Part shown: positions 1-64,000 of the stretch, piece by piece
How positions within the stretch are numbered: position 1 is the stretch's first letter
Layout of the letters: every line of letters begins with the position of its first letter
From: a virus
IMG/VR virus record: IMGVR_UViG_3300037067_015055
DNA: 64,000 nucleotides
Reading direction: 5' to 3' (one strand)
Notes under the pieces: generated by a model
Databases searched by the model: none
What the model saw: only the letters and a program-made list of their open reading frames with translations
What the model was told of the DNA's origin: nothing
Program-made: the position numbers and the translations under genes

Positions 1-2
1 CT

Positions 3-542
3 TTGGTAACAGGATATGACCAATACTTCAATCCACGTCGAAGTGATGGTAAGATTTTGGTTCGTTTTGATCCAACCAAAGAAGATCTCAAGCGCGAAGA
101 TCCTGGTATCGAGAATTCCTGCATACCGAATTGCTGGACTTTAGTAACACCAACAATCAAGGATGGAGATTTTATAATACGGTTTAATCAGGATGGGACT
201 GAAGAGTGGCGTTATGAGATTATTGATGTAGATAGAAATAGGACAGCTCTTCAAGAATCCGGCCGCCAGAAGTTCACTGCAGTGCGTGTGCGCAAGACAG
301 ATCCTATTTGCCAAGTTAGATCTATTCGAGATACAAGTACTCTTCCGTCAGAGATTCTCACTTCGATTGGGATGGTACCTGGGCCAGGTGGTATTCTTGC
401 CCATATGCATCGTATAACTCTAGTAAATGGGATTTGTTTAAGTCAACTTACCAGTGTAGATCAGGGGCATAATCACCAAGTGGACAGCAATAATATTGTT
501 GGAAATGTTTTAGGTCATTCGCACAATATAATCATTCCATAA
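3..542 (+). CDS. C-terminal part of a tail fibre / receptor-binding protein (gene starts upstream of window); three HxH motifs (HMH, HNH, HSH) in last ~60 aa
   Basis: ORF runs from window edge; HxH triplets resemble metal-binding needle tips of T4 gp37/gp12-type fibres; sits directly upstream of other fibre genes. Confidence 0.5.
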   Translation: MVTGYDQYFNPRRSDGKILVRFDPTKEDLKREDPGIENSCIPNCWTLVTPTIKDGDFIIRFNQDGTEEWRYEIIDVDRNRTALQESGRQKFTAVRVRKTDPICQVRSIRDTSTLPSEILTSIGMVPGPGGILAHMHRITLVNGICLSQLTSVDQGHNHQVDSNNIVGNVLGHSHNIIIP

Positions 543-584
543 TTAGTATTTATACACGGAAAGCGAATATTGGGGCATTAGAAT

Positions 585-1943
585 ATGGTAAGAACTAGAT
601 ACATAGGATCTACTCGCCCGCGAGAGGCTGGGTATTCGGCCACTCATAAGCAGGATTTCATCGCTCATGTAGAGGGTGGAGATTGGGTTCATTGGGCCTC
701 AAAAATTTCTGAGATTAACTCAGGTAATGTGCAACAGGCATTGGACGATATTCGTACTATGATAATTGGGCTCGGATCTGTTGTGGTTGGAAATTCAGCA
801 CCAGTTGCTAGCGGAACCGTACCAGTTTATGATGGAACTTCTGGACGTGCTCTTAGGAGTACGCCAACTGCCATAGATTCTAGTTGGGGAGATTTATTCT
901 TTCCAGTCGGTTCAGGCGGTAGCATTATTTCAAAACAATTCACCAATCTTACGACAAAAGCTGAATCTTTACAGATTTGGAGCCAAGGCAATTCTGGCGG
1001 TGGCAGTGGTGGTGATTTGATATTAGGAGCAGGATACAATTTTAGTTCAGGACAATATGACGGAATGATTAGCTTGTGGACTTCTCGTCTGGCCTTTAAC
1101 TCGGCATCATTACATCCATTAATAACTCAAAACGATTCTTCTGGCTCACCAAATGATCTTTTCATAATCTCTCAAGGAACAACTAGTAGCGCAACACCAA
1201 GTAGCTTATGGCTGGAGTCTGGTGTAAATAGTTTGGGCCAGCATGGAAGTGTTTATCTTTATAGCTATCCAGGTGTAGTGTCTGTTCAAGCTTCGGCTTT
1301 GAGTTTTGATTCAACTTATCCTGCAGTATTAACGCAGGAAGATTGGGATACGCCAATAGCTACAAGTATGTACATAACTGCGCAATCAATTCCATGGGGG
1401 GCTGTAAATAATACTGGAACCCCTGGAGATCTTTGGTTGAAATCTGGTCATAATCCAAATAATAACCATTCTGGGCAGCTCCATTTAAATGCTAATAATG
1501 GATATATATCGATAGATAGCCGGCATGTATATTTCGATCCAGCTCTCAATGGTGTGATTATTAGTCAATACGAGACAGACTACACAGCTACTGATTTTGA
1601 AATCATTGCACAATGTGGAACTTATCAGAAAGGTGGAGATCTAAACATTTATTCTGGTATAGGGTTTTTGGCTGGACCTCATAATTCCCCAGGAGATGAT
1701 GGTTACATAAACATTAATTCTGGTCTTGGACAGGTTAATATTGAAGGTACGTGCTATGGTGGTCGTGGTGGTGTAAATTTGGGGGATGTAACGTTCTTCT
1801 CCAACTGTCTTGGGCCAGGATCGTCGGGAGGGACACCCTACCCCATAAATGGAGTTTTTGTGTTTGCTAATGGTGACAATCTTTACTGCAGGACTCCTAG
1901 TGGTGCTCAGTTCCTATTAACACACCCATCGCTAGCTAGTTGA
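585..1943 (+). CDS. Gly-rich tail fibre / adhesin-like protein (452 aa) with repeated G-D-L-x-L-x-SG type motifs
   Basis: ATG start with upstream spacer; low-complexity GGxGG tracts and repeated beta-strand-like motifs typical of fibre tips/gp38-like adhesins; position within fibre block. Confidence 0.45.
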   Translation: MVRTRYIGSTRPREAGYSATHKQDFIAHVEGGDWVHWASKISEINSGNVQQALDDIRTMIIGLGSVVVGNSAPVASGTVPVYDGTSGRALRSTPTAIDSSWGDLFFPVGSGGSIISKQFTNLTTKAESLQIWSQGNSGGGSGGDLILGAGYNFSSGQYDGMISLWTSRLAFNSASLHPLITQNDSSGSPNDLFIISQGTTSSATPSSLWLESGVNSLGQHGSVYLYSYPGVVSVQASALSFDSTYPAVLTQEDWDTPIATSMYITAQSIPWGAVNNTGTPGDLWLKSGHNPNNNHSGQLHLNANNGYISIDSRHVYFDPALNGVIISQYETDYTATDFEIIAQCGTYQKGGDLNIYSGIGFLAGPHNSPGDDGYININSGLGQVNIEGTCYGGRGGVNLGDVTFFSNCLGPGSSGGTPYPINGVFVFANGDNLYCRTPSGAQFLLTHPSLAS

Positions 1944-1965
1944 GCTTTGGCAACGTGAGAATTAT

Positions 1966-4900
1966 ATGATAAGATATCCAAATTCATTAGATAATGATGT
2001 GACAATCGTGAGGATTGATGATAATCTCTCAGAGCTTGGTTCGTCCGCTATCAATCAATTGAGAGAGGCTGTTTTTTCGATTGAGAAAACTTTAGGATTG
2101 AATCCACAAGGTTCAAAATCAAGCGTAAATGATCGCATCTCTGTACTTATTGGACCAGATGGAAATCCAAAAGCGGAGGCGCTCCAAGCGATTGGGTTAG
2201 TGACTCTACCAATTACAAATAATCAAGTTGCCAACAATGCCGGAATCAAAGAAGTAAAATTAGATTTGAATTTTAGTACGGCTTCGCTACACTCAAATGT
2301 TGTATCACTGCAATCTAGTGTTGATATTGCTCAAGCCCTTCTGGCCGAGGAAAATGCCAATTTCTTGACTCATATTTCTGGTGGTTTGTTACTGCTAGAT
2401 AATCTAACATCAGCAAGACATGTTGCGAGTCATATTGATATCAATGCCATTCCGACAGATTCTCGCGATACATATACATGGGATGGTTTACGTGATACGG
2501 ATCATAATCTACGACCAGCTACTCAAGTAGCTGAGGCACTTCTTGAAATCAACAACGAATTGGTAGGACATGAAAATGCCACTATCGCACTTGTTCACCC
2601 AGCGACAGCTATTTCTGTAGACACATCTACTTTCACACAACTGCCGGCATACTTGACCAATGTACAAGAAGCCTTGGGATTTGTGGATAACCAGGAGACT
2701 TTATCTTCAGGTGTGGATAGATCTACGATGAATGCCAATGGTATTCCTAGAACAGCTCGTATTCAAAATTTACAGCGTGATGGATATACTATAAACGTTG
2801 TTCCTCCAACTAAGATTCATGCCTATCTAGCAGAACCTAGTAAAATAGCTCCACATGACAATATCAATAATGGTGATGATGTCATTAAATTCTTACCAGA
2901 CAATACGAATTTTGTATTTGATTCTCTATTTACTAATGTTAGGGTTGGTGATATTCTTCGTCTTAACTACGGAAATGGAATAGAGACTTCATATCCAATC
3001 ATGTCTATTAGGTTTTTGTCAGGATCTGATTGGTCAGTGAGGGTAAACGCCAACAATATGTTTGATACTGGTGATGGATACGAAGGTTATGCCAGAATTG
3101 ATCGTCCAAATTTCGATATAAACACATGTGGTGTTTTGGCAGCTGCTGGTGTTGTACCAAGTATATATTCTAGTCAATCATTTTTCGATACCATTATTCT
3201 CGGTAGCCCAAGAGGAGCTACTGCAGTAGGTATTGGATTTGATCCTGGGGTTATTAATGCTCTTCATTACAATCTATACCTTAGACTGTATCCGACTGGT
3301 AATAAAGATGTGTTCTATGATCTTCCAGCTATTGATGTTAGTGGAAATCAAGGGGTTACACCAGGGTATTACAATCTTGATATTGTGGTGGAGAATACCA
3401 ATAAAATGTTGAGATTGTCAGGTTATAATTACCGATTTATTGCTTTCGCTCACAAAGGTGAGTTTGGCATTATGCTAGCAGATGATTATAATGGGTCCTC
3501 ATTCTCTATTATTTCTGGTCAAATTAACTACATTACAGGAAATATTGAACAAGGTTCATATGTCAATAACATTATTGGAGATACCACTGATCAATACGAT
3601 GCGTTAGGATTAGGCTTTAGCCGATCTGGTTTCGCAACTCCGGTTATGTCTCGTTTGGGAGTGAGCGAACCTTACCCAACAACAATTTCTGCTTCTAATT
3701 ATTCCACACTCATCATTACTCCAGTAAGTGGTCGTAATGTAATTATAAATGGGAATAGAAGAGATTCTTTAGCTACGCCAAGATTTACAGAAGGCGATGG
3801 TTATTGGTCTGCTATTGTTACTAACATTACAGCAGACATACCTCATAATACAAATTTTGTTACATATTCAATTCCATTTGATCTAGCAACTGAAGACTTA
3901 GCTCCTGGCAAGACTATTGTGGTTCAATCAGATACACCAGGAGATACGACAATTAATTATTATGGGCGATTCATCATTGATAGTGTTTCGTTCTCGTGTA
4001 CTGGTGCTGGCCAAACCAATATCACTGTGTTGAACAGCATTCATGGTACGGCAAATCCAGCTCAAGCCCCACTTCCATTACAATCGCGTGTTCGTGTATA
4101 CTTCTCAGATGATTCTGTGATGTTTAATATTGGAAATATGGTTGGGGCAGAATTATCAGATCCAACTGATTATCATCATTATCATGAAGTTTTTGTAAAT
4201 GATATTGGAAAATCAGTGGCGGTTGAGCGCGCTAGAATGGCTCATACCGATAGTGGGCCTGTACCAGGTAGTGGTAATATAGGTTCATTGTCTTGGAGAA
4301 TTAGGAGAGTATCTCCCAAGCTTACAGGCGAGCGTGTTGGAGTTACCGATTTCCGTAATTTCATTAAGCTACGCATTGCGGGTTGGAATGCTACAACTGG
4401 AGAATTTAATCTTTATCTGGTATCATTGGATGGGTTTACAAGTGGTCCAGCTGCTAAAGCGAAGAAAAATCATGTAGTCAGAGTTTACGACAAATCAGGT
4501 GTAAATTTCATTGATATTGAATTTAGGGAAACGTATGGAAATGCAACTACAATGCCAATGGGAACTGTTGCAATTGAATTATTCCCAACACTTAAAAATA
4601 ACGATGAATATTTTGCTGTAGCTGGTGTAAGTCATGATGGTTTTGTTTTCAAATCTATCACTGACCTTAGAGATTTTGGAACCATATCCGAAAGTAATTT
4701 AGGAGATTCAGCGATAAAATTCATTGAATCTGGAGAGCGTTATCTTCATGCTAACGGTATTATTAGAGGATTTAAATTCATAAGCACAGAAAATTACAGA
4801 TTATCATTCAAAGGTGGTTTAGCTCTAGTTAATGGTTCTTTTGTACCTATGGATGCTACAAGTGTTGGTGTTCCAACTACCAATGGAGAGTACTTTATTT

Positions 4901-7260
4901 GTGTTACCGACACCGGTCAGTTGATATCGATACGTAAAGATAACGGAAGTAATCCTTTGAACTTTATTGAGGCATTGACGTTCAAAGAAATTGTAGATAA
5001 CAGAAAGGATCTTACAATTATTTACAAAGCTACAGTGAGTGGTGGAGTTGTTTCGCCATCTGATGCTAGAAGGTTTGTTGTAAATCAAGATCTTGGGATT
5101 AATAGTTGGGCGTATTCTGATGCTAATTCTCAGAGTGGTTATGATGACGGCAATCCTAGTAATGTCAACTTTATAACTCCAGAAGCCTTAATGAACTGGG
5201 TTAATGAGTATCACATTAAAGAAGTTAAGGTTAAGGACGTGATTCTTAATTACGGCCTTACACTAAACTTTACCAGTCCTGTTAAACTAATTGGTGGTTC
5301 ATATGTAATTTATGAAGCCCGGGGACTAGCTTTCACTAGCGGAAATTGGACTATTGATGATGCGGATATTACATACACACCAGTCCATCATTTGTATGCA
5401 GACGCTAATGATGTGTTTTGTACTGGTGGTAATTGGGGTGGTATTGTAATTGATGGAATACCACTATCGGCTACCATCTCTGATTTTGGAATTGAAAACT
5501 CACGGTTCTATTCTACATCAGCTCAGCGAGCACCATTCGTGGCCATTTATTCAGCTACGGGTAATAGTTATAATCTGTTCCACAATGGTAGATTTGTGAA
5601 TAATACTTTCACTGATACGCAAGCTGATAGAGCGTTGTGTTATGCTTTTGTGAATAGCAATACTCCAGACGTCTCTATGTCATCTCCATATTTCCAAGAC
5701 ATCTTGGTATCTGATACTAAGATTAATGGACGTCAAGGAATTTTGATAGGTGGTCGTGCAACCCCCGCCGTGGAATATAGTGGATATACGGCCATGAATA
5801 AGGTTCTGATTGAGAACTTTGTCATCAAAAACAATCGCTTTGGTCTAATCGGATTCAATGTAGATAACTGGATTGGGTCTACAGAAGCCGGTAGATTCGT
5901 GATTGATAATAATAAAGCCGAACTAATATACTCTGGGTTTTCTGCCACAATGAACCCATTTGATAATAAATATGCATATGGCGTGAATTTTTCAACGGGA
6001 AATACAGTATCTTTTGTTGTACGCGATAATGATTGTTATTACCTAAAGATAGAGGCTTCTGCTGGGGCAAACTTATTGAAGTCAAGTGTAACTGGTAACA
6101 CAATCAAGCGATGGGATGATGTCCTTTACGATGCATTTGTTCCAGATGCATCGGAGGCACGTCGGGCGCTTGTGGTATTTAGCAATGGCCTCTATCCAGC
6201 AAATATAACCATCGCAAACAATACCATTGACGGATTTGATGGTTTGACATCTGGTTACATACACGGCATCTATACTCAAGGCCCTGGCTTGTCTATTACT
6301 GGAAACATCATCAACAACATTGCTGGCGTTGATTTAAATTCTACCCCAAATGGTTCTGGAAATGGCGGTTGGGGTATTTGGAGTTATGGAGGTGAATCCA
6401 GTACAATCGTAGGCAATACCATCAGCAAGCAAGATGGTGTGGGAATTGCTGGCTATATCTATTCAGATGCCACCGCTGCAATTTACGGCAATACTTTTAG
6501 CCATTTCAATTTAGCTTCTTGGTCCGGTTCTCCAGATCCTGATGGATACGGAGAACTTTCAAATGCCAACTTCAACGGAATTTATGGTCGGGGTTCGAAA
6601 TTCGCGGCTTGGAACGTAAATCAAGTGGTAAAGACGGTTCCAAATATGGCTTCTGGAATTCCTCTGTTCCATCTAGATCCTGGAGCTGGTACCGCTATTA
6701 CAAACACTGAAAACAATGAACGGTTGTTGTATGGAAGCCCTGCCACCAGCATTAACAAGGGCTTGAAATCGGTTCGTTTCTTTGAAGATCGTGGTTGGGT
6801 TTGGGAATGGAATGGTGGTGGACTGTCGACCAATGACGGTACTATTGGTTTGATTCTTCCGCTTTCTTCTGTAATACCAGATCGCGCTTACTTACTATCG
6901 GTCGAGATACACGTTTACTTCAGTGGGCCGTGGGATGTTCTCCCGAAAGATTCAGACCCAATCAATGTTTTCCCTCAAGTCTCTTTGGAACTTAATGGAA
7001 ATATGGTGGATAGCAAGAATCCATTCACCGATCCGGGAGGCCCATTCTACACCGATGTCACTCTCATATATCGATCCGACGCATTGATTACAGGGTTTGC
7101 TGGTACTCGGCCACCAGCTCCATTGGTAAAGGAGATGGTCGTGAAGATGAAGCAAGGCCTTCCAGGTGGAACTCCGGTTTTTGGAAGATGGCTAGGACCA
7201 ACTGGTTCTGGAACTCAAACGATGAGAATTGACCAGGTCGAGATCATGTATCTGTATTAA
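1966..7260 (+). CDS. Giant tail fibre/tailspike protein (1764 aa) with right-handed beta-helix (pectate-lyase-like) repeat region near C-terminal third
   Basis: Repeats of form NNTIDGF..ITGNIINNI..GNTISK..IYGNTF (nt ~6200-6500) typical of parallel beta-helix depolymerase/tailspike domains; uninterrupted 5.3 kb ORF. Confidence 0.55.
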   Translation: MIRYPNSLDNDVTIVRIDDNLSELGSSAINQLREAVFSIEKTLGLNPQGSKSSVNDRISVLIGPDGNPKAEALQAIGLVTLPITNNQVANNAGIKEVKLDLNFSTASLHSNVVSLQSSVDIAQALLAEENANFLTHISGGLLLLDNLTSARHVASHIDINAIPTDSRDTYTWDGLRDTDHNLRPATQVAEALLEINNELVGHENATIALVHPATAISVDTSTFTQLPAYLTNVQEALGFVDNQETLSSGVDRSTMNANGIPRTARIQNLQRDGYTINVVPPTKIHAYLAEPSKIAPHDNINNGDDVIKFLPDNTNFVFDSLFTNVRVGDILRLNYGNGIETSYPIMSIRFLSGSDWSVRVNANNMFDTGDGYEGYARIDRPNFDINTCGVLAAAGVVPSIYSSQSFFDTIILGSPRGATAVGIGFDPGVINALHYNLYLRLYPTGNKDVFYDLPAIDVSGNQGVTPGYYNLDIVVENTNKMLRLSGYNYRFIAFAHKGEFGIMLADDYNGSSFSIISGQINYITGNIEQGSYVNNIIGDTTDQYDALGLGFSRSGFATPVMSRLGVSEPYPTTISASNYSTLIITPVSGRNVIINGNRRDSLATPRFTEGDGYWSAIVTNITADIPHNTNFVTYSIPFDLATEDLAPGKTIVVQSDTPGDTTINYYGRFIIDSVSFSCTGAGQTNITVLNSIHGTANPAQAPLPLQSRVRVYFSDDSVMFNIGNMVGAELSDPTDYHHYHEVFVNDIGKSVAVERARMAHTDSGPVPGSGNIGSLSWRIRRVSPKLTGERVGVTDFRNFIKLRIAGWNATTGEFNLYLVSLDGFTSGPAAKAKKNHVVRVYDKSGVNFIDIEFRETYGNATTMPMGTVAIELFPTLKNNDEYFAVAGVSHDGFVFKSITDLRDFGTISESNLGDSAIKFIESGERYLHANGIIRGFKFISTENYRLSFKGGLALVNGSFVPMDATSVGVPTTNGEYFICVTDTGQLISIRKDNGSNPLNFIEALTFKEIVDNRKDLTIIYKATVSGGVVSPSDARRFVVNQDLGINSWAYSDANSQSGYDDGNPSNVNFITPEALMNWVNEYHIKEVKVKDVILNYGLTLNFTSPVKLIGGSYVIYEARGLAFTSGNWTIDDADITYTPVHHLYADANDVFCTGGNWGGIVIDGIPLSATISDFGIENSRFYSTSAQRAPFVAIYSATGNSYNLFHNGRFVNNTFTDTQADRALCYAFVNSNTPDVSMSSPYFQDILVSDTKINGRQGILIGGRATPAVEYSGYTAMNKVLIENFVIKNNRFGLIGFNVDNWIGSTEAGRFVIDNNKAELIYSGFSATMNPFDNKYAYGVNFSTGNTVSFVVRDNDCYYLKIEASAGANLLKSSVTGNTIKRWDDVLYDAFVPDASEARRALVVFSNGLYPANITIANNTIDGFDGLTSGYIHGIYTQGPGLSITGNIINNIAGVDLNSTPNGSGNGGWGIWSYGGESSTIVGNTISKQDGVGIAGYIYSDATAAIYGNTFSHFNLASWSGSPDPDGYGELSNANFNGIYGRGSKFAAWNVNQVVKTVPNMASGIPLFHLDPGAGTAITNTENNERLLYGSPATSINKGLKSVRFFEDRGWVWEWNGGGLSTNDGTIGLILPLSSVIPDRAYLLSVEIHVYFSGPWDVLPKDSDPINVFPQVSLELNGNMVDSKNPFTDPGGPFYTDVTLIYRSDALITGFAGTRPPAPLVKEMVVKMKQGLPGGTPVFGRWLGPTGSGTQTMRIDQVEIMYLY

Positions 7261-8117
7261 GCTGCATCGCAACACCAGGCATTCTTAAAGAGTGTAACGC
7301 ATCCAATTAATCCTGTTGGAGGAATCGAGGAGGGACACGCCCATCCCTCTTTTCCCGCCGCGCAATCGCTTGAGTATGCTCCACCGAAGTTCTTTACGCA
7401 GCGCGTGCCACAGACGTTTGGAGTGGGGACATCGCCCGCCCCGCTCCAATCTGCGCCTCCAGAAACTGTCTGTGGAGCTTGACCGCAATCCGTATTTGCC
7501 GTTCCATCGGTGACGCACGGGCCGCAAGAGAGCAATCCGCCGCAACCATCAGTGGCCGCTCCACAAGCGGTCGGCTTTGAGAGATTGCTTCTAATCGCGT
7601 CCCATGTAGCAATATCAGCACACGTCTTCGGAACGCACGTGCTCGTGGTGGTTGAGCCGCCGGTTGCTTCCGTTGTCGTGGTTCCATTGCCGCCGGTTGC
7701 GGTCGTAGTGACAACGTAACTACCACCAGTTCCAGTATCTGTGCTCGTGGTGGTTGAGCCGCCGGTATCTGTGTTCGTGGTTCCGCCGGTCGTAGTGATG
7801 ACAACGGAGCCACCAGTTCCGGTATCTGTGCTTGTGGTTGAACCGCCGATATCTGTGTTCGTGGTGGTTCCGGAGTTGCCGCCGATCGTGCTCGTTGCGG
7901 TTGTTTTGGTTGCAGTTGAATTGCCGCTGGTACCATTCGCAACTCTTGACCCACCGGTCGAACTATTTACTTTCGTAGAAGTAGATGTACTGCCAGCCAC
8001 ACCTTCCAGCTGGTCAAAGCATTCTTGGGTTGTACAGCCGGATTGAGTGGTTGTTGTGGAACTGCAAGCCATGGTGATCACTGCGAAAAGAACCGGTGAA
8101 ATGAAGTATTTGGTCAT
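7257..8117 (-). CDS. Secreted/lipoprotein-like Thr/Gly-rich protein with C-terminal Cys-rich domain (moron candidate); true start most likely ATG at 8117 (MTKYFISPVLFAVITMAC...), not the GTG-extended 8150
   Basis: Opposite strand to all neighbours; N-terminal signal peptide with Cys after hydrophobic core; strong RBS (AGGAG) 7 nt upstream of ATG 8117; GC ~58% versus ~40% surroundings; internal imperfect tandem repeats encoding TDTGTGGS-like units; >14 Cys in last 110 aa. Confidence 0.6.
   Translation of the reverse strand: MTKYFISPVLFAVITMACSSTTTTQSGCTTQECFDQLEGVAGSTSTSTKVNSSTGGSRVANGTSGNSTATKTTATSTIGGNSGTTTNTDIGGSTTSTDTGTGGSVVITTTGGTTNTDTGGSTTTSTDTGTGGSYVVTTTATGGNGTTTTEATGGSTTTSTCVPKTCADIATWDAIRSNLSKPTACGAATDGCGGLLSCGPCVTDGTANTDCGQAPQTVSGGADWSGAGDVPTPNVCGTRCVKNFGGAYSSDCAAGKEGWACPSSIPPTGLIGCVTLFKNAWCCDAA
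7550..7950. repeat. Imperfect ~70-90-nt tandem repeats inside the moron gene (encode Thr/Gly-rich units on minus strand)
   Basis: Repeated gtatctgtgctcgtggtggttgagccgccgg... units seen directly. Confidence 0.6.
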
Positions 8118-8130
8118 CTGAAATCTCCTA

Positions 8131-8173
8131 TTCTGACAGCACTCAACCACTATAACTTAGCTAGTTCTGACAG
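8131..8173. promoter_or_regulatory. Two copies of 9-bp direct repeat TTCTGACAG (8131-8139 and 8165-8173; CTGTCAGAA on minus) bracketing the moron promoter core: candidate operator sites
   Basis: Exact 9/9 repeat 34 bp apart, one overlapping -35 and one between +1 and RBS; core CTGnCAG is near-palindromic. Confidence 0.3.
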
Positions 8174-8177
8174 TCAA
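8149..8177 (-). promoter_or_regulatory. Sigma70-like promoter for the minus-strand moron: TTGACT (-35, plus coords 8172-8177) - 17 nt - TATAGT (-10, plus coords 8149-8154)
   Basis: Read on minus strand: gTTGACTgtcagaactagctaagtTATAGTggttgag...AGGAGatttcagATG; near-consensus hexamers with 17-nt spacer and correct distance to RBS/start. Confidence 0.5.
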
Positions 8178-8178
8178 C

Positions 8179-8213
8179 AAAAAAGACATGAAGACTTCAT
8201 TAAGAAAGTCTTC
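8179..8213 (-). terminator. Hairpin GAAGACTT / AAGTCTTC (8-bp stem, 8-nt loop, plus 8190-8213) followed on the minus strand by TTTTTT (plus 8179-8184): candidate rho-independent terminator oriented leftward, abutting the -35 box
   Basis: Perfect 8-bp inverted repeat seen directly; T-tract 5 nt after stem on minus strand; third partial copy agaagtctt at 8220-8228 could form alternative pairing. Confidence 0.35.
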
Positions 8214-8271
8214 GCACTAGAAGTCTTGTTCCGGCTCATAGGCCAATGAATCAATATTTTCATATTAATTT

Positions 8272-9078
8272 ATGACTACGCCGGGCACAGGATCTTTATT
8301 CAGATCTGATCTTTACGAGATTCACCACATTTTCCAAAATTCCCTCATGGCATATCCGAAGGAACTCATCATCGGAATGCTACGGGAAGAGTTCTCGAAG
8401 GATTCTTTCTACCATTACGTTAGTGATCCTTGGGGTTTCCCAAAAGTTCCCGATCATACCGATCTACCTTTGGGGGCTGGGCTCAATGATGATCTGACGA
8501 CGCGCATCTTTATTGGCGAAGCGTTCAGATTCGATGCAATTTTTTATCCTGCTCTTTTGGTAAAAATGACGGCAGCCAGATCTGTTCCAATTTCAATGAA
8601 TAGGAATAAGGATGTCGTTGAGTACGAAAAGCAATTAGTAATTGACGGCTACGGAAACTCAAAAGAGTTCTTTATACCAAAATACATCGACCTCGCTGGA
8701 GCGTGGGAAGGCACGATAGCAATTGATGTAATAAGCCGTGATATTTTGGATAGGGATAATTTGGTAAGTATAGTGATGTTACTGTTTACTGATATCCGGT
8801 TTGAAAGTTTGAGGAAAGCCGGTGTGTTGGTAAAATCCGGGCAGCCAAGTCTTGGGGGTATTTCCGAAGGGGATGATAGGCAACAGGATAAACTTTACAA
8901 AGCAACGATTAGCGTAGACATTCGTACCGAGTGGAGACGCCTGATTCCTATCAGCGATGTAGTAGAACGTATCAATTTCTGCGTAGATTTTAGAGTATGG
9001 GGATCTGAAGTCATCACAAATCCCAATATCGCAATAGGTGCATCTATATCGATTCTAGATCAAATTGAGGCTTTGTAA
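8272..9078 (+). CDS. Hypothetical virion/tail-associated protein (268 aa)
   Basis: Complete ORF between fibre block and sheath gene; no recognisable motif. Confidence 0.3.
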   Translation: MTTPGTGSLFRSDLYEIHHIFQNSLMAYPKELIIGMLREEFSKDSFYHYVSDPWGFPKVPDHTDLPLGAGLNDDLTTRIFIGEAFRFDAIFYPALLVKMTAARSVPISMNRNKDVVEYEKQLVIDGYGNSKEFFIPKYIDLAGAWEGTIAIDVISRDILDRDNLVSIVMLLFTDIRFESLRKAGVLVKSGQPSLGGISEGDDRQQDKLYKATISVDIRTEWRRLIPISDVVERINFCVDFRVWGSEVITNPNIAIGASISILDQIEAL

Positions 9079-9226
9079 TGCATATCTGAGCATAAGTTTA
9101 ATGCAAAACTGAGAAGGTAATAATTTCACATCTTCTTAGACCTCTTAGATCAAAAGAGAATGTCATTTTTGGAGCGAGCATGAAGCGTATTAACAAATTA
9201 AACAAAGTTATTCATGAGGTGATCTA

Positions 9227-11695
9227 ATGAGTGCCAATATACCTGGAGGTTCCAGCGTTGTCCCTGGAACATACTCCGAAACCAGAACTATTCAGCGTGG
9301 TGTTAGCGTACCAGTTGGTAATCGTTTAGCCGTTCTTATCGGTGAGGGTCTGAAGGAAGAGGTTCTTGTTGGGTCAGCAAATGGTAAAGGTAATGATGGA
9401 TTTGATCTTACCTACACCACAACAAACGGTTCCGATGGCCGTCATTTCCTTTTGGGGAAAGGACAGTCTGCGGTAGCTCCTGTTGTTGTTAATAGAACTC
9501 GCCTTTTTAAAAATGGAATAGAACTAAAAGTGTTCGAACATCCGGTTGCTATTGGTGATACTTTTTTCGGATATGATGCCGAAGTAGATCCGTCAACTGG
9601 GCAGATTCTGTTGCTCGGCGCTTCGTTGGTAGATCAGGGAGGCAGACAATATCTCCCATCTGCAAGTAATTCTGGAACTGGAACAATTTCCGGTTTGGCA
9701 TTGGTTGATGATAATGCTCCTCCTGAGACCTGGACTATCCGTTGCTCTAGCATTCGTCGAGATTCGGGTGGATTGCCTGTCGATGGCTATGCCAAGTTCA
9801 TTGCTCGTGGCTCGGTAAGCGGAACTATCTTGGATGGGTACGGAAATCAAATCACATGGCAATCAAATGGACAAGTTGTTTCAAATGGTGTTTTGAGCTT
9901 CTCAATTTCAGAAGGAGGCAGTCCATTTATTGAGGGAGACAATTTCATCGTTAAGGTTCAAAGCGGAACTCTTGTAAGCGGCGATTCGCTAAGTGCACGT
10001 TATATTTCCTGGCTCGACCTTAATATCCCAGAGTTCTTCTCTGATTTGAATGCTGTTATTTCCAAGCACGGTCAGCCATCTGCCACCAATCGTATTTCGT
10101 TAGGTGCTCAATTAACATGGGCTAATAGTACGCCTGGTGTCTATACCATTCAAGCCAAGCCATCAATTCCAAGGCGCGTTTCGTATTCGTTGGTCACATC
10201 TTCTGATGGCCATAATGATATTGACGATGTCACGTTCCACCTACCTCTTGGAGTGACTCCTGATGTTGATTCAAATATCAATTTCTTCGTCACTGATCCG
10301 GTTACAAAAGTAGAAACTCAAATCATTCCAAATAAGGTGCCTTTCTATCTAGAGGACCCGGCTACCTTCTTGGATACACATGTATATTCCTATACTGTGG
10401 TTGAAGATGATTCAGTACAAAAGAGTGGGACCGATGGCGTATTGGTAGATGATGGCTATTTGGTAGACGGATATTATGCCGAACTAGCAAGTGCTACTGT
10501 GGCATTTGGTCTTGAGGATGTAACAGCTACTCGTTCGGTTGTGATTTTCGATTCACTCAATGGAAATGACGGAACATATGCGGTTATTTCAATCGTCAAT
10601 GGTAAGTTGAGATTTAAGAGAGACACTTCATTTGTGGATGAAACGTCTGTTCAATTTGAGGTTACTGATTCGGCATTCTCTAGTGCACAGATTCTTTGGA
10701 CGAGAGACATGGCCCTTAGCTTAGGCAAGTCACTTCGTTGCACATTGGTTGATGCGAAGGATGCAGACTTCTTCGATGCTGGATGGACTGAGGCATATGA
10801 GGCGGCAGAAACCATCAATATCGATATGGTAGTTCCTCTACCAAGTCAAACCATCAGCGCAATCTTCCAGAACGGAAAGGTACATGTTGAGACGCAGAGC
10901 GATATTCGCAACAAGCATGAACGACTTCTGTTCGTTGGAGCTATCCAGGGATTGACTCCGGATAACGTCATCGGAAACAAGCCGGCTGCGGTTGAGAATA
11001 TTGGTGTTCTAGAAGGAATTCAAGGAGATGATCCTACTGAGATTTTAGCTGGAAATATCGAGGATTTGACCAATTACGGTGTACAGGATGCGTTCGGCGA
11101 TTCGTACCGTGTAGTATACTTCTACCCAGACCAGATTGTGGTTCAAGCTGGATCGAGCAACATCTTAGTTGACGGCTTCTTTATCGCGGCTGCTGCGGCA
11201 GGTTATTTGTCTGGAAGTACGCAAATTCAAGAGCCACTTACCAACAAGAGATTATCTGGTTTCAGCATCCTTCGCAACAAGCTATTCTCACCATTGGTTA
11301 TTGAGAATATCGTAGCCTCTGGTATCTCGTTGCTAACGCCAGTTCAGGGTGGAGGAAACGTCATTTGGGGCAAGACAACCGTATCCTCACTGGAGCCTAC
11401 GGAAGAGGAAATCAGTATCGTGTTTATTCGTGATAGAATTTCCAAGGCAATGCGTCAAGCATATGCCCCGTATATCGGGCGAGCTGAGAGCCCAACCTTC
11501 AAAGCAACGTTGTTCGCAGTTGCTCAGGCTCTGATGCAAACGTTCATACAGCAGAGGTTGATCACTACATACGGAGGTTTGACTGTAAACAGAGATTCTG
11601 TAGAGCCGAGACAGTGGAATATTACTGTTGCGGTACAGCCAGTATATCCGACTAATTGGATTTATATTTTGGTCAACGTTGGTAGATTAGATTAA
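9227..11695 (+). CDS. Contractile tail sheath protein (822 aa)
   Basis: N-terminus MSANIPGGSSVVPGTYSETRTIQRGVSVPVGNRLAVLIGEG matches the conserved sheath N-terminal pattern (pGvY.e....i..vs.s.a.iGe); C-terminal ...NITVAVQPVYPTNWIYILVNVG resembles the sheath C-terminal strand; RBS GAGGTGA; followed by tube, chaperone and tape-measure genes. Confidence 0.85.
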   Translation: MSANIPGGSSVVPGTYSETRTIQRGVSVPVGNRLAVLIGEGLKEEVLVGSANGKGNDGFDLTYTTTNGSDGRHFLLGKGQSAVAPVVVNRTRLFKNGIELKVFEHPVAIGDTFFGYDAEVDPSTGQILLLGASLVDQGGRQYLPSASNSGTGTISGLALVDDNAPPETWTIRCSSIRRDSGGLPVDGYAKFIARGSVSGTILDGYGNQITWQSNGQVVSNGVLSFSISEGGSPFIEGDNFIVKVQSGTLVSGDSLSARYISWLDLNIPEFFSDLNAVISKHGQPSATNRISLGAQLTWANSTPGVYTIQAKPSIPRRVSYSLVTSSDGHNDIDDVTFHLPLGVTPDVDSNINFFVTDPVTKVETQIIPNKVPFYLEDPATFLDTHVYSYTVVEDDSVQKSGTDGVLVDDGYLVDGYYAELASATVAFGLEDVTATRSVVIFDSLNGNDGTYAVISIVNGKLRFKRDTSFVDETSVQFEVTDSAFSSAQILWTRDMALSLGKSLRCTLVDAKDADFFDAGWTEAYEAAETINIDMVVPLPSQTISAIFQNGKVHVETQSDIRNKHERLLFVGAIQGLTPDNVIGNKPAAVENIGVLEGIQGDDPTEILAGNIEDLTNYGVQDAFGDSYRVVYFYPDQIVVQAGSSNILVDGFFIAAAAAGYLSGSTQIQEPLTNKRLSGFSILRNKLFSPLVIENIVASGISLLTPVQGGGNVIWGKTTVSSLEPTEEEISIVFIRDRISKAMRQAYAPYIGRAESPTFKATLFAVAQALMQTFIQQRLITTYGGLTVNRDSVEPRQWNITVAVQPVYPTNWIYILVNVGRLD

Positions 11696-11801
11696 AGGAT
11701 CAGTGTGCTGCGAACAGTTTAAGACCGCTTTCTTTAAAGCAAAACTTGATAGATGGCGTTAATAGAATTAGGCATAAATTGATATAGCCTTAGGAGATTT
11801 T

Positions 11802-12473
11802 ATGGTTTATCCTCATACTGGGAGCGTGTTAACAGATGCAAGTCGTAACGTCACTAGAACTGGCGTCAGCACCGAAATTATCATTCAGGTCGATGGCAAC
11901 CCGATTGGAGCTATCCAAACCATCTCGTACAAAGAAGACCGAGCAATTCATATGATTGATGAAGTAGGAACCGATGGTCACATCGATTCCGTGCCTCAGA
12001 AGTCTACGGATATTTCAGGCGATTGTACTCGTATTAGGTTTGATAACTTACGAATGGCAGCAGCTTTTTCGCGTGGATTTGTTCATGCATCTTCTCAGCG
12101 TGTTCCATTTGATATCGTTATCTTGGACATTTTTGCTGCGGATGAAAATGATGCAGATGGGTTCAATGGTTCCGACAATGTGATTACTACAGTGATAAAG
12201 AATGTTTGGATTCGTAACCTTGGAGTTACCTATACAGCTTCGGATTTCGTGATTTCTGAAACAATGAGTTGGGTAGGAGAGCATATCTACTCATATCTAG
12301 GCCAAGGTAATAACGTTGTTCCGGCTTCTAGTTCTCGTCAGCTCAATATCATTGATAATGATGCATTTGAAAGGCAGGCTGATATTGGCAAGCGCCGCGG
12401 AGCCCTTGATGCAGCTGGTTTAATTAATGTGGTGGAAAACATAGTTGGAAACGTCAATCCTGGCGAAGCATAA
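11802..12473 (+). CDS. Tail tube protein candidate (223 aa)
   Basis: Immediately downstream of sheath and upstream of chaperone/tape-measure genes; strong RBS AGGAGA; size and position typical. Confidence 0.5.
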   Translation: MVYPHTGSVLTDASRNVTRTGVSTEIIIQVDGNPIGAIQTISYKEDRAIHMIDEVGTDGHIDSVPQKSTDISGDCTRIRFDNLRMAAAFSRGFVHASSQRVPFDIVILDIFAADENDADGFNGSDNVITTVIKNVWIRNLGVTYTASDFVISETMSWVGEHIYSYLGQGNNVVPASSSRQLNIIDNDAFERQADIGKRRGALDAAGLINVVENIVGNVNPGEA

Positions 12474-12510
12474 TAGCTTTGCTGATATATATGTGCTGTA
12501 GGAGAAATCT

Positions 12511-13170
12511 ATGAATAGAATTCGCAGCACAATTGGGGAAAGTAATTTCGTAGGTCAGGGGCAGAGGCGCTTTATAGTAGGTGAGGAGACTCAAGCGCCT
12601 CCACAACCTGTCCAAGAAATTAATCCTGCTGTAGCCGCTACGCTTCGTAGACAGGCACAGGAACAGCAAGAAGTGTTTGACCAACGCAGCTTGAATGAGG
12701 CGCGTCGGAGAATCGACATCATCACAGGGCTTGGTAGAATGACCAAGGAAGTGCCTGTGGAGGTTGCTGGGGGAAAGGTTGTGTTCACGCTCAGAACTCT
12801 CAAGACGTTTGAGCAGAATTGCTTAGCAGAGGTTATTGAGCAAGCTCAAAGATTAAGTACGGTTGATGGCCGTATGCTGTTTGCCCCAACGAGTTTGGCA
12901 AAAATCAAACTAGAGGCGTTATCTCATTCGTTGTTTTTGATTGATGGGCAATCTATAGATATTGTTCTAGGAACGTCCAACGCAGACTATGAAAGCCAAG
13001 TTATAGAGCGCAAGCATTTGATTGAGGAAATGGATCATGCGCTGATCAATTATCTATTTACCAACTATGAGACCCTCACTCAAGAGACCTATGATGGATA
13101 TGCTCCGAAGACCGTCGAAGAGGTTAAGGAGGTGGTGGAAACAATCTCCAAAAGTGGTGAGAACGGCTGA
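12511..13170 (+). CDS. Tail assembly chaperone (gpG-like), upstream ORF of a probable frameshift pair
   Basis: Position between tube and tape measure; 3' end overlaps an RBS-less ORF that ends exactly at the tape-measure start. Confidence 0.5.
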   Translation: MNRIRSTIGESNFVGQGQRRFIVGEETQAPPQPVQEINPAVAATLRRQAQEQQEVFDQRSLNEARRRIDIITGLGRMTKEVPVEVAGGKVVFTLRTLKTFEQNCLAEVIEQAQRLSTVDGRMLFAPTSLAKIKLEALSHSLFLIDGQSIDIVLGTSNADYESQVIERKHLIEEMDHALINYLFTNYETLTQETYDGYAPKTVEEVKEVVETISKSGENG

Positions 13171-13495
13171 GGGTCAGTTCATTCGACATCTCATGAAAAC
13201 ATTTGGCAAATTGCCAGATGATCCGTTCTATGAGAATATTAACGCATACCTAAAGGTATGGCTGTATGAAAGTTGGCTTCACGATCAAGAGCTAGAGGCT
13301 CAGAAGCTTAGAAACCAGGCTATTCTTATTGGATCTTTCTCCAATCTCGAAATGGCTCAAAGAATGATCCGAGACGAACATCCGAATGTGAAGGCTACAG
13401 ATCTTGATGAAACAAGCAAGAAGGTTCGCGAGAGAATTCTGGAGGCAGATAGAGTTGGTAAGAAGAGGCGCAAGAAACGCAAGGTGGTTAGCTAA
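13046..13495 (+). CDS. Frameshift extension ORF (gpGT-like) in the +1 (or -2) frame relative to 12511..13170; open from 13046, first ATG 13067, no Shine-Dalgarno; very basic termini
   Basis: About 125-nt overlap with upstream chaperone ORF; no RBS ahead of ATG 13067; ends TAATG overlapping tape-measure start; conserved tube-G/GT-TMP synteny of long-tailed phages. Confidence 0.4.
   Translation, partial: SIIYLPTMRPSLKRPMMDMLRRPSKRLRRWWKQSPKVVRTAEGQFIRHLMKTFGKLPDDPFYENINAYLKVWLYESWLHDQELEAQKLRNQAILIGSFSNLEMAQRMIRDEHPNVKATDLDETSKKVRERILEADRVGKKRRKKRKVVS
13148..13154 (+). other. Candidate recoding site CC-AAA-AGU (A4 run) in the chaperone overlap where a +1 slip of tRNA-Lys would join the two frames (gives ...SPKVVRTAEGQ...)
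   Basis: Manual codon walk of both frames; speculative. Confidence 0.15.
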
Positions 13496-15702
13496 TGGCT
13501 GATGAAATCATTGATCTGGAAAAGATAGAGGCCGTTTTAGAGAAGCTTGGTAGCGGCATCCAAGAAAAGTTACAGCCATATATTGAAAAGTTGAAGGAGG
13601 CCCACCTTACCACCTTAAACTTATCAGATGTTACTAAAGTACTTGGAGATGATGTTAGTAAAGCTCTAACAACTGCCCTTGATTCAATTAAGGGTTACGC
13701 ATCTATTTTTGGTGGGTTTGTAAAAGAGGCTGAGGAAGCAACTAATACTGTAAAAAACTTTGTTTCCGATTCAATCAATTCCATGGATCAAATCATGAAA
13801 AAGCATGGTTTGGTTGGGACTGACGTTGCCATAGCTTTTGAGCCAGCGATTGGTTTGATTGATAAAAGCATCACCGGAATGGGAAAATTAGGTGATGCCG
13901 GATATGAAGCTGGCTCCAAAATTTCAACTGGATTTAGTGCAGTTAAGCCTTTATTGGAGCGCGTATTTGATGGTAGCGGCGCTGCGATGAAGATGTTCTC
14001 AGCTATGAGTGAGGGAGCCTCTAATGCCGTTGGATTGCAAAGAGAATTACTTGGAGTTTCCATAGCTCAAGGTAGGGCTGCGGATGTGACCGATACAGCT
14101 TCTAATAGCTTCAAGAATATGCGTGAAGCATACAGAAACAATACGATTGCTGCATTTGAAACAGCACGCGCTACTGGCCAAACAGTTGGGGCTGTAATGG
14201 ATCTTGAAAGATCTGTAAAGCTAATCCCTAACGCTTGGGGAGATAAGGAAAATCTTGTTAAGATATCTCAACTAGCTACTGCTGGAATGAGAGAGGAGAC
14301 TGAGGTTGGTAAGCAATTGAGCGTTATGTACACGCGCCTTGGGACCTCTATAGAAGATTCTATTAAGAACCTTGCATACATACAGGACCAGGGTCGCAAT
14401 TCAAAATTGCAAATGGAGTCATTCAATGACACCGTAATGACTATCGCTGGCAGCTTCAAAATGTTGGGAGATAATACAGCGGCAACTACCAATTTTGTAA
14501 AGTCGTTTGATACTGCGTTTAGGGATAGTAACATTAGCCCAGAGGCGATGAAGCAAGTTATTGTTGGTATTGGCGAAGGCGTTCAGAAAATGGATGTCGC
14601 AAAACGAGCCTTTATTTCAGGAACTACTGGTGGTCCTGGTGGCTTGGCTGGGGCAATTCAAATGGACTATGCCATCCAGGAAGGACATGCAGATCAGGTT
14701 GTTAGAAAGACGATGTTGGCAATGCAAAGTCAATTCGGGGGTCAAGTTGTTACTCTAAAAGACGCTGCACAAAACCCAGCTCTGGCTGGTGAACTGTATA
14801 AGCAGGTTCAATATCTAACACAAGTAGCTGGCATAGCTAAAGATGATAAAGAAGCTTATAGAGTTTTGGAGGCCATGAAAAGTGGTGTTACTGATATTCT
14901 GAAGCCTGGAGCCGGAGAAGATGAGAAAGGTAATGCTCTAACGAGACAATTGGGAATGGGGCGTACCGAGCAGGAAAAAACCAATACAACTTTGATGCGC
15001 ATTCATCAAACCATGGAAGCTACCAAATTGAGGCAGGATGATATTTACCAGGTGATGCTAATCCAAGACCCAACTATTATGAAGAAGGTTGAGAAAATGG
15101 CTTCTAATATGGGCATCAATGTGGATTCCCTAACCAAAACTCAGGCGGAGCAGGCGTCGAGTAGTTATAATGTTCTTGGAACAACAGATCGGCAGGCTGA
15201 ACAAGAAAATAAAACTTGGTCGCATGCAAGAATGTATGGGAGTCTAAATCCAACTGAGGGCGTAGGTAAAATGCTTACTACTGCTGGAGGTAGTATTGGA
15301 ACCGCTATGCATAGGCTTACAAAAAATGAGTCACAAGATCTTGGGTCTAGTGCAAATGTTCCGTTGACAACCGGGGCTCATCGGGAAGGCCAGTATAATA
15401 TTCAACCAATGCATCGGCCACCACCTGGCCACGAAGCTGGAATTTCCACTGTAGCACATGGAGTCAAACCTAATTTAGGAATTCCAGATCTTCCGCCGTT
15501 ACAACTTCCGACAGCTAAGGGTAGTGGTGATGATGTTGCAACCGGAGATCTTCCTCCATTGAATATTACTCATTCATTTGAACCAATACAGATAGACATC
15601 ACTGGTCTTGGAGATAAAAAACTCACTAGATTTGTAGATGCTAGGGTTGAAAGTTTGAGATCTGAAGAAAGGGGCGGGGCGGCACACGGAGGGCTTAGAT
15701 AA
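13495..15702 (+). CDS. Tail tape measure protein candidate (735 aa)
   Basis: Immediately follows chaperone pair with TAATG overlap; long, low-complexity, probably helical protein. Confidence 0.55.
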   Translation: MADEIIDLEKIEAVLEKLGSGIQEKLQPYIEKLKEAHLTTLNLSDVTKVLGDDVSKALTTALDSIKGYASIFGGFVKEAEEATNTVKNFVSDSINSMDQIMKKHGLVGTDVAIAFEPAIGLIDKSITGMGKLGDAGYEAGSKISTGFSAVKPLLERVFDGSGAAMKMFSAMSEGASNAVGLQRELLGVSIAQGRAADVTDTASNSFKNMREAYRNNTIAAFETARATGQTVGAVMDLERSVKLIPNAWGDKENLVKISQLATAGMREETEVGKQLSVMYTRLGTSIEDSIKNLAYIQDQGRNSKLQMESFNDTVMTIAGSFKMLGDNTAATTNFVKSFDTAFRDSNISPEAMKQVIVGIGEGVQKMDVAKRAFISGTTGGPGGLAGAIQMDYAIQEGHADQVVRKTMLAMQSQFGGQVVTLKDAAQNPALAGELYKQVQYLTQVAGIAKDDKEAYRVLEAMKSGVTDILKPGAGEDEKGNALTRQLGMGRTEQEKTNTTLMRIHQTMEATKLRQDDIYQVMLIQDPTIMKKVEKMASNMGINVDSLTKTQAEQASSSYNVLGTTDRQAEQENKTWSHARMYGSLNPTEGVGKMLTTAGGSIGTAMHRLTKNESQDLGSSANVPLTTGAHREGQYNIQPMHRPPPGHEAGISTVAHGVKPNLGIPDLPPLQLPTAKGSGDDVATGDLPPLNITHSFEPIQIDITGLGDKKLTRFVDARVESLRSEERGGAAHGGLR

Positions 15703-16661
15703 TGTCATTACTAGATTCAATTACAGACCTAGCTGATCAGTCCTTTCATACGGCTCAAGGGGCTGTGAACGGAAGCTTGGCAGATCCTCCTGGCTTTTCA
15801 AGCTTGGCACCATTACCTCCATCTAGCGGAAATCAACTCCGTCAAAACCAAGTTCCAAACTATCGTCTTGCCAACTCTGTTCGAAATATGGTGCGCTGGT
15901 TCTTGCCAGAGCTTGGTGTGGTGGAAATGTATGTAAACCCCCAGAGTATCAAATACACCGATACTAAGCACATTGGAGCGCCAGTTAGAACTCGCGGTGG
16001 TTACATGGTTCAATATTGGGGAGAGGAGCTTGGCAAGGTTTCCATTAGCGGGACCACTGGATCTTCGGGTGTAGAGGGTATCAATGTTATTTATGATATC
16101 TACAGGAACGAACAAGTGGCGCTTGATCCAATTGCTCTAGCGGTAGACGCTGCAAGGGATCAGGCAGCAACCCAGTCAATGAATCCTTTACAGTCGATAG
16201 ACATTCTTGGAGGTGTTACAAAAGCAATTGGTGTTGGTGTTAATTCTTTGTTTGATCAAGTGAATAATGTTATCAAAACAGGAAATGTTGATCCTTTAAC
16301 CCCAAAACCAACATTGGCTTCGATTGCCTTTCAAACCGAACTATATTGGTCAGGTTGGGTATTCCGTGGATACTTCACTTCAATGTTCGTAAACGAATCT
16401 GCGGATAAGCTTGGTCAGTTTGATTACGGATTGGAGTTTACGGTTACTCAGAAGCGCGGTCTTCGTTTGAACTTCATGCCATGGCATCGCAGTGCGGTTA
16501 ATGGCCCATCTAATTCAGATCCATCATTTGGCGCTCCGTATTCTTTCTCTACTTTAAAAGATCCATATCCGAAGAGGGCGATAAGCGTTGAGCAGCAATC
16601 AATTTTTACTACTACGCTACGTTCTTTAGACCGGGCTTTACAGAGTTCTCGCCCACTGTGA
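15702..16661 (+). CDS. Hypothetical tail/baseplate protein (319 aa), start overlaps tape-measure stop
   Basis: ATGA-type overlap; position between tape measure and hub. Confidence 0.3.
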   Translation: MSLLDSITDLADQSFHTAQGAVNGSLADPPGFSSLAPLPPSSGNQLRQNQVPNYRLANSVRNMVRWFLPELGVVEMYVNPQSIKYTDTKHIGAPVRTRGGYMVQYWGEELGKVSISGTTGSSGVEGINVIYDIYRNEQVALDPIALAVDAARDQAATQSMNPLQSIDILGGVTKAIGVGVNSLFDQVNNVIKTGNVDPLTPKPTLASIAFQTELYWSGWVFRGYFTSMFVNESADKLGQFDYGLEFTVTQKRGLRLNFMPWHRSAVNGPSNSDPSFGAPYSFSTLKDPYPKRAISVEQQSIFTTTLRSLDRALQSSRPL

Positions 16662-16674
16662 TATATGGCAAATT

Positions 16675-19600
16675 ATGAGTTTTTTATCTTCTCTTGGCGG
16701 TATTCTCAATGATCAGTTTGGGATTGGTGAAAATACCTCGCATTCACTAGGCACAGCTGACGGTGGTGCATACGCTCGTTTGGGGGATTATGCCGACAAG
16801 TTCGATCAGACAGCTGAGCGTAATTATATAGAAGATGGTTTCATTAGAGATATTAGACCACGTAAAAGATCTATATTATTTCAGCAACCAGACTTCTATG
16901 TAGTAATTAAGAAGAGAATGTTTTCAACTCTGGTTGATAATGCAAAGCTAGATGTATTAGAGGAGAAAGAAAAGACTCTAATCAAAGCTACGAAGAGACT
17001 ATTTCAGAACAAGTGCCGCATTTTAGCTGCATATGAAAAACTAACAAAGATTGAACAGCTAACTGTTGAGTCTGGAAGGTTCAACACTATCTTAGGCCCA
17101 GAGTTATTAAATTTGATAGATCTTGGTAATGAATCCGGGTTATTCACAGCTTTAGGTGCTGGAGGGTTGAGTCCAGCTACCAAGTCAGCTATTGATACGC
17201 TGAGGAAGGTTATTTCGTATTCGGAACCTGGGGCATACAGCAATTGGACCACGAATGATTACGATGCTGTATTTGGCAAGGATGTTGGAGAGGGACCTGG
17301 TACTTTTGAGCTAACCAATATCGCATCCGTCAGAACTACCGTTTCCACCGAGTGGGGCGGTGGATCTGCAACCGTCACATTGGAAGACCCATACAATCTT
17401 CTAACCATTCGTGAATCTGATATTGATCAAGCGCTTACGGATGTCGCCAACCCAATGAGAACCGGAAGCTACTACAAGTTTGTAGAAACAGAACTTCAGA
17501 AAACCATTGATAAATTCAAGACAGATCTTTCAATAGAGAGAAGTCTGCGTGGTGCAAGCCAGATTACGTTCAAGCTAAGTCCTGGTACGGTATTGTCGAA
17601 TCGGGTGCGAGCGATATTAGATGACGAAGGTCGGGAGATTTTGTTTACATATTCCACTGGAGTGAATAACTTCTTATCATCCATTGGTAACTCAAAGAAT
17701 ATTAGCCAGGTGTTTTCATCAGTTTCCAATGTGTTCTCTACAGGAAGCGTGAGCATTGAACCGCAATTCTTAGCAGGTAACCCAAGTGGAAATATTGGCG
17801 AGAACAATCAACTAACGCAATCCGAGCAAAAGAAGTTCAACCAAATCATTTCTGATATTTTCACGATGCTTGCTCAACATGAGACTTCGCAACGAGAAAT
17901 GAAGAGACGTACGTTGGACGTCAACTATGCGCGAAACCGGATGCGCCTGTTTTTCAATGGCAAGTATATCGTCCAGCCAATGGATACGATTTCGATTTGG
18001 ATGACCTCCCGTACCGGCGAAGATATGCGGATGCCTGGAGGATTTCAGAAGCAAAATAATGAGCTTGGTCTGGGCTTGGTGCAGAAATTCGATACTATCA
18101 TCAAGAACATCAATGGAGCCATAAACTCACTTACAGCCAAGCCAAATCAATCTTACGATGATCTTGAGAGATTGAGTGTTGTAGGCCCAGATATGCCAAG
18201 CTGGCTATGGCGCATGTTCAGGCAGGATATTACGGGGCAGCCAACCGGGCCATGTATCTTTTCCGGAATTGTAGGAAAGGGAAACCAGGGCGTGAGCGGT
18301 GAGTGGGGAGATGGCAAGTGGACAATCAGCTTTACTTGCGAAGACCATACTGGGTATTTCAGTAAGAGTATGGTGAACTTCAAGCCATCCTCTGATGTAT
18401 TCAACGCCTCCATCTACGATCCTCTAACTCCATTTGATGTGAGTTTTGATGCGGCAACAGGTGCGGCAATTACAGACCCTAACAGTGGCGGTATCCCTCC
18501 ACTACTGCCAGAGAATCAACGCTTGTTGGATAGCGGAATGTTGATTTTCCGTAGTGGACCGAACAAGGGAACTCCGGCAACTTCTGGTTTGTATACTCAT
18601 GCTCCGCGTGAAATTTCGTTTGATACTTGGAGGAAAGTCCTACACGATCCTCCGGGCCTCGTCTATCGATGGAAGCAAGGAATTCAATCGCTGACGTTTA
18701 CACAGCGGCCAAATTCTCAAACCAATACCGATCATGAAAGGGCGGTACTACTAACAGCAAAGCCATTCGCTGGTCAAGATGTCATGAATGTCATTTCTCT
18801 TTTGATTACTGGCATGCCTTACAACTACAGTACGTTCTTGAGAGCGGCTATCGAAAACGGAAATTCGCTAGGGGTTAGGGATGGGTTGAACAACATTCCG
18901 GCTGCATCGACATATATTCAAGGATTGCTGGCGGAAATTGATCGAAACAATCTCATTTGGGGAAACTTTACTCCTCACAAGCAGTTGGTAGTCAATCAGT
19001 CAGCGGAGCAATTTATTGCGCAGCAACGTCTGGAAGTTGTGACGCAAAACTCCAAATTGAATCAGCTACTAAACGAACTTGCTAGAACACAAGATCAATT
19101 AGCTCTCTCGCAAAAGGATGATGTGGTTCAAGGGGTAACCAATCACTCTACGGTTCAAGACGTCGTCTACTCAACTAAAATAAAATCTCTACAAGATCAA
19201 ATAAGTACAGAGCAGAAAAACTTTATGCAGCTTACAGACCCGCTGCTCAGCAACCCAGATATTGGATTGACGATTATTGGTAATGATGTAAATACAGATG
19301 CCTCTGTTACGGATAGTAATTCTGGCACCAATTTAAATCAACAGCAAAGAGATGATTTGCAATTGAGGCAGAGATTGTTCGCTATGACTGCGCGCCGATA
19401 CTGGCAGGTTCGCGCCAATCAAGATCGGAATCTATTCATTGTAGATGACCAATACGATAAGAATTTCGATATCATGGCGTTCGAGAGAAAGATTGGTAAC
19501 TCTATTGAGATTTTTAATAGTCAGTATTCTAATATCGGGGAGCAGATTTCACAGGTAAAGAAACTTTTGAGTCTTGAGTGTTTTGCGAATACCCAGGGGC

Positions 19601-21771
19601 ACATTATGGTTCGCCCACCTGGTTACAATAAGGTTCCAAGCTCAGTCTTTTACAAGATGTTTAAGGACAGAGATACTAGTGGTGTGAAAGTTTTCCCAGA
19701 CTTTCTAGAGAGCCTATTTCACAACCAAGTAAAAGACATAGTAAATCAGATAGCTGTCGTTGAGGATAATATTCGTTTGAGAGCAGTTGCGTTAGGAGCC
19801 GTAACTGAAGTAGATATGGTGAATTTGATTGGGCCGCCAACTAGGTCTGGTAACTTCAGTTTCTTAACCAATAGAGAAGATGGGTCTACTCTAAACTTGT
19901 TACAGTTTTTCAATCAATCAAATCCAGATAGAGACCAAGATCCAACGACGGCTTTATTGAAGAGTCTGTCTCATGACCAAAAGGTAATTTCCACTCAGGT
20001 AAAGAATTCAAAGCTATTTACTGTGAGCACTCAGGCAGGTGCGTATTTTTCCAAACTAGCGCCTAATCCAGATACACAAAAGGCTGCGCTGGATGTGGTG
20101 AGAGAGAGGTTGAAAATTGCCACTGGATCCGAGCCTCCAACCATTGATCAGTTATTTTCCAGTAAGCAATTCGCGCGTATTGGTAGCCGAAGCCAATTGG
20201 ACAAAATTGCGATCATTGGACAAATAGCTCAATTCGTATCCCAGCGTCAATCGTTGCTTAAGTCTGCAATCAATTCCATCAAGAATCTAGAAGAAGGCGT
20301 CAGCGTCAACTCACTAGATTTGAACAAAAATGGCCTAAGCAACAAAACGGTCAAGGCGGCAGTGGCCCCATTCTTAAACCGCAAGACTGCCATTCCTCAA
20401 ATTATCGAGCATATGATAGAGTATGAAGACGAAGATGACTTGGGGCCAGGCTCTGGGCGTCGTTTCGTGCTTACTGCCGATAGGATTGTAAGCCTAACAA
20501 TTTCAGAAAACCCACCGCCATTTACGATGGTGTCTGTGAACGGATTGTTTGGCCAGGGCTTTGCAGACCCTCCTGGTGGCATGAAGACGTCTAATGATGG
20601 AAATGCTGTTACTTCAGCGTACGCTGTCGATTATGATATGTGGTATCAATATGGATTCAGAGCGCCACAATCTATCGAAGCTCCATTCTTTAAAGATCCT
20701 GATTCCCAATGCGCTCCATATGCGGTTGCGGCCCTTTTAGAGGCTCGTGAAAACATTCTACAAGGTTCAGTTGGGGTGGCTGGATATAACGAATACTATC
20801 AGCCTGGTGACGTTGTATACATCGAAGACAGGAATCTATTGTTCTACGTGAAGTCGGTAAGCCATTCGTGTTCGTATGGAAATCTAGCCACTTCTCTTGA
20901 ACTAACTTACGGCCATAGCCCTGGAGAGTATATTCCCACAATGTTAGATATTGTTGGTAAGATTTTGTATGCTTCTAAGGGATTCTTTGATCAACACAGA
21001 ACTGAAAGAACAGATATGCATGGAGATGCTAGGTCGCTTGGGGCTTTGACATTTGTCTCATCTATTGCCGCACAAACTTCAGCGCAAGGCAATGAGACTA
21101 GAATGAATGAGGGTGATGATCCTCTATCACTTCTACTTACTGGGCATTATGGAGAGCGAAATAAGAATGTTCTTAGCAACGTTCTATTTTCGGTTAGTGG
21201 AAGCTTGAATCGAATCAATTTTCAGAAGCAAAAAACACGCATCAAATTAGTGTACTACAAGACATATAATTCATATGATGTGGATATGTTGAATATAGCG
21301 ATGGCTGTAAAAGATTGGCTTATACATCCAGAAAGCAGTTCGGTTTCCGGAAGCCTTAGCCCTATAAAGCTAAATATTAGTAGCTCTCAGAAAGCACAGA
21401 CGTTCGGGATAAATGAATCAGACATTATTATTGAAGAAGTAGATTTTAGCGATCCTATAAAACAGACAAGGCGCAAAATGTATCCAAGAGAGACTGAACC
21501 TGTAGAAAATTCTCAAGGTCCATCATCAGCTGCTATTTCTACCACAAAGGCTGTGAACTTGTCTGATTTATCTCCGGGGAACTTCAGATCATTCTTAGCA
21601 AATACAATCATAGATATTTTTGTAGATTTTGAAGTTGTTACAAAAACAAATAGTAAATCTTCTGGTAACAGCCAAGCTGAGCAAAGAGCCAATGATTCAA
21701 TAGAAGTCGCTCGTGGGGCTGCCGCAAATTCTGATAATTCTGCCAATACCTCATCCGCTGGGAGCAAATAA
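16675..21771 (+). CDS. Giant virion structural protein (1698 aa), possibly baseplate hub or ejected protein; contains coiled-coil-like central segment
   Basis: Uninterrupted 5.1 kb ORF in baseplate module ahead of central spike; no specific motif recognised. Confidence 0.35.
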   Translation: MSFLSSLGGILNDQFGIGENTSHSLGTADGGAYARLGDYADKFDQTAERNYIEDGFIRDIRPRKRSILFQQPDFYVVIKKRMFSTLVDNAKLDVLEEKEKTLIKATKRLFQNKCRILAAYEKLTKIEQLTVESGRFNTILGPELLNLIDLGNESGLFTALGAGGLSPATKSAIDTLRKVISYSEPGAYSNWTTNDYDAVFGKDVGEGPGTFELTNIASVRTTVSTEWGGGSATVTLEDPYNLLTIRESDIDQALTDVANPMRTGSYYKFVETELQKTIDKFKTDLSIERSLRGASQITFKLSPGTVLSNRVRAILDDEGREILFTYSTGVNNFLSSIGNSKNISQVFSSVSNVFSTGSVSIEPQFLAGNPSGNIGENNQLTQSEQKKFNQIISDIFTMLAQHETSQREMKRRTLDVNYARNRMRLFFNGKYIVQPMDTISIWMTSRTGEDMRMPGGFQKQNNELGLGLVQKFDTIIKNINGAINSLTAKPNQSYDDLERLSVVGPDMPSWLWRMFRQDITGQPTGPCIFSGIVGKGNQGVSGEWGDGKWTISFTCEDHTGYFSKSMVNFKPSSDVFNASIYDPLTPFDVSFDAATGAAITDPNSGGIPPLLPENQRLLDSGMLIFRSGPNKGTPATSGLYTHAPREISFDTWRKVLHDPPGLVYRWKQGIQSLTFTQRPNSQTNTDHERAVLLTAKPFAGQDVMNVISLLITGMPYNYSTFLRAAIENGNSLGVRDGLNNIPAASTYIQGLLAEIDRNNLIWGNFTPHKQLVVNQSAEQFIAQQRLEVVTQNSKLNQLLNELARTQDQLALSQKDDVVQGVTNHSTVQDVVYSTKIKSLQDQISTEQKNFMQLTDPLLSNPDIGLTIIGNDVNTDASVTDSNSGTNLNQQQRDDLQLRQRLFAMTARRYWQVRANQDRNLFIVDDQYDKNFDIMAFERKIGNSIEIFNSQYSNIGEQISQVKKLLSLECFANTQGHIMVRPPGYNKVPSSVFYKMFKDRDTSGVKVFPDFLESLFHNQVKDIVNQIAVVEDNIRLRAVALGAVTEVDMVNLIGPPTRSGNFSFLTNREDGSTLNLLQFFNQSNPDRDQDPTTALLKSLSHDQKVISTQVKNSKLFTVSTQAGAYFSKLAPNPDTQKAALDVVRERLKIATGSEPPTIDQLFSSKQFARIGSRSQLDKIAIIGQIAQFVSQRQSLLKSAINSIKNLEEGVSVNSLDLNKNGLSNKTVKAAVAPFLNRKTAIPQIIEHMIEYEDEDDLGPGSGRRFVLTADRIVSLTISENPPPFTMVSVNGLFGQGFADPPGGMKTSNDGNAVTSAYAVDYDMWYQYGFRAPQSIEAPFFKDPDSQCAPYAVAALLEARENILQGSVGVAGYNEYYQPGDVVYIEDRNLLFYVKSVSHSCSYGNLATSLELTYGHSPGEYIPTMLDIVGKILYASKGFFDQHRTERTDMHGDARSLGALTFVSSIAAQTSAQGNETRMNEGDDPLSLLLTGHYGERNKNVLSNVLFSVSGSLNRINFQKQKTRIKLVYYKTYNSYDVDMLNIAMAVKDWLIHPESSSVSGSLSPIKLNISSSQKAQTFGINESDIIIEEVDFSDPIKQTRRKMYPRETEPVENSQGPSSAAISTTKAVNLSDLSPGNFRSFLANTIIDIFVDFEVVTKTNSKSSGNSQAEQRANDSIEVARGAAANSDNSANTSSAGSK

Positions 21772-23774
21772 TGACAAGGGTAGGATCAGTACATGGGCTT
21801 CCAATTCGTGGAGTAATCCAAAGCGTTGATCTGGAGAGAGGATTGGCAATGATTAAATTGCCTCTTACATCTTCTTCAACTCTTCAACCCATCAAATTAC
21901 CAGTTGGATGGATAGGTCCTCGCGGGCAAATTTCTTGTGGTTATCCTCAGAAAGGAACCAATTTATTTGTAGTTATGGGTCAAGGTAACGAATGGATTTT
22001 TGTTAGCTATGACCAACCAGATACCATTTCTACTTATGATGCTGATGGTGTTCGCCGTATTTCTATGAGTAAGCTGCGTGAAGGACGTTGGCTTACCTTG
22101 GTAGAAAATGATGTTGCCCTCATTGTAGACCCGAAAAGCGGAGTAATTCAAGGAGGGTCTACTGCCTTTACTCAAGCCGATTCTGTGCACGGGATTTGGA
22201 GTTCTAGGTTTCCTCAACAGATGCACTTTACTGAGGCTCACCGGGAAATTACCGGAATTGTATTACGAGATATTGATTCCAATCATATTAGGAATCTAGT
22301 TGGTTCTTCCCTGACCGATCATCCATATAATTCCACCCTACTACCAATTGGGTTGGACCCAAGTACACATCCATCTGTATCAGATTCGGTAAACCGAAAC
22401 CCAGCGCTCGCTGAAAGTCGAAAGATGTTTTACGAGTTTGCAGATAGTTTTGGTTATACAGATGACACAACGGAAGAGCGATTGTTTGCTGGAGAAGACT
22501 TACAAAAATCAAAAGCCTTTCAGCGCAAGAAGAGCCGTACCGATACTATGAGCTTGAGTTTAGATCAACCAAACTATCTTGCCGAAATGATTGTTGGCAC
22601 TGTGGTAGATATCTTTGGGAATATTCTAGACCTAAATAGAAATGTTTTACCTAGTGGTGAAGATGCCTTGTCACTTAGGAATTCGGCTGACGATCAAAAT
22701 ATTTCATTTGCAAAACTCAAAGGACAGCTTCGTAAGAGCATTGCGTATCACTTCGAGATTAATGCACGCAAAGATGGACTGGATTTACCAGATTATTCTG
22801 ATGTGAGTGATTACGCCAGAAAACGCAGTCGATTCTTCTTTGATATCGATAAAGAAGGTCAATTCAAGATGAATGTTCCGGCGTCTAGCGAGACTGGCAA
22901 CATTCCTGTTTTGGTAAGGCACGAGAATTTTTCTAATATCATTGGTTTTATAGAAAAGGATGATCGTGGAAAATTCTTATACAACGTTACCGATCATACC
23001 GATGTACAGCTTGAGCCACATGGTAAAGGGGTTATTGCGCTAACAAGCACTGAGGATGATCTCAAGACTTTTGCAGCTCCGGTAAGCAGATTAGATGGTA
23101 ATGTAATTAAGCTTGGAACTGGCTTCCATGACATTTCAAATACTCTATTTTTACATAAGTTAGACAAACCATATTCAAGCAGTAAGGGCACTGGTGGATA
23201 TGACTCAAGTTTACTAAATTTTGTTTCACCAGTTATCGATGTTGTATCTGGTGAAATTATTGTTTCCGGTCAGGGGGCGAATGCCGGCGGACGAAGCGGA
23301 ACATTGTCTTTGGACGGAATGCTTTCTGTGAGCATTGGTGCGAATACGATAGACCGTCAGAGTTTATGGTTGGATTGTGCCGGTGGCATTGTGTCAGCCA
23401 TTGGACGTGATATTTATGATCGTTCTGTGGCGGCAACTTTGGATGGTGATTTGTTGATGCAGGTGGGTGGCCCAACGGTAAATGACGATTCTAGATTCCC
23501 CTCAGGGAACTTTAATAATGAGGCTAGAGATGGAATTATCGATATTAGGGTGTGGAACTCTGGCAGTTTTCATACCATCAGGATTGATCCTCAGGGAATA
23601 AAAATCCATACTCCTCAAAGGATTGATATAGTAAGCGAAGGAGATATGAGATTCAAATCCGTAAATAGCAATATATATTTCGATGCTGAAGGTATTTATT
23701 TCTATCCATCAGATGGGGCTACTGGCAGATTAGTATTGAGGTCCACTGAAGGCGCAGTCGGAAGGACTATCTAA
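21771..23774 (+). CDS. Baseplate central spike protein, gpV/gp5/VgrG-like N-terminal OB-fold domain (667 aa)
   Basis: N-terminus LPIRGVIQSVDLERGLAMIKLP...PIKLPVGWIGPRGQ...GTNLFVVMGQGNEWIFVSY matches the phage_base_V pattern (G.V..VD...g...V.lp.....s.W.pv......G...P..G..V.v.f..Gd...g...G). Confidence 0.6.
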   Translation: MTRVGSVHGLPIRGVIQSVDLERGLAMIKLPLTSSSTLQPIKLPVGWIGPRGQISCGYPQKGTNLFVVMGQGNEWIFVSYDQPDTISTYDADGVRRISMSKLREGRWLTLVENDVALIVDPKSGVIQGGSTAFTQADSVHGIWSSRFPQQMHFTEAHREITGIVLRDIDSNHIRNLVGSSLTDHPYNSTLLPIGLDPSTHPSVSDSVNRNPALAESRKMFYEFADSFGYTDDTTEERLFAGEDLQKSKAFQRKKSRTDTMSLSLDQPNYLAEMIVGTVVDIFGNILDLNRNVLPSGEDALSLRNSADDQNISFAKLKGQLRKSIAYHFEINARKDGLDLPDYSDVSDYARKRSRFFFDIDKEGQFKMNVPASSETGNIPVLVRHENFSNIIGFIEKDDRGKFLYNVTDHTDVQLEPHGKGVIALTSTEDDLKTFAAPVSRLDGNVIKLGTGFHDISNTLFLHKLDKPYSSSKGTGGYDSSLLNFVSPVIDVVSGEIIVSGQGANAGGRSGTLSLDGMLSVSIGANTIDRQSLWLDCAGGIVSAIGRDIYDRSVAATLDGDLLMQVGGPTVNDDSRFPSGNFNNEARDGIIDIRVWNSGSFHTIRIDPQGIKIHTPQRIDIVSEGDMRFKSVNSNIYFDAEGIYFYPSDGATGRLVLRSTEGAVGRTI

Positions 23775-23782
23775 GGTGAATC

Positions 23783-25915
23783 ATGGTTTGCAATCCAGCT
23801 GATACTAACATTACGATGAGACCGCCAGGACCAGGCCCTTCCATTCCTGGTTTGGGGTTACCATTCTCTGTGCCTAAGATTCCTTTTCCTGACCTCTCTC
23901 TTCCAGAAGGCGTTCCAGAAGATTTGATTGAGTTGATCAATACCATCTTTGCTATGCTTCCTGGTGGTATCAAGTTTCAGCCAGACACAGACTCGATGAC
24001 TAAGGGAATTTGGGATGCTCTTGCTAGTTTATTCAATAAGCTAGCGCCGTTTTTGGGGATATATAAATTCTTTCAGGCATTGCTAAATATGATTCTGTGT
24101 ATCATTGATGTATTCTGTGCCCTAATGAATCCTTGGTCTACACTCCGAGCTGTTAGACGATTGTTTAAAAGATGTCTACCGGAATTCTTATCGTTATTTC
24201 CATGGATTGCTCTTTTGATAATGATCTTAGCATTGATACTTTTGATCATCGCATTGATCGAATATATAATCTCTGTCATTATTGCCTACATCAAGCAGAT
24301 TATTAAAAACCTGAAAATCTTAGCGCGAGCAATACAAGTACATGACGAGCAGGCGATTTTGGCGGCTGTTCAAAAAATATCATTTCTACTGTGTCTTATC
24401 GAGCAGTTATTCACAATACTTATGGGTATTGCGGCTCTGCTGGCTATCATTGAGCCTTTGATGGGTATTCTTGGCCGCTCCGTATGTAGTGGCGGAGATA
24501 GACATGGAAATGGGGCTGGGGATTGTTGTACACCAGATTTTTGCCCATCTTTCATTCGTAACAATCCAGATGGTTTGACGCAAACTACTGGGCGTCTGAT
24601 TTACCAGAGCGAAATTGATCCCCTGATACCTTCAGATCCTATATTTAATTTTATGAGAGGCGCGAACGTTCAGGCGATTCGGCCGCAGCGTTGGCAATTT
24701 GCAGATGATCATCCAACCGAATATAAGTTCTTGGATATTATAACTCCGTCTCCTGAATATGGTTTTATCTATTGGCCAAATAATGACGTGTTTACTAGAG
24801 ATGCGGCGCTAATTCGAGTTCCGTATAAATTAGATATGACTATGCGAATTGATCCTGCACATTTCGGAAATCCATCTGATATTAATGGTAGTCGTCTTTT
24901 TAATATTCGGGATGTTATTGTAACAACCAAACCAACTCAGACAGCAATAGCCTGGAATAATTCCGCTGATTATAGTACGACATTTTCTGGCTGCTTAAAC
25001 TTGGTTGGTGGTTTGGTATACGAATTTACCAATGATGGATATGTTCCATATCTAATCAATGGAGTACAAGCTTCTCTTGAGACTCTGATATCAAAGCCAG
25101 CTCAAAATATGGAGCAGCTGCCAGATTATGATGATGGTTATAATTTCCGAGATATCAATTATCAATTAAAAGTAAATCACGAAGTATTGATTCAATATGG
25201 TTTAATTGGATTGATGTGTCAACCAGATACTGCCTCAGAATCTGCAGTTCTGAATGCTGAGTATAATGATATGCGAAGCGTCATGGATAAGGTTGGCCCA
25301 TTGCCGGCCGTGAATGATACGATATCATGTTTGACACAAGCCCTTGCTAAATTCAGGGGAGATTTAAATGAGGATACGGCAGCTATCTTCCAACAAGAGG
25401 CGGTAGGCTGTCTGAATGCGCTTAAGGCTCAATCTCTTGATTTCTATGCTCGTGGTACGGCTGCTGCAACAGATCGTTTTTCTAGTGACTTCGAGTTGTA
25501 CCCAAATGTACAATTCATAAATAATGATATCAAGGTAACGGTTCGTTTACGAGATAAGTCTGGGAATCAGTTGGCTACCAATATTAATGCTGAAGCGGCG
25601 GATGGTTTGAGTTCTAAGATACGTGCAGTTCCTACTTTTGGAGAGGTGTCTGAATTTACCTACGATGGATATGGAGATTTTGTTGCTAAGTTACAAAGTA
25701 AGAATGCTGGTATAGGAGAAATTCGTGCGTATATTAATAATGAAGTGATTGCTTCTGTGCTCAATCGAGATGATGACAATGCTCCAAGTGAGATTGCTGA
25801 TCGCGTTATTACATATGAATTCATTGACAAGATATCTTACTCGTATCGTGGCGACGCAGGGGATTATGTCAAGAAGAAGTTTGATGAGTCTGATGTAGCT
25901 GAGGATGGTTCATAA
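23783..25915 (+). CDS. Polytopic membrane protein (710 aa; at least 3-4 strongly hydrophobic helices between residues ~85 and 225) embedded in the baseplate module
   Basis: Hydrophobic runs LNMILCIIDVFCALM, FPWIALLIMILALILLIIALIEYIISVIIAYI and FLLCLIEQLFTILMGIAALLAIIEPLMGIL seen in translation; Pro/Gly-rich N-terminus; about 480-aa soluble C-terminal part. Confidence 0.5.
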   Translation: MVCNPADTNITMRPPGPGPSIPGLGLPFSVPKIPFPDLSLPEGVPEDLIELINTIFAMLPGGIKFQPDTDSMTKGIWDALASLFNKLAPFLGIYKFFQALLNMILCIIDVFCALMNPWSTLRAVRRLFKRCLPEFLSLFPWIALLIMILALILLIIALIEYIISVIIAYIKQIIKNLKILARAIQVHDEQAILAAVQKISFLLCLIEQLFTILMGIAALLAIIEPLMGILGRSVCSGGDRHGNGAGDCCTPDFCPSFIRNNPDGLTQTTGRLIYQSEIDPLIPSDPIFNFMRGANVQAIRPQRWQFADDHPTEYKFLDIITPSPEYGFIYWPNNDVFTRDAALIRVPYKLDMTMRIDPAHFGNPSDINGSRLFNIRDVIVTTKPTQTAIAWNNSADYSTTFSGCLNLVGGLVYEFTNDGYVPYLINGVQASLETLISKPAQNMEQLPDYDDGYNFRDINYQLKVNHEVLIQYGLIGLMCQPDTASESAVLNAEYNDMRSVMDKVGPLPAVNDTISCLTQALAKFRGDLNEDTAAIFQQEAVGCLNALKAQSLDFYARGTAAATDRFSSDFELYPNVQFINNDIKVTVRLRDKSGNQLATNINAEAADGLSSKIRAVPTFGEVSEFTYDGYGDFVAKLQSKNAGIGEIRAYINNEVIASVLNRDDDNAPSEIADRVITYEFIDKISYSYRGDAGDYVKKKFDESDVAEDGS

Positions 25916-27570
25916 TGGATGTGACTATTAAAGATTTGATGAGCAGTCATATAAAAGACTATCTTCCAAAAGATCCTTTGGAAGACACCAATTCTGTTGA
26001 TTTAGATATTGGTAATTTGGTAGCTAAATTCATAAATCCAATTGATATGTTTCGCAGCTTTACCACACCAAATGTTGTTGGAGACTTGGTTCAAAATCAG
26101 TTAGTCCCAGCTAAGCTGCCACAAGAAAGCCGATGTCATGCGTTTTATCGTATGCTTGGACTTCCGTCAATTGATGCTGATGGGAATCTATTTAGTCCAG
26201 GTTTTCCGTTGAGGGATCAAGATCAACAAGCTGATATAAATAAAAACATCAGCCAATCATTGAAAGAGGTGATTGCAAGGCGAGAATTTGATGCACAATC
26301 TAGGTTAGCTGTATTTTCTTCACCTAGTGCTGATACTACCATATTCAGTCTTTCGATGGCTATACCTGGTGGGCAACGATCGTTTGCGATAACACCGGGG
26401 GATTTAGTGACTGTGGATGCGACACCAAAACCAATTCCTGCCCGCACGCAATACATCAATAAGATATACTCTAATACCGACGGGTCTGTGATTGAGAATA
26501 AGTTTGAAGCCGTGTCACATATTCTCGCTCCGTTTATAACAGATCTGGTGATTGCGAATAATGTTGAACCAAAATCTGGATCAAATAGTGTTCTTGTAGG
26601 TAAGCCATTTTTGAACAAGAAAGATCTTGAATTTGAGTCCGGAAAATATGTGTCGCGTCCAGGTCTGGAATTTATTCTGCGCATTAGACTTCGAGAACAG
26701 AATCTTTATGATAATCTTTTGCGCGCAAGTGCGGTTGGCAGTGTAACTCCTGAATTTGCTAAGACAGAGACCGGATTAATAGAACTTGGTGTTACTGAGC
26801 AAGACGCCAAGGCATTGTTTGAAACTGGTTTAGTGGATAGACGTACTGTGTTTGAATTATTGCAGACATTCAAAGGTATCATAAAGCTGTATTACCAAGC
26901 TCTAAAGGAAATGGAAGAGGTTAGCAGTAAAATAATGTGGGCCCCATTACCAGGAATTGGAGGGCCAGAGTCTGGAACTGAGGTTTCAACAAGCTATATA
27001 AAGCCAATAAAGTTTTTGGATATGTGGGAAATTGAAAAAAGGATTTCAGGCCTAAAAGTCAAATCCCTATTAGCTGACTATCAAGTAGATATTGGAAAGA
27101 ATGATGATGACTCTACCTTGAATTATAGTGACTTCACCATTTCTGAGTTCCAAAATGTATCAGCCGAATTTTCAAAAGATCTTTCAGAGCAAGAGTCACA
27201 GAGAAACAACTTAGAGGCCAGAGGAAGTAGTGCTCTAAAGACCATTGAATTGATGAGCGGTGATGTGAGTGGCTTGGGACTTATCGATATTATTGCTGTT
27301 TATGTATCTCTTTGGTCAATGAAAACATCAGATCTTTTGAATTTGATTGATGATGCTGCTGCTAAAAGACTTGATTCTATTCCAGAATTACGCAACAAAG
27401 ACACGAAGGAACGAGCTGAAAAGATAGGTAATGCCACCGCTGCATATAATGAATTGGCTACTCGTATTTCTGATGTTCTGTCACAGGGGGATAAAATATT
27501 AGCTGATTTGAGAGGATCCCCAAAAAAGAGTGGTTTTGGGAATGTGGCGGCTAATCAACGTAAGGGATAA
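25915..27570 (+). CDS. Hypothetical baseplate protein (551 aa)
   Basis: ATGG overlap with upstream gene; located between spike region and gp25-like gene. Confidence 0.3.
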   Translation: MDVTIKDLMSSHIKDYLPKDPLEDTNSVDLDIGNLVAKFINPIDMFRSFTTPNVVGDLVQNQLVPAKLPQESRCHAFYRMLGLPSIDADGNLFSPGFPLRDQDQQADINKNISQSLKEVIARREFDAQSRLAVFSSPSADTTIFSLSMAIPGGQRSFAITPGDLVTVDATPKPIPARTQYINKIYSNTDGSVIENKFEAVSHILAPFITDLVIANNVEPKSGSNSVLVGKPFLNKKDLEFESGKYVSRPGLEFILRIRLREQNLYDNLLRASAVGSVTPEFAKTETGLIELGVTEQDAKALFETGLVDRRTVFELLQTFKGIIKLYYQALKEMEEVSSKIMWAPLPGIGGPESGTEVSTSYIKPIKFLDMWEIEKRISGLKVKSLLADYQVDIGKNDDDSTLNYSDFTISEFQNVSAEFSKDLSEQESQRNNLEARGSSALKTIELMSGDVSGLGLIDIIAVYVSLWSMKTSDLLNLIDDAAAKRLDSIPELRNKDTKERAEKIGNATAAYNELATRISDVLSQGDKILADLRGSPKKSGFGNVAANQRKG

Positions 27571-27584
27571 TTGCGCATAATACT

Positions 27585-28013
27585 ATGTCCTTTGACTTGA
27601 AACTTTTTGGGGGTGATCTAGAGATATCCAATGGTGATTTTGCCATTGTGGAAGATGCTGATAAGCTAACTCAAGATATACTTAAATTGGTTAGCACTCA
27701 ACTTGGCTCAAACCCATTCTTTCCCTCTTATGGGTCCCCCATTAGCCAGGCTTTGATTGGTACTAGCGAGTTGAGTTTTGCGCAGGAGGTGGCCACCCAA
27801 CAACTCAAGGCAAGCATTGAGCGGCTAAAGGATCTTCAGCAAGATCAGATGAGGAACAACCAGATTGTAACTCCTCAAGAGCAGATTGCCATCATCCGAG
27901 ACGTATACGTCAACCAAGCCAAAGATGATCCTAGATATTACTATGTGAATTTGACAGTTATCAATAAAGCTTTTCAAAGCGTACCTATTTCCTTTGCTGT
28001 AGTAACTAGCTAA
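27585..28013 (+). CDS. Baseplate wedge protein, gp25/GPW-family (lysozyme-like fold)
   Basis: MSFDLKLFGGDLEISNGDFAIVEDADKLTQDILKLVSTQLGSNPFFPSYGSPISQAL matches the GPW_gp25 signature (G.....L.T..Ge....P.fGs.l); 142 aa; immediately upstream of J-like gene. Confidence 0.8.
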   Translation: MSFDLKLFGGDLEISNGDFAIVEDADKLTQDILKLVSTQLGSNPFFPSYGSPISQALIGTSELSFAQEVATQQLKASIERLKDLQQDQMRNNQIVTPQEQIAIIRDVYVNQAKDDPRYYYVNLTVINKAFQSVPISFAVVTS

Positions 28014-28068
28014 TAATCCGGTATTCTGGGAGCAGTGGATATATGCTATTTTGTATCTTTGAGGTAAC

Positions 28069-31000
28069 ATGGTACGGGTTAGGACTGCAAATGATATCGT
28101 TCTATCAATTATAGATTATTACAGAACTTCGCAGCAACAACTTGACCTAAAACCAGGGCAGGTAGCTCGTGACCTTCTGGTGGATGGCCCTGCTGTTCAG
28201 TTAGCCAGTTTGTACGAAGAGTTGCAGAGCGTTCAATCTGCTCAATCTCTGTTCTTGTCTATGGGATCTGAGCTGGATGCGCTTGGTTCAAATTTTGGAG
28301 TTTCTCGTAAGCAGGGCACTGCCTCTAGCGGCATAGCTGTGTTAACTTTCAATAACATTGAAGCTGATATACCTATTACTAAGGGTAGTATTGTTACGGC
28401 TAGTAATGGAGCTTCTTTCACAGTGATTAGCTCTATGACCGTGGCTGTAATCAATAAGAATACCTATCGAGCAACCGCTTCTAAGTATTCTGCCGCCCTG
28501 TCCTTTGTTGGAATTTCAGATCAGTATGCTGTAGAGGTGAATGTTCAGGCTACTTCTAATGGTAATGGAGGGAATATTTCGGCCTATGCATTAAACCGCA
28601 CTACAATTCCTGGAGTTTCTCACGTTATTAATGCAGCTCCATTCCAGGGAGGGTCAGCTGCCGAGAGTGATTCGGCATTCAAGCGCAGAATTTTCGGTGT
28701 ATTCAATGGCTCGAATACAGGAACCGCTACAGGTTACAAGAACACCGTTCTATCTGATCCTGATGTTATTGATGTTTTAATAGTTGGGCCAGGTGATTCG
28801 TTAATGACTCGTGACGGAACTCAGGTACACACCGCAGAGGATGGTACTCAAACTATTGTCTCCGAGGGTACTGGAGGTAAGGTTGATTTATATGCTTATG
28901 GTTTTCGTCTAACAGAGATTGTCGATGGGTTTGTATACTTCGATCATAGCAACAAGAACGACCCTACAGATTCCTCTAATGATTTTGTACTTGGGCAAAT
29001 TGAAGCAGACACAAATAAAACAGTATCTCGCAAAAGAATTGATGACATTAATAATCAAACTCTCCCAAACCAGCCTGCTACAAACATTATCTCAATTACA
29101 GGCTCGTCTAGTGGTTCAAATTTCATACCAAAATCTGTAGATGCTTCCGGAGTTATTTCTGGAAACTATGAACTATTGCGAGACACTGGAGTATATGCAG
29201 GTAGTCCCTGGGGGTTTGATCGTCTGCATTGGATTGATGACCGCATTCGTGACTTAGTAGAAGATATTACCAAAGGGAAGTTCAATAGCCAGGATTCTAC
29301 TAACTATTCTGATGTGACTTTTATTAGCAGAATAAAGCAGAATATCCAAATTGTCAATGAGAATAGTAGTATAACTCCATCAGATCGCTCATCTATTCAA
29401 TTATCTCATTACCCACTAACTTCTGTAACTCGCGTATTCAATCAAACGACCGGAGAGCGCTATCTGGTTACCAATCAAAACCCTGATGGTGGAAGCATCA
29501 ATACGACCGGCAGGATTACAATCTCAGGATCGACGCTTCCGGCTGTCAGTGATATCTTACAAGTAGATTATATTTGGTTGTTTGACTACGATCCGAATTG
29601 GGATTTTGACAACAAGATAACATCTAACAACATACGTTCAGTTGTAAATAGTATTGATTGGGGATATTCAAATGAAGTTCGGAGAGAGGAGTCAATTGTT
29701 AGTTATGAACTAGACGGATATGTTGTGTTGGTTACTCATCCAATTAATGCCGTTGTGTCTGTCAATTCGTTTATTGAGAAGATCGGTACTGGAATAGATG
29801 GGGACGGAATGGTGCAGCAGTACAACGGTCGATTAGGGGTAGCTGTTGATGCCGTTGTATCAAACGTTGTTTCTGTTGTTCTTAATTCGAACGGTGCTGA
29901 AATTTATAATACTGGTGCAAATGACGGAAGTTTTAGCGGATCTGTTGTTTTCTTTCCGACTGACACAACAGCTCAGATAGATGATATTGTAGATGTAAGA
30001 TACAATGCTTCAGATCTGTTTATTAAAGATGGTATTAATGGTAGTTTTAGTGACAACAAGATTACCCTTCTTAAATCTGCTGGTGTTGCCGGGGAGATTG
30101 TAGAGGTAAATTACCTGGCGAACATTACTCAACTTGTTCCATCAGTTATATTATCTCAATTACCGATTTATCGCAACCAGAACGGTTTCTATTTTGGAAC
30201 CGGAAATACATTTGGTGTCCAGCCTACGACACATATATATGATATTCCAATTTCTTTGATTCCAGATCCAGCCCCGCCAGTTAATATGAACTTACGAAAG
30301 GCTCCAAGTCGATTGAAGCTTACGATTGCCGGTACGATTTCGCCTGGAGTTATCACAGTCTCTGGTACAACCATTAGTGGAATTTTTGATGGTGTCTTTA
30401 CGGCTACGGCAAATGGGTTGGCTCAAGATCTGTCGCCACTAATTCGATCTGCTTTAGGTTTGAACAGCAACCAATCAATTCCAAACAATGTTAGTATTAT
30501 TAGTTTGGTTGGGTTTGAAAAAGTTGAAATGTCTGGAACTGAGGTAATTTCAGTAGATCATGTTTATGATGTATTTGGGTATGGAATTCGCGACAATATA
30601 TTTTCCAAATTTGAAGCTACTACCGACACTTCGCTTAGCACAACTCAAATCAAGCTTCCAAGTACAGTTGGTAATAATATCAACTCACCAAAGATTGGGG
30701 ATAAGGTAAGAGTTACATTCTACATTAGCAAAACCAGTGATATAGAAAATGTGTCGTTTAGCAAGAGTGGAAATCTATATACTCAAAAGATCTTTGCATT
30801 TGTAGATGTTGTATCGGTGTCTAGTGGATTTACATCAAACACATCTCAAGCCGCTACACTTTCAATTGCTCCGCAAAACCAGCCGATACAAGGCACTAGA
30901 TATTCGGCATATTACGATTACTTAGCTCCAAAACCAAACGAAAGAATCACAATACGCTACAACGCCAATCAGGTAATTACTGACAATACATTTGCGATTG

Positions 31001-31347
31001 AACAGACCAGATCAATTGGAGCTGATGTTTTGGTCAAGGCTGCCGTGCCGATTCTTGTAAATCTAACCATTGCAATTGTTGTATCTAGAGGGTTTGAGAC
31101 TTCAAGTGCTGTAGTAGTACAGAATGTTAAAGATGCAATTACCAATGCGCTGAACTCTACTGCCTTAGCAACAACGGTAGACGCCTCAGACTTTATCAAT
31201 GTGGCTTATACAGTTAGTGGTGTAGACCGTGCTAGAATTTTGGCTTTCAACAAAGATGGAGTTGTAGGACAAGTATTAAGTATTACAGCACAGAGCAATC
31301 AATATATACAAGCAAATAAGGTTTTGGTACAGATTGAGACTAGATAA
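28069..31347 (+). CDS. Baseplate wedge protein, gpJ/gp6-like (Baseplate_J family), 1092 aa
   Basis: N-terminal ...KPGQVARDLLVDGPAVQLASLYEELQSVQSAQSLFLSMGSELDALGSNFGVSRKQGTASSGIAVLTF matches Baseplate_J conserved region; W-J synteny. Confidence 0.75.
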   Translation: MVRVRTANDIVLSIIDYYRTSQQQLDLKPGQVARDLLVDGPAVQLASLYEELQSVQSAQSLFLSMGSELDALGSNFGVSRKQGTASSGIAVLTFNNIEADIPITKGSIVTASNGASFTVISSMTVAVINKNTYRATASKYSAALSFVGISDQYAVEVNVQATSNGNGGNISAYALNRTTIPGVSHVINAAPFQGGSAAESDSAFKRRIFGVFNGSNTGTATGYKNTVLSDPDVIDVLIVGPGDSLMTRDGTQVHTAEDGTQTIVSEGTGGKVDLYAYGFRLTEIVDGFVYFDHSNKNDPTDSSNDFVLGQIEADTNKTVSRKRIDDINNQTLPNQPATNIISITGSSSGSNFIPKSVDASGVISGNYELLRDTGVYAGSPWGFDRLHWIDDRIRDLVEDITKGKFNSQDSTNYSDVTFISRIKQNIQIVNENSSITPSDRSSIQLSHYPLTSVTRVFNQTTGERYLVTNQNPDGGSINTTGRITISGSTLPAVSDILQVDYIWLFDYDPNWDFDNKITSNNIRSVVNSIDWGYSNEVRREESIVSYELDGYVVLVTHPINAVVSVNSFIEKIGTGIDGDGMVQQYNGRLGVAVDAVVSNVVSVVLNSNGAEIYNTGANDGSFSGSVVFFPTDTTAQIDDIVDVRYNASDLFIKDGINGSFSDNKITLLKSAGVAGEIVEVNYLANITQLVPSVILSQLPIYRNQNGFYFGTGNTFGVQPTTHIYDIPISLIPDPAPPVNMNLRKAPSRLKLTIAGTISPGVITVSGTTISGIFDGVFTATANGLAQDLSPLIRSALGLNSNQSIPNNVSIISLVGFEKVEMSGTEVISVDHVYDVFGYGIRDNIFSKFEATTDTSLSTTQIKLPSTVGNNINSPKIGDKVRVTFYISKTSDIENVSFSKSGNLYTQKIFAFVDVVSVSSGFTSNTSQAATLSIAPQNQPIQGTRYSAYYDYLAPKPNERITIRYNANQVITDNTFAIEQTRSIGADVLVKAAVPILVNLTIAIVVSRGFETSSAVVVQNVKDAITNALNSTALATTVDASDFINVAYTVSGVDRARILAFNKDGVVGQVLSITAQSNQYIQANKVLVQIETR

Positions 31348-31356
31348 TAGGTAGCA

Positions 31357-34300
31357 ATGGCAAATCTCAGAATATTGGACATAAATGCAGCGGATAGCAG
31401 AACTGTCAAGGTAAGGTTTTCGGCTGCACTGGCAGCTGACATCGGGCAGTCGAACATACAGATTTTGTCTGAGGTTGTGAATATTCCTGATGTTGAGGTT
31501 CTTCTAGTAGAGGTTTCTGACGATATTTTGATTATTACTACCCTTCCGCAGACGCCTCTTGCACGATACAGGATAGTTTTTCAATCTACCAATGCTGTCA
31601 AATTCAGAAGTTTGGATGAGCGACAGTTCTTACTTGAAGATGGAAGAACTAACATAGCTAAAGTGTTGGGAGCTGAGAATGATTACAACCCAATTCGCGA
31701 TAATTTGGTAACATTTTTGGGTGGACAACAGAGCGTCTACGATCTTTCGCGTGAAACGATAATTCGTTCCATTTTAAATCAGACCGCCGATCTGCTAAAC
31801 AAAGCACAATCAGATGTTCGTCAAGTTAAATCCTCAAACTATCTTGAGATTCTTATCAAAGACGAGGTGAAAACCAGAAGTTTTGGACCTTGGGATCGCT
31901 TGAATCAAGAGGGAGCTTTCAAAATATGGCGAGTTGGAGCTGGTCCTACTAATGAAACGATAAATGGAGTTATTACATTTGATAGTTTTCCATCAGACCC
32001 TATAACTCTTCAGCGCGATGTTGTGACGGATGAGCAGTTGGTACTTGGAATTGGAAATGGAACATATAATGATTTGATATTAACGCTTAATCGAACTCCA
32101 GTTACTAAACTTACAGGTATAACGATCCAATATTTTGCTGGCGGAACGTTTGTATATGACATTCGTTCACTTGGATATCAGATCAAGGACCAAAAATACG
32201 ATACTATGTTTGGTCGTCGTCTAATTACTTTAGCTGATAACCAAATAAAGTTGAATGACATACTTAAAGAAGATCCTAGTTTCGTTCTTCCGAGCGGAAA
32301 TGATAAGATTGTAGTATCGTATGAGTTCAAGTCTCTCGGGCGCGTCGTTGATGAAACCAGTATTGAGGTTGTAGAAGTTGTAGAGGTTGTAAGAGAGGCA
32401 TCTCCGGCCATTATCACGATGTTTTCTCTGAAAAATGCACCTATAGTGACTTCAGGTGATAAGAATCCTATATCTGGTGGTGTTCAATTTCTAGATCCAT
32501 ACTCTGAAACCCCATTTCGTAACACTCATCCGGCATTTTTGCGAGAAATTCCGTATCGTGAAGGCGGTTTGCCAAATTATCCTGGTGAATATTCGATAGA
32601 TTACGCAACTGGCCGAATTTTCGTCTATGGAGCGGTGAAGAATGATGGTACCGGAGATTTTCCTCCAGCAATGAATTACTACTATCGAAAAACATACATA
32701 CCACGTTTAGATTACACGTATGTTCCTGAGTTTATAGATATAGTAGCCTCTCCTTTGCGCGAACTGGTAACCAAAACTGCAAAAATTAACTACCTATTTG
32801 AGCAAACCTATGTTCCGGATATCGATTATGTAGCAAATGTACATGTTGAGAGCTTGAATGAGCGTATCCAAAACAGATTGGCTACACTTGATTCGTTGTA
32901 CACCTTACATTCTCCGGTTACTGATGTTTTCAGGATCTACAACGAGACAACCGGAGAAATATATTCTCTTAGAAGATTTTCTGACCAAAAAATATTCTTT
33001 GATTCCCGAACTCCGCCACGAATTACTGATATTAATTTCGAAAGAGCTTCTTTTACTCCTGTTTTGAACGAAACGTTGATTCTAGAATCTGAATCTACAA
33101 ATATTCTAGGTACTCGCGTTCTAAAAATACGAATTGAAAACCAAAACATCATGGGTAACACCGATGATGTGATTGGATCTAGTTTTAACACTAGCGTTGG
33201 GTTTAGTCAGACAGATATCTTTATCAAAGAATTGTATTACGATGCGCAAGAGCTATCTGAAGCTGTAAATATCAATCGGTTGTTGATTGGGCAGTATCAA
33301 ATCAACTATCGCGCCGGACTTATCTATGTTGGTGTTACGAATTCTCAAAGTTTGAGCATCGGAACGGTTTCGTACAAGATTCCTGTGGTTGCTCCAATCA
33401 ATCCTCATGTAATTTCGGTTTCTGAGGTTTATAACAGCATTAATCCAAACTTTGGCCCTTCAAAAACCTTAGATTATACTGGTTTTGGCGAGGCATTCAT
33501 TACTCCAACTCCAAGTTTGATGGATTTTTCGGATGAGCGCTTCACGAACAAGGATTCGCTTAACTCCTACTTCGTTTATAGCGGAACAATCACAGTCACT
33601 GATGATATCAAAACGATTCGAGGCATCTTTGACGGCTACGATCTAAACAATCATACTGATCCGCTTAATTTCGCTGAACATTCAACCTTTTCTGCCAACG
33701 TAATCACTCTAGGAAGTGTTGATCAAACATGCAGCACAATAATCAGCGGCTCACTCACAATAACTGTCCCATTTGTTTCGGCGGGCATTGAAATTGGCAG
33801 TGTCACTAGTATTATTCGTACCAGTGATGGCGCGCAGTTGGTTGATGGATATACCAACTTTCTTGGTAACGTAATCTATCTCAATGGAGATATTGCAGTA
33901 CCAGGAGATGCAGTTGATGTGCAATATACCGTTGTAATGAATGGAGAAGCTACTCCAATCATAGATTACAATCGTGGAGATTTCTTTATCAATTATTCCA
34001 GTGTTACTGATGAGATTTTAATATCATATGAGTGGGGCGACAATGTTATCGATCATAGAACCAGCAATATCCTTAATGAAGGCGATACATATTACGTAAC
34101 GTATTCAATTGGAGCTCTTCGAAATTCGTTGCTGCAAAACTTTGGAACCCTAGTACAAATCCCAGAACTACAGGTCTTTGATGAAGATTTAGACCGCGAA
34201 ATTTATCGAGATATTCTACAGGGAGCCCTGCAGACCTTCCCGCTTGGGCCAACTATCCCTGCCATGAAGGAATTGATTGCTAGGGTAACCCAAATTGATC

Positions 34301-37300
34301 CAGAGATTGTCGAAGCGGCATTCTGGTCACTGGGAGTCAGCTATCTTGCCAAGGTTCCGTCTGGTGTTCTTGGGACGCCTTACTTGGCATCTGGATTCTT
34401 TGATCAAGGCTTTGCTGTTACGAAAGCTGGCGATGGTGCGACCCTTCCAATCTCCAACAATCTAAGGCTGGAGGAGGGAACTCTAGAGTTGTCCGTTATG
34501 ACAGATTGGGATGGTATTGATAACGATGCCACTATTACTTTTGAGCTATTAAAAGATGGATATGTGGTACCGGCCGAGAATATCTACATTGGATCAAAGT
34601 GCTATCATCCAACATTGACTTCCGCAGGAAAATTTTCAATAAATAGAACAGATGAGCATAGCCCAGAGGGTTTGCCGGCATTGATTTTTGTATGTACTGG
34701 TATATTCATTTACTACGACACAGATATTAAGCATTGGAAGGTTTTGGCCAAGGATGCTCCTGATGGGTATGTTTATACCGGAACGATTACTACGTCTGGT
34801 TCATTTTATGATGTGAATTTGATTCAAAGCATTAATGAAGAGACTGATTTCGTACGTTCAGGCCTAGATAAAGTAGAATTCGAATTTCGTTTGGACGGCT
34901 ATGATATGGCAAGCCCAGATGGTTACGATGGATATAGTGCGGTTATACCTGGCACTTCGTTTGATGGAATTCAGTTCATGTCAGACGATCAGCATTATTT
35001 CTTCGATTTCGGGAAGAATGAAACACAGAACCGCTTCTCTTTATACAAGGATGGCAGAGGGTATCTGATATTTGAAGTGTGGGATCGCGGCGGATTTGGT
35101 TTAATACAGCCTGATCGAAGGAATGTATATCAAATCAGCGCTGATATTCAGAATTGGGCAGCTGGACAAAAACACTCTATCGGAATTTCTTGGATTCTAA
35201 ATTCATCTGATCGTAGAGATGAAATGCATCTGTATGTGGATGGGCAGGAGACTCCAAACTTGGCACGTTATGGAAACGTTCCGGATGTTGCATCATACAA
35301 TAGATTCAGAACTGTAGTACCAGAGCAAATTGTAGGAGTTGCGTTCAATAACTCTATTATTGGAAACGATTTGGTCACGATCCAAGGCTCGAATTTGGTA
35401 ATGTCTCCATCTGTAAACCTATCATCTCTGGATGATGGCTATAAGATCGATATTTTAGAGCAAAACTTTTTGACATATGTTATCTCTATGGCTTCTGGAA
35501 CTCAGATGACGCTGAATGCTCCAATGCCTGCTTCTTTGAATAATGCCCGCTTCATTATCAATCCTCCGCAGTTTGTTGTAGGTACAGAAATTGATATCTA
35601 CAAGAATATTGGTGTCTTTGTTCGCGATGGTTATGGTGTGGAACGCGAAATTCCAGGAACCAGAGCAGAGATTCCATCCTATTCTATTGATCGTAATACA
35701 CTCAACCAGAGAATTATTACTATCTTCGATAATGTCAATGCCGGAGATATCGTGCTTATCAAGACCTTTGGTTTGAATCACAGACGATCAAAGGACAGAG
35801 TTTTTACTTGGAGTGGTAGTTCAATTCTAAAGACAGGATTGCCTCCGCCAATAAACCTGGATGATGTGTCAATTAAGACAGTGATTCTACCATTAAGTTC
35901 AGTTGGGCCGGGTAATGCAGATTTTATTGATGGATATTTCACTACAACTTTTGGTGGAGTTGAACTTAGTTATTTGGTTGATGACTTAGGTAATTACCTA
36001 ATTGATGATTTTGGAAACTTCTTTGTGTCAGAGCAGGGAATAAATCTTGTTGATGCTTTTGGTAACTTTATAATAGATTCATTTGGGAATTTTATATCTA
36101 TAGGCGGCGCTGAAACAAGCATTATTGAAATTAGTTTTACACAACCAAGCAATTACATTGAGGGGAGGCAGTTGGAGATTAGGATAACAGGTGATAATGT
36201 TGACTTCACAACACCAGCTATTGTGATCATTAGTGGAACATCTACTATTAGCCCTAGTGAGACTTTGACATTTACAAAACCAGGGAAACAGAAAACTATA
36301 TCAAAATGGAAGCGTGTTGAATCTATTTTTGTAAAAGTCGTTCCGATAGATTCAACTGATGATAGTGTTGCTATTGAAGTTAAAGAAGCATATTCAGTGA
36401 CAGAGCCGGATGGGAATAGCCTGTATCCTGTTATTAGGTTTGCTTACAAAACTCAAGCTGGAGGATCTCTTCGTAGTGATGGTTATGGCGATTTCACTAT
36501 CGTCAGCGATCCTTTTGGTTATTTTCCAGCCTCAGAGGTTGGTCAATTACTCAAAATTACATATCCAATATCTGCTATTGGTATCTATACTATTGTTGAG
36601 AGAATTGATAATACAACTATTCGGCTTGATCGAAGTGTTGGTGGGTACTTTGAAAATGGATCCTATGTTACGTACAATATAAGTATTGGGCGCAGTGGTT
36701 TCCAGAATGGATTCATTTTCCTTGAGAAGGCAGGATTTACAAACGATCCATATACTTTACCACCTGGATGGTACGATGTAGATTACGCTTCGTATCTTGA
36801 GGTTCCGTTCAATCCTCTGACATCAGAGATTGGTATTATCGGAAATGATATTACGTTTAGTAAGCCAGCAAAGTCTATCCTGGATGAGTTCCGAATTCTC
36901 AGTAGACAATTGACAGATACTCGTATTGGTGAGACGATTGGATTAAATGAGGAATCTATTACTACAGGCGCAACTAAAGTTTCTCCGTTCATCAAGAATA
37001 TAGATACATTAGCCTTGTTCCATTTCGACAAGTTGCCATTAGTAAATGACAGCGATTTTTACCAGTTCGCTAATAAAGAATATATACAGTCTGGTAGTAG
37101 TGTCAATTCTAGGTTTGGACACAGTATTGTCATCAAGGATAAGGGGTTGGTATTTGATAACGGTGGTTTGTTGGACACGTCTAATGAGGGCCTAATTGAG
37201 TTTTGGGTTAGCCCAAGGTATGATACTTATAACGATCCTGGCATTCGGGTTTACTTTGATGCTGCTGCGAACGTTATCGAAGAAACCGTAAGCATCACTA

Positions 37301-38202
37301 AGGGTAGATTAAAGCTTTCAACACGAACTAATCGTATATTATATGTACGTTTGGTTACGGATACAAAGCTACAGGGCACTAATTACTTCAATGGTGGAAT
37401 TATCGATAGTGACGGGAAGACTCTTCTTCTAAACTCACCTCTTCCATACCAGAACACGCCCGTAAAAGTAGCTTATGTACCATCTGGAGTACGTGGTGAT
37501 CGGCTGACTATTTCGAAGGATGGAGAAGGATTCATTTGCTTAACTGTCAATGCTAACGGTCAAGAGTATCAAACTCGACAACCTATATTCTGGCCGCGTG
37601 ATTCGTGGCACAGAGTTAGGGCTTCTTTCAAGTTCAATCGCCAGGACAATAAAGATGAGATTCGATTGTTCGTGGATGGTGAAGAACGTGGGACTTTGCT
37701 TTTTGGGCAAAATGGTATTTTATTTGGCCAGGATTTAATCTGGGGTCAGGCCGCGATAGGAGGAGTAGGAAACCAAATCTATCGAGCTGATATAAATTTC
37801 ACTGATACGGTACAACAATTCTCTGTAGGTCAGGACTTTGCTGGTAATTTCGGAGCACAGGCTAGGTTTGATAATTTGAAGATTTCGAACCGATCTATTG
37901 ATCCGCTCATTATTGCTGGACAGCCCAGGGACATTTATTACAATACAAATATCGATTTCATCTATCCATCTATCGTGGATGCTTTTACAACATTCTTGCT
38001 GGACTTTGATAAGTCTGTAGAAAAAACGGAAGATTTCTCGGTAATCCATGACCCAACATTTGGTCTTTTCAATTTTGGCATCAACATCATTGATTCTTTT
38101 AACATAGTTACAGGAGATCTGCGCGTCCAAACTGTGTTGGAGGCCCTGATCAATGCTCTCAAGCCAGCCATCTCTAAGGTTGGTATTCAATATGTGAAGT
38201 GA
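31357..38202 (+). CDS. Giant baseplate/fibre protein (2281 aa), gpI/gp7-position, with at least two LamG/concanavalin-A-like lectin-type domains
   Basis: Motifs SIGISWILNSSDRRDEMHLYVDGQE (nt ~35170-35250) and RVRASFKFNRQDNKDEIRLFVDGEERGTLLFGQ (nt ~37610-37710) match Laminin_G_3-like patterns (W.h....d.....lYvDG); follows J-like gene. Confidence 0.5.
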   Translation: MANLRILDINAADSRTVKVRFSAALAADIGQSNIQILSEVVNIPDVEVLLVEVSDDILIITTLPQTPLARYRIVFQSTNAVKFRSLDERQFLLEDGRTNIAKVLGAENDYNPIRDNLVTFLGGQQSVYDLSRETIIRSILNQTADLLNKAQSDVRQVKSSNYLEILIKDEVKTRSFGPWDRLNQEGAFKIWRVGAGPTNETINGVITFDSFPSDPITLQRDVVTDEQLVLGIGNGTYNDLILTLNRTPVTKLTGITIQYFAGGTFVYDIRSLGYQIKDQKYDTMFGRRLITLADNQIKLNDILKEDPSFVLPSGNDKIVVSYEFKSLGRVVDETSIEVVEVVEVVREASPAIITMFSLKNAPIVTSGDKNPISGGVQFLDPYSETPFRNTHPAFLREIPYREGGLPNYPGEYSIDYATGRIFVYGAVKNDGTGDFPPAMNYYYRKTYIPRLDYTYVPEFIDIVASPLRELVTKTAKINYLFEQTYVPDIDYVANVHVESLNERIQNRLATLDSLYTLHSPVTDVFRIYNETTGEIYSLRRFSDQKIFFDSRTPPRITDINFERASFTPVLNETLILESESTNILGTRVLKIRIENQNIMGNTDDVIGSSFNTSVGFSQTDIFIKELYYDAQELSEAVNINRLLIGQYQINYRAGLIYVGVTNSQSLSIGTVSYKIPVVAPINPHVISVSEVYNSINPNFGPSKTLDYTGFGEAFITPTPSLMDFSDERFTNKDSLNSYFVYSGTITVTDDIKTIRGIFDGYDLNNHTDPLNFAEHSTFSANVITLGSVDQTCSTIISGSLTITVPFVSAGIEIGSVTSIIRTSDGAQLVDGYTNFLGNVIYLNGDIAVPGDAVDVQYTVVMNGEATPIIDYNRGDFFINYSSVTDEILISYEWGDNVIDHRTSNILNEGDTYYVTYSIGALRNSLLQNFGTLVQIPELQVFDEDLDREIYRDILQGALQTFPLGPTIPAMKELIARVTQIDPEIVEAAFWSLGVSYLAKVPSGVLGTPYLASGFFDQGFAVTKAGDGATLPISNNLRLEEGTLELSVMTDWDGIDNDATITFELLKDGYVVPAENIYIGSKCYHPTLTSAGKFSINRTDEHSPEGLPALIFVCTGIFIYYDTDIKHWKVLAKDAPDGYVYTGTITTSGSFYDVNLIQSINEETDFVRSGLDKVEFEFRLDGYDMASPDGYDGYSAVIPGTSFDGIQFMSDDQHYFFDFGKNETQNRFSLYKDGRGYLIFEVWDRGGFGLIQPDRRNVYQISADIQNWAAGQKHSIGISWILNSSDRRDEMHLYVDGQETPNLARYGNVPDVASYNRFRTVVPEQIVGVAFNNSIIGNDLVTIQGSNLVMSPSVNLSSLDDGYKIDILEQNFLTYVISMASGTQMTLNAPMPASLNNARFIINPPQFVVGTEIDIYKNIGVFVRDGYGVEREIPGTRAEIPSYSIDRNTLNQRIITIFDNVNAGDIVLIKTFGLNHRRSKDRVFTWSGSSILKTGLPPPINLDDVSIKTVILPLSSVGPGNADFIDGYFTTTFGGVELSYLVDDLGNYLIDDFGNFFVSEQGINLVDAFGNFIIDSFGNFISIGGAETSIIEISFTQPSNYIEGRQLEIRITGDNVDFTTPAIVIISGTSTISPSETLTFTKPGKQKTISKWKRVESIFVKVVPIDSTDDSVAIEVKEAYSVTEPDGNSLYPVIRFAYKTQAGGSLRSDGYGDFTIVSDPFGYFPASEVGQLLKITYPISAIGIYTIVERIDNTTIRLDRSVGGYFENGSYVTYNISIGRSGFQNGFIFLEKAGFTNDPYTLPPGWYDVDYASYLEVPFNPLTSEIGIIGNDITFSKPAKSILDEFRILSRQLTDTRIGETIGLNEESITTGATKVSPFIKNIDTLALFHFDKLPLVNDSDFYQFANKEYIQSGSSVNSRFGHSIVIKDKGLVFDNGGLLDTSNEGLIEFWVSPRYDTYNDPGIRVYFDAAANVIEETVSITKGRLKLSTRTNRILYVRLVTDTKLQGTNYFNGGIIDSDGKTLLLNSPLPYQNTPVKVAYVPSGVRGDRLTISKDGEGFICLTVNANGQEYQTRQPIFWPRDSWHRVRASFKFNRQDNKDEIRLFVDGEERGTLLFGQNGILFGQDLIWGQAAIGGVGNQIYRADINFTDTVQQFSVGQDFAGNFGAQARFDNLKISNRSIDPLIIAGQPRDIYYNTNIDFIYPSIVDAFTTFLLDFDKSVEKTEDFSVIHDPTFGLFNFGINIIDSFNIVTGDLRVQTVLEALINALKPAISKVGIQYVK

Positions 38203-41183
38203 ATATGATAAATCTATCAGTATCTCAAACTCAAGTCAAGTGGTACGACGGACAGCAAATTGATCAGGACGATATGACTACTGAGTCAGATCGTAACGTC
38301 AAGATTGATGCTTCAATTGTCCAGAATCATTTTGGTTCAGGTGTGCTTCCATCTTCCTCATCGCAAATTGTAATTTTTGATACTGATTATTTGTTCTCTG
38401 ATCAGGCGGCACTGATTGCTTCGAATGACTTTGATGGAACAGGGCTTAGACCTTTGGTACAGCCATCAGATGCTATTCTAGGTAATCAACTTGAAGTTGA
38501 ATTATTAGATTCAGAAACGCAGGAAATTCACAAAAGAATAACTAAAGTTGGAGGTCGTTTAAGCATTAAAGTATTAATTATCGGTTTGGATTTCCAGGGT
38601 AATTTACAATATGATAGGTTCTACTTTTACAAGAAAGAGAAGCAGGCCACAAAAAAGCATTACGCTAAGATACTTGCCATATTTACCAATGACTTTCTTG
38701 GGAATGACAATTGCTCACGTTTGTTAGGTGGGCGTGTAGTTATTAGAGAAACCAGCGCATTCCAGTTATCGCGTGACGGCATCATGATTGCGCAAGATGT
38801 GCAGCCAAATCTATTCTTTCGAGACTTTAAGACTCCAAACCCAGCAGCCACTCTATACCAGACTATTCAAGCTGGTATTGGACTTCAGTATAATGTAGAC
38901 GCCCTCCATATCAATACCACCGTCAAAAGTGATTTTGAGTTTGTTCCAGGAGATGTGACCACAAGGATATCTGAGAAATTCTTGGCAAAAAATAACAATA
39001 TCCAAAAGATTACAGTTCTTCTGGGTGTGCGCAAAAACAATACAGATATTGAACATTATTATGATTGGAGTGGTGAATTAGTAGTCAGTGTGTTCGAACT
39101 TCAAAGCACAGTGACGTCACCAACCGAACTAGTTCCTGGTCTAGCTATTGAGTTTGATCCTAATCCAATTCCACTTACCCAATTCAGTATAGATAAAGTT
39201 AGTTTAGAAAATCGTGGATATGTTCTAACCGATGTTCTTCAACCTATTGATTTGATATATAACAATTCTATCTTGGGCAACTCAGCCAATCCGGTTATTG
39301 TGCCTGGAAAGTACTATGCTATTTCAATTGGGCGTGCCGGTGATAGCAGTACAGGAACTATTTTTACTGGTATTGGAAATAGTCAGGTAACGGATGATCG
39401 CCTATCTATTTTTACTACTGAGTGGACTGATATTCCAGAGGCAGATCTTTGGTATCAGGTTTGGTCCGATACTGCAAAGGTAGCGGATGGAATGGCCTAT
39501 GATGCTGGCAATGGTATCCAAATTCCCAAGACAACTATCAATGATTTTGGGGCAGTTGTGGATTATGCATTTGACCAAAATTCATTTGCAGATACAGGGC
39601 AAAATACCCTAAACACTGGTGTTGTAGAAGCTGTAGAGAGGCAGTTTCAGCAAGCTCAAGATGAACGTACAGGTAACCCAGTATTTTCTCGTCAGCAATT
39701 TGAGCCTAGTTTCAGCTTTGCCACAAGTGCAACGTTATCTATCATTAGGGAAAATACCGATCCAGTGATTATTGGTTGCTCACGAGATGTTAATGCCAAG
39801 GTCAATAATGTAATTTCTGGAACTCAAATATTCCCAGGTTTAGCTAAAGGGAATACTTTCATTATTATTAACCCAAATGCAGACCTAATTTCCCAGCAGT
39901 TAGTTGGTAGTAAACTGATTCCAAACAATAATTGTGCAGGAATTGGCTATAGTATTTCTGCGGTTCGTCTTTGCACTGATGGTTATGGAGATGTGAATGG
40001 AGATGGTATTATCGATCATTTTGATTATGATCGAGTTACTCAGTTGTTAGGGCAATCTCTATCACTTGAGTCTACGCAGGCATTAATTAATGCTGGTGTA
40101 TACGATACGCTTGAGATTATTCGTGCTGACGTAGATGGTGATGGATACGTTTCGCATAATGATATTGATTTAATTTCTGCCTACATATCAAAGGATGGTT
40201 ATCATTCATTCCCGGTAGGCTCTAGCTTCACTCATATTGAGATAGAAGTTCAAAATTCAACTGGGAGATATGATGGATATTACGATTGTGATGGGTATAT
40301 CCGAGTCCATGGTGACAGCACCAATAAAGTAAATCCAGCCGATCTGTCAGCTATTGATTTGAAGTATTATGGATTTAATAGCGTACCAAACATTACCGCA
40401 GAGGATCCTGCCTTTATCCTAGTACCATTTGTTCCAGTGCCGTTCGTGGTTGCTCCAATACCGTTTTGGAAAGATTACATGCTACAAGTCAGCAGCGAGG
40501 CTAGGTTGGTACCAGCCACGTTCACCTTTGCTAACGATACCAGAACTCTAATAGATCAGAATACCGGGGTCTGTATCGCTGATGAAGCTATTGTGTGCAT
40601 CGATCCTTTCGAGTTCGGAGGTGCATGCAATCCTGGAAGGAACGACTTCTTTGTTCCTGACAATCTTATTATTGGAAAAGGGCAAATTCTTGATCGGTCC
40701 GGAAACTATTTCAAACAAGATTTTGAGGTTCATACCATTGTCTTAGAGCTACCTCAGGGGATTAAATTTAACCAAGCGGTGATTGATGTTTATCAAAAGC
40801 TGGTTTTGGATAGTGGTGATGGTTTCACTTCCACTGGATATCCTGCGGCGAAATTTGCTGATTGCACTACGGTAAAATCAGGTGCATTGGAAAGTAATCA
40901 ACTTCGATTTGGCGTGTCGATTCAATCAATATTCCCAAATCAGGATGGAACGGATATAGATGGCTATGGAATTATCATTGATAATGTCTTTGGTGTTCAT
41001 ATGGATCAGTCAACTGGATTGATGACACTAACAATTAATGATATATCTAGCAGTGCGCAATACCCAGATTTGAGAACCAAGGTACTAATCACTGTATATC
41101 TCAAGAAAGCTGGGTGGAGCAATGTTCCGCTAGTAATACCTTACAACCAAATAGCTGGTCTGTTCATGTCTGGCGTAGCATAG
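38199..41183 (+). CDS. Tail fibre-like protein (994 aa) carrying a dockerin-type double Ca-binding repeat
   Basis: Start overlaps upstream stop (ATGA); residues ~596-666 GDVNGDGIIDHFDYDRVTQLLG ... ADVDGDGYVSHNDIDLISAYI fit the type-I dockerin repeat consensus. Confidence 0.5.
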   Translation: MNMINLSVSQTQVKWYDGQQIDQDDMTTESDRNVKIDASIVQNHFGSGVLPSSSSQIVIFDTDYLFSDQAALIASNDFDGTGLRPLVQPSDAILGNQLEVELLDSETQEIHKRITKVGGRLSIKVLIIGLDFQGNLQYDRFYFYKKEKQATKKHYAKILAIFTNDFLGNDNCSRLLGGRVVIRETSAFQLSRDGIMIAQDVQPNLFFRDFKTPNPAATLYQTIQAGIGLQYNVDALHINTTVKSDFEFVPGDVTTRISEKFLAKNNNIQKITVLLGVRKNNTDIEHYYDWSGELVVSVFELQSTVTSPTELVPGLAIEFDPNPIPLTQFSIDKVSLENRGYVLTDVLQPIDLIYNNSILGNSANPVIVPGKYYAISIGRAGDSSTGTIFTGIGNSQVTDDRLSIFTTEWTDIPEADLWYQVWSDTAKVADGMAYDAGNGIQIPKTTINDFGAVVDYAFDQNSFADTGQNTLNTGVVEAVERQFQQAQDERTGNPVFSRQQFEPSFSFATSATLSIIRENTDPVIIGCSRDVNAKVNNVISGTQIFPGLAKGNTFIIINPNADLISQQLVGSKLIPNNNCAGIGYSISAVRLCTDGYGDVNGDGIIDHFDYDRVTQLLGQSLSLESTQALINAGVYDTLEIIRADVDGDGYVSHNDIDLISAYISKDGYHSFPVGSSFTHIEIEVQNSTGRYDGYYDCDGYIRVHGDSTNKVNPADLSAIDLKYYGFNSVPNITAEDPAFILVPFVPVPFVVAPIPFWKDYMLQVSSEARLVPATFTFANDTRTLIDQNTGVCIADEAIVCIDPFEFGGACNPGRNDFFVPDNLIIGKGQILDRSGNYFKQDFEVHTIVLELPQGIKFNQAVIDVYQKLVLDSGDGFTSTGYPAAKFADCTTVKSGALESNQLRFGVSIQSIFPNQDGTDIDGYGIIIDNVFGVHMDQSTGLMTLTINDISSSAQYPDLRTKVLITVYLKKAGWSNVPLVIPYNQIAGLFMSGVA
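39984..40196 (+). other. Dockerin-like domain (two DxDGDG-type Ca-binding loops each followed by a helix)
   Basis: Direct reading of translation; nt coordinates computed from residue positions 596-666. Confidence 0.5.
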
Positions 41184-41199
41184 ATTTAATCGGAGAAAA

Positions 41200-41403
41200 A
41201 TGAAAAAATTCATAACGTTATCATTCTTATTGTCGGCTTTGTTGCTATCATGTACCACAAACAAAACCAATCCTATCCCGCAGGTTGACGTTGGAGCAGC
41301 TGGAGCGGTTGGTATTGGTGGTGGTTTCAGCGCTGCTGGTACCTGTGATGTATCTGAAAGCGATGCTGGAGCTGGCGGAATTGCTGGAGTTGGTGGTAAG
41401 TAA
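41200..41403 (+). CDS. Small lipoprotein (67 aa precursor; lipobox LLSC; Gly/Ala-rich mature part)
   Basis: MKKFITLSFLLSALLLSC: classic signal peptidase II signal; starts 17 nt after fibre gene stop. Confidence 0.55.
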   Translation: MKKFITLSFLLSALLLSCTTNKTNPIPQVDVGAAGAVGIGGGFSAAGTCDVSESDAGAGGIAGVGGK

Positions 41404-41441
41404 TAGTCGAGAAGATGTAATTTATAGCCTTTTCAATTCAT

Positions 41442-42563
41442 ATGAGGATAAAGTTTCAACAATTTCTATTTGGCCAAAATCATTCATGGCAAATTGTAGG
41501 ACAGAATTTAGGTAGAGCACTTATAAAATTAGGTCATGATGTAGAATTTGTTTCAACAGACGGATTTGAACAGAGATTTGCTCCAAGTGACTTACTTCCT
41601 TTTGTTAGACAAAATCCTACTGGTCAATACGACTGTCAGATTAGTTATACAGCTCCTCATAACTGGCCCAACTATCTAAGTCATGGTACCAAGAACAGAT
41701 TTGGTATTTGGAATTACGAGTACAACAATAAAAGGTCAGTTGATAAGAACCAATCATTGCTGAAAGGATTTGCTAAGTTCTATAAATCAACTGACCTTGT
41801 TCTTCCATCCTCTAATTTCTCAAAAGAAGTATTCATTAATATGGGAATTCCTAATGAGAATATGGTAGTTGTTCCTCATGGAATTAACCTTCAAGATTTT
41901 GAGAGTGATAATACTTTCAAACTAAATACAAAAAAGACAAAAAAGATACTTCTCAACATTGCACAACCACATCGTAGAAAGGCTTTGCATCTTGCATTGA
42001 AGGCTTTTGGGCAGGCTTTTACCAAAGAAGATGATGTATGTTTGATAGCTAAGGTTTTCAAGCAGAACAAGAAGGATCATCCGTTTGACATTGACTTTAC
42101 TGGGTTATTTAAGACGTTTCAGACGAAGTTTCCTCTGCACGCTGAGGTTGAGTTTGTCTATTCATACATCCCTAATATCGCAGACTTGTATAAATCCTGT
42201 GATATAAATTTCTCAGCTACATTTGCTGAATGTTGGCACTTACCGTCTTTGGAAGCTCTTGCCTCTGGTATTATTAATGTGGTTCCAAGATATGGTGGAC
42301 AACTTGATTTCTGCAATGATGATAACTCACTTCTTATCGATGGAAATATTGTCAGAGCTCCCAGAGATCACCAGTATTGGGAGTCAACCCCTCACGCCGT
42401 GCATTTTGAAATAGATACAAATGATGCAGCTCGTAAACTACAGAGAGCAGTTTCTGAGTTTGATACTTTGAAGGCTAAATTTTCACCAAACATGACGGAG
42501 ACGGCCAAGAAGTTTACCTGGGAGAATGCAGCTAATCAGATTTTGGAGTTGTGCCATGATTGA
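41442..42563 (+). CDS. Glycosyltransferase, GT-B fold, family GT4-like (373 aa)
   Basis: C-terminal motif CWHLPSLEALASGIINVVPRYGGQLDFCNDDNSLLID matches the GT4/Glycos_transf_1 E..G.P..EAma.G.PvV....gG region. Confidence 0.65.
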   Translation: MRIKFQQFLFGQNHSWQIVGQNLGRALIKLGHDVEFVSTDGFEQRFAPSDLLPFVRQNPTGQYDCQISYTAPHNWPNYLSHGTKNRFGIWNYEYNNKRSVDKNQSLLKGFAKFYKSTDLVLPSSNFSKEVFINMGIPNENMVVVPHGINLQDFESDNTFKLNTKKTKKILLNIAQPHRRKALHLALKAFGQAFTKEDDVCLIAKVFKQNKKDHPFDIDFTGLFKTFQTKFPLHAEVEFVYSYIPNIADLYKSCDINFSATFAECWHLPSLEALASGIINVVPRYGGQLDFCNDDNSLLIDGNIVRAPRDHQYWESTPHAVHFEIDTNDAARKLQRAVSEFDTLKAKFSPNMTETAKKFTWENAANQILELCHD

Positions 42564-43260
42564 AAAAAAACTAGCTATCGTAATCCCGGTTTGGAATCAA
42601 TGGGCCTATACTAAGAGAGCCATTATCGATTTAGCTGCTCTTCCAGACAATCATTTATTGGTGATTGTTGATAACGGAAGTACTGATGGCAACTCCCAGC
42701 TAAGAAACTCCAATAGGCTTGAGATAGTCCGTCATTCCTCTAACCAGGGGTTTTCTAAAGGTTGCAATAGCGGATTTAAACGCGCCGTAGAGCTTGGCTA
42801 TGAGAATGTCATGTTCCTCAACAATGACATCCGGGTATTCGCCGAGGGTAAGGACGTTGAAACGTGGACAGAGCCATTGCTTCAGGCCGCACAAGATGGC
42901 TACATCGCCGGTCCAACTGCTGGGTATTTGGATGAGCAATTCAACTTCATTTGCGAGGCTTCCAAGCTCCCCACGCGCGGGTATGGGTACCTGAGCGGCT
43001 GGAACATCACGGCTTCCACCAAGACGTGGCAGAGGTTGATTTTAGATGGTGATACTGGGCCGTTTAATACCAGATTCATTTCCTACTTCGAGGATACTGA
43101 CCTATCTCTTCGAGCGCAGAAGATGGGTATTGAATTGAAGATTATAGAAGTTCCTGTTCGGCACATCGGTAAAGTTACCGGCAAGAAGGCTGGGCTTTCA
43201 GCGTTATATACACAGTCTCGGAAAACGTTTATTGAACTATGGAGTAAGAAATATGTATAA
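42556..43260 (+). CDS. Glycosyltransferase family 2 (start likely ATG 42556, MIEKKLAIVIPVWNQ...)
   Basis: LAIVIPVWNQ ... LLVIVDNGSTDG is the canonical GT2 N-terminal signature; ATGATTGA overlap with upstream stop. Confidence 0.75.
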   Translation: MIEKKLAIVIPVWNQWAYTKRAIIDLAALPDNHLLVIVDNGSTDGNSQLRNSNRLEIVRHSSNQGFSKGCNSGFKRAVELGYENVMFLNNDIRVFAEGKDVETWTEPLLQAAQDGYIAGPTAGYLDEQFNFICEASKLPTRGYGYLSGWNITASTKTWQRLILDGDTGPFNTRFISYFEDTDLSLRAQKMGIELKIIEVPVRHIGKVTGKKAGLSALYTQSRKTFIELWSKKYV

Positions 43261-43287
43261 TTGCATATTTTTACAGGCAAGGAACGT

Positions 43288-43416
43288 ATGTTTAATCAGA
43301 GTAAAAAGATAACATTGAGTGATTGCCAAAGGTTTGCAAAATCTATAAATGGCGAATGTCTTAGTGATGTTTATTCATATCGGCTAATAACTATGGAGAT
43401 GCAAAATGGGTCATGA
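43288..43416 (+). CDS. Possible small protein (42 aa, two Cys) in the largest intergenic gap of the window
   Basis: ATG preceded by AAGGAA 4 nt upstream; otherwise unsupported. Confidence 0.25.
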   Translation: MFNQSKKITLSDCQRFAKSINGECLSDVYSYRLITMEMQNGS

Positions 43417-43509
43417 ATGGAAGGCTATAATAAATAGTGTTATAAATCTTGGAACTTGGCGTCCTCATTGTCGCGAGACCCCTCGCAAAATTACTGAGAG
43501 GATTTCTTT

Positions 43510-44295
43510 ATGATCCATATACTAACTTTGCACTGGAATGCTAAAGATAAAATTGAGAAGCTACATAAGTCTCTAATTCCAGCTGTGGAGATGTTTGATT
43601 ACAAGTGGTGGATAAAGGACAATGGTTCCAAGGATGGCTCCGCCGAATATTTGACATCCATCCAAAATGGCAGGATAGAACCGTTCTTTTGTGGCCATAA
43701 TACTGACTCTTTCGCTAGTGGTATGAATATCCTGTTCGAGCGAGCCAAGCCCGCCGATGACGATGTGATTATGCTGCTCAACAACGATCTTTGGTTTGGG
43801 GACAAGGCTTCGGTTGTTGAGATGCACAAACTGCTTACTGATGAAGTTGGAATGGTGGGCGCTAGGATTTTGTATCCTGATGGCCAACGGTTGCAACATG
43901 CGGGAGTTTACTTCTCTAAGAAGTATAACTACTTTCCGTACCACTATCGACATCAAGAGGTTGGTGATTCGGCATCACAAAAAAATAGAGAATTCCAAGC
44001 TGTCACGGCGGCTGTAGTTCTCATTCGGGCAGGTGATTATCGAAGGGCATGTACCACCAACAAGAGTGGGCGTGTTGGAATGTGCGAAGGGTATTTCTGG
44101 TCTTTTGAGGATATTGATCTTTGCTTGACAGTTAAGTATCGCCTGAATAAGAAGATTATGTATTGCGGTAAGACCAACATCTTTCATGAGGAGAGTGCCT
44201 CCCTAAAAAAGAACCCCATGCACAAACTGATGATGAACACTAATTGCACGCTATTTCGCAAAAAGTGGGAGGGCGTCTATAAGCATGATGACTAA
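43510..44295 (+). CDS. Glycosyltransferase family 2-like (261 aa)
   Basis: IHILTLHWNAKDKIEKLHKSLIP...KWWIKDNGSKDGS pattern; RBS GAGAGGA. Confidence 0.6.
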   Translation: MIHILTLHWNAKDKIEKLHKSLIPAVEMFDYKWWIKDNGSKDGSAEYLTSIQNGRIEPFFCGHNTDSFASGMNILFERAKPADDDVIMLLNNDLWFGDKASVVEMHKLLTDEVGMVGARILYPDGQRLQHAGVYFSKKYNYFPYHYRHQEVGDSASQKNREFQAVTAAVVLIRAGDYRRACTTNKSGRVGMCEGYFWSFEDIDLCLTVKYRLNKKIMYCGKTNIFHEESASLKKNPMHKLMMNTNCTLFRKKWEGVYKHDD

Positions 44296-45254
44296 TGAAA
44301 CCCAAGCGCAAATACAAAGCCAGGTACTTTCCATTTTCTCCTGGAATCCCATGGAAAATTGAGCGGGGAAAATATGTCATTCCAGAAATTGATTTTGAAA
44401 CCTGGCATAAGATTCTTGATGGCCGCAATATCATCATTACTGCGTTCGGCGGCTTATTAGAGTCATTTTTGTCTTTAAGCGCAGTTGAAGCTATTTTATC
44501 TATTGACTCTGCGCACAAGGTCTATTGGCTTGGTAATCAAGAGTATTCCTTCTTGGTACGGCTGCAAGGCTTGTGTAAGATCAGTCTCATCAATCTCACA
44601 AAAGAAACCCTAAAGCAGTATCCGGTTCCGTTATTTTTGGATGGCAAGGGAAACGCCTACCTTAATGTTTTGAACAATTACATGCAGCGCACAAGCTATT
44701 GGGGAAAGTATCCAGAGGAAGTAACAGCGCCAGTTGTAGAACAGATATCTAGAAACATCATGATCCCTTGGGAAAGTTATGCTCCAAAGCTTAGAAATTT
44801 GGGGACTGAGTTCATAGATGAGCTCCAAAAAACAGGTCGAATACGCCAAATATCCAAGATTATCTCTATCATTCTGAACGAGACTAATAAAGATCTGTTA
44901 AAGTGGAGTCTGCAGAACTTCAAGGAGTTCTCACAACTAGCTTCTCATAAAGGATGGAAAGTTATTGTCTTCACAAACAACACAAATCTATTTCATGGGT
45001 CTAATATATTAGCAGTTGAATATAATCCAAGACACATACTTCAAGTCATCAAAAAATCATGGGTAATAATGTCCAATGATATTAATTGGTCATTGATGGC
45101 CTTGATGATATCAGAAGCCAAGTTGATATCCAAGCCTATAGATAACCAATATAGCCTATTCAAAAATGCCGAGTTCTTAGGCGCGAACAACGATATATTC
45201 ACAGATCGAAACCTTTATCCGATAGATGTTTTTGGGATTTGCGAGGGCTTATGA
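44295..45254 (+). CDS. Hypothetical protein (319 aa) within glycan island
   Basis: ATGA overlap with upstream gene; no motif recognised. Confidence 0.3.
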   Translation: MKPKRKYKARYFPFSPGIPWKIERGKYVIPEIDFETWHKILDGRNIIITAFGGLLESFLSLSAVEAILSIDSAHKVYWLGNQEYSFLVRLQGLCKISLINLTKETLKQYPVPLFLDGKGNAYLNVLNNYMQRTSYWGKYPEEVTAPVVEQISRNIMIPWESYAPKLRNLGTEFIDELQKTGRIRQISKIISIILNETNKDLLKWSLQNFKEFSQLASHKGWKVIVFTNNTNLFHGSNILAVEYNPRHILQVIKKSWVIMSNDINWSLMALMISEAKLISKPIDNQYSLFKNAEFLGANNDIFTDRNLYPIDVFGICEGL

Positions 45255-45385
45255 ACGATGCCTCTGTATAGGGAATATTTTCTAAGCAAAAAATACAGTT
45301 CTCAGAATCGTAGAATTATTCACCAGAGTTGTGGCGAATCACATTACCGGCTCTTATGGTTATTGCCCAAATGAAAGGAAAAATA

Positions 45386-46138
45386 ATGAAAACTGACACT
45401 GTTTTAATGATGGTAACATATGATCGACTTGATCTTACCAAGAAGACTATAGAAGCTTTACTAACCAGTACCGAGCATCCGTTTTCTTTGGTTGTAGTGG
45501 ATAATGGGTCCAAGGATGGGACTGTGGAATACCTTGAAAATATTGTGGGTGTCTACAACAGTGCCCCTCTTCAAGAGTTTCATAAGATTTTTCTTCCAGA
45601 GAATAAAGGAATTGCCATCGGGCGCAATCTGGCACTCAAGAAGGCTGATGAGATGAAACCAATTTGGTACTGTTCAATTGATAATGATGTACAGATGCCG
45701 AAAAGTTGGTTGGAAGATAGTATCAAAATTCTCCAGGCTAACAAAAGCTACGGAGCTATAGGAGTGAACTTCGAACCAAAACCATATCCTTTGGTAACAT
45801 TGAATGATTGCACGTTCCAAGATAAGCCAGCTGGAAATCTAGGAACGGCCTGTATGGTATTTCGAAAGCAATTACATCAAATGATCGGATTCTTCAATAC
45901 CGAGTATAATAAATATGGGTTAGAAGATAGTGATTTTGGAATACGTGCCAGAGTTGCCGGTTTCAAATTAGGCTATGTCAAGCAGATGGGCATTCACTTG
46001 GGCGAAGACAATAATGAGGTCAATGAGTATCGTAAATTCAAAACCCAGCAGCATAATGACCTTGTAGGAGTATTTCAAAGAAACTGCGGCTTGTATATGC
46101 AGAAACGCAAGCCAATTTATATTCCATTTAAGGATTAA
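45386..46138 (+). CDS. Glycosyltransferase family 2 (start likely ATG 45386, MKTDTVLMMVTYDRL...; alternative ATG 45371 or 45329)
   Basis: VLMMVTYDRLDLTKKTIEALL...SLVVVDNGSKDGT GT2 signature; AAAGGAAAA RBS before 45386. Confidence 0.7.
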   Translation: MKTDTVLMMVTYDRLDLTKKTIEALLTSTEHPFSLVVVDNGSKDGTVEYLENIVGVYNSAPLQEFHKIFLPENKGIAIGRNLALKKADEMKPIWYCSIDNDVQMPKSWLEDSIKILQANKSYGAIGVNFEPKPYPLVTLNDCTFQDKPAGNLGTACMVFRKQLHQMIGFFNTEYNKYGLEDSDFGIRARVAGFKLGYVKQMGIHLGEDNNEVNEYRKFKTQQHNDLVGVFQRNCGLYMQKRKPIYIPFKD

Positions 46139-46798
46139 ATGATCATCGTAACATCATTCGTATTATCCAAACGCAACGAGCGTAATAAGGAATTTTTATT
46201 TGCCCTAACCAAAAACTCAGCAAATGTATTAATTGACTCCATTCATGTGGTAACAGAGGATGAATCTGTTGTTGATTTTGTAAAGAATATAGGTAATGTG
46301 TGTGTTTTTAAAGTAGATTCGCGGCCTACTTTTAAGGTACTTGTTGATTACGCAAATACATTATCTGGTCCAGTTGCGATTGCTAATTCAGATATCTTTT
46401 TTGATGATTCATTGGCAATACCGGAACCAGGGGTGGCTTTTTGCCTTACTCGATGGTTTCCTGCTGTAAGTGGCAATGGTCCATGGCATGTTCGTCCATG
46501 GATTGAGAGTGACGGCATGTCGTTCGATGCTTGGATTTTTCATCCTCCAATAATAGTAAGTGATATAAATTTCTATCTTGGAATTCTTGGCTGTGATGGA
46601 AAATTTGCATATGAACTTCACCGCTCAGGATTGAAGGTAATTAATCCATCTAAAAAAATACGATCTTATCATGTTCATGGTTCTGTAATTAGGGATTATG
46701 GAGATGAGTGGGTTAAAGGAAGCTATCTTAGAATTGGTATGGTTGATGATTTTAAATATCACTCAAATCTTATCTATGTAACAATAACAAAGGAATAA
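46139..46798 (+). CDS. Hypothetical protein (219 aa) within glycan island
   Basis: Start codon abuts upstream stop (TAAATG); no motif recognised. Confidence 0.3.
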   Translation: MIIVTSFVLSKRNERNKEFLFALTKNSANVLIDSIHVVTEDESVVDFVKNIGNVCVFKVDSRPTFKVLVDYANTLSGPVAIANSDIFFDDSLAIPEPGVAFCLTRWFPAVSGNGPWHVRPWIESDGMSFDAWIFHPPIIVSDINFYLGILGCDGKFAYELHRSGLKVINPSKKIRSYHVHGSVIRDYGDEWVKGSYLRIGMVDDFKYHSNLIYVTITKE

Positions 46799-46799
46799 T

Positions 46800-47468
46800 A
46801 TGGAAATACCAGACGATATGAAGCAGTTTTTTTCTAATGGAGAATATTGCGAGAAAAATGTATATTACCATTTACAAAGATTGGTTGATTGTAATTCTGT
46901 ATTTTATGATATTGGAGCAAATTATGGATATTATTCCGTTAGGTTAGCTGGTGTGTGTAAGCAGATATATTCATTTGAACCTGTCACGAAAACTTTTTCA
47001 GTATTGTGTGAAAATACATCAAATTTTCCAAACGTGAAACCGATTAAATTAGGCCTATTTAATGAGTTTGGTGAACATGAAATAAACCTCTATAATGTTT
47101 CTGGTTGTAATTCTCTGTTTAGAAGAAATGTGAATGTTTTAAGATATGTTGGAGTTGAAAATATTCAATTAGATACTCTAGATCATGTGATTGATTACTT
47201 AAACTTACTTCCACCTACTATAATCAAAATGGACGTTGAGGGAGTTGAGAAGCATATCCTACAAGGAGCCTCTAATACCCTAACTCACAAACCTGTATTA
47301 TTATTAGAATACGGAATAACTACAGCAAATGATTCTGGATATGATGTATCGGATATTTTAGAAATACTTACAGGATATGGGTATAAAATACAAAGCTTAT
47401 CTGGTGATAATGATTTGTTTTTGTATGATCAAATAGATACCTCTACAACAAATATCTTAGCGACATAG
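46800..47468 (+). CDS. FkbM-family SAM-dependent methyltransferase (Methyltransf_21)
   Basis: VFYDIGANYGYYSVRLAG...IYSFEPVTKTFSVL matches the FkbM motif (DiGAN.G..s......v.afEP.p..f..L). Confidence 0.65.
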   Translation: MEIPDDMKQFFSNGEYCEKNVYYHLQRLVDCNSVFYDIGANYGYYSVRLAGVCKQIYSFEPVTKTFSVLCENTSNFPNVKPIKLGLFNEFGEHEINLYNVSGCNSLFRRNVNVLRYVGVENIQLDTLDHVIDYLNLLPPTIIKMDVEGVEKHILQGASNTLTHKPVLLLEYGITTANDSGYDVSDILEILTGYGYKIQSLSGDNDLFLYDQIDTSTTNILAT

Positions 47469-48374
47469 AGTTTCAAGTATAGTTTTATAGCATCTCGGCA
47501 TACTTGTCTGGTAGAAGATTCCCATTGGATCATTCAAGCATTTAGTTGCTGCAATGGTGAATTGATTAAATTTTTCATTTGAGAATGTTCGTATTGCTTC
47601 CATTAGTGGTTCTTTAAGTAGTATTGGGGATTGGTTTGGTTTTTTGATGACAAAGTTTCTTAGATCAAAGAACGTATCTTTGGGAAGTATATCATCAACG
47701 TTATATGCCCCCAGATATAAAGGGACTGTACCACTATACATTACGTGTAATGGTTTTTCTGTAAAATAGTTGTGCGAATATATTGGGTCATAGGTATTTT
47801 CGGTACATATACCAAACCTATACCTAGATAGAACTCTTATCTTTTCAGGAATAGACCCACGGTAATATCTATTACCTGGATTGCTATGGCCAAACCAATC
47901 AACTACAAATCCATTTTCATAAAATAGATCTGCTAACATTTCCCTAAGACAATATATAGACGCTTGATGTGTAGAGGTTTTATTACAAGATATAATAACT
48001 ACACCATTAATACGTTCTTCCCATGTTGGCCATGTCAGTTTTACATTAGTCACCCTAGAATCACATAGTTCGGAACCGCAGTTGATTGGTACAAATTTAT
48101 CCTTGATCGCCGAGGTTTCAAAGAATTTATTCGCCCAGCTAAATACCGTTTTGAATTTCGAAAGGTAGTTTAGATCGTAGTGTGATGGAGTGGTAACTAT
48201 CGGTTCTAAAACAACAATACTGTCTTCTGATTGAGGATCTTTTGCATCTCCAAAAAATATGTTTGGCATCGATGGATCGCGGCAATTTGACATCCATACT
48301 TTACCTTCTTCGCCTTCGTATTCAAGAGTTCTACTTTGCCTGGCGTAGTATACAATATTTACTTCTTTGCACAT
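47457..48374 (-). CDS. Alpha-1,3/4-fucosyltransferase-like glycosyltransferase (GT10 family), minus strand
   Basis: FGICTENTYDPIYSHNYFTEKPLHVMYSGTVPLYLGA matches the GT10 signature (fENs...dYvTEK....l..g.VPVvlG); converges on and overlaps FkbM gene by 12 nt. Confidence 0.65.
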   Translation of the reverse strand: MCKEVNIVYYARQSRTLEYEGEEGKVWMSNCRDPSMPNIFFGDAKDPQSEDSIVVLEPIVTTPSHYDLNYLSKFKTVFSWANKFFETSAIKDKFVPINCGSELCDSRVTNVKLTWPTWEERINGVVIISCNKTSTHQASIYCLREMLADLFYENGFVVDWFGHSNPGNRYYRGSIPEKIRVLSRYRFGICTENTYDPIYSHNYFTEKPLHVMYSGTVPLYLGAYNVDDILPKDTFFDLRNFVIKKPNQSPILLKEPLMEAIRTFSNEKFNQFTIAATKCLNDPMGIFYQTSMPRCYKTILETLCR

Positions 48375-48397
48375 ATTCGTGGATATATCAAGAGTTT

Positions 48398-49009
48398 ATG
48401 CTCAAGCCTATTCGTGCTCTTGTTTATGAGTTTGATTTGAAGATTCGTGGCGTAATTCATATCGGCGGTCATTATGGTCAAGAATACTCTTCTTATAAAA
48501 ACTTTGGGCTTACCAATATAGTATTTGTAGAGCCTCAACCAAAAGTCTTTGGAATCCTTTCTCAAAATGTTGGTGTGGAATGTTTGCTATTCAATACCGC
48601 GCTTGGTAACTTTGAAGGGAAAACAGAGATGTTTACAGAAGAAGCTAATCAGGGGCAATCATCTTCATTATTGCAACCTAAAAAACATCTAAATCAGTAT
48701 CCAAATATCATATTCAATAGTAAAGTTGAAGTGGATGTTACTAAGTTAGATTTGCTACCACTTGATTTCCAGCTATATAACTTCATCAATATTGATGTTC
48801 AAGGATACGAACTGGAAGTTTTCAAAGGGGGAGTTGAGACACTAAAAAATATAGATTATGTCTATGCAGAGGTTAATAGGGCCGAGTTGTATAAAGGCTG
48901 CGCTATGGTGGAAGATATAGATAACTTCTTAGGCGAGTATAAGTTTAAGCGCGTTGATACGTGGTGGGATGGTGTAACTTGGGGTGATGCATTGTATATT
49001 AAAGGATGA
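48398..49009 (+). CDS. FkbM-family methyltransferase (second copy); real start ATG 48398 (MLKPIRAL...), the longer ORF-track start overlaps the GT10 gene
   Basis: GVIHIGGHYGQEYSSYKNFGLTNIVFVEPQPKVFGIL matches FkbM motif. Confidence 0.6.
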   Translation: MLKPIRALVYEFDLKIRGVIHIGGHYGQEYSSYKNFGLTNIVFVEPQPKVFGILSQNVGVECLLFNTALGNFEGKTEMFTEEANQGQSSSLLQPKKHLNQYPNIIFNSKVEVDVTKLDLLPLDFQLYNFINIDVQGYELEVFKGGVETLKNIDYVYAEVNRAELYKGCAMVEDIDNFLGEYKFKRVDTWWDGVTWGDALYIKG

Positions 49010-49010
49010 T

Positions 49011-49748
49011 ATGAATCATTTTGTAATTGTAATCCCAAGCTATCAAAATCGTATTTGGTGTGAAAAGACCTTGATGTCAGTTTTGACCCAGGAGTATCCT
49101 CATTTCAGAGCAATTTATTCTGATGATTGCTCTACCGATGGAACTGCCGATGAAGTTGATAGATTGTTAGCCGAGAAGGACAAAGATAAGCGTGTCACCT
49201 TGGTTCGTAATACAGAGCGTTTGTACGCGGTGCATAACATCTACAACATGGTTCATAGCTGCGATGATGATGAAATCATTGTGATGTTGGATGGTGATGA
49301 TTGGCTGGAAAATACGAATGTCCTATCCAGGCTTAGTGAGGAGTACGACAAAGGGATATGGATGACCTACGGGCAATATATCTCTCACCATGATCGAGAG
49401 ATCGGTTGTTCTTACCAGATCCCCAGGGAAATTATCGAGGCAGGGGCGTTTAGGCGCTACAGGTGGTGCTCTTCTCACCTGCGAACATTTTATGCTTGGT
49501 TATACAAGAAAATTCGTCCAGAGGATTTGATGCACAATGGTCAATGGCTAAAGATGTCTGGTGATTTGGCAGCTATGTTCCCGATGCTGGAGATGGCTGG
49601 TCCGAAACAATCGTTCATTCCAGATATTCTGTATGAGTATAATTACACATCTCCAATCAATGACGGTAAGATAAATAGAAACTTACAGATTGAATTGGAA
49701 AGGAAAATACGGTCAATGCATCCATATCAGAGAATATTAGAGAGGTGA
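49011..49748 (+). CDS. Glycosyltransferase family 2 (start likely ATG 49011, MNHFVIVIPSYQN...)
   Basis: FVIVIPSYQNRIW...AIYSDDCSTDGT GT2 signature; AAAGGA RBS; TGAnATG junction with upstream gene. Confidence 0.7.
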   Translation: MNHFVIVIPSYQNRIWCEKTLMSVLTQEYPHFRAIYSDDCSTDGTADEVDRLLAEKDKDKRVTLVRNTERLYAVHNIYNMVHSCDDDEIIVMLDGDDWLENTNVLSRLSEEYDKGIWMTYGQYISHHDREIGCSYQIPREIIEAGAFRRYRWCSSHLRTFYAWLYKKIRPEDLMHNGQWLKMSGDLAAMFPMLEMAGPKQSFIPDILYEYNYTSPINDGKINRNLQIELERKIRSMHPYQRILER

Positions 49749-49750
49749 GA

Positions 49751-50716
49751 ATGGGCGCTAAAATAGAGCTAGATATTTACACAATATATTCAGAACATTG
49801 TCGTGGAGTATCTGTCAGTTATTTGTCGAAAAAATATTCAGTTTCAAGAGAAACATTATTTAGAAGATTCAAAAGCCTTGGCCTTAAAACTAAGACTAAA
49901 ATGTCTTTATATAATGCTCAATCTGAGAATATAATACGTTTGTATATTTCAAATAATTCAATACAGGATATTTCTTTAACTTTATCAATTCCAGTTACTC
50001 AAGTATGGCGAGTTTTAAAATCAAATAACATTAAGGCTACCGAACAATATAATTACGTAAATAAATTTAATAAGTACGAGATTAATGAATATTTTGATAC
50101 TATAGACACTCCAAATAAAGCTTATTTTCTTGGTTTATTGTATGCTGATGGAAATGTAAACCGTAAACTTAATCAAATTACTTTAAAATTAAAAGCCTCT
50201 GATGTTCATATTTTAAATGATATAAAATACGAATTTGGAATAAATGGACCATTATACAAAGATAGACCAAAAAATCCAAGGGCAGAAAATCAACTGGCCC
50301 TAAAAATAATCAATAAACGCACAAAAGATAATTTTATAAGACACGGCGTAATTCCAAGAAAAACATGGAGATTAAGTTTTCCATTCTGGTTACCTCAAAA
50401 CTTGAGAAGTCACTTTGTTAGAGGTTATTTTGATGGAGATGGCTGTCTTTATATTGATCGGAATAGAAATAATGCGTCTTTTGATATATGTGGCACATAT
50501 AACATGTGCTCTGATTTGGAATTTGTACTGAAAAATTCCATTGGAGTTTGTACGCAAATTTCAAAAGATCGAAATATTTTTCGTATCAGAATTAGAAGAT
50601 ATATAGATGTAGTGGCTGTATGTAATTGGATGTATTATGATGCCAAGTTATTTCTCAAAAGAAAATATGATAAATACCAGGAAATTAGGAGTATGAATGT
50701 GCGCAACGTTTTATGA
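49751..50716 (+). CDS. Free-standing LAGLIDADG homing endonuclease with N-terminal HTH-like DNA-binding repeats
   Basis: Two LAGLIDADG motifs: AYFLGLLYADGNV and RGYFDGDGCLYI; very AT-rich (~28% GC) relative to flanks; inserted between two glycosyltransferase genes. Confidence 0.85.
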   Translation: MGAKIELDIYTIYSEHCRGVSVSYLSKKYSVSRETLFRRFKSLGLKTKTKMSLYNAQSENIIRLYISNNSIQDISLTLSIPVTQVWRVLKSNNIKATEQYNYVNKFNKYEINEYFDTIDTPNKAYFLGLLYADGNVNRKLNQITLKLKASDVHILNDIKYEFGINGPLYKDRPKNPRAENQLALKIINKRTKDNFIRHGVIPRKTWRLSFPFWLPQNLRSHFVRGYFDGDGCLYIDRNRNNASFDICGTYNMCSDLEFVLKNSIGVCTQISKDRNIFRIRIRRYIDVVAVCNWMYYDAKLFLKRKYDKYQEIRSMNVRNVL

Positions 50717-50727
50717 ATTAGGAAATC

Positions 50728-51426
50728 ATGGTCGTGCTGGGCAATGCATTATTTCAGATAGCTACCACTATCGGATATGCAAAGAAGTACAACGTACCAT
50801 TTTGTTTCCCTAAATGGGAATATCAATCTCTCACAAATATACCAGAAGATTGTTTCGTAGACAAGTCATCCATCCGAGTGTCAACTTATTTCAAAGAACC
50901 TCGATACGTCTATTCAAACATACCATTTCAAGATAGTTGTTCTCTATCTGGGTACTTTCAAAGCTGGAAATATTTTGAGAATTGTCAGGATTACATAAGG
51001 AAAATGCTTTCCCCAATTCCAGAAGAAGATTTAAAAGAATATTGCTGTATTCACGTTAGACGCGGAGATTATTTGAGGTATCCAGAACATCACCCAATTC
51101 AAACAATGCAGTATTATATGAGTGCTGTCGAAAAGATTCCTGTGAAGAAATTCATGGTATTTTCAGATGATGTTGCTTGGTGCAAACAGAACTTTACTGG
51201 TAATGAATTTACTGTAAATGAAACTTCTTCTGTAACCTCTGATTTTCGAAGAATGGTTAATTGTTCTCATTTCATCATTGCCAATAGTTCGTTCTCTTGG
51301 TGGCCAGCCTGGCTTAGTTCAAGAGTTGGTAAAGTAGTTGTAGCGCCTAGTAATTGGTTTGGTTCAAAATTAAAAAAATCAAATCCCATAACAGATCTTA
51401 TTCCTCCAGGGTGGATTGTTATATGA
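50728..51426 (+). CDS. Alpha-1,2-fucosyltransferase-like glycosyltransferase (GT11 family)
   Basis: N-terminal VVLGNALFQIAT (GT11 motif I, GGLGNQ.FQyA) and CIHVRRGDY (GT11 HxRRGD motif). Confidence 0.7.
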   Translation: MVVLGNALFQIATTIGYAKKYNVPFCFPKWEYQSLTNIPEDCFVDKSSIRVSTYFKEPRYVYSNIPFQDSCSLSGYFQSWKYFENCQDYIRKMLSPIPEEDLKEYCCIHVRRGDYLRYPEHHPIQTMQYYMSAVEKIPVKKFMVFSDDVAWCKQNFTGNEFTVNETSSVTSDFRRMVNCSHFIIANSSFSWWPAWLSSRVGKVVVAPSNWFGSKLKKSNPITDLIPPGWIVI

Positions 51427-52307
51427 TAAAAAAGGTTATCTTCTTTAATACATATCACAATGGAGATATACATGTGAGTAGGAGCTTGGTCGGAGCTATA
51501 TCTGATATTTGTGCCAAGAGAAATATACCATGTGAATATTGTCATGGGAATGGTTCTTCTCTATTAGCAGATATAAAAAATCTTACTCATGTACCAAATC
51601 GTTACGGTCTACATGCTCATTTTCCAAGTTCAATAGTTGGTAATGTTTTATTCATCAATACTTGGTATTGTGCAGATATGAATAACTTTCAAAAGTACAA
51701 TCTTACATTTGATTGTTTATACATGAATTTCAAGGAGTCGGCTAAATGGTTAGATATTGATCTGGATACCATTTCCGGAATTGAACTATTCCCGAACATT
51801 AATTTTGAACATTTTGCGATTGGTAAGGCAAAAGAATGGTTGGGAAGCCGCTCTCGTCCATTAGTCTTCGTCTCGAATGGAAGTGCTTTATCTGGGCAGG
51901 CTACAAATTTCTCCTTTTCTGAAATCATACATAAACTGGCACAAGAGTATGATTATATTGATTTTTTAATTTCTAATACCGAGGCAAATTACAAACCAAT
52001 GCCGAATACATTCATGACATCAGATATTATCCAGAAGGTTGGGTGTGATCTAAATGAAAATGCGTATTTGGCTGGTCATTGCTCATTGATTTTAGGGCGC
52101 TGTTCTGGAGCTTACAGTTTCGCGGTAAATCGCCAAAACTATTGGGATAATCCGAAGACATTTTTGGCCTTCACTACTCTGAAGCCTAGTGAAGCAATTT
52201 GGACTCATCAATTCACCCCTCCTGTTCTGGCAAAAATCATATCGCATGACGTATCTGATCATAGGGTGATTGATTTGATTAGAGAGCATCTACCATCAAA
52301 ATTTTGA
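51423..52307 (+). CDS. Putative glycosyltransferase-like protein (GT-B/GT9-like C-terminal region); start ATG 51423 overlapping upstream stop
   Basis: ...NENAYLAGHCSLILGRCSGAYSFA resembles the donor-binding region of GT9/GT-B enzymes; weak. Confidence 0.3.
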   Translation: MIKKVIFFNTYHNGDIHVSRSLVGAISDICAKRNIPCEYCHGNGSSLLADIKNLTHVPNRYGLHAHFPSSIVGNVLFINTWYCADMNNFQKYNLTFDCLYMNFKESAKWLDIDLDTISGIELFPNINFEHFAIGKAKEWLGSRSRPLVFVSNGSALSGQATNFSFSEIIHKLAQEYDYIDFLISNTEANYKPMPNTFMTSDIIQKVGCDLNENAYLAGHCSLILGRCSGAYSFAVNRQNYWDNPKTFLAFTTLKPSEAIWTHQFTPPVLAKIISHDVSDHRVIDLIREHLPSKF

Positions 52308-52333
52308 GACTAGTACACGTTATATATTGAACT

Positions 52334-53431
52334 ATGATTCCTATCTACAAACCGTTTTGGCCAAAAAACTCCAAGAACTATGCACTGAAGGCGCTGGAGG
52401 ATTGTTGGCTCATTATGCACGACAACAATACTATCGTGGAAGAACAGCTTGCAGAAAGGACTGGTGCAAAACATGTTATTCTTACATGTAATGGAACGGC
52501 CGCTATTCATTTGGTAGCTAAATGCCTACAATATAAGCATCCAGAAGTTACCCAACTTATCGTGCCTAATCTGGTCTATGTTGCTGCCTGGAATGCATTC
52601 CTACAAGAAAATTTCGGCCTGCATATGGCTCGAACAAATCTGAATACATGGAACTTCGATGTGGAACATGTTGCTAAGCTGGTTGACTTTAAGAATTCGG
52701 CCATTCTTGCTGTTCATAATCTTGGTAATCCACTACCAGTCCAAGAACTTCTTAAATTTGGAATTCCTGTGGTGGAAGATGCCTGTGAAGCGCTATTTGG
52801 CAGCTACGGTGGCCAGAAGGTTCCGTCCCTAGGCTTGGCCTCAGCTTTATCATTCTTTGGTAACAAAACAGTTACATCAGGAGAGGGTGGCGCTTTTGTA
52901 ACAAATGATGATGAATTAGCTGACTATGCCAAAAGACTACGCGGTCAAGGGCAAACAAGTCAAAGGTATATTCACGATGTCTTGGGATACAATTATCGGA
53001 TGACTAATATTCAAGCGGCGATATTAAGGGGACAATTAGAGTATGCCGATGAAATATTAGATAGAAAAGCTGATATATGGAATTATTATGATGAGGCTTT
53101 TTCTAATAGAGAAGATGTTCTTATACAAATGACAGAGAAGGATAGTTCCCATTCAAAGTGGATGTATGGAATTAGACTCCCTAATAGGAATGAATCATTT
53201 GAGGTTAAGCAAGCATTCTTTAATAGTCGAGGGTTTGACATTAGGCCAATGTTTTATCCTATGAGGTATCATGCTCATCTAAAAGAAAATCGTAATGTCT
53301 GGATTTGTAATGATGAAGTTGGAGATTTAATATCTCAAAGTTCGATAATGCTACCGAGTTTCCCAGATATAACTAGGGAAGAGCAATCAATAGTGATATC
53401 TTCCGTGAATGAGTTTTTGTGTCATTATTAA
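52334..53431 (+). CDS. PLP-dependent sugar aminotransferase, DegT/DnrJ/EryC1/StrS family
   Basis: ...TCNGTAAIHLVAKCL...VVEDACEALFGSYGGQKVPSLG...SFFGNKTVTSGEGGAFVTNDDELADYAKRLRGQG matches the family hallmarks including the active-site Lys region (F..NK.i..GEGG). Confidence 0.8.
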   Translation: MIPIYKPFWPKNSKNYALKALEDCWLIMHDNNTIVEEQLAERTGAKHVILTCNGTAAIHLVAKCLQYKHPEVTQLIVPNLVYVAAWNAFLQENFGLHMARTNLNTWNFDVEHVAKLVDFKNSAILAVHNLGNPLPVQELLKFGIPVVEDACEALFGSYGGQKVPSLGLASALSFFGNKTVTSGEGGAFVTNDDELADYAKRLRGQGQTSQRYIHDVLGYNYRMTNIQAAILRGQLEYADEILDRKADIWNYYDEAFSNREDVLIQMTEKDSSHSKWMYGIRLPNRNESFEVKQAFFNSRGFDIRPMFYPMRYHAHLKENRNVWICNDEVGDLISQSSIMLPSFPDITREEQSIVISSVNEFLCHY

Positions 53432-53575
53432 TTTCTCGAAGCATTTATGACAACTGTGTAGATGAATTGATGGAATTTAAAACTAAATGTTTAGGGTATT
53501 TAAGAGATAAGAGATCTAACTCTGGCTTAGTAAATAATTTGCCAATGAGGTCATGATTGCTGACAAAAGGATAAG

Positions 53576-54733
53576 ATGAATATTGAAATTATCAAAAGAG
53601 CTATCTATGCCGTAATTCCGAAGAATGTACATGTTTCTAATGTAGATATCAAAGAGGACAATGGAAAGCTATCCATACAGATTAGCTGGGCAGTTTTTAC
53701 GGATAGCGCGCCCAGATTGGATTTGGAATTCGGTAGTGATAATAATTGGTGTGATGGATATGTCCGCATACCTACCCACCCACCCATTATAGACTTCGAT
53801 CAACGGATACCTATTGGTAAACTGGATTTACCAGAGGCCCTTCAAGAGGCCAACAAGCTTCGGGCAGAAGAGATTGATAAGTCGAATGCTGAATCTATTA
53901 GAGAGGCAGAAGATGCTCGTATTTTGGAAGAGTTAATCAAGAAAGCTACTGGTCCAGATGCGGTAACAAAGCCCACAGCTGATGTGCGAGAAGTGCGAAC
54001 GCCAGAAGGTAGAAAGGTGAATCGAATCAGCCTTCCGAAAGATGTGACTGTGGTTGCCAAGGGTACTGACCAATATGAAAAGGCTCTGATTCGTGCAGGA
54101 ATAGATCCGTTAATAGCTAAAGACATGGCTGAACCATTGCCACCAAAAAAGCCATTGCCACCAAAAAAGCAACTAAAGATAACCGTAGAAGGAAAGTTGG
54201 TAACTCCAATTGATCTACCCTTGCGAGAGTTGAAAGTTCCTAGCCCAAATACCAAGGCAGAAGCTGAATTTCGTAGGAAGATTTATCCAGGAGTCTTTCG
54301 GCGTGCAGAACCAGACGGTTACACTACAATCATTGTTGATGGTAAACCAAAGGTGATTGATGGTTACCAGAAGCCGCGCAATGTCAAAAATGCTTTTGAG
54401 GTAGTTGCCGAGTACAAGAAGGCCGTTGAGGCGTACGATAAGCGCTTTGCGAATGTTAGGTCGCCTCTCGCACCAAAGCCGAATGCCAATGATAAAGGCA
54501 AGCGTGGTGTTGCTGCTCTCACGTCTCATGCCCTACCTTTCTCACATCGGGATAGGAAGGTTACTGATGTTGAAGTTATGTTCATGGCCAATGAGAAGAT
54601 GGCAAAATTAACAGATTCGCCTTCGTTGCTTGATGACCTGAAAGCTATCGAAGTCAAGCTGCCACCTCAAACCAAGCTCAATAGAATAATGTTCCATCTA
54701 AGATCAATCAAGAACGAAATACTAAGGAAGTAA
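53576..54733 (+). CDS. Hypothetical protein (385 aa) with tandem PLPPKK repeat
   Basis: Complete ORF; 18-nt exact tandem duplication at 54134-54169. Confidence 0.3.
   Translation: MNIEIIKRAIYAVIPKNVHVSNVDIKEDNGKLSIQISWAVFTDSAPRLDLEFGSDNNWCDGYVRIPTHPPIIDFDQRIPIGKLDLPEALQEANKLRAEEIDKSNAESIREAEDARILEELIKKATGPDAVTKPTADVREVRTPEGRKVNRISLPKDVTVVAKGTDQYEKALIRAGIDPLIAKDMAEPLPPKKPLPPKKQLKITVEGKLVTPIDLPLRELKVPSPNTKAEAEFRRKIYPGVFRRAEPDGYTTIIVDGKPKVIDGYQKPRNVKNAFEVVAEYKKAVEAYDKRFANVRSPLAPKPNANDKGKRGVAALTSHALPFSHRDRKVTDVEVMFMANEKMAKLTDSPSLLDDLKAIEVKLPPQTKLNRIMFHLRSIKNEILRK
54134..54169 (+). repeat. Exact 18-nt tandem duplication (ccattgccaccaaaaaag x2), in frame (PLPPKK x2)
   Basis: Seen directly. Confidence 0.9.
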
Positions 54734-54807
54734 TGGCTAAGAGGAAGAAAGTTCTAGTAACAGGTAGTGGTGGCCTCTATCAATATTTAGATATTTGTAT
54801 ATGTTGA
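54733..54807 (+). pseudogene. Remnant 5' fragment of an NAD-dependent epimerase/dehydratase gene: encodes MAKRKKVLVTGSGG then diverges and stops
   Basis: First 14 aa identical (one L/M difference) to the N-terminus of the intact epimerase gene at 55675 but with 11 synonymous nucleotide differences; immediately upstream of a homing-endonuclease-like gene. Confidence 0.55.
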
Positions 54808-55682
54808 TTTCGGAGAGACCTTTAGGTAAAAGAACTAGGGAGTTTTTGATTAGGTGTGAATCGTGTGGAACTGAAGAATGGTTGCCTGGTAAGAAATGTA
54901 AGTTTGGTGGCAGAAGGTATTGTTCAAAGAAGTGCATTAATCTTGGGCGACATAAATCAGAAGAACAAAAAAAGCATTTATCCGATGTAAGTCTTGGAGA
55001 AAAGAATCACTTCTTTGGGAAGCGCCATTCTAAGACATCAAAGGAAAAAATGTCAGAAACTCACAGCGATCTTGGTGGTCTATACCATATGATGAAAGCC
55101 AAACTATCAGCTGATGAGTTTGATATTTACTGGAGTGAATACTGCAGTAAATTTATTGGTGCCAAAAATCCATTCTTTGGAAAGGTGCATTCCTCAGCTA
55201 CCAGAGCAAAGATATCAATAACAAGATCTAATCTAATATCAAGTGGCCAAATTGATATCAAGCCTAGTCATTATGGACTTAAAGGATATTATACATCAAA
55301 AAAAACAGGAGAGGTGTTTAGGTTCGATTCCTTTACAGAATATATTAGGATGATTGTTCTTGATACGGATGATAATGTTACAACGTGGACAAAAAGACAT
55401 AAAATAAGAATCCAGTATGAATTCGATGGTGAACAGAAGAACTATATACCAGATTTTTTAGTTGCTAAAATTGATGGCGAGGTTATAGAGGAAGTGAAGG
55501 GTTATGAGAATAAAAAAAAGAAGGAAGCGAAATTTTCAGCTCTGCGGGCATACTGTAAAGAACATGGGTTTGGTTGTAGTATTGTGACATATGAGGATGT
55601 CAGAAATATGTGTCTGAGTCATTTTGGGAAAAGTATAGATGTTTTAAGAGAACAATACAAAAAGGGATTATTTCATGGCTAA
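54801..55682 (+). CDS. Homing-endonuclease-like protein: N-terminal CxxC Zn-finger, two NUMOD3-like motifs (NHFFGKRHSKTSKEKMS, NPFFGKVHSSATRAKIS), C-terminal PD-(D/E)xK-like nuclease motif (IPDFLV...IEEVKG)
   Basis: Motifs read from translation; inserted between a gene remnant and its intact copy; start ATG 54801 (ORF track used TTG at 54795). Confidence 0.5.
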   Translation: MLISERPLGKRTREFLIRCESCGTEEWLPGKKCKFGGRRYCSKKCINLGRHKSEEQKKHLSDVSLGEKNHFFGKRHSKTSKEKMSETHSDLGGLYHMMKAKLSADEFDIYWSEYCSKFIGAKNPFFGKVHSSATRAKISITRSNLISSGQIDIKPSHYGLKGYYTSKKTGEVFRFDSFTEYIRMIVLDTDDNVTTWTKRHKIRIQYEFDGEQKNYIPDFLVAKIDGEVIEEVKGYENKKKKEAKFSALRAYCKEHGFGCSIVTYEDVRNMCLSHFGKSIDVLREQYKKGLFHG

Positions 55683-56604
55683 AAGAAAGAAGGTAATGGT
55701 CACTGGTTCAGGAGGGTTTATTTTCGGAAACTTCATTCGACAAGTTTTCTATTCTAAGCTGCCCTACACCATTTCTAGTATTGACAGGGTAAGAGACTCC
55801 CATATCATTCATAATATCTATGTGAACGCCGATCATTCGTTCCATATTGCGGATATTACGGATGCTCATATTCTACATGTAATCTTTGAGAAGGAACGCC
55901 CAGATATTGTAATACATGGTGCGGCTGAAACTATAGATGAACAGTCGATGAACAGCCGCAACATTTTTGGCACCAAGGCTGTCGTCAATGAATGCTTGAA
56001 GATGGAGTCGAAGCTGATTTACGTGAGCACAGATCGAGTTTATGGAGATCTTGGATCCGAGGAGGTTCCGCTTCGGAAGGAGGCTGATCCAGTCAATCCA
56101 CATGGAGTTCTTGCAACAACCAAGGCCAGCGGCGAGGCGTTCGTCAAGGGCGCTTCTGGTTTGGATTACAACATTATTCGCCTGAGCAATAATTACGGGC
56201 CATGGCAGACGGTTTCGGGTCTCATTCCTCATATTATTGATGGAATATTTGATGAGAAACCAGTTGAGATATATGGGACTGGATCTCAAACAAGAGATTG
56301 GACTCATGTCTTTGATACTTGTTCTGCGATATTTGCTATTATCGAAAATTGGGTTGGCGGAGAGATATATAACATAACTTCCAAACAGGAATTTAGCAAT
56401 CTTGAGGTTGTTCAAATAGTTTGTAATGCCCTTAGTAAAGGGCATGAGTTAGTAAAACATGTCGAGAGAGATTTTGATTCTAGATATGCTATGGCTAATG
56501 ATAAAATCAAAGCACTAGGGTGGTCTCCACAATTCAAGTTCAGAGATGGAATTGCTCAGACTTGCCAATGGTATCTGAATAATAAATATGTGCTAAAGAT
56601 GTAA
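55675..56604 (+). CDS. NAD(P)-dependent sugar epimerase/dehydratase (extended SDR family)
   Basis: VMVTGSGGFIFGNFI Rossmann motif; YVSTDRVYGD; NPHGVLATTKASGE region (expected PYxxSK has His in place of catalytic Tyr); NNYGPWQ. Confidence 0.75.
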   Translation: MAKRKKVMVTGSGGFIFGNFIRQVFYSKLPYTISSIDRVRDSHIIHNIYVNADHSFHIADITDAHILHVIFEKERPDIVIHGAAETIDEQSMNSRNIFGTKAVVNECLKMESKLIYVSTDRVYGDLGSEEVPLRKEADPVNPHGVLATTKASGEAFVKGASGLDYNIIRLSNNYGPWQTVSGLIPHIIDGIFDEKPVEIYGTGSQTRDWTHVFDTCSAIFAIIENWVGGEIYNITSKQEFSNLEVVQIVCNALSKGHELVKHVERDFDSRYAMANDKIKALGWSPQFKFRDGIAQTCQWYLNNKYVLKM

Positions 56605-56618
56605 TATTTAGGTAAATA

Positions 56619-59411
56619 ATGGTAACTCAATCAAAAGTTGAAATTTTAAATCAAGAGGAAATCGTGAACGACATAGAGGAAACACCACAAGTGGATTTGG
56701 AAAAGTTAGCTGCACTAAAGGCCCGAGCCGCTCAAAAAAGAGCTGAGGAAGAGGCTGCTCAGAATGCGGTGAAAACAGAACAGGAGGAGCCTATGCCGCT
56801 GCGCATTATAGAGGAGCAACAGAGAAGCCTTCGCTTTGGTATTATCGGTTCAGGACAGGCCGGTTGTATTGATGGTAAAACAAATGTATTTATTTCCAAT
56901 GATGGTATCATTTCTATAGAAGAGTTTTTTAATAAACAATTAAAATCTTCTACTGTACAAGATATTGATGCAAAATCAGGGGAAATATGTGTTAAATTAC
57001 CTTCTGATAAAAATATCTTTACAGTATCAATAAATCCAGAAACAGGAGAACTTTGTAAACGCAAAGTAATGGCTGTTTGGAAGTTGAAAAAACAATCTAA
57101 AAATAAGATTATAACAGAATCTGGCACTGAATTAATTTGTTCAAAGGTTCATCCTAGTTTAGTATTCAGTCCAAGCGTAAGGAAGCGTGCTCATTTTAAA
57201 TCTTTTAAATCAATTTCAAGCAGTGATCGTTTTGTTGGTATTAGATCTAGTGTTATTGATCAATTATCTTCAGAAACTTCTGTTGGGGGTATAACTATTA
57301 CTGAGGATATTGCTTGGGTTTTGGGTTTATTTGCCGGGGATGGATCCACAACAAAGAGTGGAAATGAGATAGCATTTTATCTTAGCGATTCTGGTACATT
57401 AGAAAAAGCATCTGGGATTTTAAATGGTTTATTTGCCAGTTCGATTTCTATTAGCGATCAGCCGGGTTGTAAAAAATTATCTGCTTTTGGGTTTAAAATT
57501 AGGTATTTCTTTGAATCTGCTTTTAATATATTTAATGGAAAGACATATGGCGGGTTTGGATCTAAAACTTTTACAATAGATATTCCTTCTTGTATATCTT
57601 CGGCTAGCTCTAATATCAGAGCCTCGTTTATTGCCGGTTTATTAGATTCTGATGGAACAATTTGCAAAGATTGGTGTGAGTCGAGTATCTCTACTGTCTC
57701 TGGGTTATTAGCAGATAAGTTATGCTGCTTAATTGCCTCTATTGGTGGTAGGGCTCATGTTGAAGTGGTACTTCCTAGAAACGGAAGGGATAACGAGAAA
57801 ACTTGTTATAGAGTTAGGATTAGTGGTAAAATAAATCATGGACCACTGTTAGATAAAATAGTTGAGTGTCTTGCACATTCAGACAAGAAAGATAAACTTA
57901 ATTATTGGTTAAGTGCAAATCAAAAAAGCTTTATCTCTTCTTCTGTACCTTTATCGTTTGAAGAGTTGTCTTATTGGTTAAAAGATGAAGGAGGGATGAC
58001 AACTGTTAATAATTTATCAGAACGTTCTGGTGTGTGTTTAAAGGGCTGGAGTCGTGGTGAAAGGAAGTTATCTATTCCAGCATTTGAGAAAATGCTTGAT
58101 GTTTTAGAACCCTCAGAACAAGCTGAATATATCAAATCAATTTGTCCAAAGTTGGATGTGGTCAAGGAGGTGTTTGAAGATATTGAATCTGATGATATTT
58201 TTTATGACTTAACCGTTGAAGAACATGAAAATTATTTAGCTGGTAATTTTGGATTTATTTTTACTCATAATAGCCGTCTTGCTGAGCAATTTTTCGCACT
58301 TGGATATCCTTCGGTTTGTATGAATACAGCCCCTCAGGACTTGGAGAATATCAAGATCCCTGAACAGCAAAAACTGCTCTTGGACTTTGGTTTGGGTGGT
58401 GCTGCCAAAGATCTGTCTATCGGCCATGATGCTGCAGACGCCTATCGTGCCGCCATCAACCAACTGATTCAGCGTCATCTCAGTGACGCAGAGATGTTCA
58501 TCTTCTGCACGTCACTTGGAGGCGGATCTGGCGCAGGATCTGTTCCTGTTGTAGTTGATATCCTGGCACAAATTGGGAAGCCAGTTGCGGTGCTCACGGT
58601 TCTTCCAAAGGCCAGCGAAGATGCTCAGCTCAAGCACAACGCATGGCAAACCTTGAGTAAGTTCACGAAGCTTTTCGCTGATGGCAAGATTCACAATATC
58701 ATTACCGTTGATAACGCGAAGATCGAATCGTTGTACAGTGAGGTTGGGCCATTCAATTTCTTCAACGTATCAAATAAGGCCATCGTAGAGCCTCTGAACG
58801 TCTTCAATACGCTCAGCCGCCGGCCAGATGAAGGCGTCAAGGTTCTGGACTCCAGCGAGTTCGGCAAGCTGTTCATGGACGGCCGTGGATTCACTGTATA
58901 CGGCGTCACCAGCGTCCCAGACTACGAAGATGAGATGGCAATCGCCACCGCTATCGTAGACTCTCTCAAGGGCAATCTGCTTGCTTCTGGGTTCAACATT
59001 CGGCAGGCTCGATATGCCGGTTTCATGCTCGTAGCTCCGGAGAAAATCTGGAACAAGATTCCAAGCTCCAGTCTCCACTTCGCACAGTCTATGATTCTTG
59101 ATGCCTGTGATGGAGCTGTCATCTTCCATGGTATTTACAAGGAAGAATCTGATGACGATTGTATCAAGGTCTATTCGATGTTCTCTGGGCTTGGGTTACC
59201 AGAGGAAAGAATTGATCAACTGAAGACCGAAGCACAGTTGAAGATTGGAGTGGCGCAGCGCAAGGACGAGGCGCGCAATCTCACAATGAAGGTTGACGTT
59301 GGCGAAGAGACCGTCAATCAGGTTGAGGAAATCAAGAAGAAGATTCAGCAGAAAGCCTCATCCTTCACCAAGCTTCACAATGCGGCCGTACAAGACAGGA
59401 GAAAGAAGTGA
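56619..59411 (+). CDS. Tubulin/FtsZ-superfamily GTPase (PhuZ/TubZ-like phage cytoskeletal protein), 930-aa precursor interrupted by a 469-aa intein; mature extein ~461 aa
   Basis: N-extein ends FGIIGSGQAG and C-extein resumes SRLAEQFF (together a tubulin T1-loop-like GQAGsrlaeqF, cf. tubulin GQCGNQIG); tubulin signature SLGGGSGAGS (GGGTGSG-type) downstream. Confidence 0.65.
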   Translation: MVTQSKVEILNQEEIVNDIEETPQVDLEKLAALKARAAQKRAEEEAAQNAVKTEQEEPMPLRIIEEQQRSLRFGIIGSGQAGCIDGKTNVFISNDGIISIEEFFNKQLKSSTVQDIDAKSGEICVKLPSDKNIFTVSINPETGELCKRKVMAVWKLKKQSKNKIITESGTELICSKVHPSLVFSPSVRKRAHFKSFKSISSSDRFVGIRSSVIDQLSSETSVGGITITEDIAWVLGLFAGDGSTTKSGNEIAFYLSDSGTLEKASGILNGLFASSISISDQPGCKKLSAFGFKIRYFFESAFNIFNGKTYGGFGSKTFTIDIPSCISSASSNIRASFIAGLLDSDGTICKDWCESSISTVSGLLADKLCCLIASIGGRAHVEVVLPRNGRDNEKTCYRVRISGKINHGPLLDKIVECLAHSDKKDKLNYWLSANQKSFISSSVPLSFEELSYWLKDEGGMTTVNNLSERSGVCLKGWSRGERKLSIPAFEKMLDVLEPSEQAEYIKSICPKLDVVKEVFEDIESDDIFYDLTVEEHENYLAGNFGFIFTHNSRLAEQFFALGYPSVCMNTAPQDLENIKIPEQQKLLLDFGLGGAAKDLSIGHDAADAYRAAINQLIQRHLSDAEMFIFCTSLGGGSGAGSVPVVVDILAQIGKPVAVLTVLPKASEDAQLKHNAWQTLSKFTKLFADGKIHNIITVDNAKIESLYSEVGPFNFFNVSNKAIVEPLNVFNTLSRRPDEGVKVLDSSEFGKLFMDGRGFTVYGVTSVPDYEDEMAIATAIVDSLKGNLLASGFNIRQARYAGFMLVAPEKIWNKIPSSSLHFAQSMILDACDGAVIFHGIYKEESDDDCIKVYSMFSGLGLPEERIDQLKTEAQLKIGVAQRKDEARNLTMKVDVGEETVNQVEEIKKKIQQKASSFTKLHNAAVQDRRKK
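56865..58271 (+). mobile_element. Intein with LAGLIDADG homing-endonuclease domain, inserted in the GTP-binding T1 loop of the tubulin-like gene
   Basis: Starts Cys (CIDGKTNVFISNDGIISIEEF, Hint block A), ends ...FIFTHN followed by Ser (+1); internal LGLFAGDGS and FIAGLLDSDGT LAGLIDADG motifs; ~33% GC versus ~47-49% in exteins. Confidence 0.85.
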
Positions 59412-59475
59412 AGCTTTCCATTGACGAAGACGGAACCATTGAGGTCATGGAGTTGTCCAAAAGATGGGTGGATGA

Positions 59476-60033
59476 ATGACAGATAAATACGTAGCCTCCA
59501 ATTATTTCCTACGGCCTGAAGCTGGATATTATCAGCGGATGTTTGTGATCGATCCATTGGGTTCATTAGAGCATCACTTATACCCCAAATACGAAGCAGA
59601 TAAGACTGATACTAGTTATTTTGTTAGTAAAAGAGGGACTGTTAGTAAAAGAGGGACTGTTAAGAAGGGGTTTTTCAAAACAATTACTGTTGATTTGCTA
59701 AATCCGTTGAAATATGATCCTGAAAAAACCATTGCTAGATTTTTAAAGTTTGTTATCAATGATCATATTGAAAATAACCTTAGATGTGTATCGTTTGATG
59801 AGGTGTTGAAAAAAATTGTAAGTTCTGAAAAGCCTGCGGTTTGTGAAAGGTTAAGGGTTGCTGGGTCTAAATTGGTTTTCCCAATAGATGGTATTGATGA
59901 GGATATTGCCGTTATTTTTCCAGATCCAGAGTTATTTGGGTGTTTGCCATTTATTACAGATGGAAACAAAATGGGTGGCTATGGTATTTTCTGTTGGGGC
60001 GGAAGCGGCATTGAAGTATTTAGGATTCAATGA
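59476..60033 (+). CDS. Hypothetical protein (185 aa) with in-frame 18-nt tandem duplication (VSKRGTVSKRGT)
   Basis: Complete ORF; repeat at 59633-59668. Confidence 0.3.
   Translation: MTDKYVASNYFLRPEAGYYQRMFVIDPLGSLEHHLYPKYEADKTDTSYFVSKRGTVSKRGTVKKGFFKTITVDLLNPLKYDPEKTIARFLKFVINDHIENNLRCVSFDEVLKKIVSSEKPAVCERLRVAGSKLVFPIDGIDEDIAVIFPDPELFGCLPFITDGNKMGGYGIFCWGGSGIEVFRIQ
59633..59668 (+). repeat. Exact 18-nt tandem duplication (gttagtaaaagagggact x2), in frame
   Basis: Seen directly. Confidence 0.9.
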
Positions 60034-61511
60034 CAGCAATTATTCGGTACCAGAACTCCTGCAGGATCGCTGAAGAAGATGATGAGGAAATTTTAGGAGC
60101 ATTGGACAATGAGCTGTCCTTTAAGCTTCTTGGTGCCGAATTTTCCCAAGCTTACAAAGGCTACACCAACGATCTAGGTGAATTTGTAACCTGGGACGGT
60201 AAGCGCCATCTATTATCAGCGAGCGGAAAGTTCCCAGTTGGTTTGCTGCCGCGTGTGATGGATTTCTATGCTTCAAAGGGGTGCCGCCCAATGATAATAG
60301 ATGAACGTCCGCAAATTGAAAGGTCAACGCCACTTGATATTACCAATAACTTACGGGCTATCGGTAAGGAAGCTCGACCCTATCAAGAGAGCGCCGCCAA
60401 CGCTGCTGTGGAAACAGACCGTGGCATCATTCGGCTTGCCACGGGATCTGGAAAAACTTTAGTGTCGGCTTTAATTACTGCTAAGATTGGTAAATCTTCG
60501 ACAATTTTAGTAATCGGTAAGGATTTGTTATATCAAACACAATCTTTTTTCAAAGAAGTATTTAGACAAGAAATTGGCATTATTGGAGATGGCAAATGCG
60601 AAATTAGAGACATTAATATAGCTACTATTTGGAGTGTCGGCCAGGCGTTAGGCCTGACTGGTACAGTGACACTGGATGATGATGGTTTGGTAGAAAAGAA
60701 AACAGATCCAGAGAAATTTTCTAAGATCAAGGGCATGTTGTTGAATTCTGGTACGATAATACTCGACGAATGTCATTTGGCAGCTTGCGATACTGTACAA
60801 GTTATTGCTCGAAATATCAAAGCTGAATATGTATACGGAATGTCTGCTAGTCCATGGCGTGATGATGGAGCGGATATGCTCATCGAAGCTTTCCTTGGAC
60901 GAAAGATCGTTGATGTTTCTGCTAGAGAGCTAATTAAGCAGGGGTATTTGGTTCCGCCAAGTATCAGGTTCATTGCCCCCATGCCGTATCAGTTCAAGAG
61001 CGGAAAGTACCCAAGCATTTACTCCAGATATATTGTCGAGAACGAACAGCGCAACTCGATGGTTGTGAAGGCCACAAAAAGTATGGTCGAGCAAGGCTTT
61101 GTGCCGCTCGTACTGTTCCACACCATCAAGCATGGCGATGTTCTGTTCGATCACATGAAGAAGACGGTACCAACTGGACTTCTGAGTGGAAAGGACAGTG
61201 CAACACAACGCGAGAAGATTAAGGATGAGCTGGAAAGTGGCAAGATCAAATGCTTGGTGGCGAGTAAGATTTTCGATATTGGGGTTGACCTACCGATACT
61301 TTCCGGGCTGGTTATTGCTGGCGCTGGTAAATCGTCTGTTAGAGCTTTGCAACGGATAGGTCGAGTCATCCGTCCTTACAAGGGAAAGAAGATGTCTGCG
61401 ATTATTGACTTTGCAGATCAGGCCCCATATCTGAATAAACATTCTGAAATTAGGCGAGAGATATACGAGTCGGAGTTTGATGTAACATGGCCCCAAGAAA
61501 AAAAGCAGTAG
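60030..61511 (+). CDS. Superfamily 2 DNA/RNA helicase (DEAH/DECH-box; UvsW/XPB-like)
   Basis: Walker A RLATGSGKTLVSAL, motif II ILDECHLAA, motif VI-like QRIGRVIRP. Confidence 0.8.
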   Translation: MTAIIRYQNSCRIAEEDDEEILGALDNELSFKLLGAEFSQAYKGYTNDLGEFVTWDGKRHLLSASGKFPVGLLPRVMDFYASKGCRPMIIDERPQIERSTPLDITNNLRAIGKEARPYQESAANAAVETDRGIIRLATGSGKTLVSALITAKIGKSSTILVIGKDLLYQTQSFFKEVFRQEIGIIGDGKCEIRDINIATIWSVGQALGLTGTVTLDDDGLVEKKTDPEKFSKIKGMLLNSGTIILDECHLAACDTVQVIARNIKAEYVYGMSASPWRDDGADMLIEAFLGRKIVDVSARELIKQGYLVPPSIRFIAPMPYQFKSGKYPSIYSRYIVENEQRNSMVVKATKSMVEQGFVPLVLFHTIKHGDVLFDHMKKTVPTGLLSGKDSATQREKIKDELESGKIKCLVASKIFDIGVDLPILSGLVIAGAGKSSVRALQRIGRVIRPYKGKKMSAIIDFADQAPYLNKHSEIRREIYESEFDVTWPQEKKQ

Positions 61512-62134
61512 AGCCCAAGGTAACTAAGGTCCAGAAGATTAGTGGGTTGAAGGCTGATGGCACTCCAAATGCTTTTTGGCAGAAGTTCAAAGCCAAGCTG
61601 GCTTTGTATGCATCTGATGATATTTCACAATGGCAGGAGTATCACTTTCTGGGACACATACTCAAGAGATATAAAGATCACATGGGTATTGAGTTTACAT
61701 TATCATACTCAAGAGCGCCCGCCAAATGTTCTGAGATGTTCTGTATAAAGCGAATGATTGCGTTCCTGGGTGTTGAGGATAAGCAAACCATCAAGGATTA
61801 TATAGATTTCGTATTCGATCAGTATATAATTCCCAAGAAGGTATCTGTAACATCTATTGGGTACTTCTTTACTACCGAGTTTATCTTCCAGTTCAAGAAG
61901 ATGTTTAGCAAGGATTCTAGGATTAGTAGGTCAACTCAATTACCAGCCGATTACAAGTCTGTTGTGAGTAGTCTAAACATAGATGTTTGTACATATGGCG
62001 ATTTGGCGTTTGCTAAGCTAGCTATTGAAAATGATCCTAATGGCAGTGAGGTTGCGATATATATTAGGATGTTTGATGAATTAAAGAACATTGGGTTCGA
62101 TGATGGTGTATTAGGAAGACTAGATGGAAATTAA
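61487..62134 (+). CDS. Hypothetical protein (215 aa)
   Basis: ORF overlapping helicase 3' end by 25 nt. Confidence 0.3.
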   Translation: MAPRKKAVEPKVTKVQKISGLKADGTPNAFWQKFKAKLALYASDDISQWQEYHFLGHILKRYKDHMGIEFTLSYSRAPAKCSEMFCIKRMIAFLGVEDKQTIKDYIDFVFDQYIIPKKVSVTSIGYFFTTEFIFQFKKMFSKDSRISRSTQLPADYKSVVSSLNIDVCTYGDLAFAKLAIENDPNGSEVAIYIRMFDELKNIGFDDGVLGRLDGN

Positions 62135-62549
62135 AATAGGCTCTATTATAAAGATCATTTGTATCAACAATGTTATCGAAGCCGGAAAGCTTGTCGAGTA
62201 TACTGATGAGCAGATGGTACTTGAATTGTTTGATAGATCTTTGTTTATTGTACAAGACCCGTTCAAGAATGTGATGTGTATTAGGCTCACCCCACAAACA
62301 ACGGAGTCGAGTGAGCAGGGGGAGGTTTTTGTAGAATTGGAGCCCGAACCTGCTCACTACTATCGCCAAGAGGATTTGAGGGCAAAAAATTTGGCGGAGC
62401 TGCATAAGCTAAAGGCCGCTGAGGAACGGAAAAGAGCTCGTGAGCTACTGCAAAGATCTAAGAATATCGAAACCCTTCCCGAGGTAGATTTTGGATCCCC
62501 ATTTTTCACAAAGTCCATTCTTAAACATCCCAAGAAAAAAGCTCGATGA
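62124..62549 (+). CDS. Hypothetical coiled-coil protein (141 aa)
   Basis: Charged/heptad-like C-terminal half; 3' end overlaps next ORF through an A-run. Confidence 0.3.
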   Translation: MEIKIGSIIKIICINNVIEAGKLVEYTDEQMVLELFDRSLFIVQDPFKNVMCIRLTPQTTESSEQGEVFVELEPEPAHYYRQEDLRAKNLAELHKLKAAEERKRARELLQRSKNIETLPEVDFGSPFFTKSILKHPKKKAR

Positions 62550-63210
62550 TGCGCTTGATGATATTCTCGAAGCTCAATCGAACAATGGCATCTTAACTCC
62601 TGGTGGGGCAGCTCTCACTACAGCCTTCACTCGTTATTACGAAGCTAATATTCCGGTTGATTATTGGTGGCGTGAAATGGATGGTTGGTCTGGGCCAGAT
62701 AAATTAACACGTATTTATTTAGACATCACTAAAGATATAAAAGCCTCCTATAAAAGTGGAGAAAAGGCTTTCTTTGCTGGGAAGCACGGAATTGGGAAAA
62801 CTTATATTTCGTGTTGTATTCTTAAGCGTGCAGTTGAGAAACAATATAGTGCCTTGTATGTCAACTTGACGGACATCATTCATATCATGTTGAACTCTTC
62901 ACCTCAGGTAAAATCTGATGCAAGAGAAATATTATTAAATGTAGATTTTTTGGTAATAGATGAGTTTGATGCTCGTTTCATGGGTAGCGAGAATGCCGCA
63001 GATCTATTTGGCCGTATTCTAGAACCCATCATGCGAACGAGAATCCAGAATAGGATGCCACTCTTCTTCTGTACCAACAGTGTGAAGGTTGAGGAAAGTT
63101 TTTCAGGTCCTTTGCGTGCGAGTATTGAAAGTTTGATGAAGGTGGTTAAATTGGTGCCGATAATTGGTGGCCAAGATATGAGAGATATGATTAAGAAGGG
63201 GGAATTATGA
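62491..63210 (+). CDS. DnaC/IstB-like AAA+ ATPase (putative helicase loader)
   Basis: Walker A FFAGKHGIGKTYIS, Walker B FLVIDEFDARF; sits directly upstream of DnaB-like helicase. Confidence 0.6.
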   Translation: MDPHFSQSPFLNIPRKKLDDALDDILEAQSNNGILTPGGAALTTAFTRYYEANIPVDYWWREMDGWSGPDKLTRIYLDITKDIKASYKSGEKAFFAGKHGIGKTYISCCILKRAVEKQYSALYVNLTDIIHIMLNSSPQVKSDAREILLNVDFLVIDEFDARFMGSENAADLFGRILEPIMRTRIQNRMPLFFCTNSVKVEESFSGPLRASIESLMKVVKLVPIIGGQDMRDMIKKGEL

Positions 63211-64000
63211 TAGAAGAGCTAGATCTTCGCGTCCTAAAATCCCTAGTAAAAGACAAGGTAAGCGCTCTGACGTTTACCTCAAGGTACGACCATTTATTGT
63301 TCGATCAGGATATTCAGCGCTTTGCCAAGCTCGTTCTTGACTACACAAAACATTACCGCTCCCCGCCTACCAAACGAACCCTGCTCGAACAGCACGGCAA
63401 CAATCAACTTCTCGCCACCACTATCGAGGATTCCTGGCGCGAATTAGAGGAACTGGATTACGATACCAAGGAATACCCCTATGATCTCGCGCAGTTGAAG
63501 AAGCGCTTCCAAATGCAGGCGGTTGAGGACATTCGGGCGCGTGCAGCCGCGGATGATCCGGATTCTGCCCAAAATCCAGAGGAGTATTTCAACAACCTAT
63601 CGCTGGCCATCAATAGGATCACCTCTATTGAGCTGGAGCGTACCTATACCCAGAAGCCTGTTGGGGACTACCTTCAGGAATTTACCGATTCGTATGAGGC
63701 TCGGAAGCTCAATCCAGAGGCCTCTATTGAGATCAAGACTGGCTATAGCATGATAGATGCCGTCTCTGGAGGGATGTCTCCTGGAGAGTTGGTTATGATC
63801 GGCGGCGAATCAAATGCTGGGAAATCCCAGCTGCTCAATAATACCGCTAAGCAGATTTGGTTGCAAGGCAATACCATTGAGTCGATTGCCAGTACGTCGA
63901 TGGTGCGTGGATACAACGTCCTCTATTTCTCTTTAGAGATGCCTTATGAAGACTGCTTTATCCGATTTCTTGCCAGCTTGGCAAACGTTCCACAGCGCGG
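63208..64000 (+). CDS. DnaB-family replicative helicase (T4 gp41-like), 5' portion; continues past window end
   Basis: Own translation from ATG 63208: ...TGYSMIDAVSGGMSPGELVMIGGESNAGKSQLLNN...VLYFSLEMPYEDCFIRFLAS matches DnaB C-terminal-domain motifs (TG...lD...gG...g.L.iiaarPsmGKT..al; fSLEMs); not in ORF track because no stop in window. Confidence 0.75.

What the first reader, a model, noticed from the sequence alone, without database searches (positions are those of the whole stretch)
7257..8230. Opposite-strand, high-GC moron beside the receptor-binding genes: secreted Thr/Gly-rich, Cys-rich protein with its own sigma70-type promoter
This is one of only two minus-strand genes in the window. 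It is ~58% GC against ~40% around it. It encodes a signal-peptide or lipoprotein-type N-terminus, a mucin-like Thr/Gly/Ser repeat linker and a C-terminal domain with more than 14 Cys. It has a near-consensus TTGACT-17-TATAGT promoter, a strong RBS and a leftward-facing terminator just upstream of the promoter. Its stop codon overlaps the stop of the convergent 1764-aa fibre gene in a TTAA palindrome. Placement and orientation recall phage T5 llp, a host-RNAP-expressed lipoprotein gene next to the receptor-binding protein gene that masks the receptor. A comparable receptor-masking or superinfection-exclusion role, or another envelope-targeted moron function, is plausible. The Thr-rich linker would also be a natural O-glycosylation substrate for the downstream glycan island.
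Basis: partly seen in the sequence, partly recalled or inferred. Interest (0 to 1): 0.7.

Follow-up and report, generated by a model that had tools for sequence, protein, structure and literature searches.

The report
Phage lipoprotein paired with fibre tip
A real, previously undescribed lipoprotein gene of uncultivated jumbo phages sits backwards beside a giant fibre-like gene, has its own host-type promoter, and varies together with the fibre's tip. This suggests, but does not prove, that it is an envelope "keep-out" protein like T5 Llp.

Summary
Window 7257-8117(-) encodes a 286-aa lipoprotein precursor: a lipobox with Cys18, a 142-aa linker that is 70% Gly/Ser/Thr, and a 126-aa domain with 14 Cys. 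It has a TTGACT-17-TATAGT promoter, an AGGAG ribosome-binding site, and a stop codon overlapping that of the convergent 1764-aa gene in TTAA.

It is not an artefact and not a recent foreign moron. About 50 metagenomic relatives share the three-part architecture. Thirteen phage loci carry it in the same slot, giant gene(+)|lipoprotein(-)|268-aa gene|sheath, and the eleven whose upstream region was read all have a sigma70-like promoter. CDS GC is 54.8%, not 58%, and comes mainly from amino-acid composition.

The Cys domain models confidently (pLDDT 90.8) but has no relative in PDB or BFVD, and no Pfam, PHROG, NCBIfam or PADLOC hit.

Its divergence tracks the giant protein's C-terminal 450 aa (r=0.91, Mantel 31/40320), not the sheath (r=0.33). 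The two form one hypervariable cassette.

Best reading, inferred (~0.4): an early, envelope-anchored exclusion or receptor-masking lipoprotein matched to the fibre tip. It works like T5 Llp/Cor and is built like Ltp, but belongs to neither family. The O-glycosylation idea has no support, and the host is unknown.

The parts
7257..8117 (-). CDS of the 286-aa lipoprotein precursor (ATG 8117, TAA 7259-7257)
   Evidence: Twelve word-search homologues and 66 exhaustive-search representatives. Alignments A1 and A4 show an invariant lipobox Cys and conserved domain cysteines: 12 invariant, 2 in at least 90% of sequences.
8064..8117 (-). Signal peptide with lipobox ITMA|C. Cys18 is the predicted lipidation site, followed by Ser at +2
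   Evidence: The same pattern, with Cys at position 14-22 of the evident start, occurs in nearly all family members shorter than 330 aa.
7638..8063 (-). Low-complexity Thr/Gly/Ser linker, residues 19-160. It includes a small CxxxxC motif (C28, C33) and two roughly 30-aa repeats
   Evidence: sequence; 70% G/S/T; linker 47-177 aa across the family; pLDDT below 50. No DNA-level tandem repeat was found by TRF.
7260..7637 (-). C-terminal 126-aa domain with 14 Cys. The first ~55 aa resemble one unit of a bacterial CxPxTC...CG..DGCGG.L.CG.C repeat; the rest is specific to this family
7257..7260 (.). TTAA in which the stop codons of the two convergent genes overlap
   Evidence: The same 4-nt overlap occurs in L001, L003, L006, L007, L019 and L104. 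L010 has a 17-nt overlap. L017 instead has a 49-nt gap holding a bidirectional terminator.
8125..8129 (-). Shine-Dalgarno AGGAG, 7 nt upstream of the ATG
   Evidence: Conserved in L001, L003, L006 and L007.
8149..8177 (-). Sigma70-type promoter: -35 TTGACT (8177-8172), 17-nt spacer, -10 TATAGT (8154-8149)
   Evidence: TTGAC[ATG]-17-TAnnnT is found at the same place in L001, L003, L006, L007, L009, L010, L012, L015 and L017, although most of these intergenic regions do not align.
8179..8213 (-). Inverted repeat GAAGACTT-N8-AAGTCTTC followed by T6, immediately upstream of the -35. It looks like a terminator but is placed where an operator, UP element or insulator would be
   Evidence: Unique in the window. 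The core is conserved in L003, L006 and L007 without compensatory changes.
8131..8173 (-). Direct repeat CTGTCAGAA, present twice: once in the promoter spacer (8165-8173) and once just before the ribosome-binding site (8131-8139)
   Evidence: Only partly conserved in L006 and L007. Function unknown.
1966..7260 (+). Convergent 1764-aa giant fibre-like gene. Its N-terminal and middle parts are conserved; its C-terminal part (roughly 5266-7260) is hypervariable and co-varies with the lipoprotein
   Evidence: Weak Pfam Beta_helix match, E=0.011, at aa 1413-1514. N-terminal residues 29-63 match an annotated tail fibre protein of Bacillus jumbo phage KLEB27-3.

Best explanation
The gene encodes a phage lipoprotein that the host exports. 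A Sec-type signal peptide is cut at the lipobox and Cys18 is lipidated. A flexible 142-residue Thr/Gly/Ser tether follows. It holds out a compact 126-residue domain with 14 Cys, consistent with about seven disulfides.

The gene is its own transcription unit. Host sigma70 RNA polymerase reads it from a conserved TTGACT-17-TATAGT promoter, in antisense to the phage's structural operon. It is therefore most likely made early, and is probably shut down when late transcription of the convergent giant gene runs across it.

Together with the distal part of the adjacent giant fibre-like protein it forms a hypervariable two-gene cassette. The most likely job is self-exclusion at the cell envelope. The tethered domain would mask or inactivate the receptor or entry route used by that fibre tip. 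This would protect the infected cell from superinfection and protect progeny from sticking to debris. It would work like T5 Llp or Cor and is built like Ltp.

Shown here: the gene is real, the architecture, the promoter conservation, the synteny, the co-variation, and the new fold.
Inferred: lipidation, early timing, the fibre's receptor-binding role, and the exclusion function.
For: Real gene family: 12 close homologues and 66 representatives among 1.84 billion proteins. About 50 share a lipobox Cys, a G/S/T linker of 47-177 aa and the 14-Cys domain.

Compact domain: pLDDT 90.8, pTM 0.83.

Synteny: the gene lies in the same slot and orientation in the window, L001, L003, L006, L007, L009, L010, L015, L017, L019, L104 and L105.

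Promoter: TTGAC[ATG]-17-TAnnnT is present upstream in the window and all ten relatives read, even where the intergenic DNA does not align. No such promoter precedes the plus-strand structural genes in the window.

Autonomous unit: L017 has a strong bidirectional terminator between the two convergent genes.

Co-variation: lipoprotein-domain identity against the giant C-terminal 450 aa gives r=0.91 (exact Mantel 31/40320). Against the sheath it gives r=0.33 (2365/40320). The partial r given the sheath is 0.90. L010, L015 and L017 have sheaths 80-82% identical, yet their lipoprotein domains are 25-37% and their giant C-termini 21-26% identical. Identity recovers to 70-77% in the 268-aa gene.

Paired absence: L013/L014 lack the lipoprotein and have a different giant C-terminus after aa 1514. 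L018 lacks both genes at this site.

Fibre-like giant: an N-to-C conservation gradient, beta-helix-like repeats, and an N-terminal motif shared with an annotated tail fibre.

Precedents: llp lies next to the T5 receptor-binding gene and encodes the exclusion lipoprotein (PMC9586334; bioRxiv 10.64898/2026.03.26.714494). Ltp consists of a lipid anchor, a Ser-rich spacer and an effector domain (PMC3952083).
Against: No experiment, transcript data or known host is available.

There is no sequence or fold similarity to Llp, Cor, Ltp or any defence or exclusion family.

Co-variation could reflect only physical linkage inside a recombination hot spot.

The giant protein's receptor-binding role is inferred from weak signals.

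A beta-helix fibre suggests a polysaccharide receptor, which a tethered protein domain would not obviously mask.

Close homologues (60-61% identity; P0009, P0010, P0012) sit elsewhere, co-oriented among small genes (cREC_REC, RadC, RLIG1). Adjacency to the fibre gene is therefore not obligatory.

Fourteen cysteines need an oxidising compartment, which cannot be checked without the host.
Confidence: 0.4

Rival explanations
1. Linked but functionally unrelated accessory gene. The lipoprotein is an envelope-directed accessory protein, for example modifying the cell surface, blocking unrelated phages or predators, or changing host physiology. It merely sits in a recombination hot spot next to the fibre tip, so the two are exchanged together without working together.
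For: The two genes are adjacent, so one recombination event would replace both. Copies 60-61% identical to the window's domain lie in a different, early-like gene cluster away from any giant gene. The slot also gains and loses other genes, such as the extra 278-298-aa gene in L003, L015 and L017.
Against: The correlation is graded (r=0.91 across 28 pairs), not just a matter of classes. In phages that lack the lipoprotein, the fibre end is also changed or absent at this site. The arrangement persists in loci whose lipoprotein domains are only 19-37% identical.
Confidence: 0.25
2. Direct binder of the fibre tip. The tethered Cys-rich domain binds the distal domain of the giant protein itself, acting as a decoy or neutraliser displayed on infected cells and their debris. 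It would not bind a host receptor.
For: Graded co-variation of the two proteins is what a direct protein-protein interface predicts. A long tether would present the domain away from the membrane.
Against: No interaction data exist. The same co-variation follows from linkage or from a shared receptor. No precedent was found in the literature searches.
Confidence: 0.15
3. Lysis component. The protein is an outer-membrane lipoprotein acting like an o-spanin or otherwise in envelope disruption.
For: Spanin outer-membrane subunits are lipoproteins with functionally important cysteines (general knowledge). This protein has a lipobox and many Cys.
Against: It is 286 aa with a folded 126-aa domain. 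No partner inner-membrane subunit gene, endolysin or holin lies next to it. It has no C-terminal transmembrane helix. It has a host-type promoter rather than late co-transcription. It lies in the tail module.
Confidence: 0.05
4. Recently acquired foreign moron expressed from a prophage for lysogenic conversion.
For: It has its own promoter, and a terminator in L017. It is present in some relatives and absent in others. GC3 is raised in the window, L003 and L007.
Against: The gene keeps the same slot in loci whose lipoprotein domains are only 19-37% identical. GC2 is 0.60-0.72 in every copy, and GC3 follows the phage in L001 (0.32), L009 (0.23) and L010 (0.43). No copy was found in 185,579 bacterial species genomes. 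Relatives are 208-392 kb jumbo phages with a tubulin gene.
Confidence: 0.05
5. Not a gene: a chance ORF on the antisense strand of a composition-biased region.
For: Low-complexity, GC-rich sequence produces long ORFs in several frames here.
Against: The lipobox and the conserved domain cysteines (12 invariant, 2 nearly so) hold across 45 sequences despite 29-64% identity to the window protein. The fold is modelled confidently. The promoter and ribosome-binding site are conserved.
Confidence: 0.01

Closest known systems
T5 Llp and the Cor lipoproteins (T1, phi80, HK022, N15)
   Same: Both are phage-encoded lipoproteins whose gene lies next to the host-recognition gene. Cysteine chemistry matters in both: Llp needs its one disulfide. 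The cassette here varies with the recognition protein. Llp is made shortly after infection (PMC9586334; bioRxiv 10.64898/2026.03.26.714494), and the host-type promoter predicts the same here.
   Different: Llp and Cor are about 60-aa mature proteins with one disulfide, no tether, and a known beta-rich fold that binds FhuA from the periplasmic side. This protein is 286 aa with a 142-aa tether and a 14-Cys domain. It has no sequence or fold match to them. Its phage is a jumbo myophage and its receptor is unknown.
Ltp-type superinfection-exclusion lipoproteins (Streptococcus phage TP-J34)
   Same: The three-part design matches: lipid anchor, Ser/Thr-rich spacer, and C-terminal effector domain displayed outside the cytoplasmic membrane (PMC3952083).
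   Different: Ltp's effector is a pair of helical repeat domains that bind the tape measure protein. Its gene lies in the lysogeny module of a temperate siphophage and is expressed from the prophage. Here the effector is a disulfide-rich domain of a new fold, the gene lies in the tail module, and there is no sign of lysogeny.
Morons of lambdoid phages (autonomous promoter-gene-terminator units inserted between structural genes)
   Same: It has its own sigma70 promoter, runs opposite to the structural genes, has a bidirectional terminator in L017, and is missing from the slot in L013/L014.
   Different: It is old and syntenic across a divergent clade rather than sporadic. Its composition is explained mostly by amino-acid content. 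There is no evidence of prophage expression.
Bacterial multi-repeat Cys-rich proteins with the CxPxTC...CG..DGCGG.L.CG.C unit (e.g. P0036, P0039, P0060, P0062)
   Same: The first ~55 residues of the domain are homologous to one such repeat (hhalign probability 96.7%). P0062 lies in an ordinary bacterial chromosomal context.
   Different: Those proteins carry 6-10 tandem repeats and lack the second half of the phage domain (NxCGxxC...W.C...PP...WCC). Their function is also unknown and they have no Pfam family.

Membership tests
Bacterial lipoprotein precursors (Lgt/LspA substrates; PROSITE PS51257-type lipobox) | Short positively charged N-region, hydrophobic core, lipobox [LVI..][..][AGS]C within about 35 residues, and no acidic residues before the Cys | tested here: met
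   MTKYFISPVLFAVITMA|C18. The same pattern occurs in nearly all family members shorter than 330 aa.
Bacterial lipoprotein precursors (Lgt/LspA substrates; PROSITE PS51257-type lipobox) | Actual lipid modification and signal peptidase II cleavage | not testable with these tools
   Needs globomycin or lipid-labelling experiments in the unknown host or a surrogate.
Llp/Cor exclusion lipoproteins | Sequence or fold similarity to Llp/Cor (small beta-rich fold, one disulfide) | tested here: not met
Llp/Cor exclusion lipoproteins | Gene adjacent to the receptor-binding protein gene | tested here: inconclusive
   The gene is adjacent and convergent to the 1764-aa gene in at least 12 loci. That gene's receptor-binding role rests only on weak evidence.
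Llp/Cor exclusion lipoproteins | Blocks the phage's own receptor and protects the expressing cell | not testable with these tools
   Needs the host and phage, or a surrogate.
Ltp-type exclusion lipoproteins | Lipid anchor plus Ser-rich spacer plus effector domain | tested here: met
   compared with the description in PMC3952083. This is a resemblance in architecture only.
Ltp-type exclusion lipoproteins | Homologous Ltp repeat domain, and a gene in the lysogeny module of a temperate phage | tested here: not met
   No family hit. The gene lies in the tail module of a jumbo phage. No bacterial genome copy was found.
Moron | Own promoter and terminator, inserted between genes of a conserved operon | tested here: met
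   Promoter. Bidirectional terminator in L017. No terminator was found in the window itself, where the stops overlap. L013 has the giant gene followed directly by the 268-aa gene.
Moron | Foreign nucleotide composition and sporadic distribution indicating recent acquisition | tested here: not met
   GC2 of 0.60-0.72 explains most of the excess. GC3 follows the phage in L001, L009 and L010. The slot is occupied in 12 of 15 relatives examined, including very divergent ones.
Spanins (o-spanin or u-spanin) | Small lipoprotein paired with or embedded in an inner-membrane subunit gene in a lysis cassette, or a C-terminal transmembrane helix | tested here: not met
   No partner gene and no C-terminal hydrophobic helix. 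The gene lies in the tail module.
Bacterial CxPxTC...DGCGG Cys-rich repeat proteins | One or more copies of the ~45-55-aa repeat | tested here: met
   hhalign probability 96.7%, E 3e-10, over 53 columns for the first subdomain only. Multi-stretch hits appear.

The most novel reading that the evidence does not exclude
A clade of uncultivated 200-400 kb jumbo phages carries a hypervariable two-gene cassette. One gene supplies the tip of a ~1,800-aa fibre. The other supplies a cognate, host-exported lipoprotein with a new 14-Cys fold. That lipoprotein binds the fibre tip itself, not the host receptor, and is displayed on a long tether. It would neutralise sibling virions at infected cells and debris, a direct self-recognition form of exclusion with no described precedent.
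Probability: 0.15. Interest if true: 0.8.

Novelty: new variant of a known kind. Interest (0 to 1): 0.55.

Why it matters
Exclusion lipoproteins coupled to receptor-binding genes are known from a few small model phages such as T5, T1 and the lambdoids. This would extend the principle to uncultivated jumbo phages.

The protein family is unrelated to the known ones. It has a new disulfide-rich fold and a long tether.

The co-variation with the fibre tip also gives a sequence-only way to pair a host-recognition module with its cognate envelope factor. That could help read host range and exclusion groups in metagenomic phages. It also yields a compact, confidently modelled domain for structural and binding studies.

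Tried and rejected
Searches that found nothing for the target:
- Pfam, PHROGs, NCBIfam and PADLOC.
- blastn and tblastn against 50,697 GenBank phages.
- A profile search of PDB sequences.
- Rfam on the whole window.
- TRF on the linker DNA.

Structure work:
- The first AF2 model, full length with 13 sequences, was poor (pLDDT 53). Its Foldseek search was meaningless.
- The afdb50 library was unavailable.
- The second structure job went to a better model of the Cys domain. The giant protein was therefore never modelled.

Bacterial and host searches:
- The scan of bacterial species genomes for the domain found none. It used patterns from the close subfamily only.
- Host inference failed. The best bacterial DegT homologues are freshwater Bacteroidota MAGs, but at only 41-45% identity and without shared neighbours.
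- In contrast, the weak hits to cultured phages point to Bacillus phages. The canonical -35/-10 promoter and AGGAG site do not resemble Bacteroidota signals, a point that rests on my own knowledge.
- Shine-Dalgarno-like motifs precede 22 of 42 genes, which decides nothing.

Ideas checked and dropped:
- A late-promoter role for the conserved block CCGGCTCATAGGCCAA. It occurs once in the window.
- A wider regulon for the GAAGACTT palindrome. It is unique in the window.
- The O-glycosylation link. No multi-pass membrane protein lies in the glycan island.
- dN/dS. It was not computed because synonymous sites are saturated at these distances.

Full report
**1. Observation**

On the minus strand, ATG 8117 to TAA 7259-7257 encodes 286 aa. 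The sequence starts MTKYFISPVLFAVITMA|CSS, which has a positive N-region, a hydrophobic core and a lipobox with Cys18.

- Residues 19-160 are 70% Gly/Ser/Thr and include two ~30-aa repeats visible in the translation. AlphaFold models this stretch as disordered.
- Residues 161-286 hold exactly 14 Cys.
- Upstream lie AGGAG (8129-8125), a TTGACT-17-TATAGT promoter match (8177-8149) and a 9-bp hairpin plus T6 (8213-8179).
- Plus-strand 7257-7260 reads TTAA and contains the stops of both convergent genes.
- Only one other minus-strand gene exists in the window, a GT10 fucosyltransferase at 47457-48374.

- CDS GC is 54.8% against a window mean of 40.8%. It reaches 57-61% only locally.
- A single promoter match is not significant by itself. 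The window has 9 such matches against 10.7 in shuffles.
- The hairpin lies upstream of the promoter, so it is not this gene's terminator.

**2. A real protein family**

- A word-indexed search found 12 homologues at E 1e-29 to 1e-51.
- An exhaustive profile search of 1.84 billion representatives with the C-domain found 66 at E<1e-3.
- About 50 of these are 180-320-aa proteins with one common plan: a lipobox Cys (position 14-22 of the evident start), a G/S/T-rich linker of 47-177 aa that is not conserved in sequence or length, and a C-terminal domain with 14 Cys.
- In a 45-sequence alignment, 12 of the 14 Cys are invariant and the other two are present in at least 90% of sequences. Overall identity to the window protein falls to 29%.
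- This rules out a chance ORF.

**3. The domain**

- With 45 sequences AlphaFold gives pLDDT 90.8 and pTM 0.83: a small, mostly beta domain.
- No Pfam, PHROG, NCBIfam, PADLOC or PDB-sequence match exists.
- The first ~55 residues (CxPKTC...CG..DGCGG.L.CG.C) are homologous to the repeat unit of bacterial multi-repeat Cys-rich proteins (hhalign 96.7%). One of those proteins lies in an ordinary bacterial chromosomal neighbourhood.
- The second half of the domain is specific to this family.

**4. Context**

The window belongs to a very divergent myophage. It carries:
- a sheath gene at 9227-11695 and a baseplate-J gene at 28069;
- a large glycan-enzyme island at 41442-56604;
- a tubulin/TubZ-like gene containing an intein;
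- a UvsW-like helicase.

Relatives in IMG/VR are contigs of 208-392 kb. No cultured phage is close.

The lipoprotein gene occupies one slot: giant 1,700-1,800-aa gene(+) | lipoprotein(-) | optional 278-298-aa gene | 268-aa gene(+) | sheath(+).
- This holds in the window, L001, L003, L006, L007, L009, L010, L015, L017, L019, L104 and L105. Some of these members score only E~1e-4 to 1e-6 against the profile.
- The slot is empty in L013/L014, where the giant gene ends 33 nt before the 268-aa gene, and in L018, where the giant gene is also absent.
- A subgroup that is 60-61% identical in the domain (P0009, P0010, P0012) lies elsewhere. It is co-oriented in runs of small genes (cREC_REC, RadC, RLIG1) and shares nothing else with the window.
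- No copy was found in 185,579 bacterial species genomes.

**5. Transcription signals**

- TTGAC[ATG]-17-TAnnnT precedes the gene in the window, L001, L003, L006, L007, L009, L010, L012, L015 and L017. Most of these intergenic regions do not align.
- In L010 the -10 lies 8 nt before the ATG, suggesting a leaderless mRNA.
- In L017 the 49-nt gap between the two convergent stops holds an 11-bp, GC-rich bidirectional terminator.
- The gene is therefore an autonomous unit read by host-type polymerase.
- The plus-strand structural genes of the window lack such promoters at their starts.
- Early expression, and silencing by late convergent transcription, are inferences from this anatomy.

**6. Is it a foreign moron?**

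- GC2 is 0.60-0.72 in every copy, reflecting Thr, Gly, Ala, Pro and Cys codons.
- GC3 follows the phage in L001 (0.32, locus GC 0.36), L009 (0.23, locus 0.36) and L010 (0.43, locus 0.51).
- GC3 is raised only in the window, L003 and L007 (0.51-0.63).
- Together with the deep synteny, this argues for an old resident gene that is occasionally lost or moved, not a recent import.

**7. Co-variation with the giant gene**

- The giant protein is conserved along an N-to-C gradient: 65-84% identity in the first 100 aa, falling to 7-50% at the end.
- Across 28 pairs of 8 phages, lipoprotein-domain identity correlates with identity of the giant protein's last 450 aa. The correlation is r=0.91, and 31 of 40,320 permutations reach it.
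- It barely correlates with sheath identity (r=0.33; 2,365 of 40,320). The partial r controlling for the sheath is 0.90.
- L010, L015 and L017 show this most clearly. Their sheaths are 80-82% and their 268-aa proteins 70-77% identical, and their giant N/mid parts are 46-73% identical. Yet their giant C-terminal ~700 aa are 11-33% and their lipoprotein domains 25-37% identical.
- The distal giant part and the lipoprotein therefore form one hypervariable block inside a conserved backbone.
- This fits functional coupling. It also fits simple linkage in a recombination hot spot.

**8. What the giant protein is**

There are no family hits. Four weak lines point to a fibre or tailspike:
- repeats typical of parallel beta-helices in the C-terminal third (my reading);
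- a sub-threshold Pfam Beta_helix match, E=0.011;
- an N-terminal motif matching the N-terminus of an annotated 2,078-aa tail fibre of Bacillus jumbo phage KLEB27-3, E=8e-3;
- the N-conserved, C-variable pattern.

I treat 'fibre-like host-recognition protein' as likely but unproven.

**9. Mechanism**

The best-supported reading has these steps:
- Host polymerase transcribes the gene early.
- The precursor is exported and lipidated at Cys18.
- Ser or Gly at +2, never Asp, would send it to the outer membrane under E. coli rules. In a Gram-positive host it would stay on the cytoplasmic membrane, with the tether spanning the wall.
- The disulfide-locked domain then interferes with the entry route used by the cognate fibre tip.
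- This gives superinfection exclusion and protects progeny from debris, as Llp does for T5 (PMC9586334; bioRxiv 10.64898/2026.03.26.714494).

I put this at about 0.4. The rivals are:
- a linked but unrelated envelope accessory protein (0.25);
- a direct fibre-tip binder or decoy (0.15);
- a lysis or spanin role (0.05);
- a prophage-expressed foreign moron (0.05);
- an artefact (0.01).

**10. Comparison with known systems**

- It works like Llp/Cor in being a lipoprotein beside the recognition gene with a predicted early promoter.
- It is built like Ltp: anchor, Ser-rich spacer and effector domain (PMC3952083).
- It fails the membership tests for both, having no homologous domain or fold.
- It has moron anatomy but not moron history.

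**11. Other claims**

- The proposed O-glycosylation by the glycan island has no support. The island's products in the window are soluble glycosyltransferases, methyltransferases and sugar-nucleotide enzymes. No multi-pass membrane protein that could flip or transfer a glycan outside the cytoplasm was found.
- The host is unresolved.

**12. Verdict**

This is a genuine, previously undescribed phage lipoprotein family with a new fold and a conserved host-type promoter. It is tied genetically to the variable tip of a giant fibre-like protein in uncultivated jumbo phages. It is a new variant of a known kind. It is interesting mainly for the fibre-tip/lipoprotein co-variation, which makes a concrete exclusion hypothesis testable.

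Noticed in passing
window 41200-41403 (+): A second candidate lipoprotein, 67 aa, starting MKKFITLSFLLSALLLS|CTTNK. It is Gly/Ala-rich and has GGAGAAAA before the ATG. It sits 16 nt after the 994-aa gene that ends the tail/baseplate module and just before the glycan island. It appears co-transcribed with late genes and could be a spanin-like or other envelope protein. No PADLOC hit.
   Followed up: partly
window 41442-56604: A large glycan-biosynthesis island. It holds about nine glycosyltransferases (GT1/4, GT2, GT10, GT11), two FkbM methyltransferases, a DegT aminotransferase and an NDP-sugar epimerase/dehydratase. Homing-endonuclease-type genes interrupt it: LAGLIDADG at 49745-50716 and NUMOD3/TnsA-like at 54795-55682. 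The GT11 ORF at 50728-51426 matches only profile positions 117-295, directly after the LAGLIDADG gene, so it may be a split or invaded gene.
   Followed up: no
window 56619-59411 (+): A tubulin/TubZ-like (PhuZ-type) gene of 930 aa. It carries an intein with a LAGLIDADG/Hom_end endonuclease inside the GTPase domain.
   Followed up: no
window 8131-8227: The lipoprotein promoter region holds a perfect palindrome GAAGACTT-N8-AAGTCTTC, plus a third AAGTCTT copy 15 nt away. It also holds a 9-nt direct repeat CTGTCAGAA in the promoter spacer and before the ribosome-binding site. The palindrome is unique in the window. Its core is conserved in close relatives without compensatory changes, and a related GAAGATTCA sits in the promoter spacer of L001, L003 and L017. 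This may be an operator.
   Followed up: partly
window 8231-8246 (+): A block CCGGCTCATAGGCCAA about 25 nt upstream of the 268-aa gene's ATG. It is conserved in L003, L006 and L007 and occurs once in the window. It may be a signal for the sheath operon.
   Followed up: partly
window 12511-13495 (+): ORFs 12511-13170 (219 aa) and 13067-13495 (142 aa) overlap by 104 nt directly upstream of the tape-measure-like gene at 13495-15702. This layout is typical of a tail assembly chaperone made by programmed frameshifting.
   Followed up: no
L017 4043-4068: A strong bidirectional intrinsic terminator, AAAGCCCGGTGAAATCACCGGGCTTT with T-runs on both strands. It sits in the 49-nt gap between the convergent giant and lipoprotein genes. 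In the window and five other loci the stops overlap instead and there is no room for a terminator.
   Followed up: yes
L002 7694-8470; L008 2678-3322: Close paralogue-like copies of the lipoprotein (60-61% identity in the domain). They lie in a different context, co-oriented among small genes including cREC_REC, RadC and RLIG1 domains. A terminator-like hairpin precedes them and no sigma70-type promoter is evident.
   Followed up: partly
L003 1243-2079; L015 4573-5469; L017 5150-5986: An extra 278-298-aa plus-strand gene lies between the lipoprotein gene and the 268-aa gene in some relatives but not in the window. The slot is therefore a general site of gene gain and loss.
   Followed up: no
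window 23783-25915 (+): A 710-aa protein in the tail/baseplate module has five strongly hydrophobic segments between residues 90 and 230. This is unusual for a virion protein. It may be a membrane-inserting ejection protein.
   Followed up: no

Follow-up and report, generated by a model that had tools for sequence, protein, structure and literature searches.

A phage-encoded island for glycan biosynthesis, with fucosyltransferases of two families, beside the distal tail genes of an uncultivated huge phage

Chlorovirus PBCV-1 and Mimivirus encode GDP-mannose 4,6-dehydratase (GMD), fucose/rhamnose synthase, sugar aminotransferases, soluble glycosyltransferases and sugar methyltransferases for their capsid and fibril glycans, respectively, and these virion-protein glycans are methylated, rich in 6-deoxy and amino sugars, and built of a conserved core with variable decorations. 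The O-antigen cluster of E. coli O157 comprises gmd, fcl, per, glycosyltransferase genes, wzx and wzy. T-even phages glycosylate modified bases of their DNA, and Pyle et al. are said to have described more diverse phage DNA glycosylation systems in 2024. To our knowledge, besides DNA modification and seroconversion, the only experimentally shown use of multiple glycosyltransferases by tailed phages is the glycosylation of mycobacteriophage virions, and the systems of Freeman et al. reportedly involve few transferases. According to that work as cited in PMC12619734, capsid and tail proteins of the mycobacteriophages Che8, Corndog and Myrna are modified in the cytoplasm by glycosyltransferases that these phages themselves encode (Freeman et al. 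2023). The T4-like cyanophages S-SCSM1, S-SCSM2R, P-SSM2 and S-SM2, all lytic myoviruses, carry clusters to which a putative function in "cell-wall/LPS synthesis and modification" has been assigned. S-SCSM1 has genes for GMD and GDP-L-fucose synthase as well as for three kinds of fucosyltransferase (PMC9602691). Among the 13 glycosyltransferases of S-SCSM2R are one GT10 and two GT11, and this phage also encodes NDP-sugar epimerases (PMC12801897).

We analysed a 64,000-nucleotide stretch of DNA (the window) from a very large uncultivated phage, in which an island of about 15 kb (41200-56604) directly follows the tail genes (Table 1). A preliminary description had listed here a GT4, GT2 enzymes, a GT10 on the minus strand, a GT11, two FkbM methyltransferases, a DegT aminotransferase, a short-chain dehydrogenase-type (SDR) enzyme and two homing endonucleases. 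Pfam matches located each of these enzyme classes, and the profile searches proposed in that description as a possible refutation confirmed the family assignments instead of overturning them. The four GT2 genes matched with 31-65 bits (cutoff 23.3), and the start codons of GT2a and of the second FkbM gene are those of the ENA gene call. Two family-less proteins are predicted to adopt GT9-like GT-B folds, and their nearest folds are the LPS heptosyltransferases WaaC and WaaF. Adding these by structure prediction, the predicted glycosyltransferases are nine (one GT4, four GT2, one GT10, one GT11 and two GT9-like). The conserved 219-aa protein gave no match in family searches and hhalign against a GT2 found nothing; its homologues are located in other phage sugar islands. 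The Lys/Pro-rich protein was without a match across all libraries searched, and its homologues are confined to the closest related phages (35-45% identity).

Table 1. Features of the island and of its borders, in window positions; L numbers denote related huge-phage contigs.
Feature	Coordinates	Strand	Remarks
Two distal tail or fibre-like proteins	31357..41183	+	2281 aa and 994 aa; upstream border
Small lipoprotein-like ORF	41200..41403	+	67 aa; lipoprotein-type signal (LLLSC), MKKFITLSFLLSALLLSC
GT4-family (GT-B) glycosyltransferase	41442..42563	+	conserved core; PF13439 34.6 bits, PF00534 29.3 bits, both above cutoff; identity 81% L165, 66% L167, 38% L164, position unchanged
GT2a	42556..43260	+	conserved core; PF00535 39.4 bits; present in L165, L167, L164
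GT2b	43510..44295	+	conserved core; PF00535 31.4 bits; identity 82% L165, 63% L167, 46% L164
GT9-like GT-B fold protein, putative glycosyltransferase	44295..45254	+	no sequence family; predicted structure
GT2c, GT7C-like C-terminal part	45329..46138	+	PF00535 64.8 bits, PF02709 25.7 bits; identity 77% L165, 68% L167
Conserved protein, 219 aa	46139..46798	+	invariant NSDIFFD, GCD and NPS..H.H motifs
FkbM-family methyltransferase 1	46800..47468	+	PF05050 49.2 bits
GT10-family (alpha-1,3/4-fucosyltransferase-like) glycosyltransferase	47457..48374	-	PF00852 27.5 bits, cutoff 23.9
FkbM-family methyltransferase 2	48398..49009	+	PF05050 57.3 bits; identity 73% L165
GT2d (DGDD motif)	48984..49748	+	PF00535 56.6 bits, PF13641 41.6 bits; present in L165, L167 and L038, duplicated in L038
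Free-standing LAGLIDADG homing endonuclease	49751..50716	+	PF14528 40.9 bits; GC 29.3%
Short-form GT11 (alpha-1,2-fucosyltransferase family)	50728..51426	+	PF01531 105 bits, profile positions 117-295 of 298
Second GT9-like GT-B fold protein, putative glycosyltransferase	51423..52307	+	no sequence family; predicted structure
DegT-family PLP sugar aminotransferase	52334..53431	+	PF01041 245 bits
Lys/Pro-rich protein, 385 aa	53576..54733	+	not recognisably a sugar enzyme
NUMOD3 plus TnsA-like-nuclease homing endonuclease	54801..55682	+	PF07460 56 bits, PF08722 34 bits
RmlB-like SDR, degenerate catalytic residues	55675..56604	+	SDR Pfam 126 bits; always adjoins the tubulin gene in the clade
Tubulin/TubZ-like GTPase with intein (residues 83-551)	56619..59411	+	downstream border

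The presence of two fucosyltransferase families in the island was upheld. The PDB sequence matches of the GT10 protein are solely alpha-1,3-fucosyltransferases (9s6a, 2nzw, 5zoi and 7yro), and it retains the CTENT...YFTEK motif at residues 190-207; its inversion relative to the island is kept in L165, in L167 (two copies) and in L038. The GT11 protein shows HVRRGD at residue 109, is matched by phrog_2644 over its full length (172 bits) and shares 33-37% identity with the GT11 genes of 103 phage records, mostly from cyanomyoviruses.

The island is flanked by phage genes on both sides: those of the tail sheath and the baseplate wedge precede it, and those of tubulin and a UvsW-like helicase follow. 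The two large proteins at the upstream border follow the baseplate wedge (phrog_6), and one of them, the 994-aa protein, contains a dockerin domain (PF00404, 32 bits); both are syntenic in relatives, with 65-77% identity in L165 and L167 and 31-35% in L164. Since neither matched a fibre family, their fibre or tail role is inferred from position. The adjacency claimed for the island holds with respect to the distal tail genes, and the name "fibre" reflects the place of these genes after phrog_6, their very large size and the single dockerin. The tubulin gene matched PF00091 (53 bits), PF14890 (45 bits) and PF05204 (31 bits), and its intein is absent from all seven relatives. The window gave no DNA match to the phage collection, in which the tail sheath reaches 26-28% identity to any phage over only 20-35% of its length.

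The locus recurs in at least six related huge-phage contigs from IMG/VR. The order fibre-island-tubulin was seen in L165/L166, L167, L038 and L164, and in L160-L163 the island adjoins the tubulin gene. L164, with a tubulin identity of only 49%, holds a minimal core consisting of GT4, GT2a, GT2b and the RmlB-like gene; the remainder of the island behaves as a fast-changing outer set. An independent ENA assembly shows an identical gene order. Because of this synteny and of the independent assembly, the island is phage DNA, and chimeric host DNA, the other refutation envisaged earlier, is ruled out. The region is therefore a phage-owned glycan-biosynthesis island, in a clade that is deep and probably spans different hosts.

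The sugar supply departs from what had been proposed. The best PDB matches of the DegT protein are the perosamine synthetases 3bn1, 3dr7 and 3dr4 (160-162 bits; the next match scores 134 bits), its PLP-lysine motif FFGNK lies at residue 174, and in L038 its orthologue is directly followed by a true GMD. By sequence, the enzyme is probably of the GDP-perosamine-synthase type. The SDR protein scored 230 bits against TIGR01181, below the cutoff of 365, and its best PDB match was 6bi4 (150 bits). In the alignment with 6bi4 the catalytic Tyr is replaced by Leu146 and the Glu by Arg121 (STDE to STDR, residue 118), and the NAD motif GxxGxxG is partly lost, reading GSGGFIF; the homologues in relatives also lack the Glu, and the Tyr is kept in some of them only. 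Since both catalytic residues are missing, this protein is unlikely to work as a 4,6-dehydratase. The assignment of an SDR epimerase/dehydratase is thus retained for the family and doubted for the dehydratase activity. The amino-sugar pathway built on DegT plus SDR does not hold as proposed, and GMD, the partner of a GDP-perosamine synthase, is absent from the window.

GMD and Fcl-like genes lie within the islands of L038, L162 and L160, the GMD scoring above the equivalog cutoff (TIGR01472, 439 bits versus 415), while the L165 island has an Fcl-like gene only. These genes in four relatives point to a GDP-fucose/perosamine sugar chemistry and support GDP-fucose as the donor of GT10 and GT11. 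Neither GMD nor GDP-fucose synthesis (Fcl) genes were found in this window's island, and none of the best 120 GMD matches listed came from the 463,377-bp contig. The set of enzymes is therefore not complete, contrary to the preliminary description, and it needs GDP-sugars made by the host or by genes elsewhere in the 463-kb genome.

On these grounds the island may act as a cytoplasmic assembly line, in which nine transferases predicted to be soluble, along with two FkbM-type methyltransferases and an aminotransferase resembling perosamine synthases, would attach sugars sequentially from GDP-L-fucose and probably GDP-perosamine. As the GMD and Fcl genes of the relatives are missing here, the host GDP-mannose 4,6-dehydratase pathway would supply the GDP-sugars. 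The resulting oligosaccharide would be methylated and would contain many 6-deoxyhexoses, its inner part laid down by the core enzymes and its outer sugars diversified by the variable ones. We tentatively favour, with limited confidence, the phage's own virion proteins (distal tail/fibre or capsid) as the acceptor, which would receive the glycan in the cytoplasm, ahead of assembly or in its course. For phage glycosyltransferases acting on virions, PMC12619734 and PMC12801897 cite a precedent (Freeman et al. 2023). The structural proteins of the window show no Ser/Thr-rich or other obvious glycosylation tract, which weighs against this proposal. The Thr-rich protein at 7257-8150, on the opposite strand, had been suggested as a substrate and is an unlikely one, as it is exported (Sec/lipoprotein type) whereas the enzymes are cytoplasmic.

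Several features that count against virion glycosylation suggest instead a remodelling of the host envelope, in which the soluble transferases would work at the inner membrane face, take lipid-linked intermediates of the host as acceptors (precursors of LPS core, O-antigen, capsule or S-layer glycan) and use the host initiating transferase, flippase and ligase, so that the infected cell and its debris would carry a changed surface glycan, fucosylated and methylated. Superinfection would then be blocked, or progeny kept from adsorbing to debris. The GT4/GT2, GT9-like, GT10/GT11 and Per-like DegT enzymes here, together with GMD/Fcl in relatives, are families of LPS/O-antigen clusters and mirror their composition; WaaC and WaaF as nearest folds agree with this, as do the lipoprotein genes at 41200-41403 and 7257-8150, a class that includes known exclusion factors. 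The cyanophage authors likewise take equivalent clusters as putative host cell-wall modification genes (PMC9602691, PMC12801897), an interpretation that is itself putative. No island enzyme has a predicted membrane-spanning segment, which does not separate the two readings because LPS/O-antigen transferases are likewise soluble or peripheral; the island, however, encodes neither a membrane protein of any kind nor a flippase, polymerase, ligase or initiating phosphoglycosyl transferase. Moreover, the core is conserved over a deep clade with probably different hosts, which is unexpected for enzymes of a host-specific acceptor, and the lipoprotein gene does not regularly accompany the island. Expression timing was inferred from gene order alone, by which the island closes the late structural block and is not among the early genes. 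Its genes share the tail-gene orientation, GT10 excepted, and lie directly 3' of the tail genes; no terminator signal was found between the two, promoter and terminator matches were not above chance, and Shine-Dalgarno usage is equal in island and structural genes. On balance we regard envelope remodelling as somewhat less likely than virion glycosylation.

The replication-type genes adjoining the island, tubulin and the UvsW-like helicase, could also suggest DNA hypermodification, with mono- or oligosaccharides placed by some or all of the transferases on modified bases such as 5-hydroxymethyl-pyrimidines, thus evading restriction. Glycosylation of DNA by phage transferases is well established and can yield multi-sugar glycans, according to work cited in PMC12619734. 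This explanation is nonetheless very improbable, as no hydroxymethylase or other base-modifying gene was found within the 64-kb window, neither GT10/GT11 nor FkbM O-methyltransferases, perosamine-type aminotransferases or GMD/Fcl are known to take part in DNA glycosylation, and nine transferases far exceed the known DNA systems.

Some genes of the island are variable passengers, namely the small lipoprotein and both homing endonucleases, the latter being selfish inserts outside the pathway. The lipoprotein ORF has a GGAG ribosome-binding site and does lead the island here; a homologous ORF (LLVSCTNK) occurs only in L165, the closest relative, L167 and L164 having no room for it, and a general leader role is not sustained. 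The LAGLIDADG gene is missing in L165, L167 and L038, where the GT2d and GT11 genes are neighbours, and the NUMOD3/TnsA-like gene is intact in L162 and L038, reduced to a 37-residue remnant in L158 and absent elsewhere. The island lies at a module boundary rich in homing endonucleases and inteins, a site that attracts accessory genes, which counts against the virion reading. Accessory genes pile up at such boundaries regardless of function.

Mosaic assembly, previously argued from base composition, is supported by gene presence and absence among relatives, with a conserved core and a variable middle section of lower GC. The GC of individual enzyme genes ranges over 30.9-45.6% and that of the LAGLIDADG gene is 29.3%, correcting the earlier range of 33-47%. 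Island genes have a lower GC than the other genes (mean 0.388 versus 0.418, Mann-Whitney p = 0.01) with a marginally greater spread (sd 0.038 versus 0.023, Levene p = 0.058). The island might accordingly be seen as partly decayed cargo, a mosaic of horizontally acquired sugar genes at a recombination-prone boundary. With GMD/Fcl absent and the RmlB-like protein dead, the pathway would be incomplete, and several members may be non-functional or single-step; the low-GC middle section, the homing endonucleases and the neighbouring intein fit such a history. We consider it improbable, since the transferase ORFs are all intact, tightly packed and 48-82% identical to the relatives' orthologues, the diagnostic motifs (HVRRGD, YFTEK, DxD and the PLP lysine) are kept, and the common host GDP-mannose dehydratase can fill the missing step.

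Among known systems, perosamine/fucose O-antigen clusters share the GDP-sugar logic of the island, from GMD to Fcl or Per and then to GT2, GT4 and fucosyltransferases, but wzx, wzy, manB/manC and membrane components of any sort are missing from the island, which is placed at a phage structural-to-replication junction. The virion glycosylation that we favour would resemble that of mycobacteriophages and of chloro- and mimiviruses. The mycobacteriophages infect Actinobacteria; PBCV-1 and Mimivirus are eukaryotic viruses, and the neighbours of the GT9-like fold among viral structure models are weak (TM about 0.5). The novelty implied for the island was overstated, since islands of a similar make-up, with GT10, GT11 and GMD/Fcl among their genes, were already described for S-SCSM1 and S-SCSM2R (PMC9602691, PMC12801897). 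The huge-phage island belongs to this known type of multi-family fucosyltransferase islands, with which it shares many soluble glycosyltransferases, nucleotide-sugar enzymes and the related GT11. It differs from the cyanophage clusters in belonging to an unrelated huge-phage lineage, in its fixed position between fibre and tubulin genes with a conserved core, and in its two family-less GT9-like folds and inactive-looking RmlB homologue.

The genes upstream of the glycan island encode a tail sheath (phrog_279), a baseplate wedge protein (phrog_6) and very large distal tail proteins, regarded as fibres because of their position, and a tubulin/TubZ-like gene followed by a UvsW-like helicase gene lies downstream. 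No DNA-level match to the phage collection was found and the sheath showed a remote likeness to that of Bacillus phage G; many relatives occur in IMG/VR, on contigs of 200-480 kb, and the related contigs number roughly 80. The two closest relatives have sheath and tubulin proteins 81% and 88% identical to those of the window, and their sheath-to-tubulin distance, taken from the contig ranges, is 49.1 kb as in the window. The island had been described as phage-encoded. Its gene order recurs in at least six IMG/VR contigs from related phages, and ERZ27247358, an ENA assembly obtained independently, has a 143-kb contig with these genes in this order. This confirmed the description and led us to reject chimeric host DNA or misassembly. 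An exact-sequence look-up of the DegT protein gave no record, and that of another island protein succeeded. Proteins of the window are also 100% identical to GenBank entries MCK9567799.1 and MCK9567808.1 (locus tags M0R72_02465 and M0R72_02510), which lie on a 463,377-bp contig and are labelled 'Candidatus Pacearchaeota archaeon'. Given its genes for sheath, baseplate and tubulin and the large number of related viral contigs, this contig belongs to a huge phage that was wrongly binned with a DPANN archaeal MAG. Of 38 genes, 22 have a Shine-Dalgarno-like motif ahead of them, in the island and the structural region alike, against a background of 16%. Identity with the 'moraphages' was not established, as the window is rich in these motifs and PMC12619734 makes no mention of tubulin and predicts Bacteroidota hosts.

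The plus strand of the island is almost entirely coding, with a single inverted gene. Family profile searches placed each enzyme class at the expected coordinates, in agreement with the enzyme list of the preliminary description. The resulting set, collected in the table, comprises nine predicted transferases, two methyltransferases and one aminotransferase; the transferases total nine because two GT9-like proteins were resolved by structure prediction. Four ORFs returned no match in Pfam, NCBIfam, PHROGs or PDB sequences. Sequence searches assigned no family to the 219-aa and 385-aa proteins, and homologue collection and hhalign comparison of the former gave no assignment either.

Features of the island and its flanks, in window coordinates
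Feature	Coordinates	Strand	Evidence or remark
Ser/Thr/Gly-rich protein gene	7257-8150	-	lipoprotein-type signal
Fibre-like proteins	31357-41183		two very large ORFs
Last tail/fibre-like protein	38199-41183		dockerin-like repeat
Island	41200-56604	+
GT4	41442-42563	+	Pfam
GT2a	42556-43260	+	Pfam
GT2b	43510-44295	+	Pfam
First GT9-like protein	44295-45254		structure prediction
GT2c	45329-46138	+	Pfam
219-aa ORF	46139-46798	+	invariant NSDIFFD, GCD and NPS..H.H across homologues in other phage sugar islands
FkbM1 methyltransferase	46800-47468	+	Pfam
GT10	47457-48374	-	Pfam
FkbM2 methyltransferase	48398-49009	+	Pfam
GT2d	48984-49748	+	Pfam
LAGLIDADG endonuclease	49751-50716	+	Pfam
GT11	50728-51426	+	Pfam
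Second GT9-like protein	51423-52307		structure prediction
DegT aminotransferase	52334-53431	+	Pfam
385-aa ORF	53576-54733	+	Lys/Pro-rich, without family match
NUMOD3/TnsA-like endonuclease	54801-55682	+	Pfam
SDR (RmlB-like)	55675-56604	+	Pfam
Tubulin/TubZ-like gene	56619-59411
Tubulin intein	about 56865-58271		469 residues
UvsW-like helicase	60030-61511

The organization of the locus across the clade was compared by tblastn of the window proteins against loci fetched from related IMG/VR huge-phage contigs (designated with L numbers). In the closest ones, L165 and L166, the fibre genes are followed by GT4 (81% identical), GT2a, GT2b (82%), the first GT9-like gene (74%) and GT2c (77%), then by a different SDR, an inverted GT10 (48%), FkbM2, GT2d and GT11 (72%), a 4-kb stretch of further genes (among them an Fcl-like SDR and a STELLO-type GT), and finally the 385-aa ORF, an endonuclease remnant, the RmlB-like gene and tubulin. 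The order is unchanged in L167, where GT10 and the second GT9-like gene each occur twice and the DegT protein is 57% identical. L038 contains GT10, two GT2d copies, GT11, a Glyco_trans_1_2 GT, an FkbM gene, a GT9-like gene, an ATP-grasp protein, DegT, GMD, an Fcl-like gene, a NUMOD endonuclease, the RmlB-like gene and tubulin, in this order. The distant L164 (tubulin 49% identical) retains only the fibre genes, GT4, GT2a, two unrelated ORFs, GT2b, the RmlB-like gene and tubulin. The locus thus consists of a conserved core (GT4, GT2a, GT2b and the RmlB-like gene) and a variable middle. The LAGLIDADG gene, the NUMOD endonuclease and the tubulin intein are each a separate insertion; the first is missing from the GT2d-GT11 junction in all three relatives with that junction visible, the second is patchy, and the small lipoprotein gene occurs in the closest relative only; the 994-aa fibre-like protein, used as an anchor query, gave no usable pattern.

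A mosaic origin had been proposed from the spread in GC content. The GC of the enzyme genes ranges from 30.9% to 45.6%, with 29.3% in the LAGLIDADG gene, and mean GC in the island lies below that of the other genes (0.388 vs 0.418, p = 0.01), but its variability is only marginally higher (Levene p = 0.058). A mosaic origin is still plausible, because the lower-GC block at 46.1-52.3 kb falls where the locus is variable; gene presence and absence shows the mosaicism better than GC does.

Several further features were recorded around the island. Residues 596-663 of the last tail/fibre-like protein match PF00404 (32 bits) as a calcium-binding repeat like that of type I dockerins. The repeat, conserved in L165, is unusual in a phage tail protein and might serve protein-protein or carbohydrate-related attachment. 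The tubulin gene is interrupted by an intein with a LAGLIDADG/Hom_end endonuclease domain, located directly after the GSGQAG nucleotide-binding loop (…GSGQAG/C…THN/S…) and absent from all seven tubulin-matched relative loci; a shallow literature search returned no earlier report of an intein in a phage tubulin. The UvsW-like helicase, continuous in the window, is split into residues 1-142 and 143-491 in L160, L162 and L164, with the halves about 1.2-1.3 kb apart, which suggests insertion of an intein, intron or endonuclease in these loci. Within the structural block, the only minus-strand gene (GC 54.5% vs 41% for the window) encodes a protein with a lipoprotein-type signal (…VITMAC), long Ser/Thr/Gly-rich repeats (33% S+T) and, at the C-terminus, a Cys-rich domain; the corresponding place holds weak homologues in some relatives (L088, L083 and L084) and none in the closest ones. 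It could be an exported, mucin-like or exclusion protein.

Two different fucosyltransferase families are predicted in the island. The GT10 protein matched PF00852 with 27.5 bits, a small margin over the cutoff of 23.9, covering profile positions 28-112 of 182. Its residues 186-207, FGICTENT(7 residues)NYFTEK, correspond to the alpha-1,3-fucosyltransferase signature F-x-L/V-x-F-E-N-S/T ... Y-x-T-E-K, with the two halves about 4 residues further apart than in that pattern. The protein could be aligned to 9s6a and to H. pylori FucT (2nzw), and its PDB sequence matches are alpha-1,3-fucosyltransferases only. Transfer of L-fucose from GDP-fucose is predicted, with indirect support from the co-occurrence of the GT10 orthologue with GMD and Fcl-like genes in L038. 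GT10 is the inverted gene of the island, its 3' end overlapping FkbM1 by 12 nt and its start lying 23 nt from that of FkbM2. The inversion is kept in L165, in L167 (as two tandem copies) and in L038, which hints at separate regulation or at a cassette inherited as a unit.

The GT11 assignment was obtained with 105 bits against PF01531 (cutoff 23.9) and includes the HxRRGD motif (HVRRGD at residue 109). Only profile positions 117-295 of 298 are matched; since the match to the phage family phrog_2644 spans positions 13-265 of 265 and the relatives have GT11 proteins of the same length, this is probably a natural short form. We rejected the idea that the LAGLIDADG gene ahead of GT11 had truncated it, whether as a split gene or as an intein, because the endonuclease ORF stands apart and ends in a stop codon of its own, and relatives devoid of it carry a GT11 of equal length right after GT2d. 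GT11 shares 33-37% identity with its counterparts in 103 phage records, most of them from cyanomyoviruses.

For the two GT9-like ORFs, metagenomic homologues were gathered and structures were predicted from the resulting alignments. Both models were confident (pLDDT 94.3 and 94.4) and structure comparison indicated a predicted GT-B fold with GT9 structures as the most similar, a group that in CAZy includes heptosyltransferases and the protein heptosyltransferase TibC. Neither protein matched Pfam (Glyco_transf_9 included) or NCBIfam, and no relationship between the two families was detected at profile level with hhalign. No island protein contains a 19-residue window as hydrophobic as in a typical membrane helix; the single window above threshold falls in the first GT9-like protein, inside the model predicted as a globular GT-B fold. 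Pfam families for an initiating phosphoglycosyl transferase, a flippase or transporter, or a polymerase or ligase were likewise absent from the island. A Wzx/Wzy- or ABC-dependent O-antigen or capsule cluster was therefore rejected, its membrane components being absent, as was a GtrA/GtrB/GtrV seroconversion cluster of temperate phages, which would need a membrane flippase, a bactoprenol glucosyltransferase and a multi-pass serotype-specific transferase, given the absence of membrane proteins. No integrase or lysogeny gene was seen in the part of the window ORFs scanned for such families.

We then considered the sugar chemistry. The SDR scored 230 bits against the RmlB equivalog TIGR01181, under the cutoff of 365, and its best structure match was 6bi4 (150 bits). 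Alignment to 6bi4 and 2hun showed the catalytic Tyr replaced by Leu146 (LATTK), STDE changed to STDR and the NAD motif GxxGxxG changed to GSGGFIF. Across six members, L162 and L164 retain the Glu and the other four have Arg, Lys or Asn there; the window, L158 and L164 are without the Tyr, which only some relatives keep; and the third Gly of the NAD motif is replaced in all (the window, L158, L160, L162, L163 and L164). Since the catalytic Tyr, Glu and NAD motif are degenerate and the score lies below the TIGR01181 cutoff, we conclude that the protein is not expected to be an active 4,6-dehydratase in this phage; judged on its residues, it is a putative conserved pseudo-enzyme. Its gene is always the last one ahead of tubulin in this clade.

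The DegT protein matched PF01041 with 245 bits and carries the PLP-lysine motif FFGNK at residue 174. Its best PDB matches are perosamine synthetases, 3bn1 and 3dr4 among them (160-162 bits, next match 134), and no NCBIfam equivalog was reached, the best being the LegC family (191 bits, cutoff 420); it thus appears closest to GDP-perosamine synthases. The amino-sugar enzyme set previously read from DegT plus SDR was not upheld, and a self-contained dTDP-4-amino-4,6-dideoxyhexose pathway was rejected, because the SDR is devoid of catalytic residues and DegT appears to group with GDP-perosamine synthases. In L038 the DegT orthologue is followed by GMD (439 bits, equivalog cutoff 415) and an Fcl-like SDR; in L162 and L160 a GMD and an Fcl-like gene lie shortly before the RmlB-like gene, L162 also has a sugar-phosphate nucleotidyltransferase, and L165 an Fcl-like gene. 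These genes of the relatives, together with the perosamine-synthase-like DegT, point to a GDP-mannose-derived sugar chemistry, and the island family is predicted to be built around GDP-L-fucose and probably also GDP-perosamine, which the GT10 and GT11 assignments fit. GMD and Fcl are absent from the island of the window, and none of the 120 nearest GMD homologues listed lies on the 463,377-bp contig, which suggests absence from it too. The phage probably needs host-made GDP-4-keto-6-deoxymannose and GDP-fucose; partial decay of the island in this particular genome is an improbable explanation.

Mobile elements are unusually dense in this locus, and in relatives they have entered the sugar-nucleotide genes as well. 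The L162 nucleotidyltransferase (L162:2340-4094) contains an intein bearing a LAGLIDADG domain, and in L160 GMD extends to 720 aa with its Pfam match split in two (L160:4056-6218) and the Fcl-like SDR to 836 aa (L160:6225-8735).

The island enzymes, acting in the cytoplasm, would build stepwise a methylated oligosaccharide with fucose and an amino-deoxyhexose. They share the orientation of the tail genes, the last of which ends 17 bp ahead of the island; a promoter and terminator scan gave no signal above chance. The linkage of the transferases to structural genes, as expected for virion glycosylation, holds across the clade. We tentatively favour virion proteins as the acceptor, because the core is conserved beside the distal tail genes across a deep clade, because a core kept constant within a variable periphery agrees with a conserved protein acceptor on which the outer sugars diversify, and because phage-encoded transferases glycosylate capsid and tail proteins in mycobacteriophages, as cited in PMC12619734. 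However, no Ser/Thr-rich or other evident acceptor tract was found in the structural proteins of the window, and the enzyme families are those of LPS/O-antigen synthesis. Remodelling of the host envelope, the published reading of cyanophage clusters and compatible with soluble transferases acting on host lipid carriers, may by analogy account for the island, although we consider it rather unlikely, and glycosylation of DNA is very improbable given the enzyme types. Returning to virion proteins, the fullest form of the proposal, which we regard as doubtful, is that a clade of huge (200-480 kb) uncultivated phages glycosylates its own virions, most plausibly the distal tail/fibre proteins encoded upstream, with a self-built methylated glycan containing fucose and perosamine. 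Such a system would combine a conserved core (GT4, GT2a, GT2b and a dead RmlB-like sugar-nucleotide-binding protein), a diversifying outer layer and two GT families outside all sequence classification, as a bacterial-virus counterpart of the chlorovirus/mimivirus machinery.

Large GT islands of lytic phages have been noted in cyanophages since the first genomes, with the virion, the host surface and DNA as candidate targets, and this locus adds a second, unrelated lineage. Its fixed address by the receptor-binding tail end and its core/variable split offer a comparative handle on co-variation of the outer genes with fibre or host. Besides a gene set that is defined well enough for heterologous expression, it provides a conserved pseudo-dehydratase and two GT-B proteins that are structurally confident but fall outside any sequence family. 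As the phage is uncultivated and the pathway incomplete in this genome, the locus is a useful catalogue entry and not a surprise.

The implied novelty of two fucosyltransferase families in one phage did not stand against cyanophage precedents. S-SCSM2R encodes 13 GTs, one GT10 and two GT11 among them, plus NDP-sugar epimerases (PMC12801897), S-SCSM1 encodes GMD, GDP-L-fucose synthase and three fucosyltransferase types (PMC9602691), and the 'moraphages' have four core GT orthogroups (PMC12619734). The island described here is of the same kind as the cyanophage ones, with several soluble GT families, fucosyltransferases and nucleotide-sugar enzymes in a lytic myovirus (PMC9602691, PMC12801897). 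New here are the lineage, an island position that is fixed next to the fibre genes, a division into core and variable genes, the two GT-B proteins without a sequence family and the conserved pseudo-RmlB.

What the first reader, a model, noticed from the sequence alone, without database searches (positions are those of the whole stretch)
54733..55720. Homing-endonuclease insertion footprint: duplicated, synonymously recoded 5' end of the epimerase gene
The 14 N-terminal codons of the epimerase (MAKRKKV[L/M]VTGSGG) occur twice. One copy at 54733 is followed by a frameshifted stop. The other at 55675 continues into the intact gene. The two copies encode the same peptide with 11 nucleotide differences (AAG AGG AAG AAA GTT CTA GTA ACA GGT AGT GGT GGC versus AAA AGA AAG AAG GTA ATG GTC ACT GGT TCA GGA GGG). 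Between them sits an ORF with NUMOD3-like motifs and a PD-(D/E)xK-like C-terminus. This is what co-conversion during endonuclease homing should leave: a flanking tract from a diverged donor next to the recipient copy, or the reverse. The pattern dates the insertion and marks the target site at about codon 15 of the epimerase.
Basis: seen in the sequence. Interest (0 to 1): 0.7.

Follow-up and report, generated by a model that had tools for sequence, protein, structure and literature searches.

The report
Homing endonuclease carrying replacement gene start
A selfish nuclease gene has inserted inside the first 15 codons of a phage sugar-epimerase gene and brings its own recoded copy of those codons so the gene still works, and the same layout recurs across a whole family of such elements, so it is a built-in design rather than a one-off scar.

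Summary
MAKRKKV[L/M]VTGSGG is encoded at 54733 and at 55675. The copies differ at 13 of 42 nt (not 11), almost all synonymous. The 293-aa ORF between them has a 4-Cys motif, two NUMOD3 repeats and a TnsA-like PD-(D/E)xK nuclease.

Close relatives (epimerase 74-95% identical) lack this ORF, and their upstream gene abuts the epimerase. The "one-off footprint that dates the insertion" reading is wrong. Relatives of the nuclease (33-69% identical) sit in the same layout in at least 13 other phage or metagenome lineages: old gene start, short tail with a stop, nuclease gene, then a new ribosome-binding site, start codon and diverged first codons fused to the nuclease 3' end. The host genes are SDR epimerases or UDP-glucose dehydrogenases, always cut at the glycine-rich nucleotide-binding codons.

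Decay stages exist: L005 keeps only the last ~110 nt of the nuclease gene, and L060 looks like a deletion derivative.

Best reading: an intragenic free-standing homing endonuclease cassette that carries a replacement 5' gene end. The displaced copy probably serves as homology arm and translational leader (inferred). The closest known parallel is fungal mitochondrial mobile ORFs that duplicate gene 3' ends. I class it as a new variant of a known kind.

The parts
53576..54733 (+). Upstream gene (385 aa, no family match). Its TAA stop overlaps the ATG of copy 1 (TAATG), the same junction as in relatives that lack the nuclease gene.
   Evidence: L063 and L065 show ...AAGGAAATAATGGCT... with the epimerase directly attached.
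54733..54777 (+). Copy 1: the displaced original 5' end of the epimerase (codons 1-14 intact, codon 15 CTC instead of TTY), still in its native ribosome-binding-site and TAATG context.
   Evidence: The peptide MAKRKKVLVTGSGG is identical to the functional N-terminus of the nuclease-free relative L065.
54733..54807 (+). Leader ORF (24 codons: copy 1 plus a 10-codon tail). Its TGA stop overlaps the nuclease start region (ATGTTGA).
   Evidence: A leader ORF ending 17 nt before to 7 nt after the nuclease ATG is present in 11 of 11 related loci examined.
54775..54800 (+). Conserved 26-nt left end of the element and 5' leader of the nuclease gene (CTCTATCAATATTTAGATATTTGTAT). It has no Shine-Dalgarno sequence.
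   Evidence: It is 22-23 of 26 nt identical to L078 and L077, although the nucleases there are only 55-58% identical and the host genes 39-59%.
54801..55682 (+). Free-standing homing endonuclease gene (293 aa). It has a 4-Cys motif (aa 19-45), NUMOD3 repeats (aa ~49-85 and ~118-150) and a TnsA-like PD-(D/E)xK nuclease (aa ~160-265; invariant E180, D218, E231, K233). G+C is 35.5% against 41-44% in the flanking genes.
55662..55667 (+). Shine-Dalgarno-like AAGGGA for the epimerase, encoded inside the conserved C-terminal ...YKKG... codons of the nuclease (dual coding).
   Evidence: The host start has 4-6 of 6 matches to AGGAGG in most related loci where it was scored (weaker in two, L077 and L123). 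The nuclease start has only 2-3 of 6.
55675..55719 (+). Copy 2: the element-borne replacement 5' end (start codon plus codons 2-15). Its ATG overlaps the last codons and stop of the nuclease gene by 8 nt. It is recoded relative to copy 1 (Ser AGT to TCA, Leu to Met, and other changes).
55675..56604 (+). Intact NAD-dependent sugar epimerase/dehydratase (309 aa), the host gene of the element.

Best explanation
Window 54775-55719 is a mobile homing-endonuclease cassette inserted inside the coding sequence of a phage SDR-type sugar epimerase. It sits at codon 15/16, within the codons for the glycine-rich NAD-binding loop (TGSGGF). The cassette encodes a site-specific nuclease built from a 4-Cys motif, two NUMOD3 DNA-binding repeats and a TnsA-like PD-(D/E)xK catalytic domain.

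The cassette does not rely on an intron or an intein to spare the host gene. It carries, fused to the 3' end of its own ORF, a ribosome-binding site, a start codon and a diverged copy of the first 15 codons. A full-length epimerase is therefore re-created immediately downstream.

The gene's original 5' end is pushed upstream and survives as a 24-codon leader ORF that stops at the nuclease start codon.

Shown: the anatomy, the nuclease family, presence/absence among close relatives, decay intermediates, and recurrence of the same layout across a large nuclease family and several host-gene families.

Inferred: (a) the nuclease cuts uninterrupted alleles near these codons and spreads by double-strand-break repair; (b) copy 1 acts as the left homology arm and is refreshed by recombination with functional target genes; (c) the nuclease, which has no Shine-Dalgarno sequence, is translated at a low level by termination-reinitiation from the leader ORF; (d) divergence of copy 2 from copy 1 protects the rebuilt gene from re-cleavage and lowers repeat-mediated loss of the element.
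For: Nuclease identity:
- Pfam NUMOD3 E 3e-15 and Tn7_TnsA-like_N E 4e-8.
- PHROG 15427, annotated 'endonuclease'.
- A profile of the family hits the I-TevI DNA-binding domain, PDB 1i3j.
- AlphaFold model with pLDDT 83; its best PDB fold matches are TnsA 1t0f and 1f1z, E 2e-5.
- E180, D218, E231, K233 and four Cys are invariant in 16 relatives.

Presence/absence:
- L060-62 (epimerase 95% identical), L063-64 (91%), L065 (86%) and L066-71 (74%) have the upstream gene directly abutting the epimerase, with no nuclease gene.

Same site and layout in relatives 55-69% identical:
- L072-75, L076, L077, L078/L101 and L081 each have a leader such as MAKRKKVLVTGSGGF..* and a different real N-terminus, for example VRKIKLMITGSGGF.

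More distant relatives (29-43% identical; L123, the most distant, was not included in the leader analysis):
- SDR epimerases in L079, L080, L103, L105, L107 and L108.
- UDP-glucose dehydrogenases in L114 and L123.
- In 13-14 of 25 loci scored, the upstream match to the host N-terminus exceeds every control window.

Boundary between host and element DNA:
- Copy 1 differs between loci almost only at synonymous sites. Window versus L072 has 9 differences, all synonymous; overall pS is 0.4-0.9 and pN 0-0.28.
- The adjoining 26-nt tail is 85-88% conserved.

Decay series:
- L005/L006 keep copy 1, the last ~110 nt of the nuclease gene and copy 2.
- L081 has a frameshifted nuclease gene.
- L060 has the copy-2-type 5' end preceded by TTTC, which is the window-specific nuclease 3' end. 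This fits a ~940-nt deletion with 2-nt microhomology.

Expression signals:
- The nuclease ATG has no Shine-Dalgarno sequence, while the host start has one inside the nuclease's 3' codons.
- The leader stop lies within 17 nt before to 7 nt after the nuclease ATG in 11 of 11 loci.
- There is no + strand terminator in the region.

The locus is identical in four independent assemblies.
Against: - No cleavage, homing or expression data exist. Target site, immunity and translational coupling are all inference.
- Which copy is native to this lineage is not cleanly resolved. Copy 2 is 41/42 identical to the closest nuclease-free relative, L060. I explain this by treating L060 as a deletion derivative. 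Copy 1 is only 33/42 and 35/42 identical to L063 and L065, lower than the flanking identity.
- Conservation of the copy-1 peptide could reflect selection on the peptide itself rather than refreshment by homing.
- No leader was recognisable in several distant loci (L104, L109, L115, L083, L120, L136).
- The loci share ancestry, so counts such as 11 of 11 are not independent events.
- The literature check covered only the held open-access library.
Confidence: 0.75

Rival explanations
1. One-off insertion scar. A single homing or illegitimate-recombination event left a functionless, decaying copy of the 5' end, and its divergence from the live copy dates the event.
For: The duplication and the nuclease gene are real. 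Close relatives lack the insert. Copy 1 ends in a short out-of-context tail with a stop.
Against: The same layout occurs with nuclease relatives down to 33-40% identity and with other host-gene families. No copy 1 carries an internal stop or frameshift before the glycine motif in the loci examined. Its stop always lies at the nuclease start. Differences between loci are overwhelmingly synonymous, and synonymous sites between copy 1 and copy 2 are saturated, so no date can be read.
Confidence: 0.08
2. The insert is a self-splicing element (a group I or II intron, or an intein). Copy 1 would be the true exon 1 and copy 2 would be incidental.
For: Nuclease genes inside coding sequences are usually housed in introns or inteins. 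The neighbouring tubulin gene does carry an intein.
Against: No Rfam intron match at E<=10 in 53000-57500. Only 26 nt of non-coding sequence lie outside the nuclease ORF, which leaves no room for a ribozyme core. No conserved RNA structure was found. The nuclease is in a different frame from copy 1 and is separated from it by a stop codon, so it cannot be an intein. In most related loci where it was scored, copy 2 has its own Shine-Dalgarno sequence, and a start codon in all.
Confidence: 0.02
3. A programmed frameshift or ribosomal bypass fuses the 15-residue leader to the nuclease, so the leader is really the N-terminus of the endonuclease.
For: The nuclease ORF is in the +2 frame relative to the leader in 11 of 11 loci. 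The leader peptide is conserved.
Against: I saw no canonical slippery heptamer in the tail by eye, and no conserved stimulatory structure was found. The stop-to-start distance varies from 17 nt before to 7 nt after the nuclease ATG, whereas a fixed recoding site would be expected. Every family member has its own conserved Met start. The constant frame may simply be inherited.
Confidence: 0.05
4. The ORF is a domesticated nuclease or DNA-binding regulator, or a defence gene, stably linked to sugar-modification genes. It would no longer be a mobile element, and the duplicated start would be a regulatory upstream ORF.
For: The position upstream of nucleotide-sugar enzymes is conserved. NCBI annotates the identical protein only as a 'NUMOD3 domain-containing DNA-binding protein'.
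Against: The gene is patchily present or absent among relatives whose epimerases are 74-95% identical. There are truncated and frameshifted copies. It associates with unrelated host genes, always at conserved motif codons. Its G+C is low relative to its flanks. The catalytic residues are invariant. All of these are hallmarks of a selfish homing cycle.
Confidence: 0.08

Closest known systems
Fungal mitochondrial mobile endonuclease ORFs (mORFs) that create 'gene hybrids': Allomyces macrogynus atp6 and Glomus sp. atp6/atp9/cox2/nad3 (PMC3630166, read). [quoted passage not shown]
   Same: An endonuclease ORF inserted inside a protein-coding gene carries a foreign copy of the gene's end that replaces the native one. 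The native end is displaced and kept next to the element. The two copies differ mostly at synonymous sites.
   Different: The phage case is the mirror image. The 5' end is duplicated, and the element supplies the ribosome-binding site and start codon. The nuclease is not fused in frame to the host gene. The nuclease family differs (TnsA-like PD-(D/E)xK with NUMOD3, versus LAGLIDADG or GIY-YIG). The hosts are phage genomes. The layout is conserved across a whole nuclease family and several host-gene families.
Free-standing homing endonucleases of T4-like phages (seg and mob genes; 'intronless homing'), reviewed in PMC2988022.
   Same: No intron or intein is involved. The gene is present or absent between related phages. 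Spread is presumed to be by break repair with co-conversion of flanks. Starts overlap or abut the upstream ORF, which suggests translational coupling (for example mobE UAAUGA).
   Different: The T4 examples sit between genes or split a gene. That review contains no mention of duplication of a host gene end (the search term 'duplicat' found nothing). Their nuclease families are GIY-YIG and HNH.
Gene-splitting insertions: mobE in nrdA of phage Aeh1, and mobA between T4 genes 39 and 60 (PMC2988022).
   Same: A nuclease gene is inserted at a functionally critical, conserved part of a coding sequence without a splicing element.
   Different: In those cases the host protein is made as two polypeptides that must reassemble. 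Here the downstream ORF is complete and the upstream fragment is redundant.
I-TevI and other NUMOD3-containing homing endonucleases.
   Same: A NUMOD3 repeat plus a Cys-rich element as a modular DNA-binding region. The family profile matches the I-TevI DNA-binding domain 1i3j at E 7e-4.
   Different: The catalytic domain is a TnsA-like PD-(D/E)xK fold at the C-terminus, not an N-terminal GIY-YIG domain. The gene is not intron-encoded.
TnsA of Tn7, and from my own knowledge the PD-(D/E)xK homing endonuclease I-Ssp6803I.
   Same: The nuclease fold and the E...PD...ExK catalytic pattern. TnsA is the best structural match.
   Different: Only about 18% identity to TnsA. There is no TnsB/C/D/E partner and no transposon ends. 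I-Ssp6803I is intron-encoded and lacks NUMOD3 (from memory, not tested here).
Integrating elements that carry a replacement 3' end of a tRNA or protein gene within attP (general knowledge).
   Same: The element restores the target gene it interrupts by bringing a duplicate of the gene's end.
   Different: Those elements use an integrase and a short identical core. Here a nuclease is presumed to work through homologous repair, and the duplicate is deliberately diverged.

Membership tests
Free-standing homing endonuclease gene | Encodes a site-specific DNA endonuclease domain with an intact catalytic centre | tested here: met
   Pfam TnsA-like N-terminal domain and NUMOD3 above cut-offs. E180, D218, E231 and K233 are invariant. 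The best fold match is TnsA, E 2e-5.
Free-standing homing endonuclease gene | Present or absent at the same locus among closely related genomes | tested here: met
   L060-71 lack it although their epimerases are 74-95% identical.
Free-standing homing endonuclease gene | Gain, degeneration and loss cycle visible | tested here: met
   L005/L006 keep only the last ~110 nt. L081 is frameshifted. L060 looks like a deletion derivative.
Free-standing homing endonuclease gene | Cleaves the empty allele and is preferentially inherited | not testable with these tools
   Needs a biochemical cleavage assay and mixed-infection or plasmid-to-phage homing assays.
PD-(D/E)xK nuclease, TnsA-like | Helix Glu, strand (P)D and strand (D/E)xK motif on a restriction-endonuclease-like fold | tested here: met
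   E180 lies in helix 178-189. PD218F and E231-V-K233 lie on adjacent strands of the model. Foldseek matches to TnsA have probability 1.00.
Tn7-like transposon | TnsA accompanied by TnsB/TnsC and transposon end repeats | tested here: not met
   The neighbours are sugar-modification and tubulin genes only. No transposase is present.
Group I or group II intron | Ribozyme core detectable; exons joined in frame after removal | tested here: not met
   No Rfam hit at E<=10. Only 26 nt lie outside the ORF. No conserved structure was found.
Intein | In-frame insertion with splicing blocks and no internal stop between exteins | tested here: not met
   The leader ends in a stop, the nuclease is in another frame, and there is no intein domain. 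For contrast, the tubulin gene at 56619 has a true intein.
Gene-end-replacing mobile endonuclease ORF (fungal mitochondrial mORF type) | Element inserted in the host coding sequence and carrying a diverged copy of the gene end that becomes the expressed one | tested here: met
   Copy 2 is fused to the nuclease 3' end and continues into the full-length ORF. This is so in 13 or more lineages. Expression itself was not tested.
Gene-end-replacing mobile endonuclease ORF (fungal mitochondrial mORF type) | 3' (C-terminal) end duplicated; LAGLIDADG or GIY-YIG nuclease, often in phase with the host gene | tested here: not met
   Here the 5' end is duplicated, the nuclease is PD-(D/E)xK with NUMOD3, and it is out of phase. 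This is a mechanistic analogue, not a member.
Split-gene ('genes in pieces') insertion | The host protein is encoded as two complementary fragments | tested here: not met
   The downstream ORF is a complete 309-aa epimerase covering the Pfam model 1-239/240. The upstream fragment duplicates residues 1-14.

The most novel reading that the evidence does not exclude
Phages harbour a previously undescribed class of homing-endonuclease cassette. A nuclease family built from a TnsA-like nuclease and NUMOD3 repeats (at least 107 clusters at 50% identity with E<=1e-30) invades coding sequences at conserved N-terminal nucleotide-binding-loop codons. It neutralises the damage by bringing a recoded replacement 5' gene end, rather than by RNA or protein splicing. 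It also exploits the displaced original start as homology arm and translational leader. This would be a third general solution, beside introns and inteins, for a nuclease gene to live inside a gene.
Probability: 0.55. Interest if true: 0.78.

Novelty: new variant of a known kind. Interest (0 to 1): 0.7.

Why it matters
Homing endonucleases are thought to survive inside genes only by hiding in introns or inteins, or by splitting the gene. This locus and its many relatives show another route in phages: the element carries a spare, recoded start of the gene it interrupts.

- It defines an uncharacterised nuclease family, apparently specific for the DNA that encodes Rossmann-type glycine loops. 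That gives a set of natural long-site nucleases with predictable targets.
- It provides natural pairs of presumably cleavable (copy-1-type) and resistant (copy-2-type) sequences from which recognition rules could be read.
- It explains short 'orphan' ORFs and mosaic 5' gene ends in phage annotations.
- It offers a clean system for studying the gain, decay and loss cycle of these elements in uncultured jumbo phages.

Tried and rejected
- Nucleotide search of the 3-kb locus against 50,697 deposited phage genomes found nothing, so all comparisons rest on metagenome contigs.
- The Rfam scan found no intron or other RNA family.
- A consensus RNA fold of the leader/nuclease junction in 7 loci gave no supported structure: -0.09 kcal/mol and no covariation.
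- The promoter and terminator scan gave nothing specific at the junctions.
- The conserved 26-nt tail motif does not recur in the window, so it is not a general phage promoter motif.
- The upstream 385-aa gene shows no similarity to the long upstream proteins of more distant relatives and matches no Pfam or PHROG family.
- The scan of cellular genomes found only nuclease-domain-only relatives, with no full-length family members, and was not pursued.
- A sliding identity comparison with L060, L063 and L065 showed no sharp co-conversion boundary beyond copy 2 itself.
- Literature searches pairing NUMOD3 with TnsA (no papers) and TnsA-like with homing endonuclease (one unrelated review), plus searches for a phage precedent for gene-end duplication, found none in the held library.
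- A possible third host class, DEDD exonuclease in L082 and L085, has the nuclease directly upstream. The leader match there is not better than the controls, so I do not count it.


Full report
**1. The observation**

The window encodes MAKRKKVLVTGSGG at 54733-54774 and MAKRKKVMVTGSGG at 55675-55716.

- The first copy starts on the stop codon of the upstream 385-aa gene (TAATG). It runs 10 more codons and stops at 54805-54807.
- The second copy continues as a complete 309-aa NAD-dependent epimerase/dehydratase (Pfam PF01370, E 2e-36).
Only one amino acid changes. pS is 0.93 and pN is 0.13.
- Scored against the epimerase N-terminus, the stretch upstream of the intervening ORF gives 66. The best of 1047 control windows gives 35.
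- The 1.2-kb region is 100% identical in contigs assembled independently from four samples, so it is not an assembly artefact.

**2. The ORF between the copies is a nuclease of homing-endonuclease type**

ORF 54801-55682 (293 aa) shows the following.

- It matches NUMOD3 (56 bits; cut-off 20) and the TnsA-like endonuclease N-terminal domain (34 bits; cut-off 26.5). It also matches PHROG 15427, annotated 'endonuclease'.
- In an alignment of 16 relatives, four cysteines (C19, C22, C41, C45) are invariant. So is the PD-(D/E)xK set E180, D218, E231 and K233.
- A profile of the family finds the I-TevI DNA-binding domain in the PDB.
- An AlphaFold model (pLDDT 83) has TnsA as its best structural matches (E 2e-5, probability 1.0).
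- Its G+C is 35.5%, against 41-44% for the flanking genes.

**3. Close relatives lack it**

Contigs carrying epimerases 95% (L060-62), 91% (L063-64), 86% (L065) and 74% (L066-71) identical have the same gene order but no nuclease gene. The upstream gene's stop overlaps or abuts the epimerase start. This is the same context that copy 1 has in the window.

**4. The duplication is a family-wide layout, not a local scar**

Nuclease relatives 55-69% identical occupy the same position in other phage contigs. Each is preceded by a short ORF that repeats the epimerase N-terminus, and each is followed by an epimerase whose real N-terminus is different.

| Locus | Leader ORF | Real host N-terminus |
|---|---|---|
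| L072-75 | MAKRKKVLVTGSGGFHQLSCIFV* | VRKIKLMITGSGGF... |
| L076 | MVKRKKILVTGSGGIYQYSDM* | MAKRKKLMITGSGGF... |
| L078 | MSKSRKILVTGSGGLCQYLDI* | MVKKINVLITGSGGF... |
| L081 | MGKKQKILVTGSGGFCQYCDI* | VDKKKKLLITGTGGF... |
| L077 | MKTVLCTGSCGFYQYFDIFICI* | MDRKNILISGSCGF... |

More distant relatives (29-43% identical; the lowest, L123, was scored but not in the leader analysis) show the same thing with other genes.

- SDR epimerases: L079 (MRVLITGGAG* versus VRILVTGGCGF), L080, L103 (MRIAITGATGFWQ* versus MRISLTGANGF), L105, L107 and L108.
- UDP-glucose/GDP-mannose dehydrogenases: L114 and L123.

In 13-14 of 25 loci scored, the upstream match to the downstream N-terminus beats every control window of that locus. 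Two further loci, L081 and L105, are clear by eye. In every case the break falls in or just after the glycine-rich dinucleotide-binding loop.

The nuclease family is large: 107 clusters at 50% identity with E<=1e-30, and 2,356 with E<=1e-10. No full-length member was found in 185,579 cellular genomes.

**5. Where host DNA ends and element DNA begins**

In the seven closest loci the leader ATG and the nuclease ATG align without gaps.

- Across loci, copy 1 differs almost only at synonymous sites. Window versus L072 has 9 differences, all synonymous. Overall pS is 0.4-0.9 and pN is 0-0.28.
- The next 26 nt (54775-54800) are 85-88% identical between elements whose nucleases are 55-58% identical and whose host epimerases are 39-59% identical.

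So copy 1 evolves like a coding host sequence and the tail evolves like a constrained part of the element. Codon 15 is TTC (Phe, as in the host) in L072, L077 and L081, so the junction is most likely after codon 15.

At the other end, the nuclease stop codon lies inside epimerase codons 2-3, an 8-nt overlap. The epimerase's Shine-Dalgarno-like AAGGGA is encoded by the nuclease's conserved C-terminal ...YKKG... codons. Copy 2 and its translation signals are therefore physically part of the cassette.

**6. Decay intermediates**

- L005/L006 have copy 1 (MAKRKKVLVTGSGGI, in TAATG context) followed directly by the last ~110 nt of the nuclease gene (residues 257-293) and then copy 2 and the epimerase.
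- L081 has a frameshifted nuclease gene.
- L060 has no nuclease gene. Its epimerase 5' end is 41/42 identical to the window's copy 2 and is preceded by TTTC. That is the window-specific variant of the nuclease 3' end; other family members have TTTA. This fits a deletion of about 940 nt with 2-nt microhomology.

Together with the empty sites, these give the gain, degeneration and loss series expected of a selfish homing element.

**7. How it most likely works**

Shown: the anatomy, the polymorphism, the conservation of the layout, and the catalytic residues. The rest is inference.

(a) The nuclease recognises uninterrupted alleles around codons ~8-20. After cleavage the cassette is copied in by homologous repair.

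(b) Copy 1 is the left homology arm. It stays similar to target genes because each homing event can recombine within it. That would explain the purely synonymous divergence without requiring a function for the peptide.

(c) The nuclease start has no Shine-Dalgarno sequence (2-3 of 6 matches) in any locus. The leader ORF always ends between 17 nt before and 7 nt after it (ATGTTGA in the window, ATGA in L072, TAATTATG in L076). I therefore favour low-level translation by termination-reinitiation. This has been suggested for T4 mobE and other overlapping free-standing nuclease genes (PMC2988022).

(d) Copy 2 is systematically unlike copy 1.
- In the six epimerase-group lineages compared, copy 1 reads [V/I]LVTGSGG and copy 2 never does; copy 2 reads MVT, MIT or LIT.
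- The Ser codon is AGT in copy 1 and TCN in copy 2 in the window, L072 and L076. It is reversed in L077 and replaced by Thr in L081.
- Most copy-2 flanks read TTT ATT TTC GG, where empty sites read TTT GTY TTT GG.

Such divergence would protect the rebuilt gene from re-cleavage. It would also reduce repeat-mediated deletion of the cassette and keep the recipient's 5' end from pairing with the wrong copy.

**8. Rivals**

- A one-off scar is contradicted by sections 4 and 5.
- An intron is excluded. There is no Rfam hit, only 26 nt of non-coding sequence lie outside the ORF, and no conserved structure was found.
- An intein is excluded by the stop codon and the frame change.
- A leader-nuclease fusion by frameshifting is not excluded. 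The nuclease is in the +2 frame relative to the leader in 11 of 11 loci. However, it lacks a slippery site or a fixed geometry.
- A domesticated regulator is unlikely given the patchy distribution, the decay forms and the invariant catalytic residues.

**9. Comparison with what is known**

The closest mechanistic parallel is the fungal mitochondrial 'mobile ORF' elements. These insert into atp6, atp9, cox2 or nad3 and bring a foreign C-terminal coding segment that becomes the expressed one, while the native C-terminus is displaced downstream. The two copies differ mainly at synonymous sites (Allomyces macrogynus and Glomus sp.; PMC3630166; see also PMC7487136).

The phage cassette is the mirror image, and it differs in four ways:
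- it replaces the 5' end and supplies the translation signals;
- it uses a different nuclease family;
- it is not fused in phase to the host gene;
- its layout is conserved family-wide.

Among phages, the described fates of intragenic nuclease genes are introns, inteins and split genes. The T4 mobile-element review contains no instance of host-gene-end duplication. My searches for a phage precedent, or for a nuclease combining a TnsA-like domain with NUMOD3, found none. That library is incomplete, so prior description cannot be excluded.

**10. Verdict**

The 'footprint that dates the insertion' should be replaced by a homing-endonuclease cassette that carries a recoded replacement 5' end as a conserved design. 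I rate it a new variant of a known kind, with interest 0.7.

Noticed in passing
window 56619-59411 (+); intein about 56865-58271: The tubulin/FtsZ-like (PhuZ/TubZ-type) gene is interrupted by a 469-aa intein with a LAGLIDADG endonuclease. The intein sits right after GIIGSGQAG, the glycine-rich nucleotide-binding loop. L002-L005 and L065 have intein-less 457-470-aa versions. L063, L066 and L072 carry the intein. So two different selfish elements in adjacent genes both target N-terminal glycine-loop codons.
   Followed up: partly
window 49751-50713 (+): A free-standing 321-aa LAGLIDADG-domain ORF (Pfam E 2.5e-10) lies between two glycosyltransferase genes. It is absent from the otherwise collinear relative L065, so it is probably another homing endonuclease gene.
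   Followed up: partly
window 54775-54800: The 26-nt stretch between copy 1 and the nuclease ATG is much more conserved (85-88%) than the nuclease protein (55-58%) or the host gene (39-59%) across elements. It has no recurrence in the window and no conserved RNA fold, and its function is unexplained.
   Followed up: partly
window 54733-54807 versus 54801-55682, and 10 related loci: The nuclease ORF is in the +2 frame relative to the leader ORF in 11 of 11 loci, including distant ones with different tail lengths. This could be shared ancestry or a constraint, and it is not resolved.
   Followed up: partly
window 53432-53575 (45-aa ORF at 53419-53556): A spacer of about 145 nt with a 45-aa ORF separates the DegT aminotransferase gene from the 385-aa gene. 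In L060 and L065 those two genes overlap directly. The first ~700 nt of the 385-aa gene are also much less conserved (55-78%) than its 3' end.
   Followed up: no
L002 1308-3470; L004 3-1052; L065 11864-12930: Relatives carry inteins in other genes: GDP-mannose 4,6-dehydratase in L002 and L004, and DnaB helicase in L065. This phage group is unusually rich in selfish elements, with a different set in each genome.
   Followed up: no
L082 2881-4067; L085 2752-4060: A more distant branch of the same nuclease family sits immediately upstream of, and overlaps the start of, a DEDD 3'-5' exonuclease gene (Rv2179c-like). In L085 a possible displaced N-terminus (KKVTKLFFDFE versus KQPVKCFFDLE) scores no better than the controls.
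   Followed up: partly
whole window (proteins P0001 and P0121): The identical epimerase and nuclease proteins are deposited at NCBI under 'Candidatus Pacearchaeota archaeon' and lie on a contig of up to 463 kb. The gene content (phage-type tubulin, DnaB, helicases, many homing elements) suggests a jumbo phage binned into an archaeal genome.
   Followed up: no
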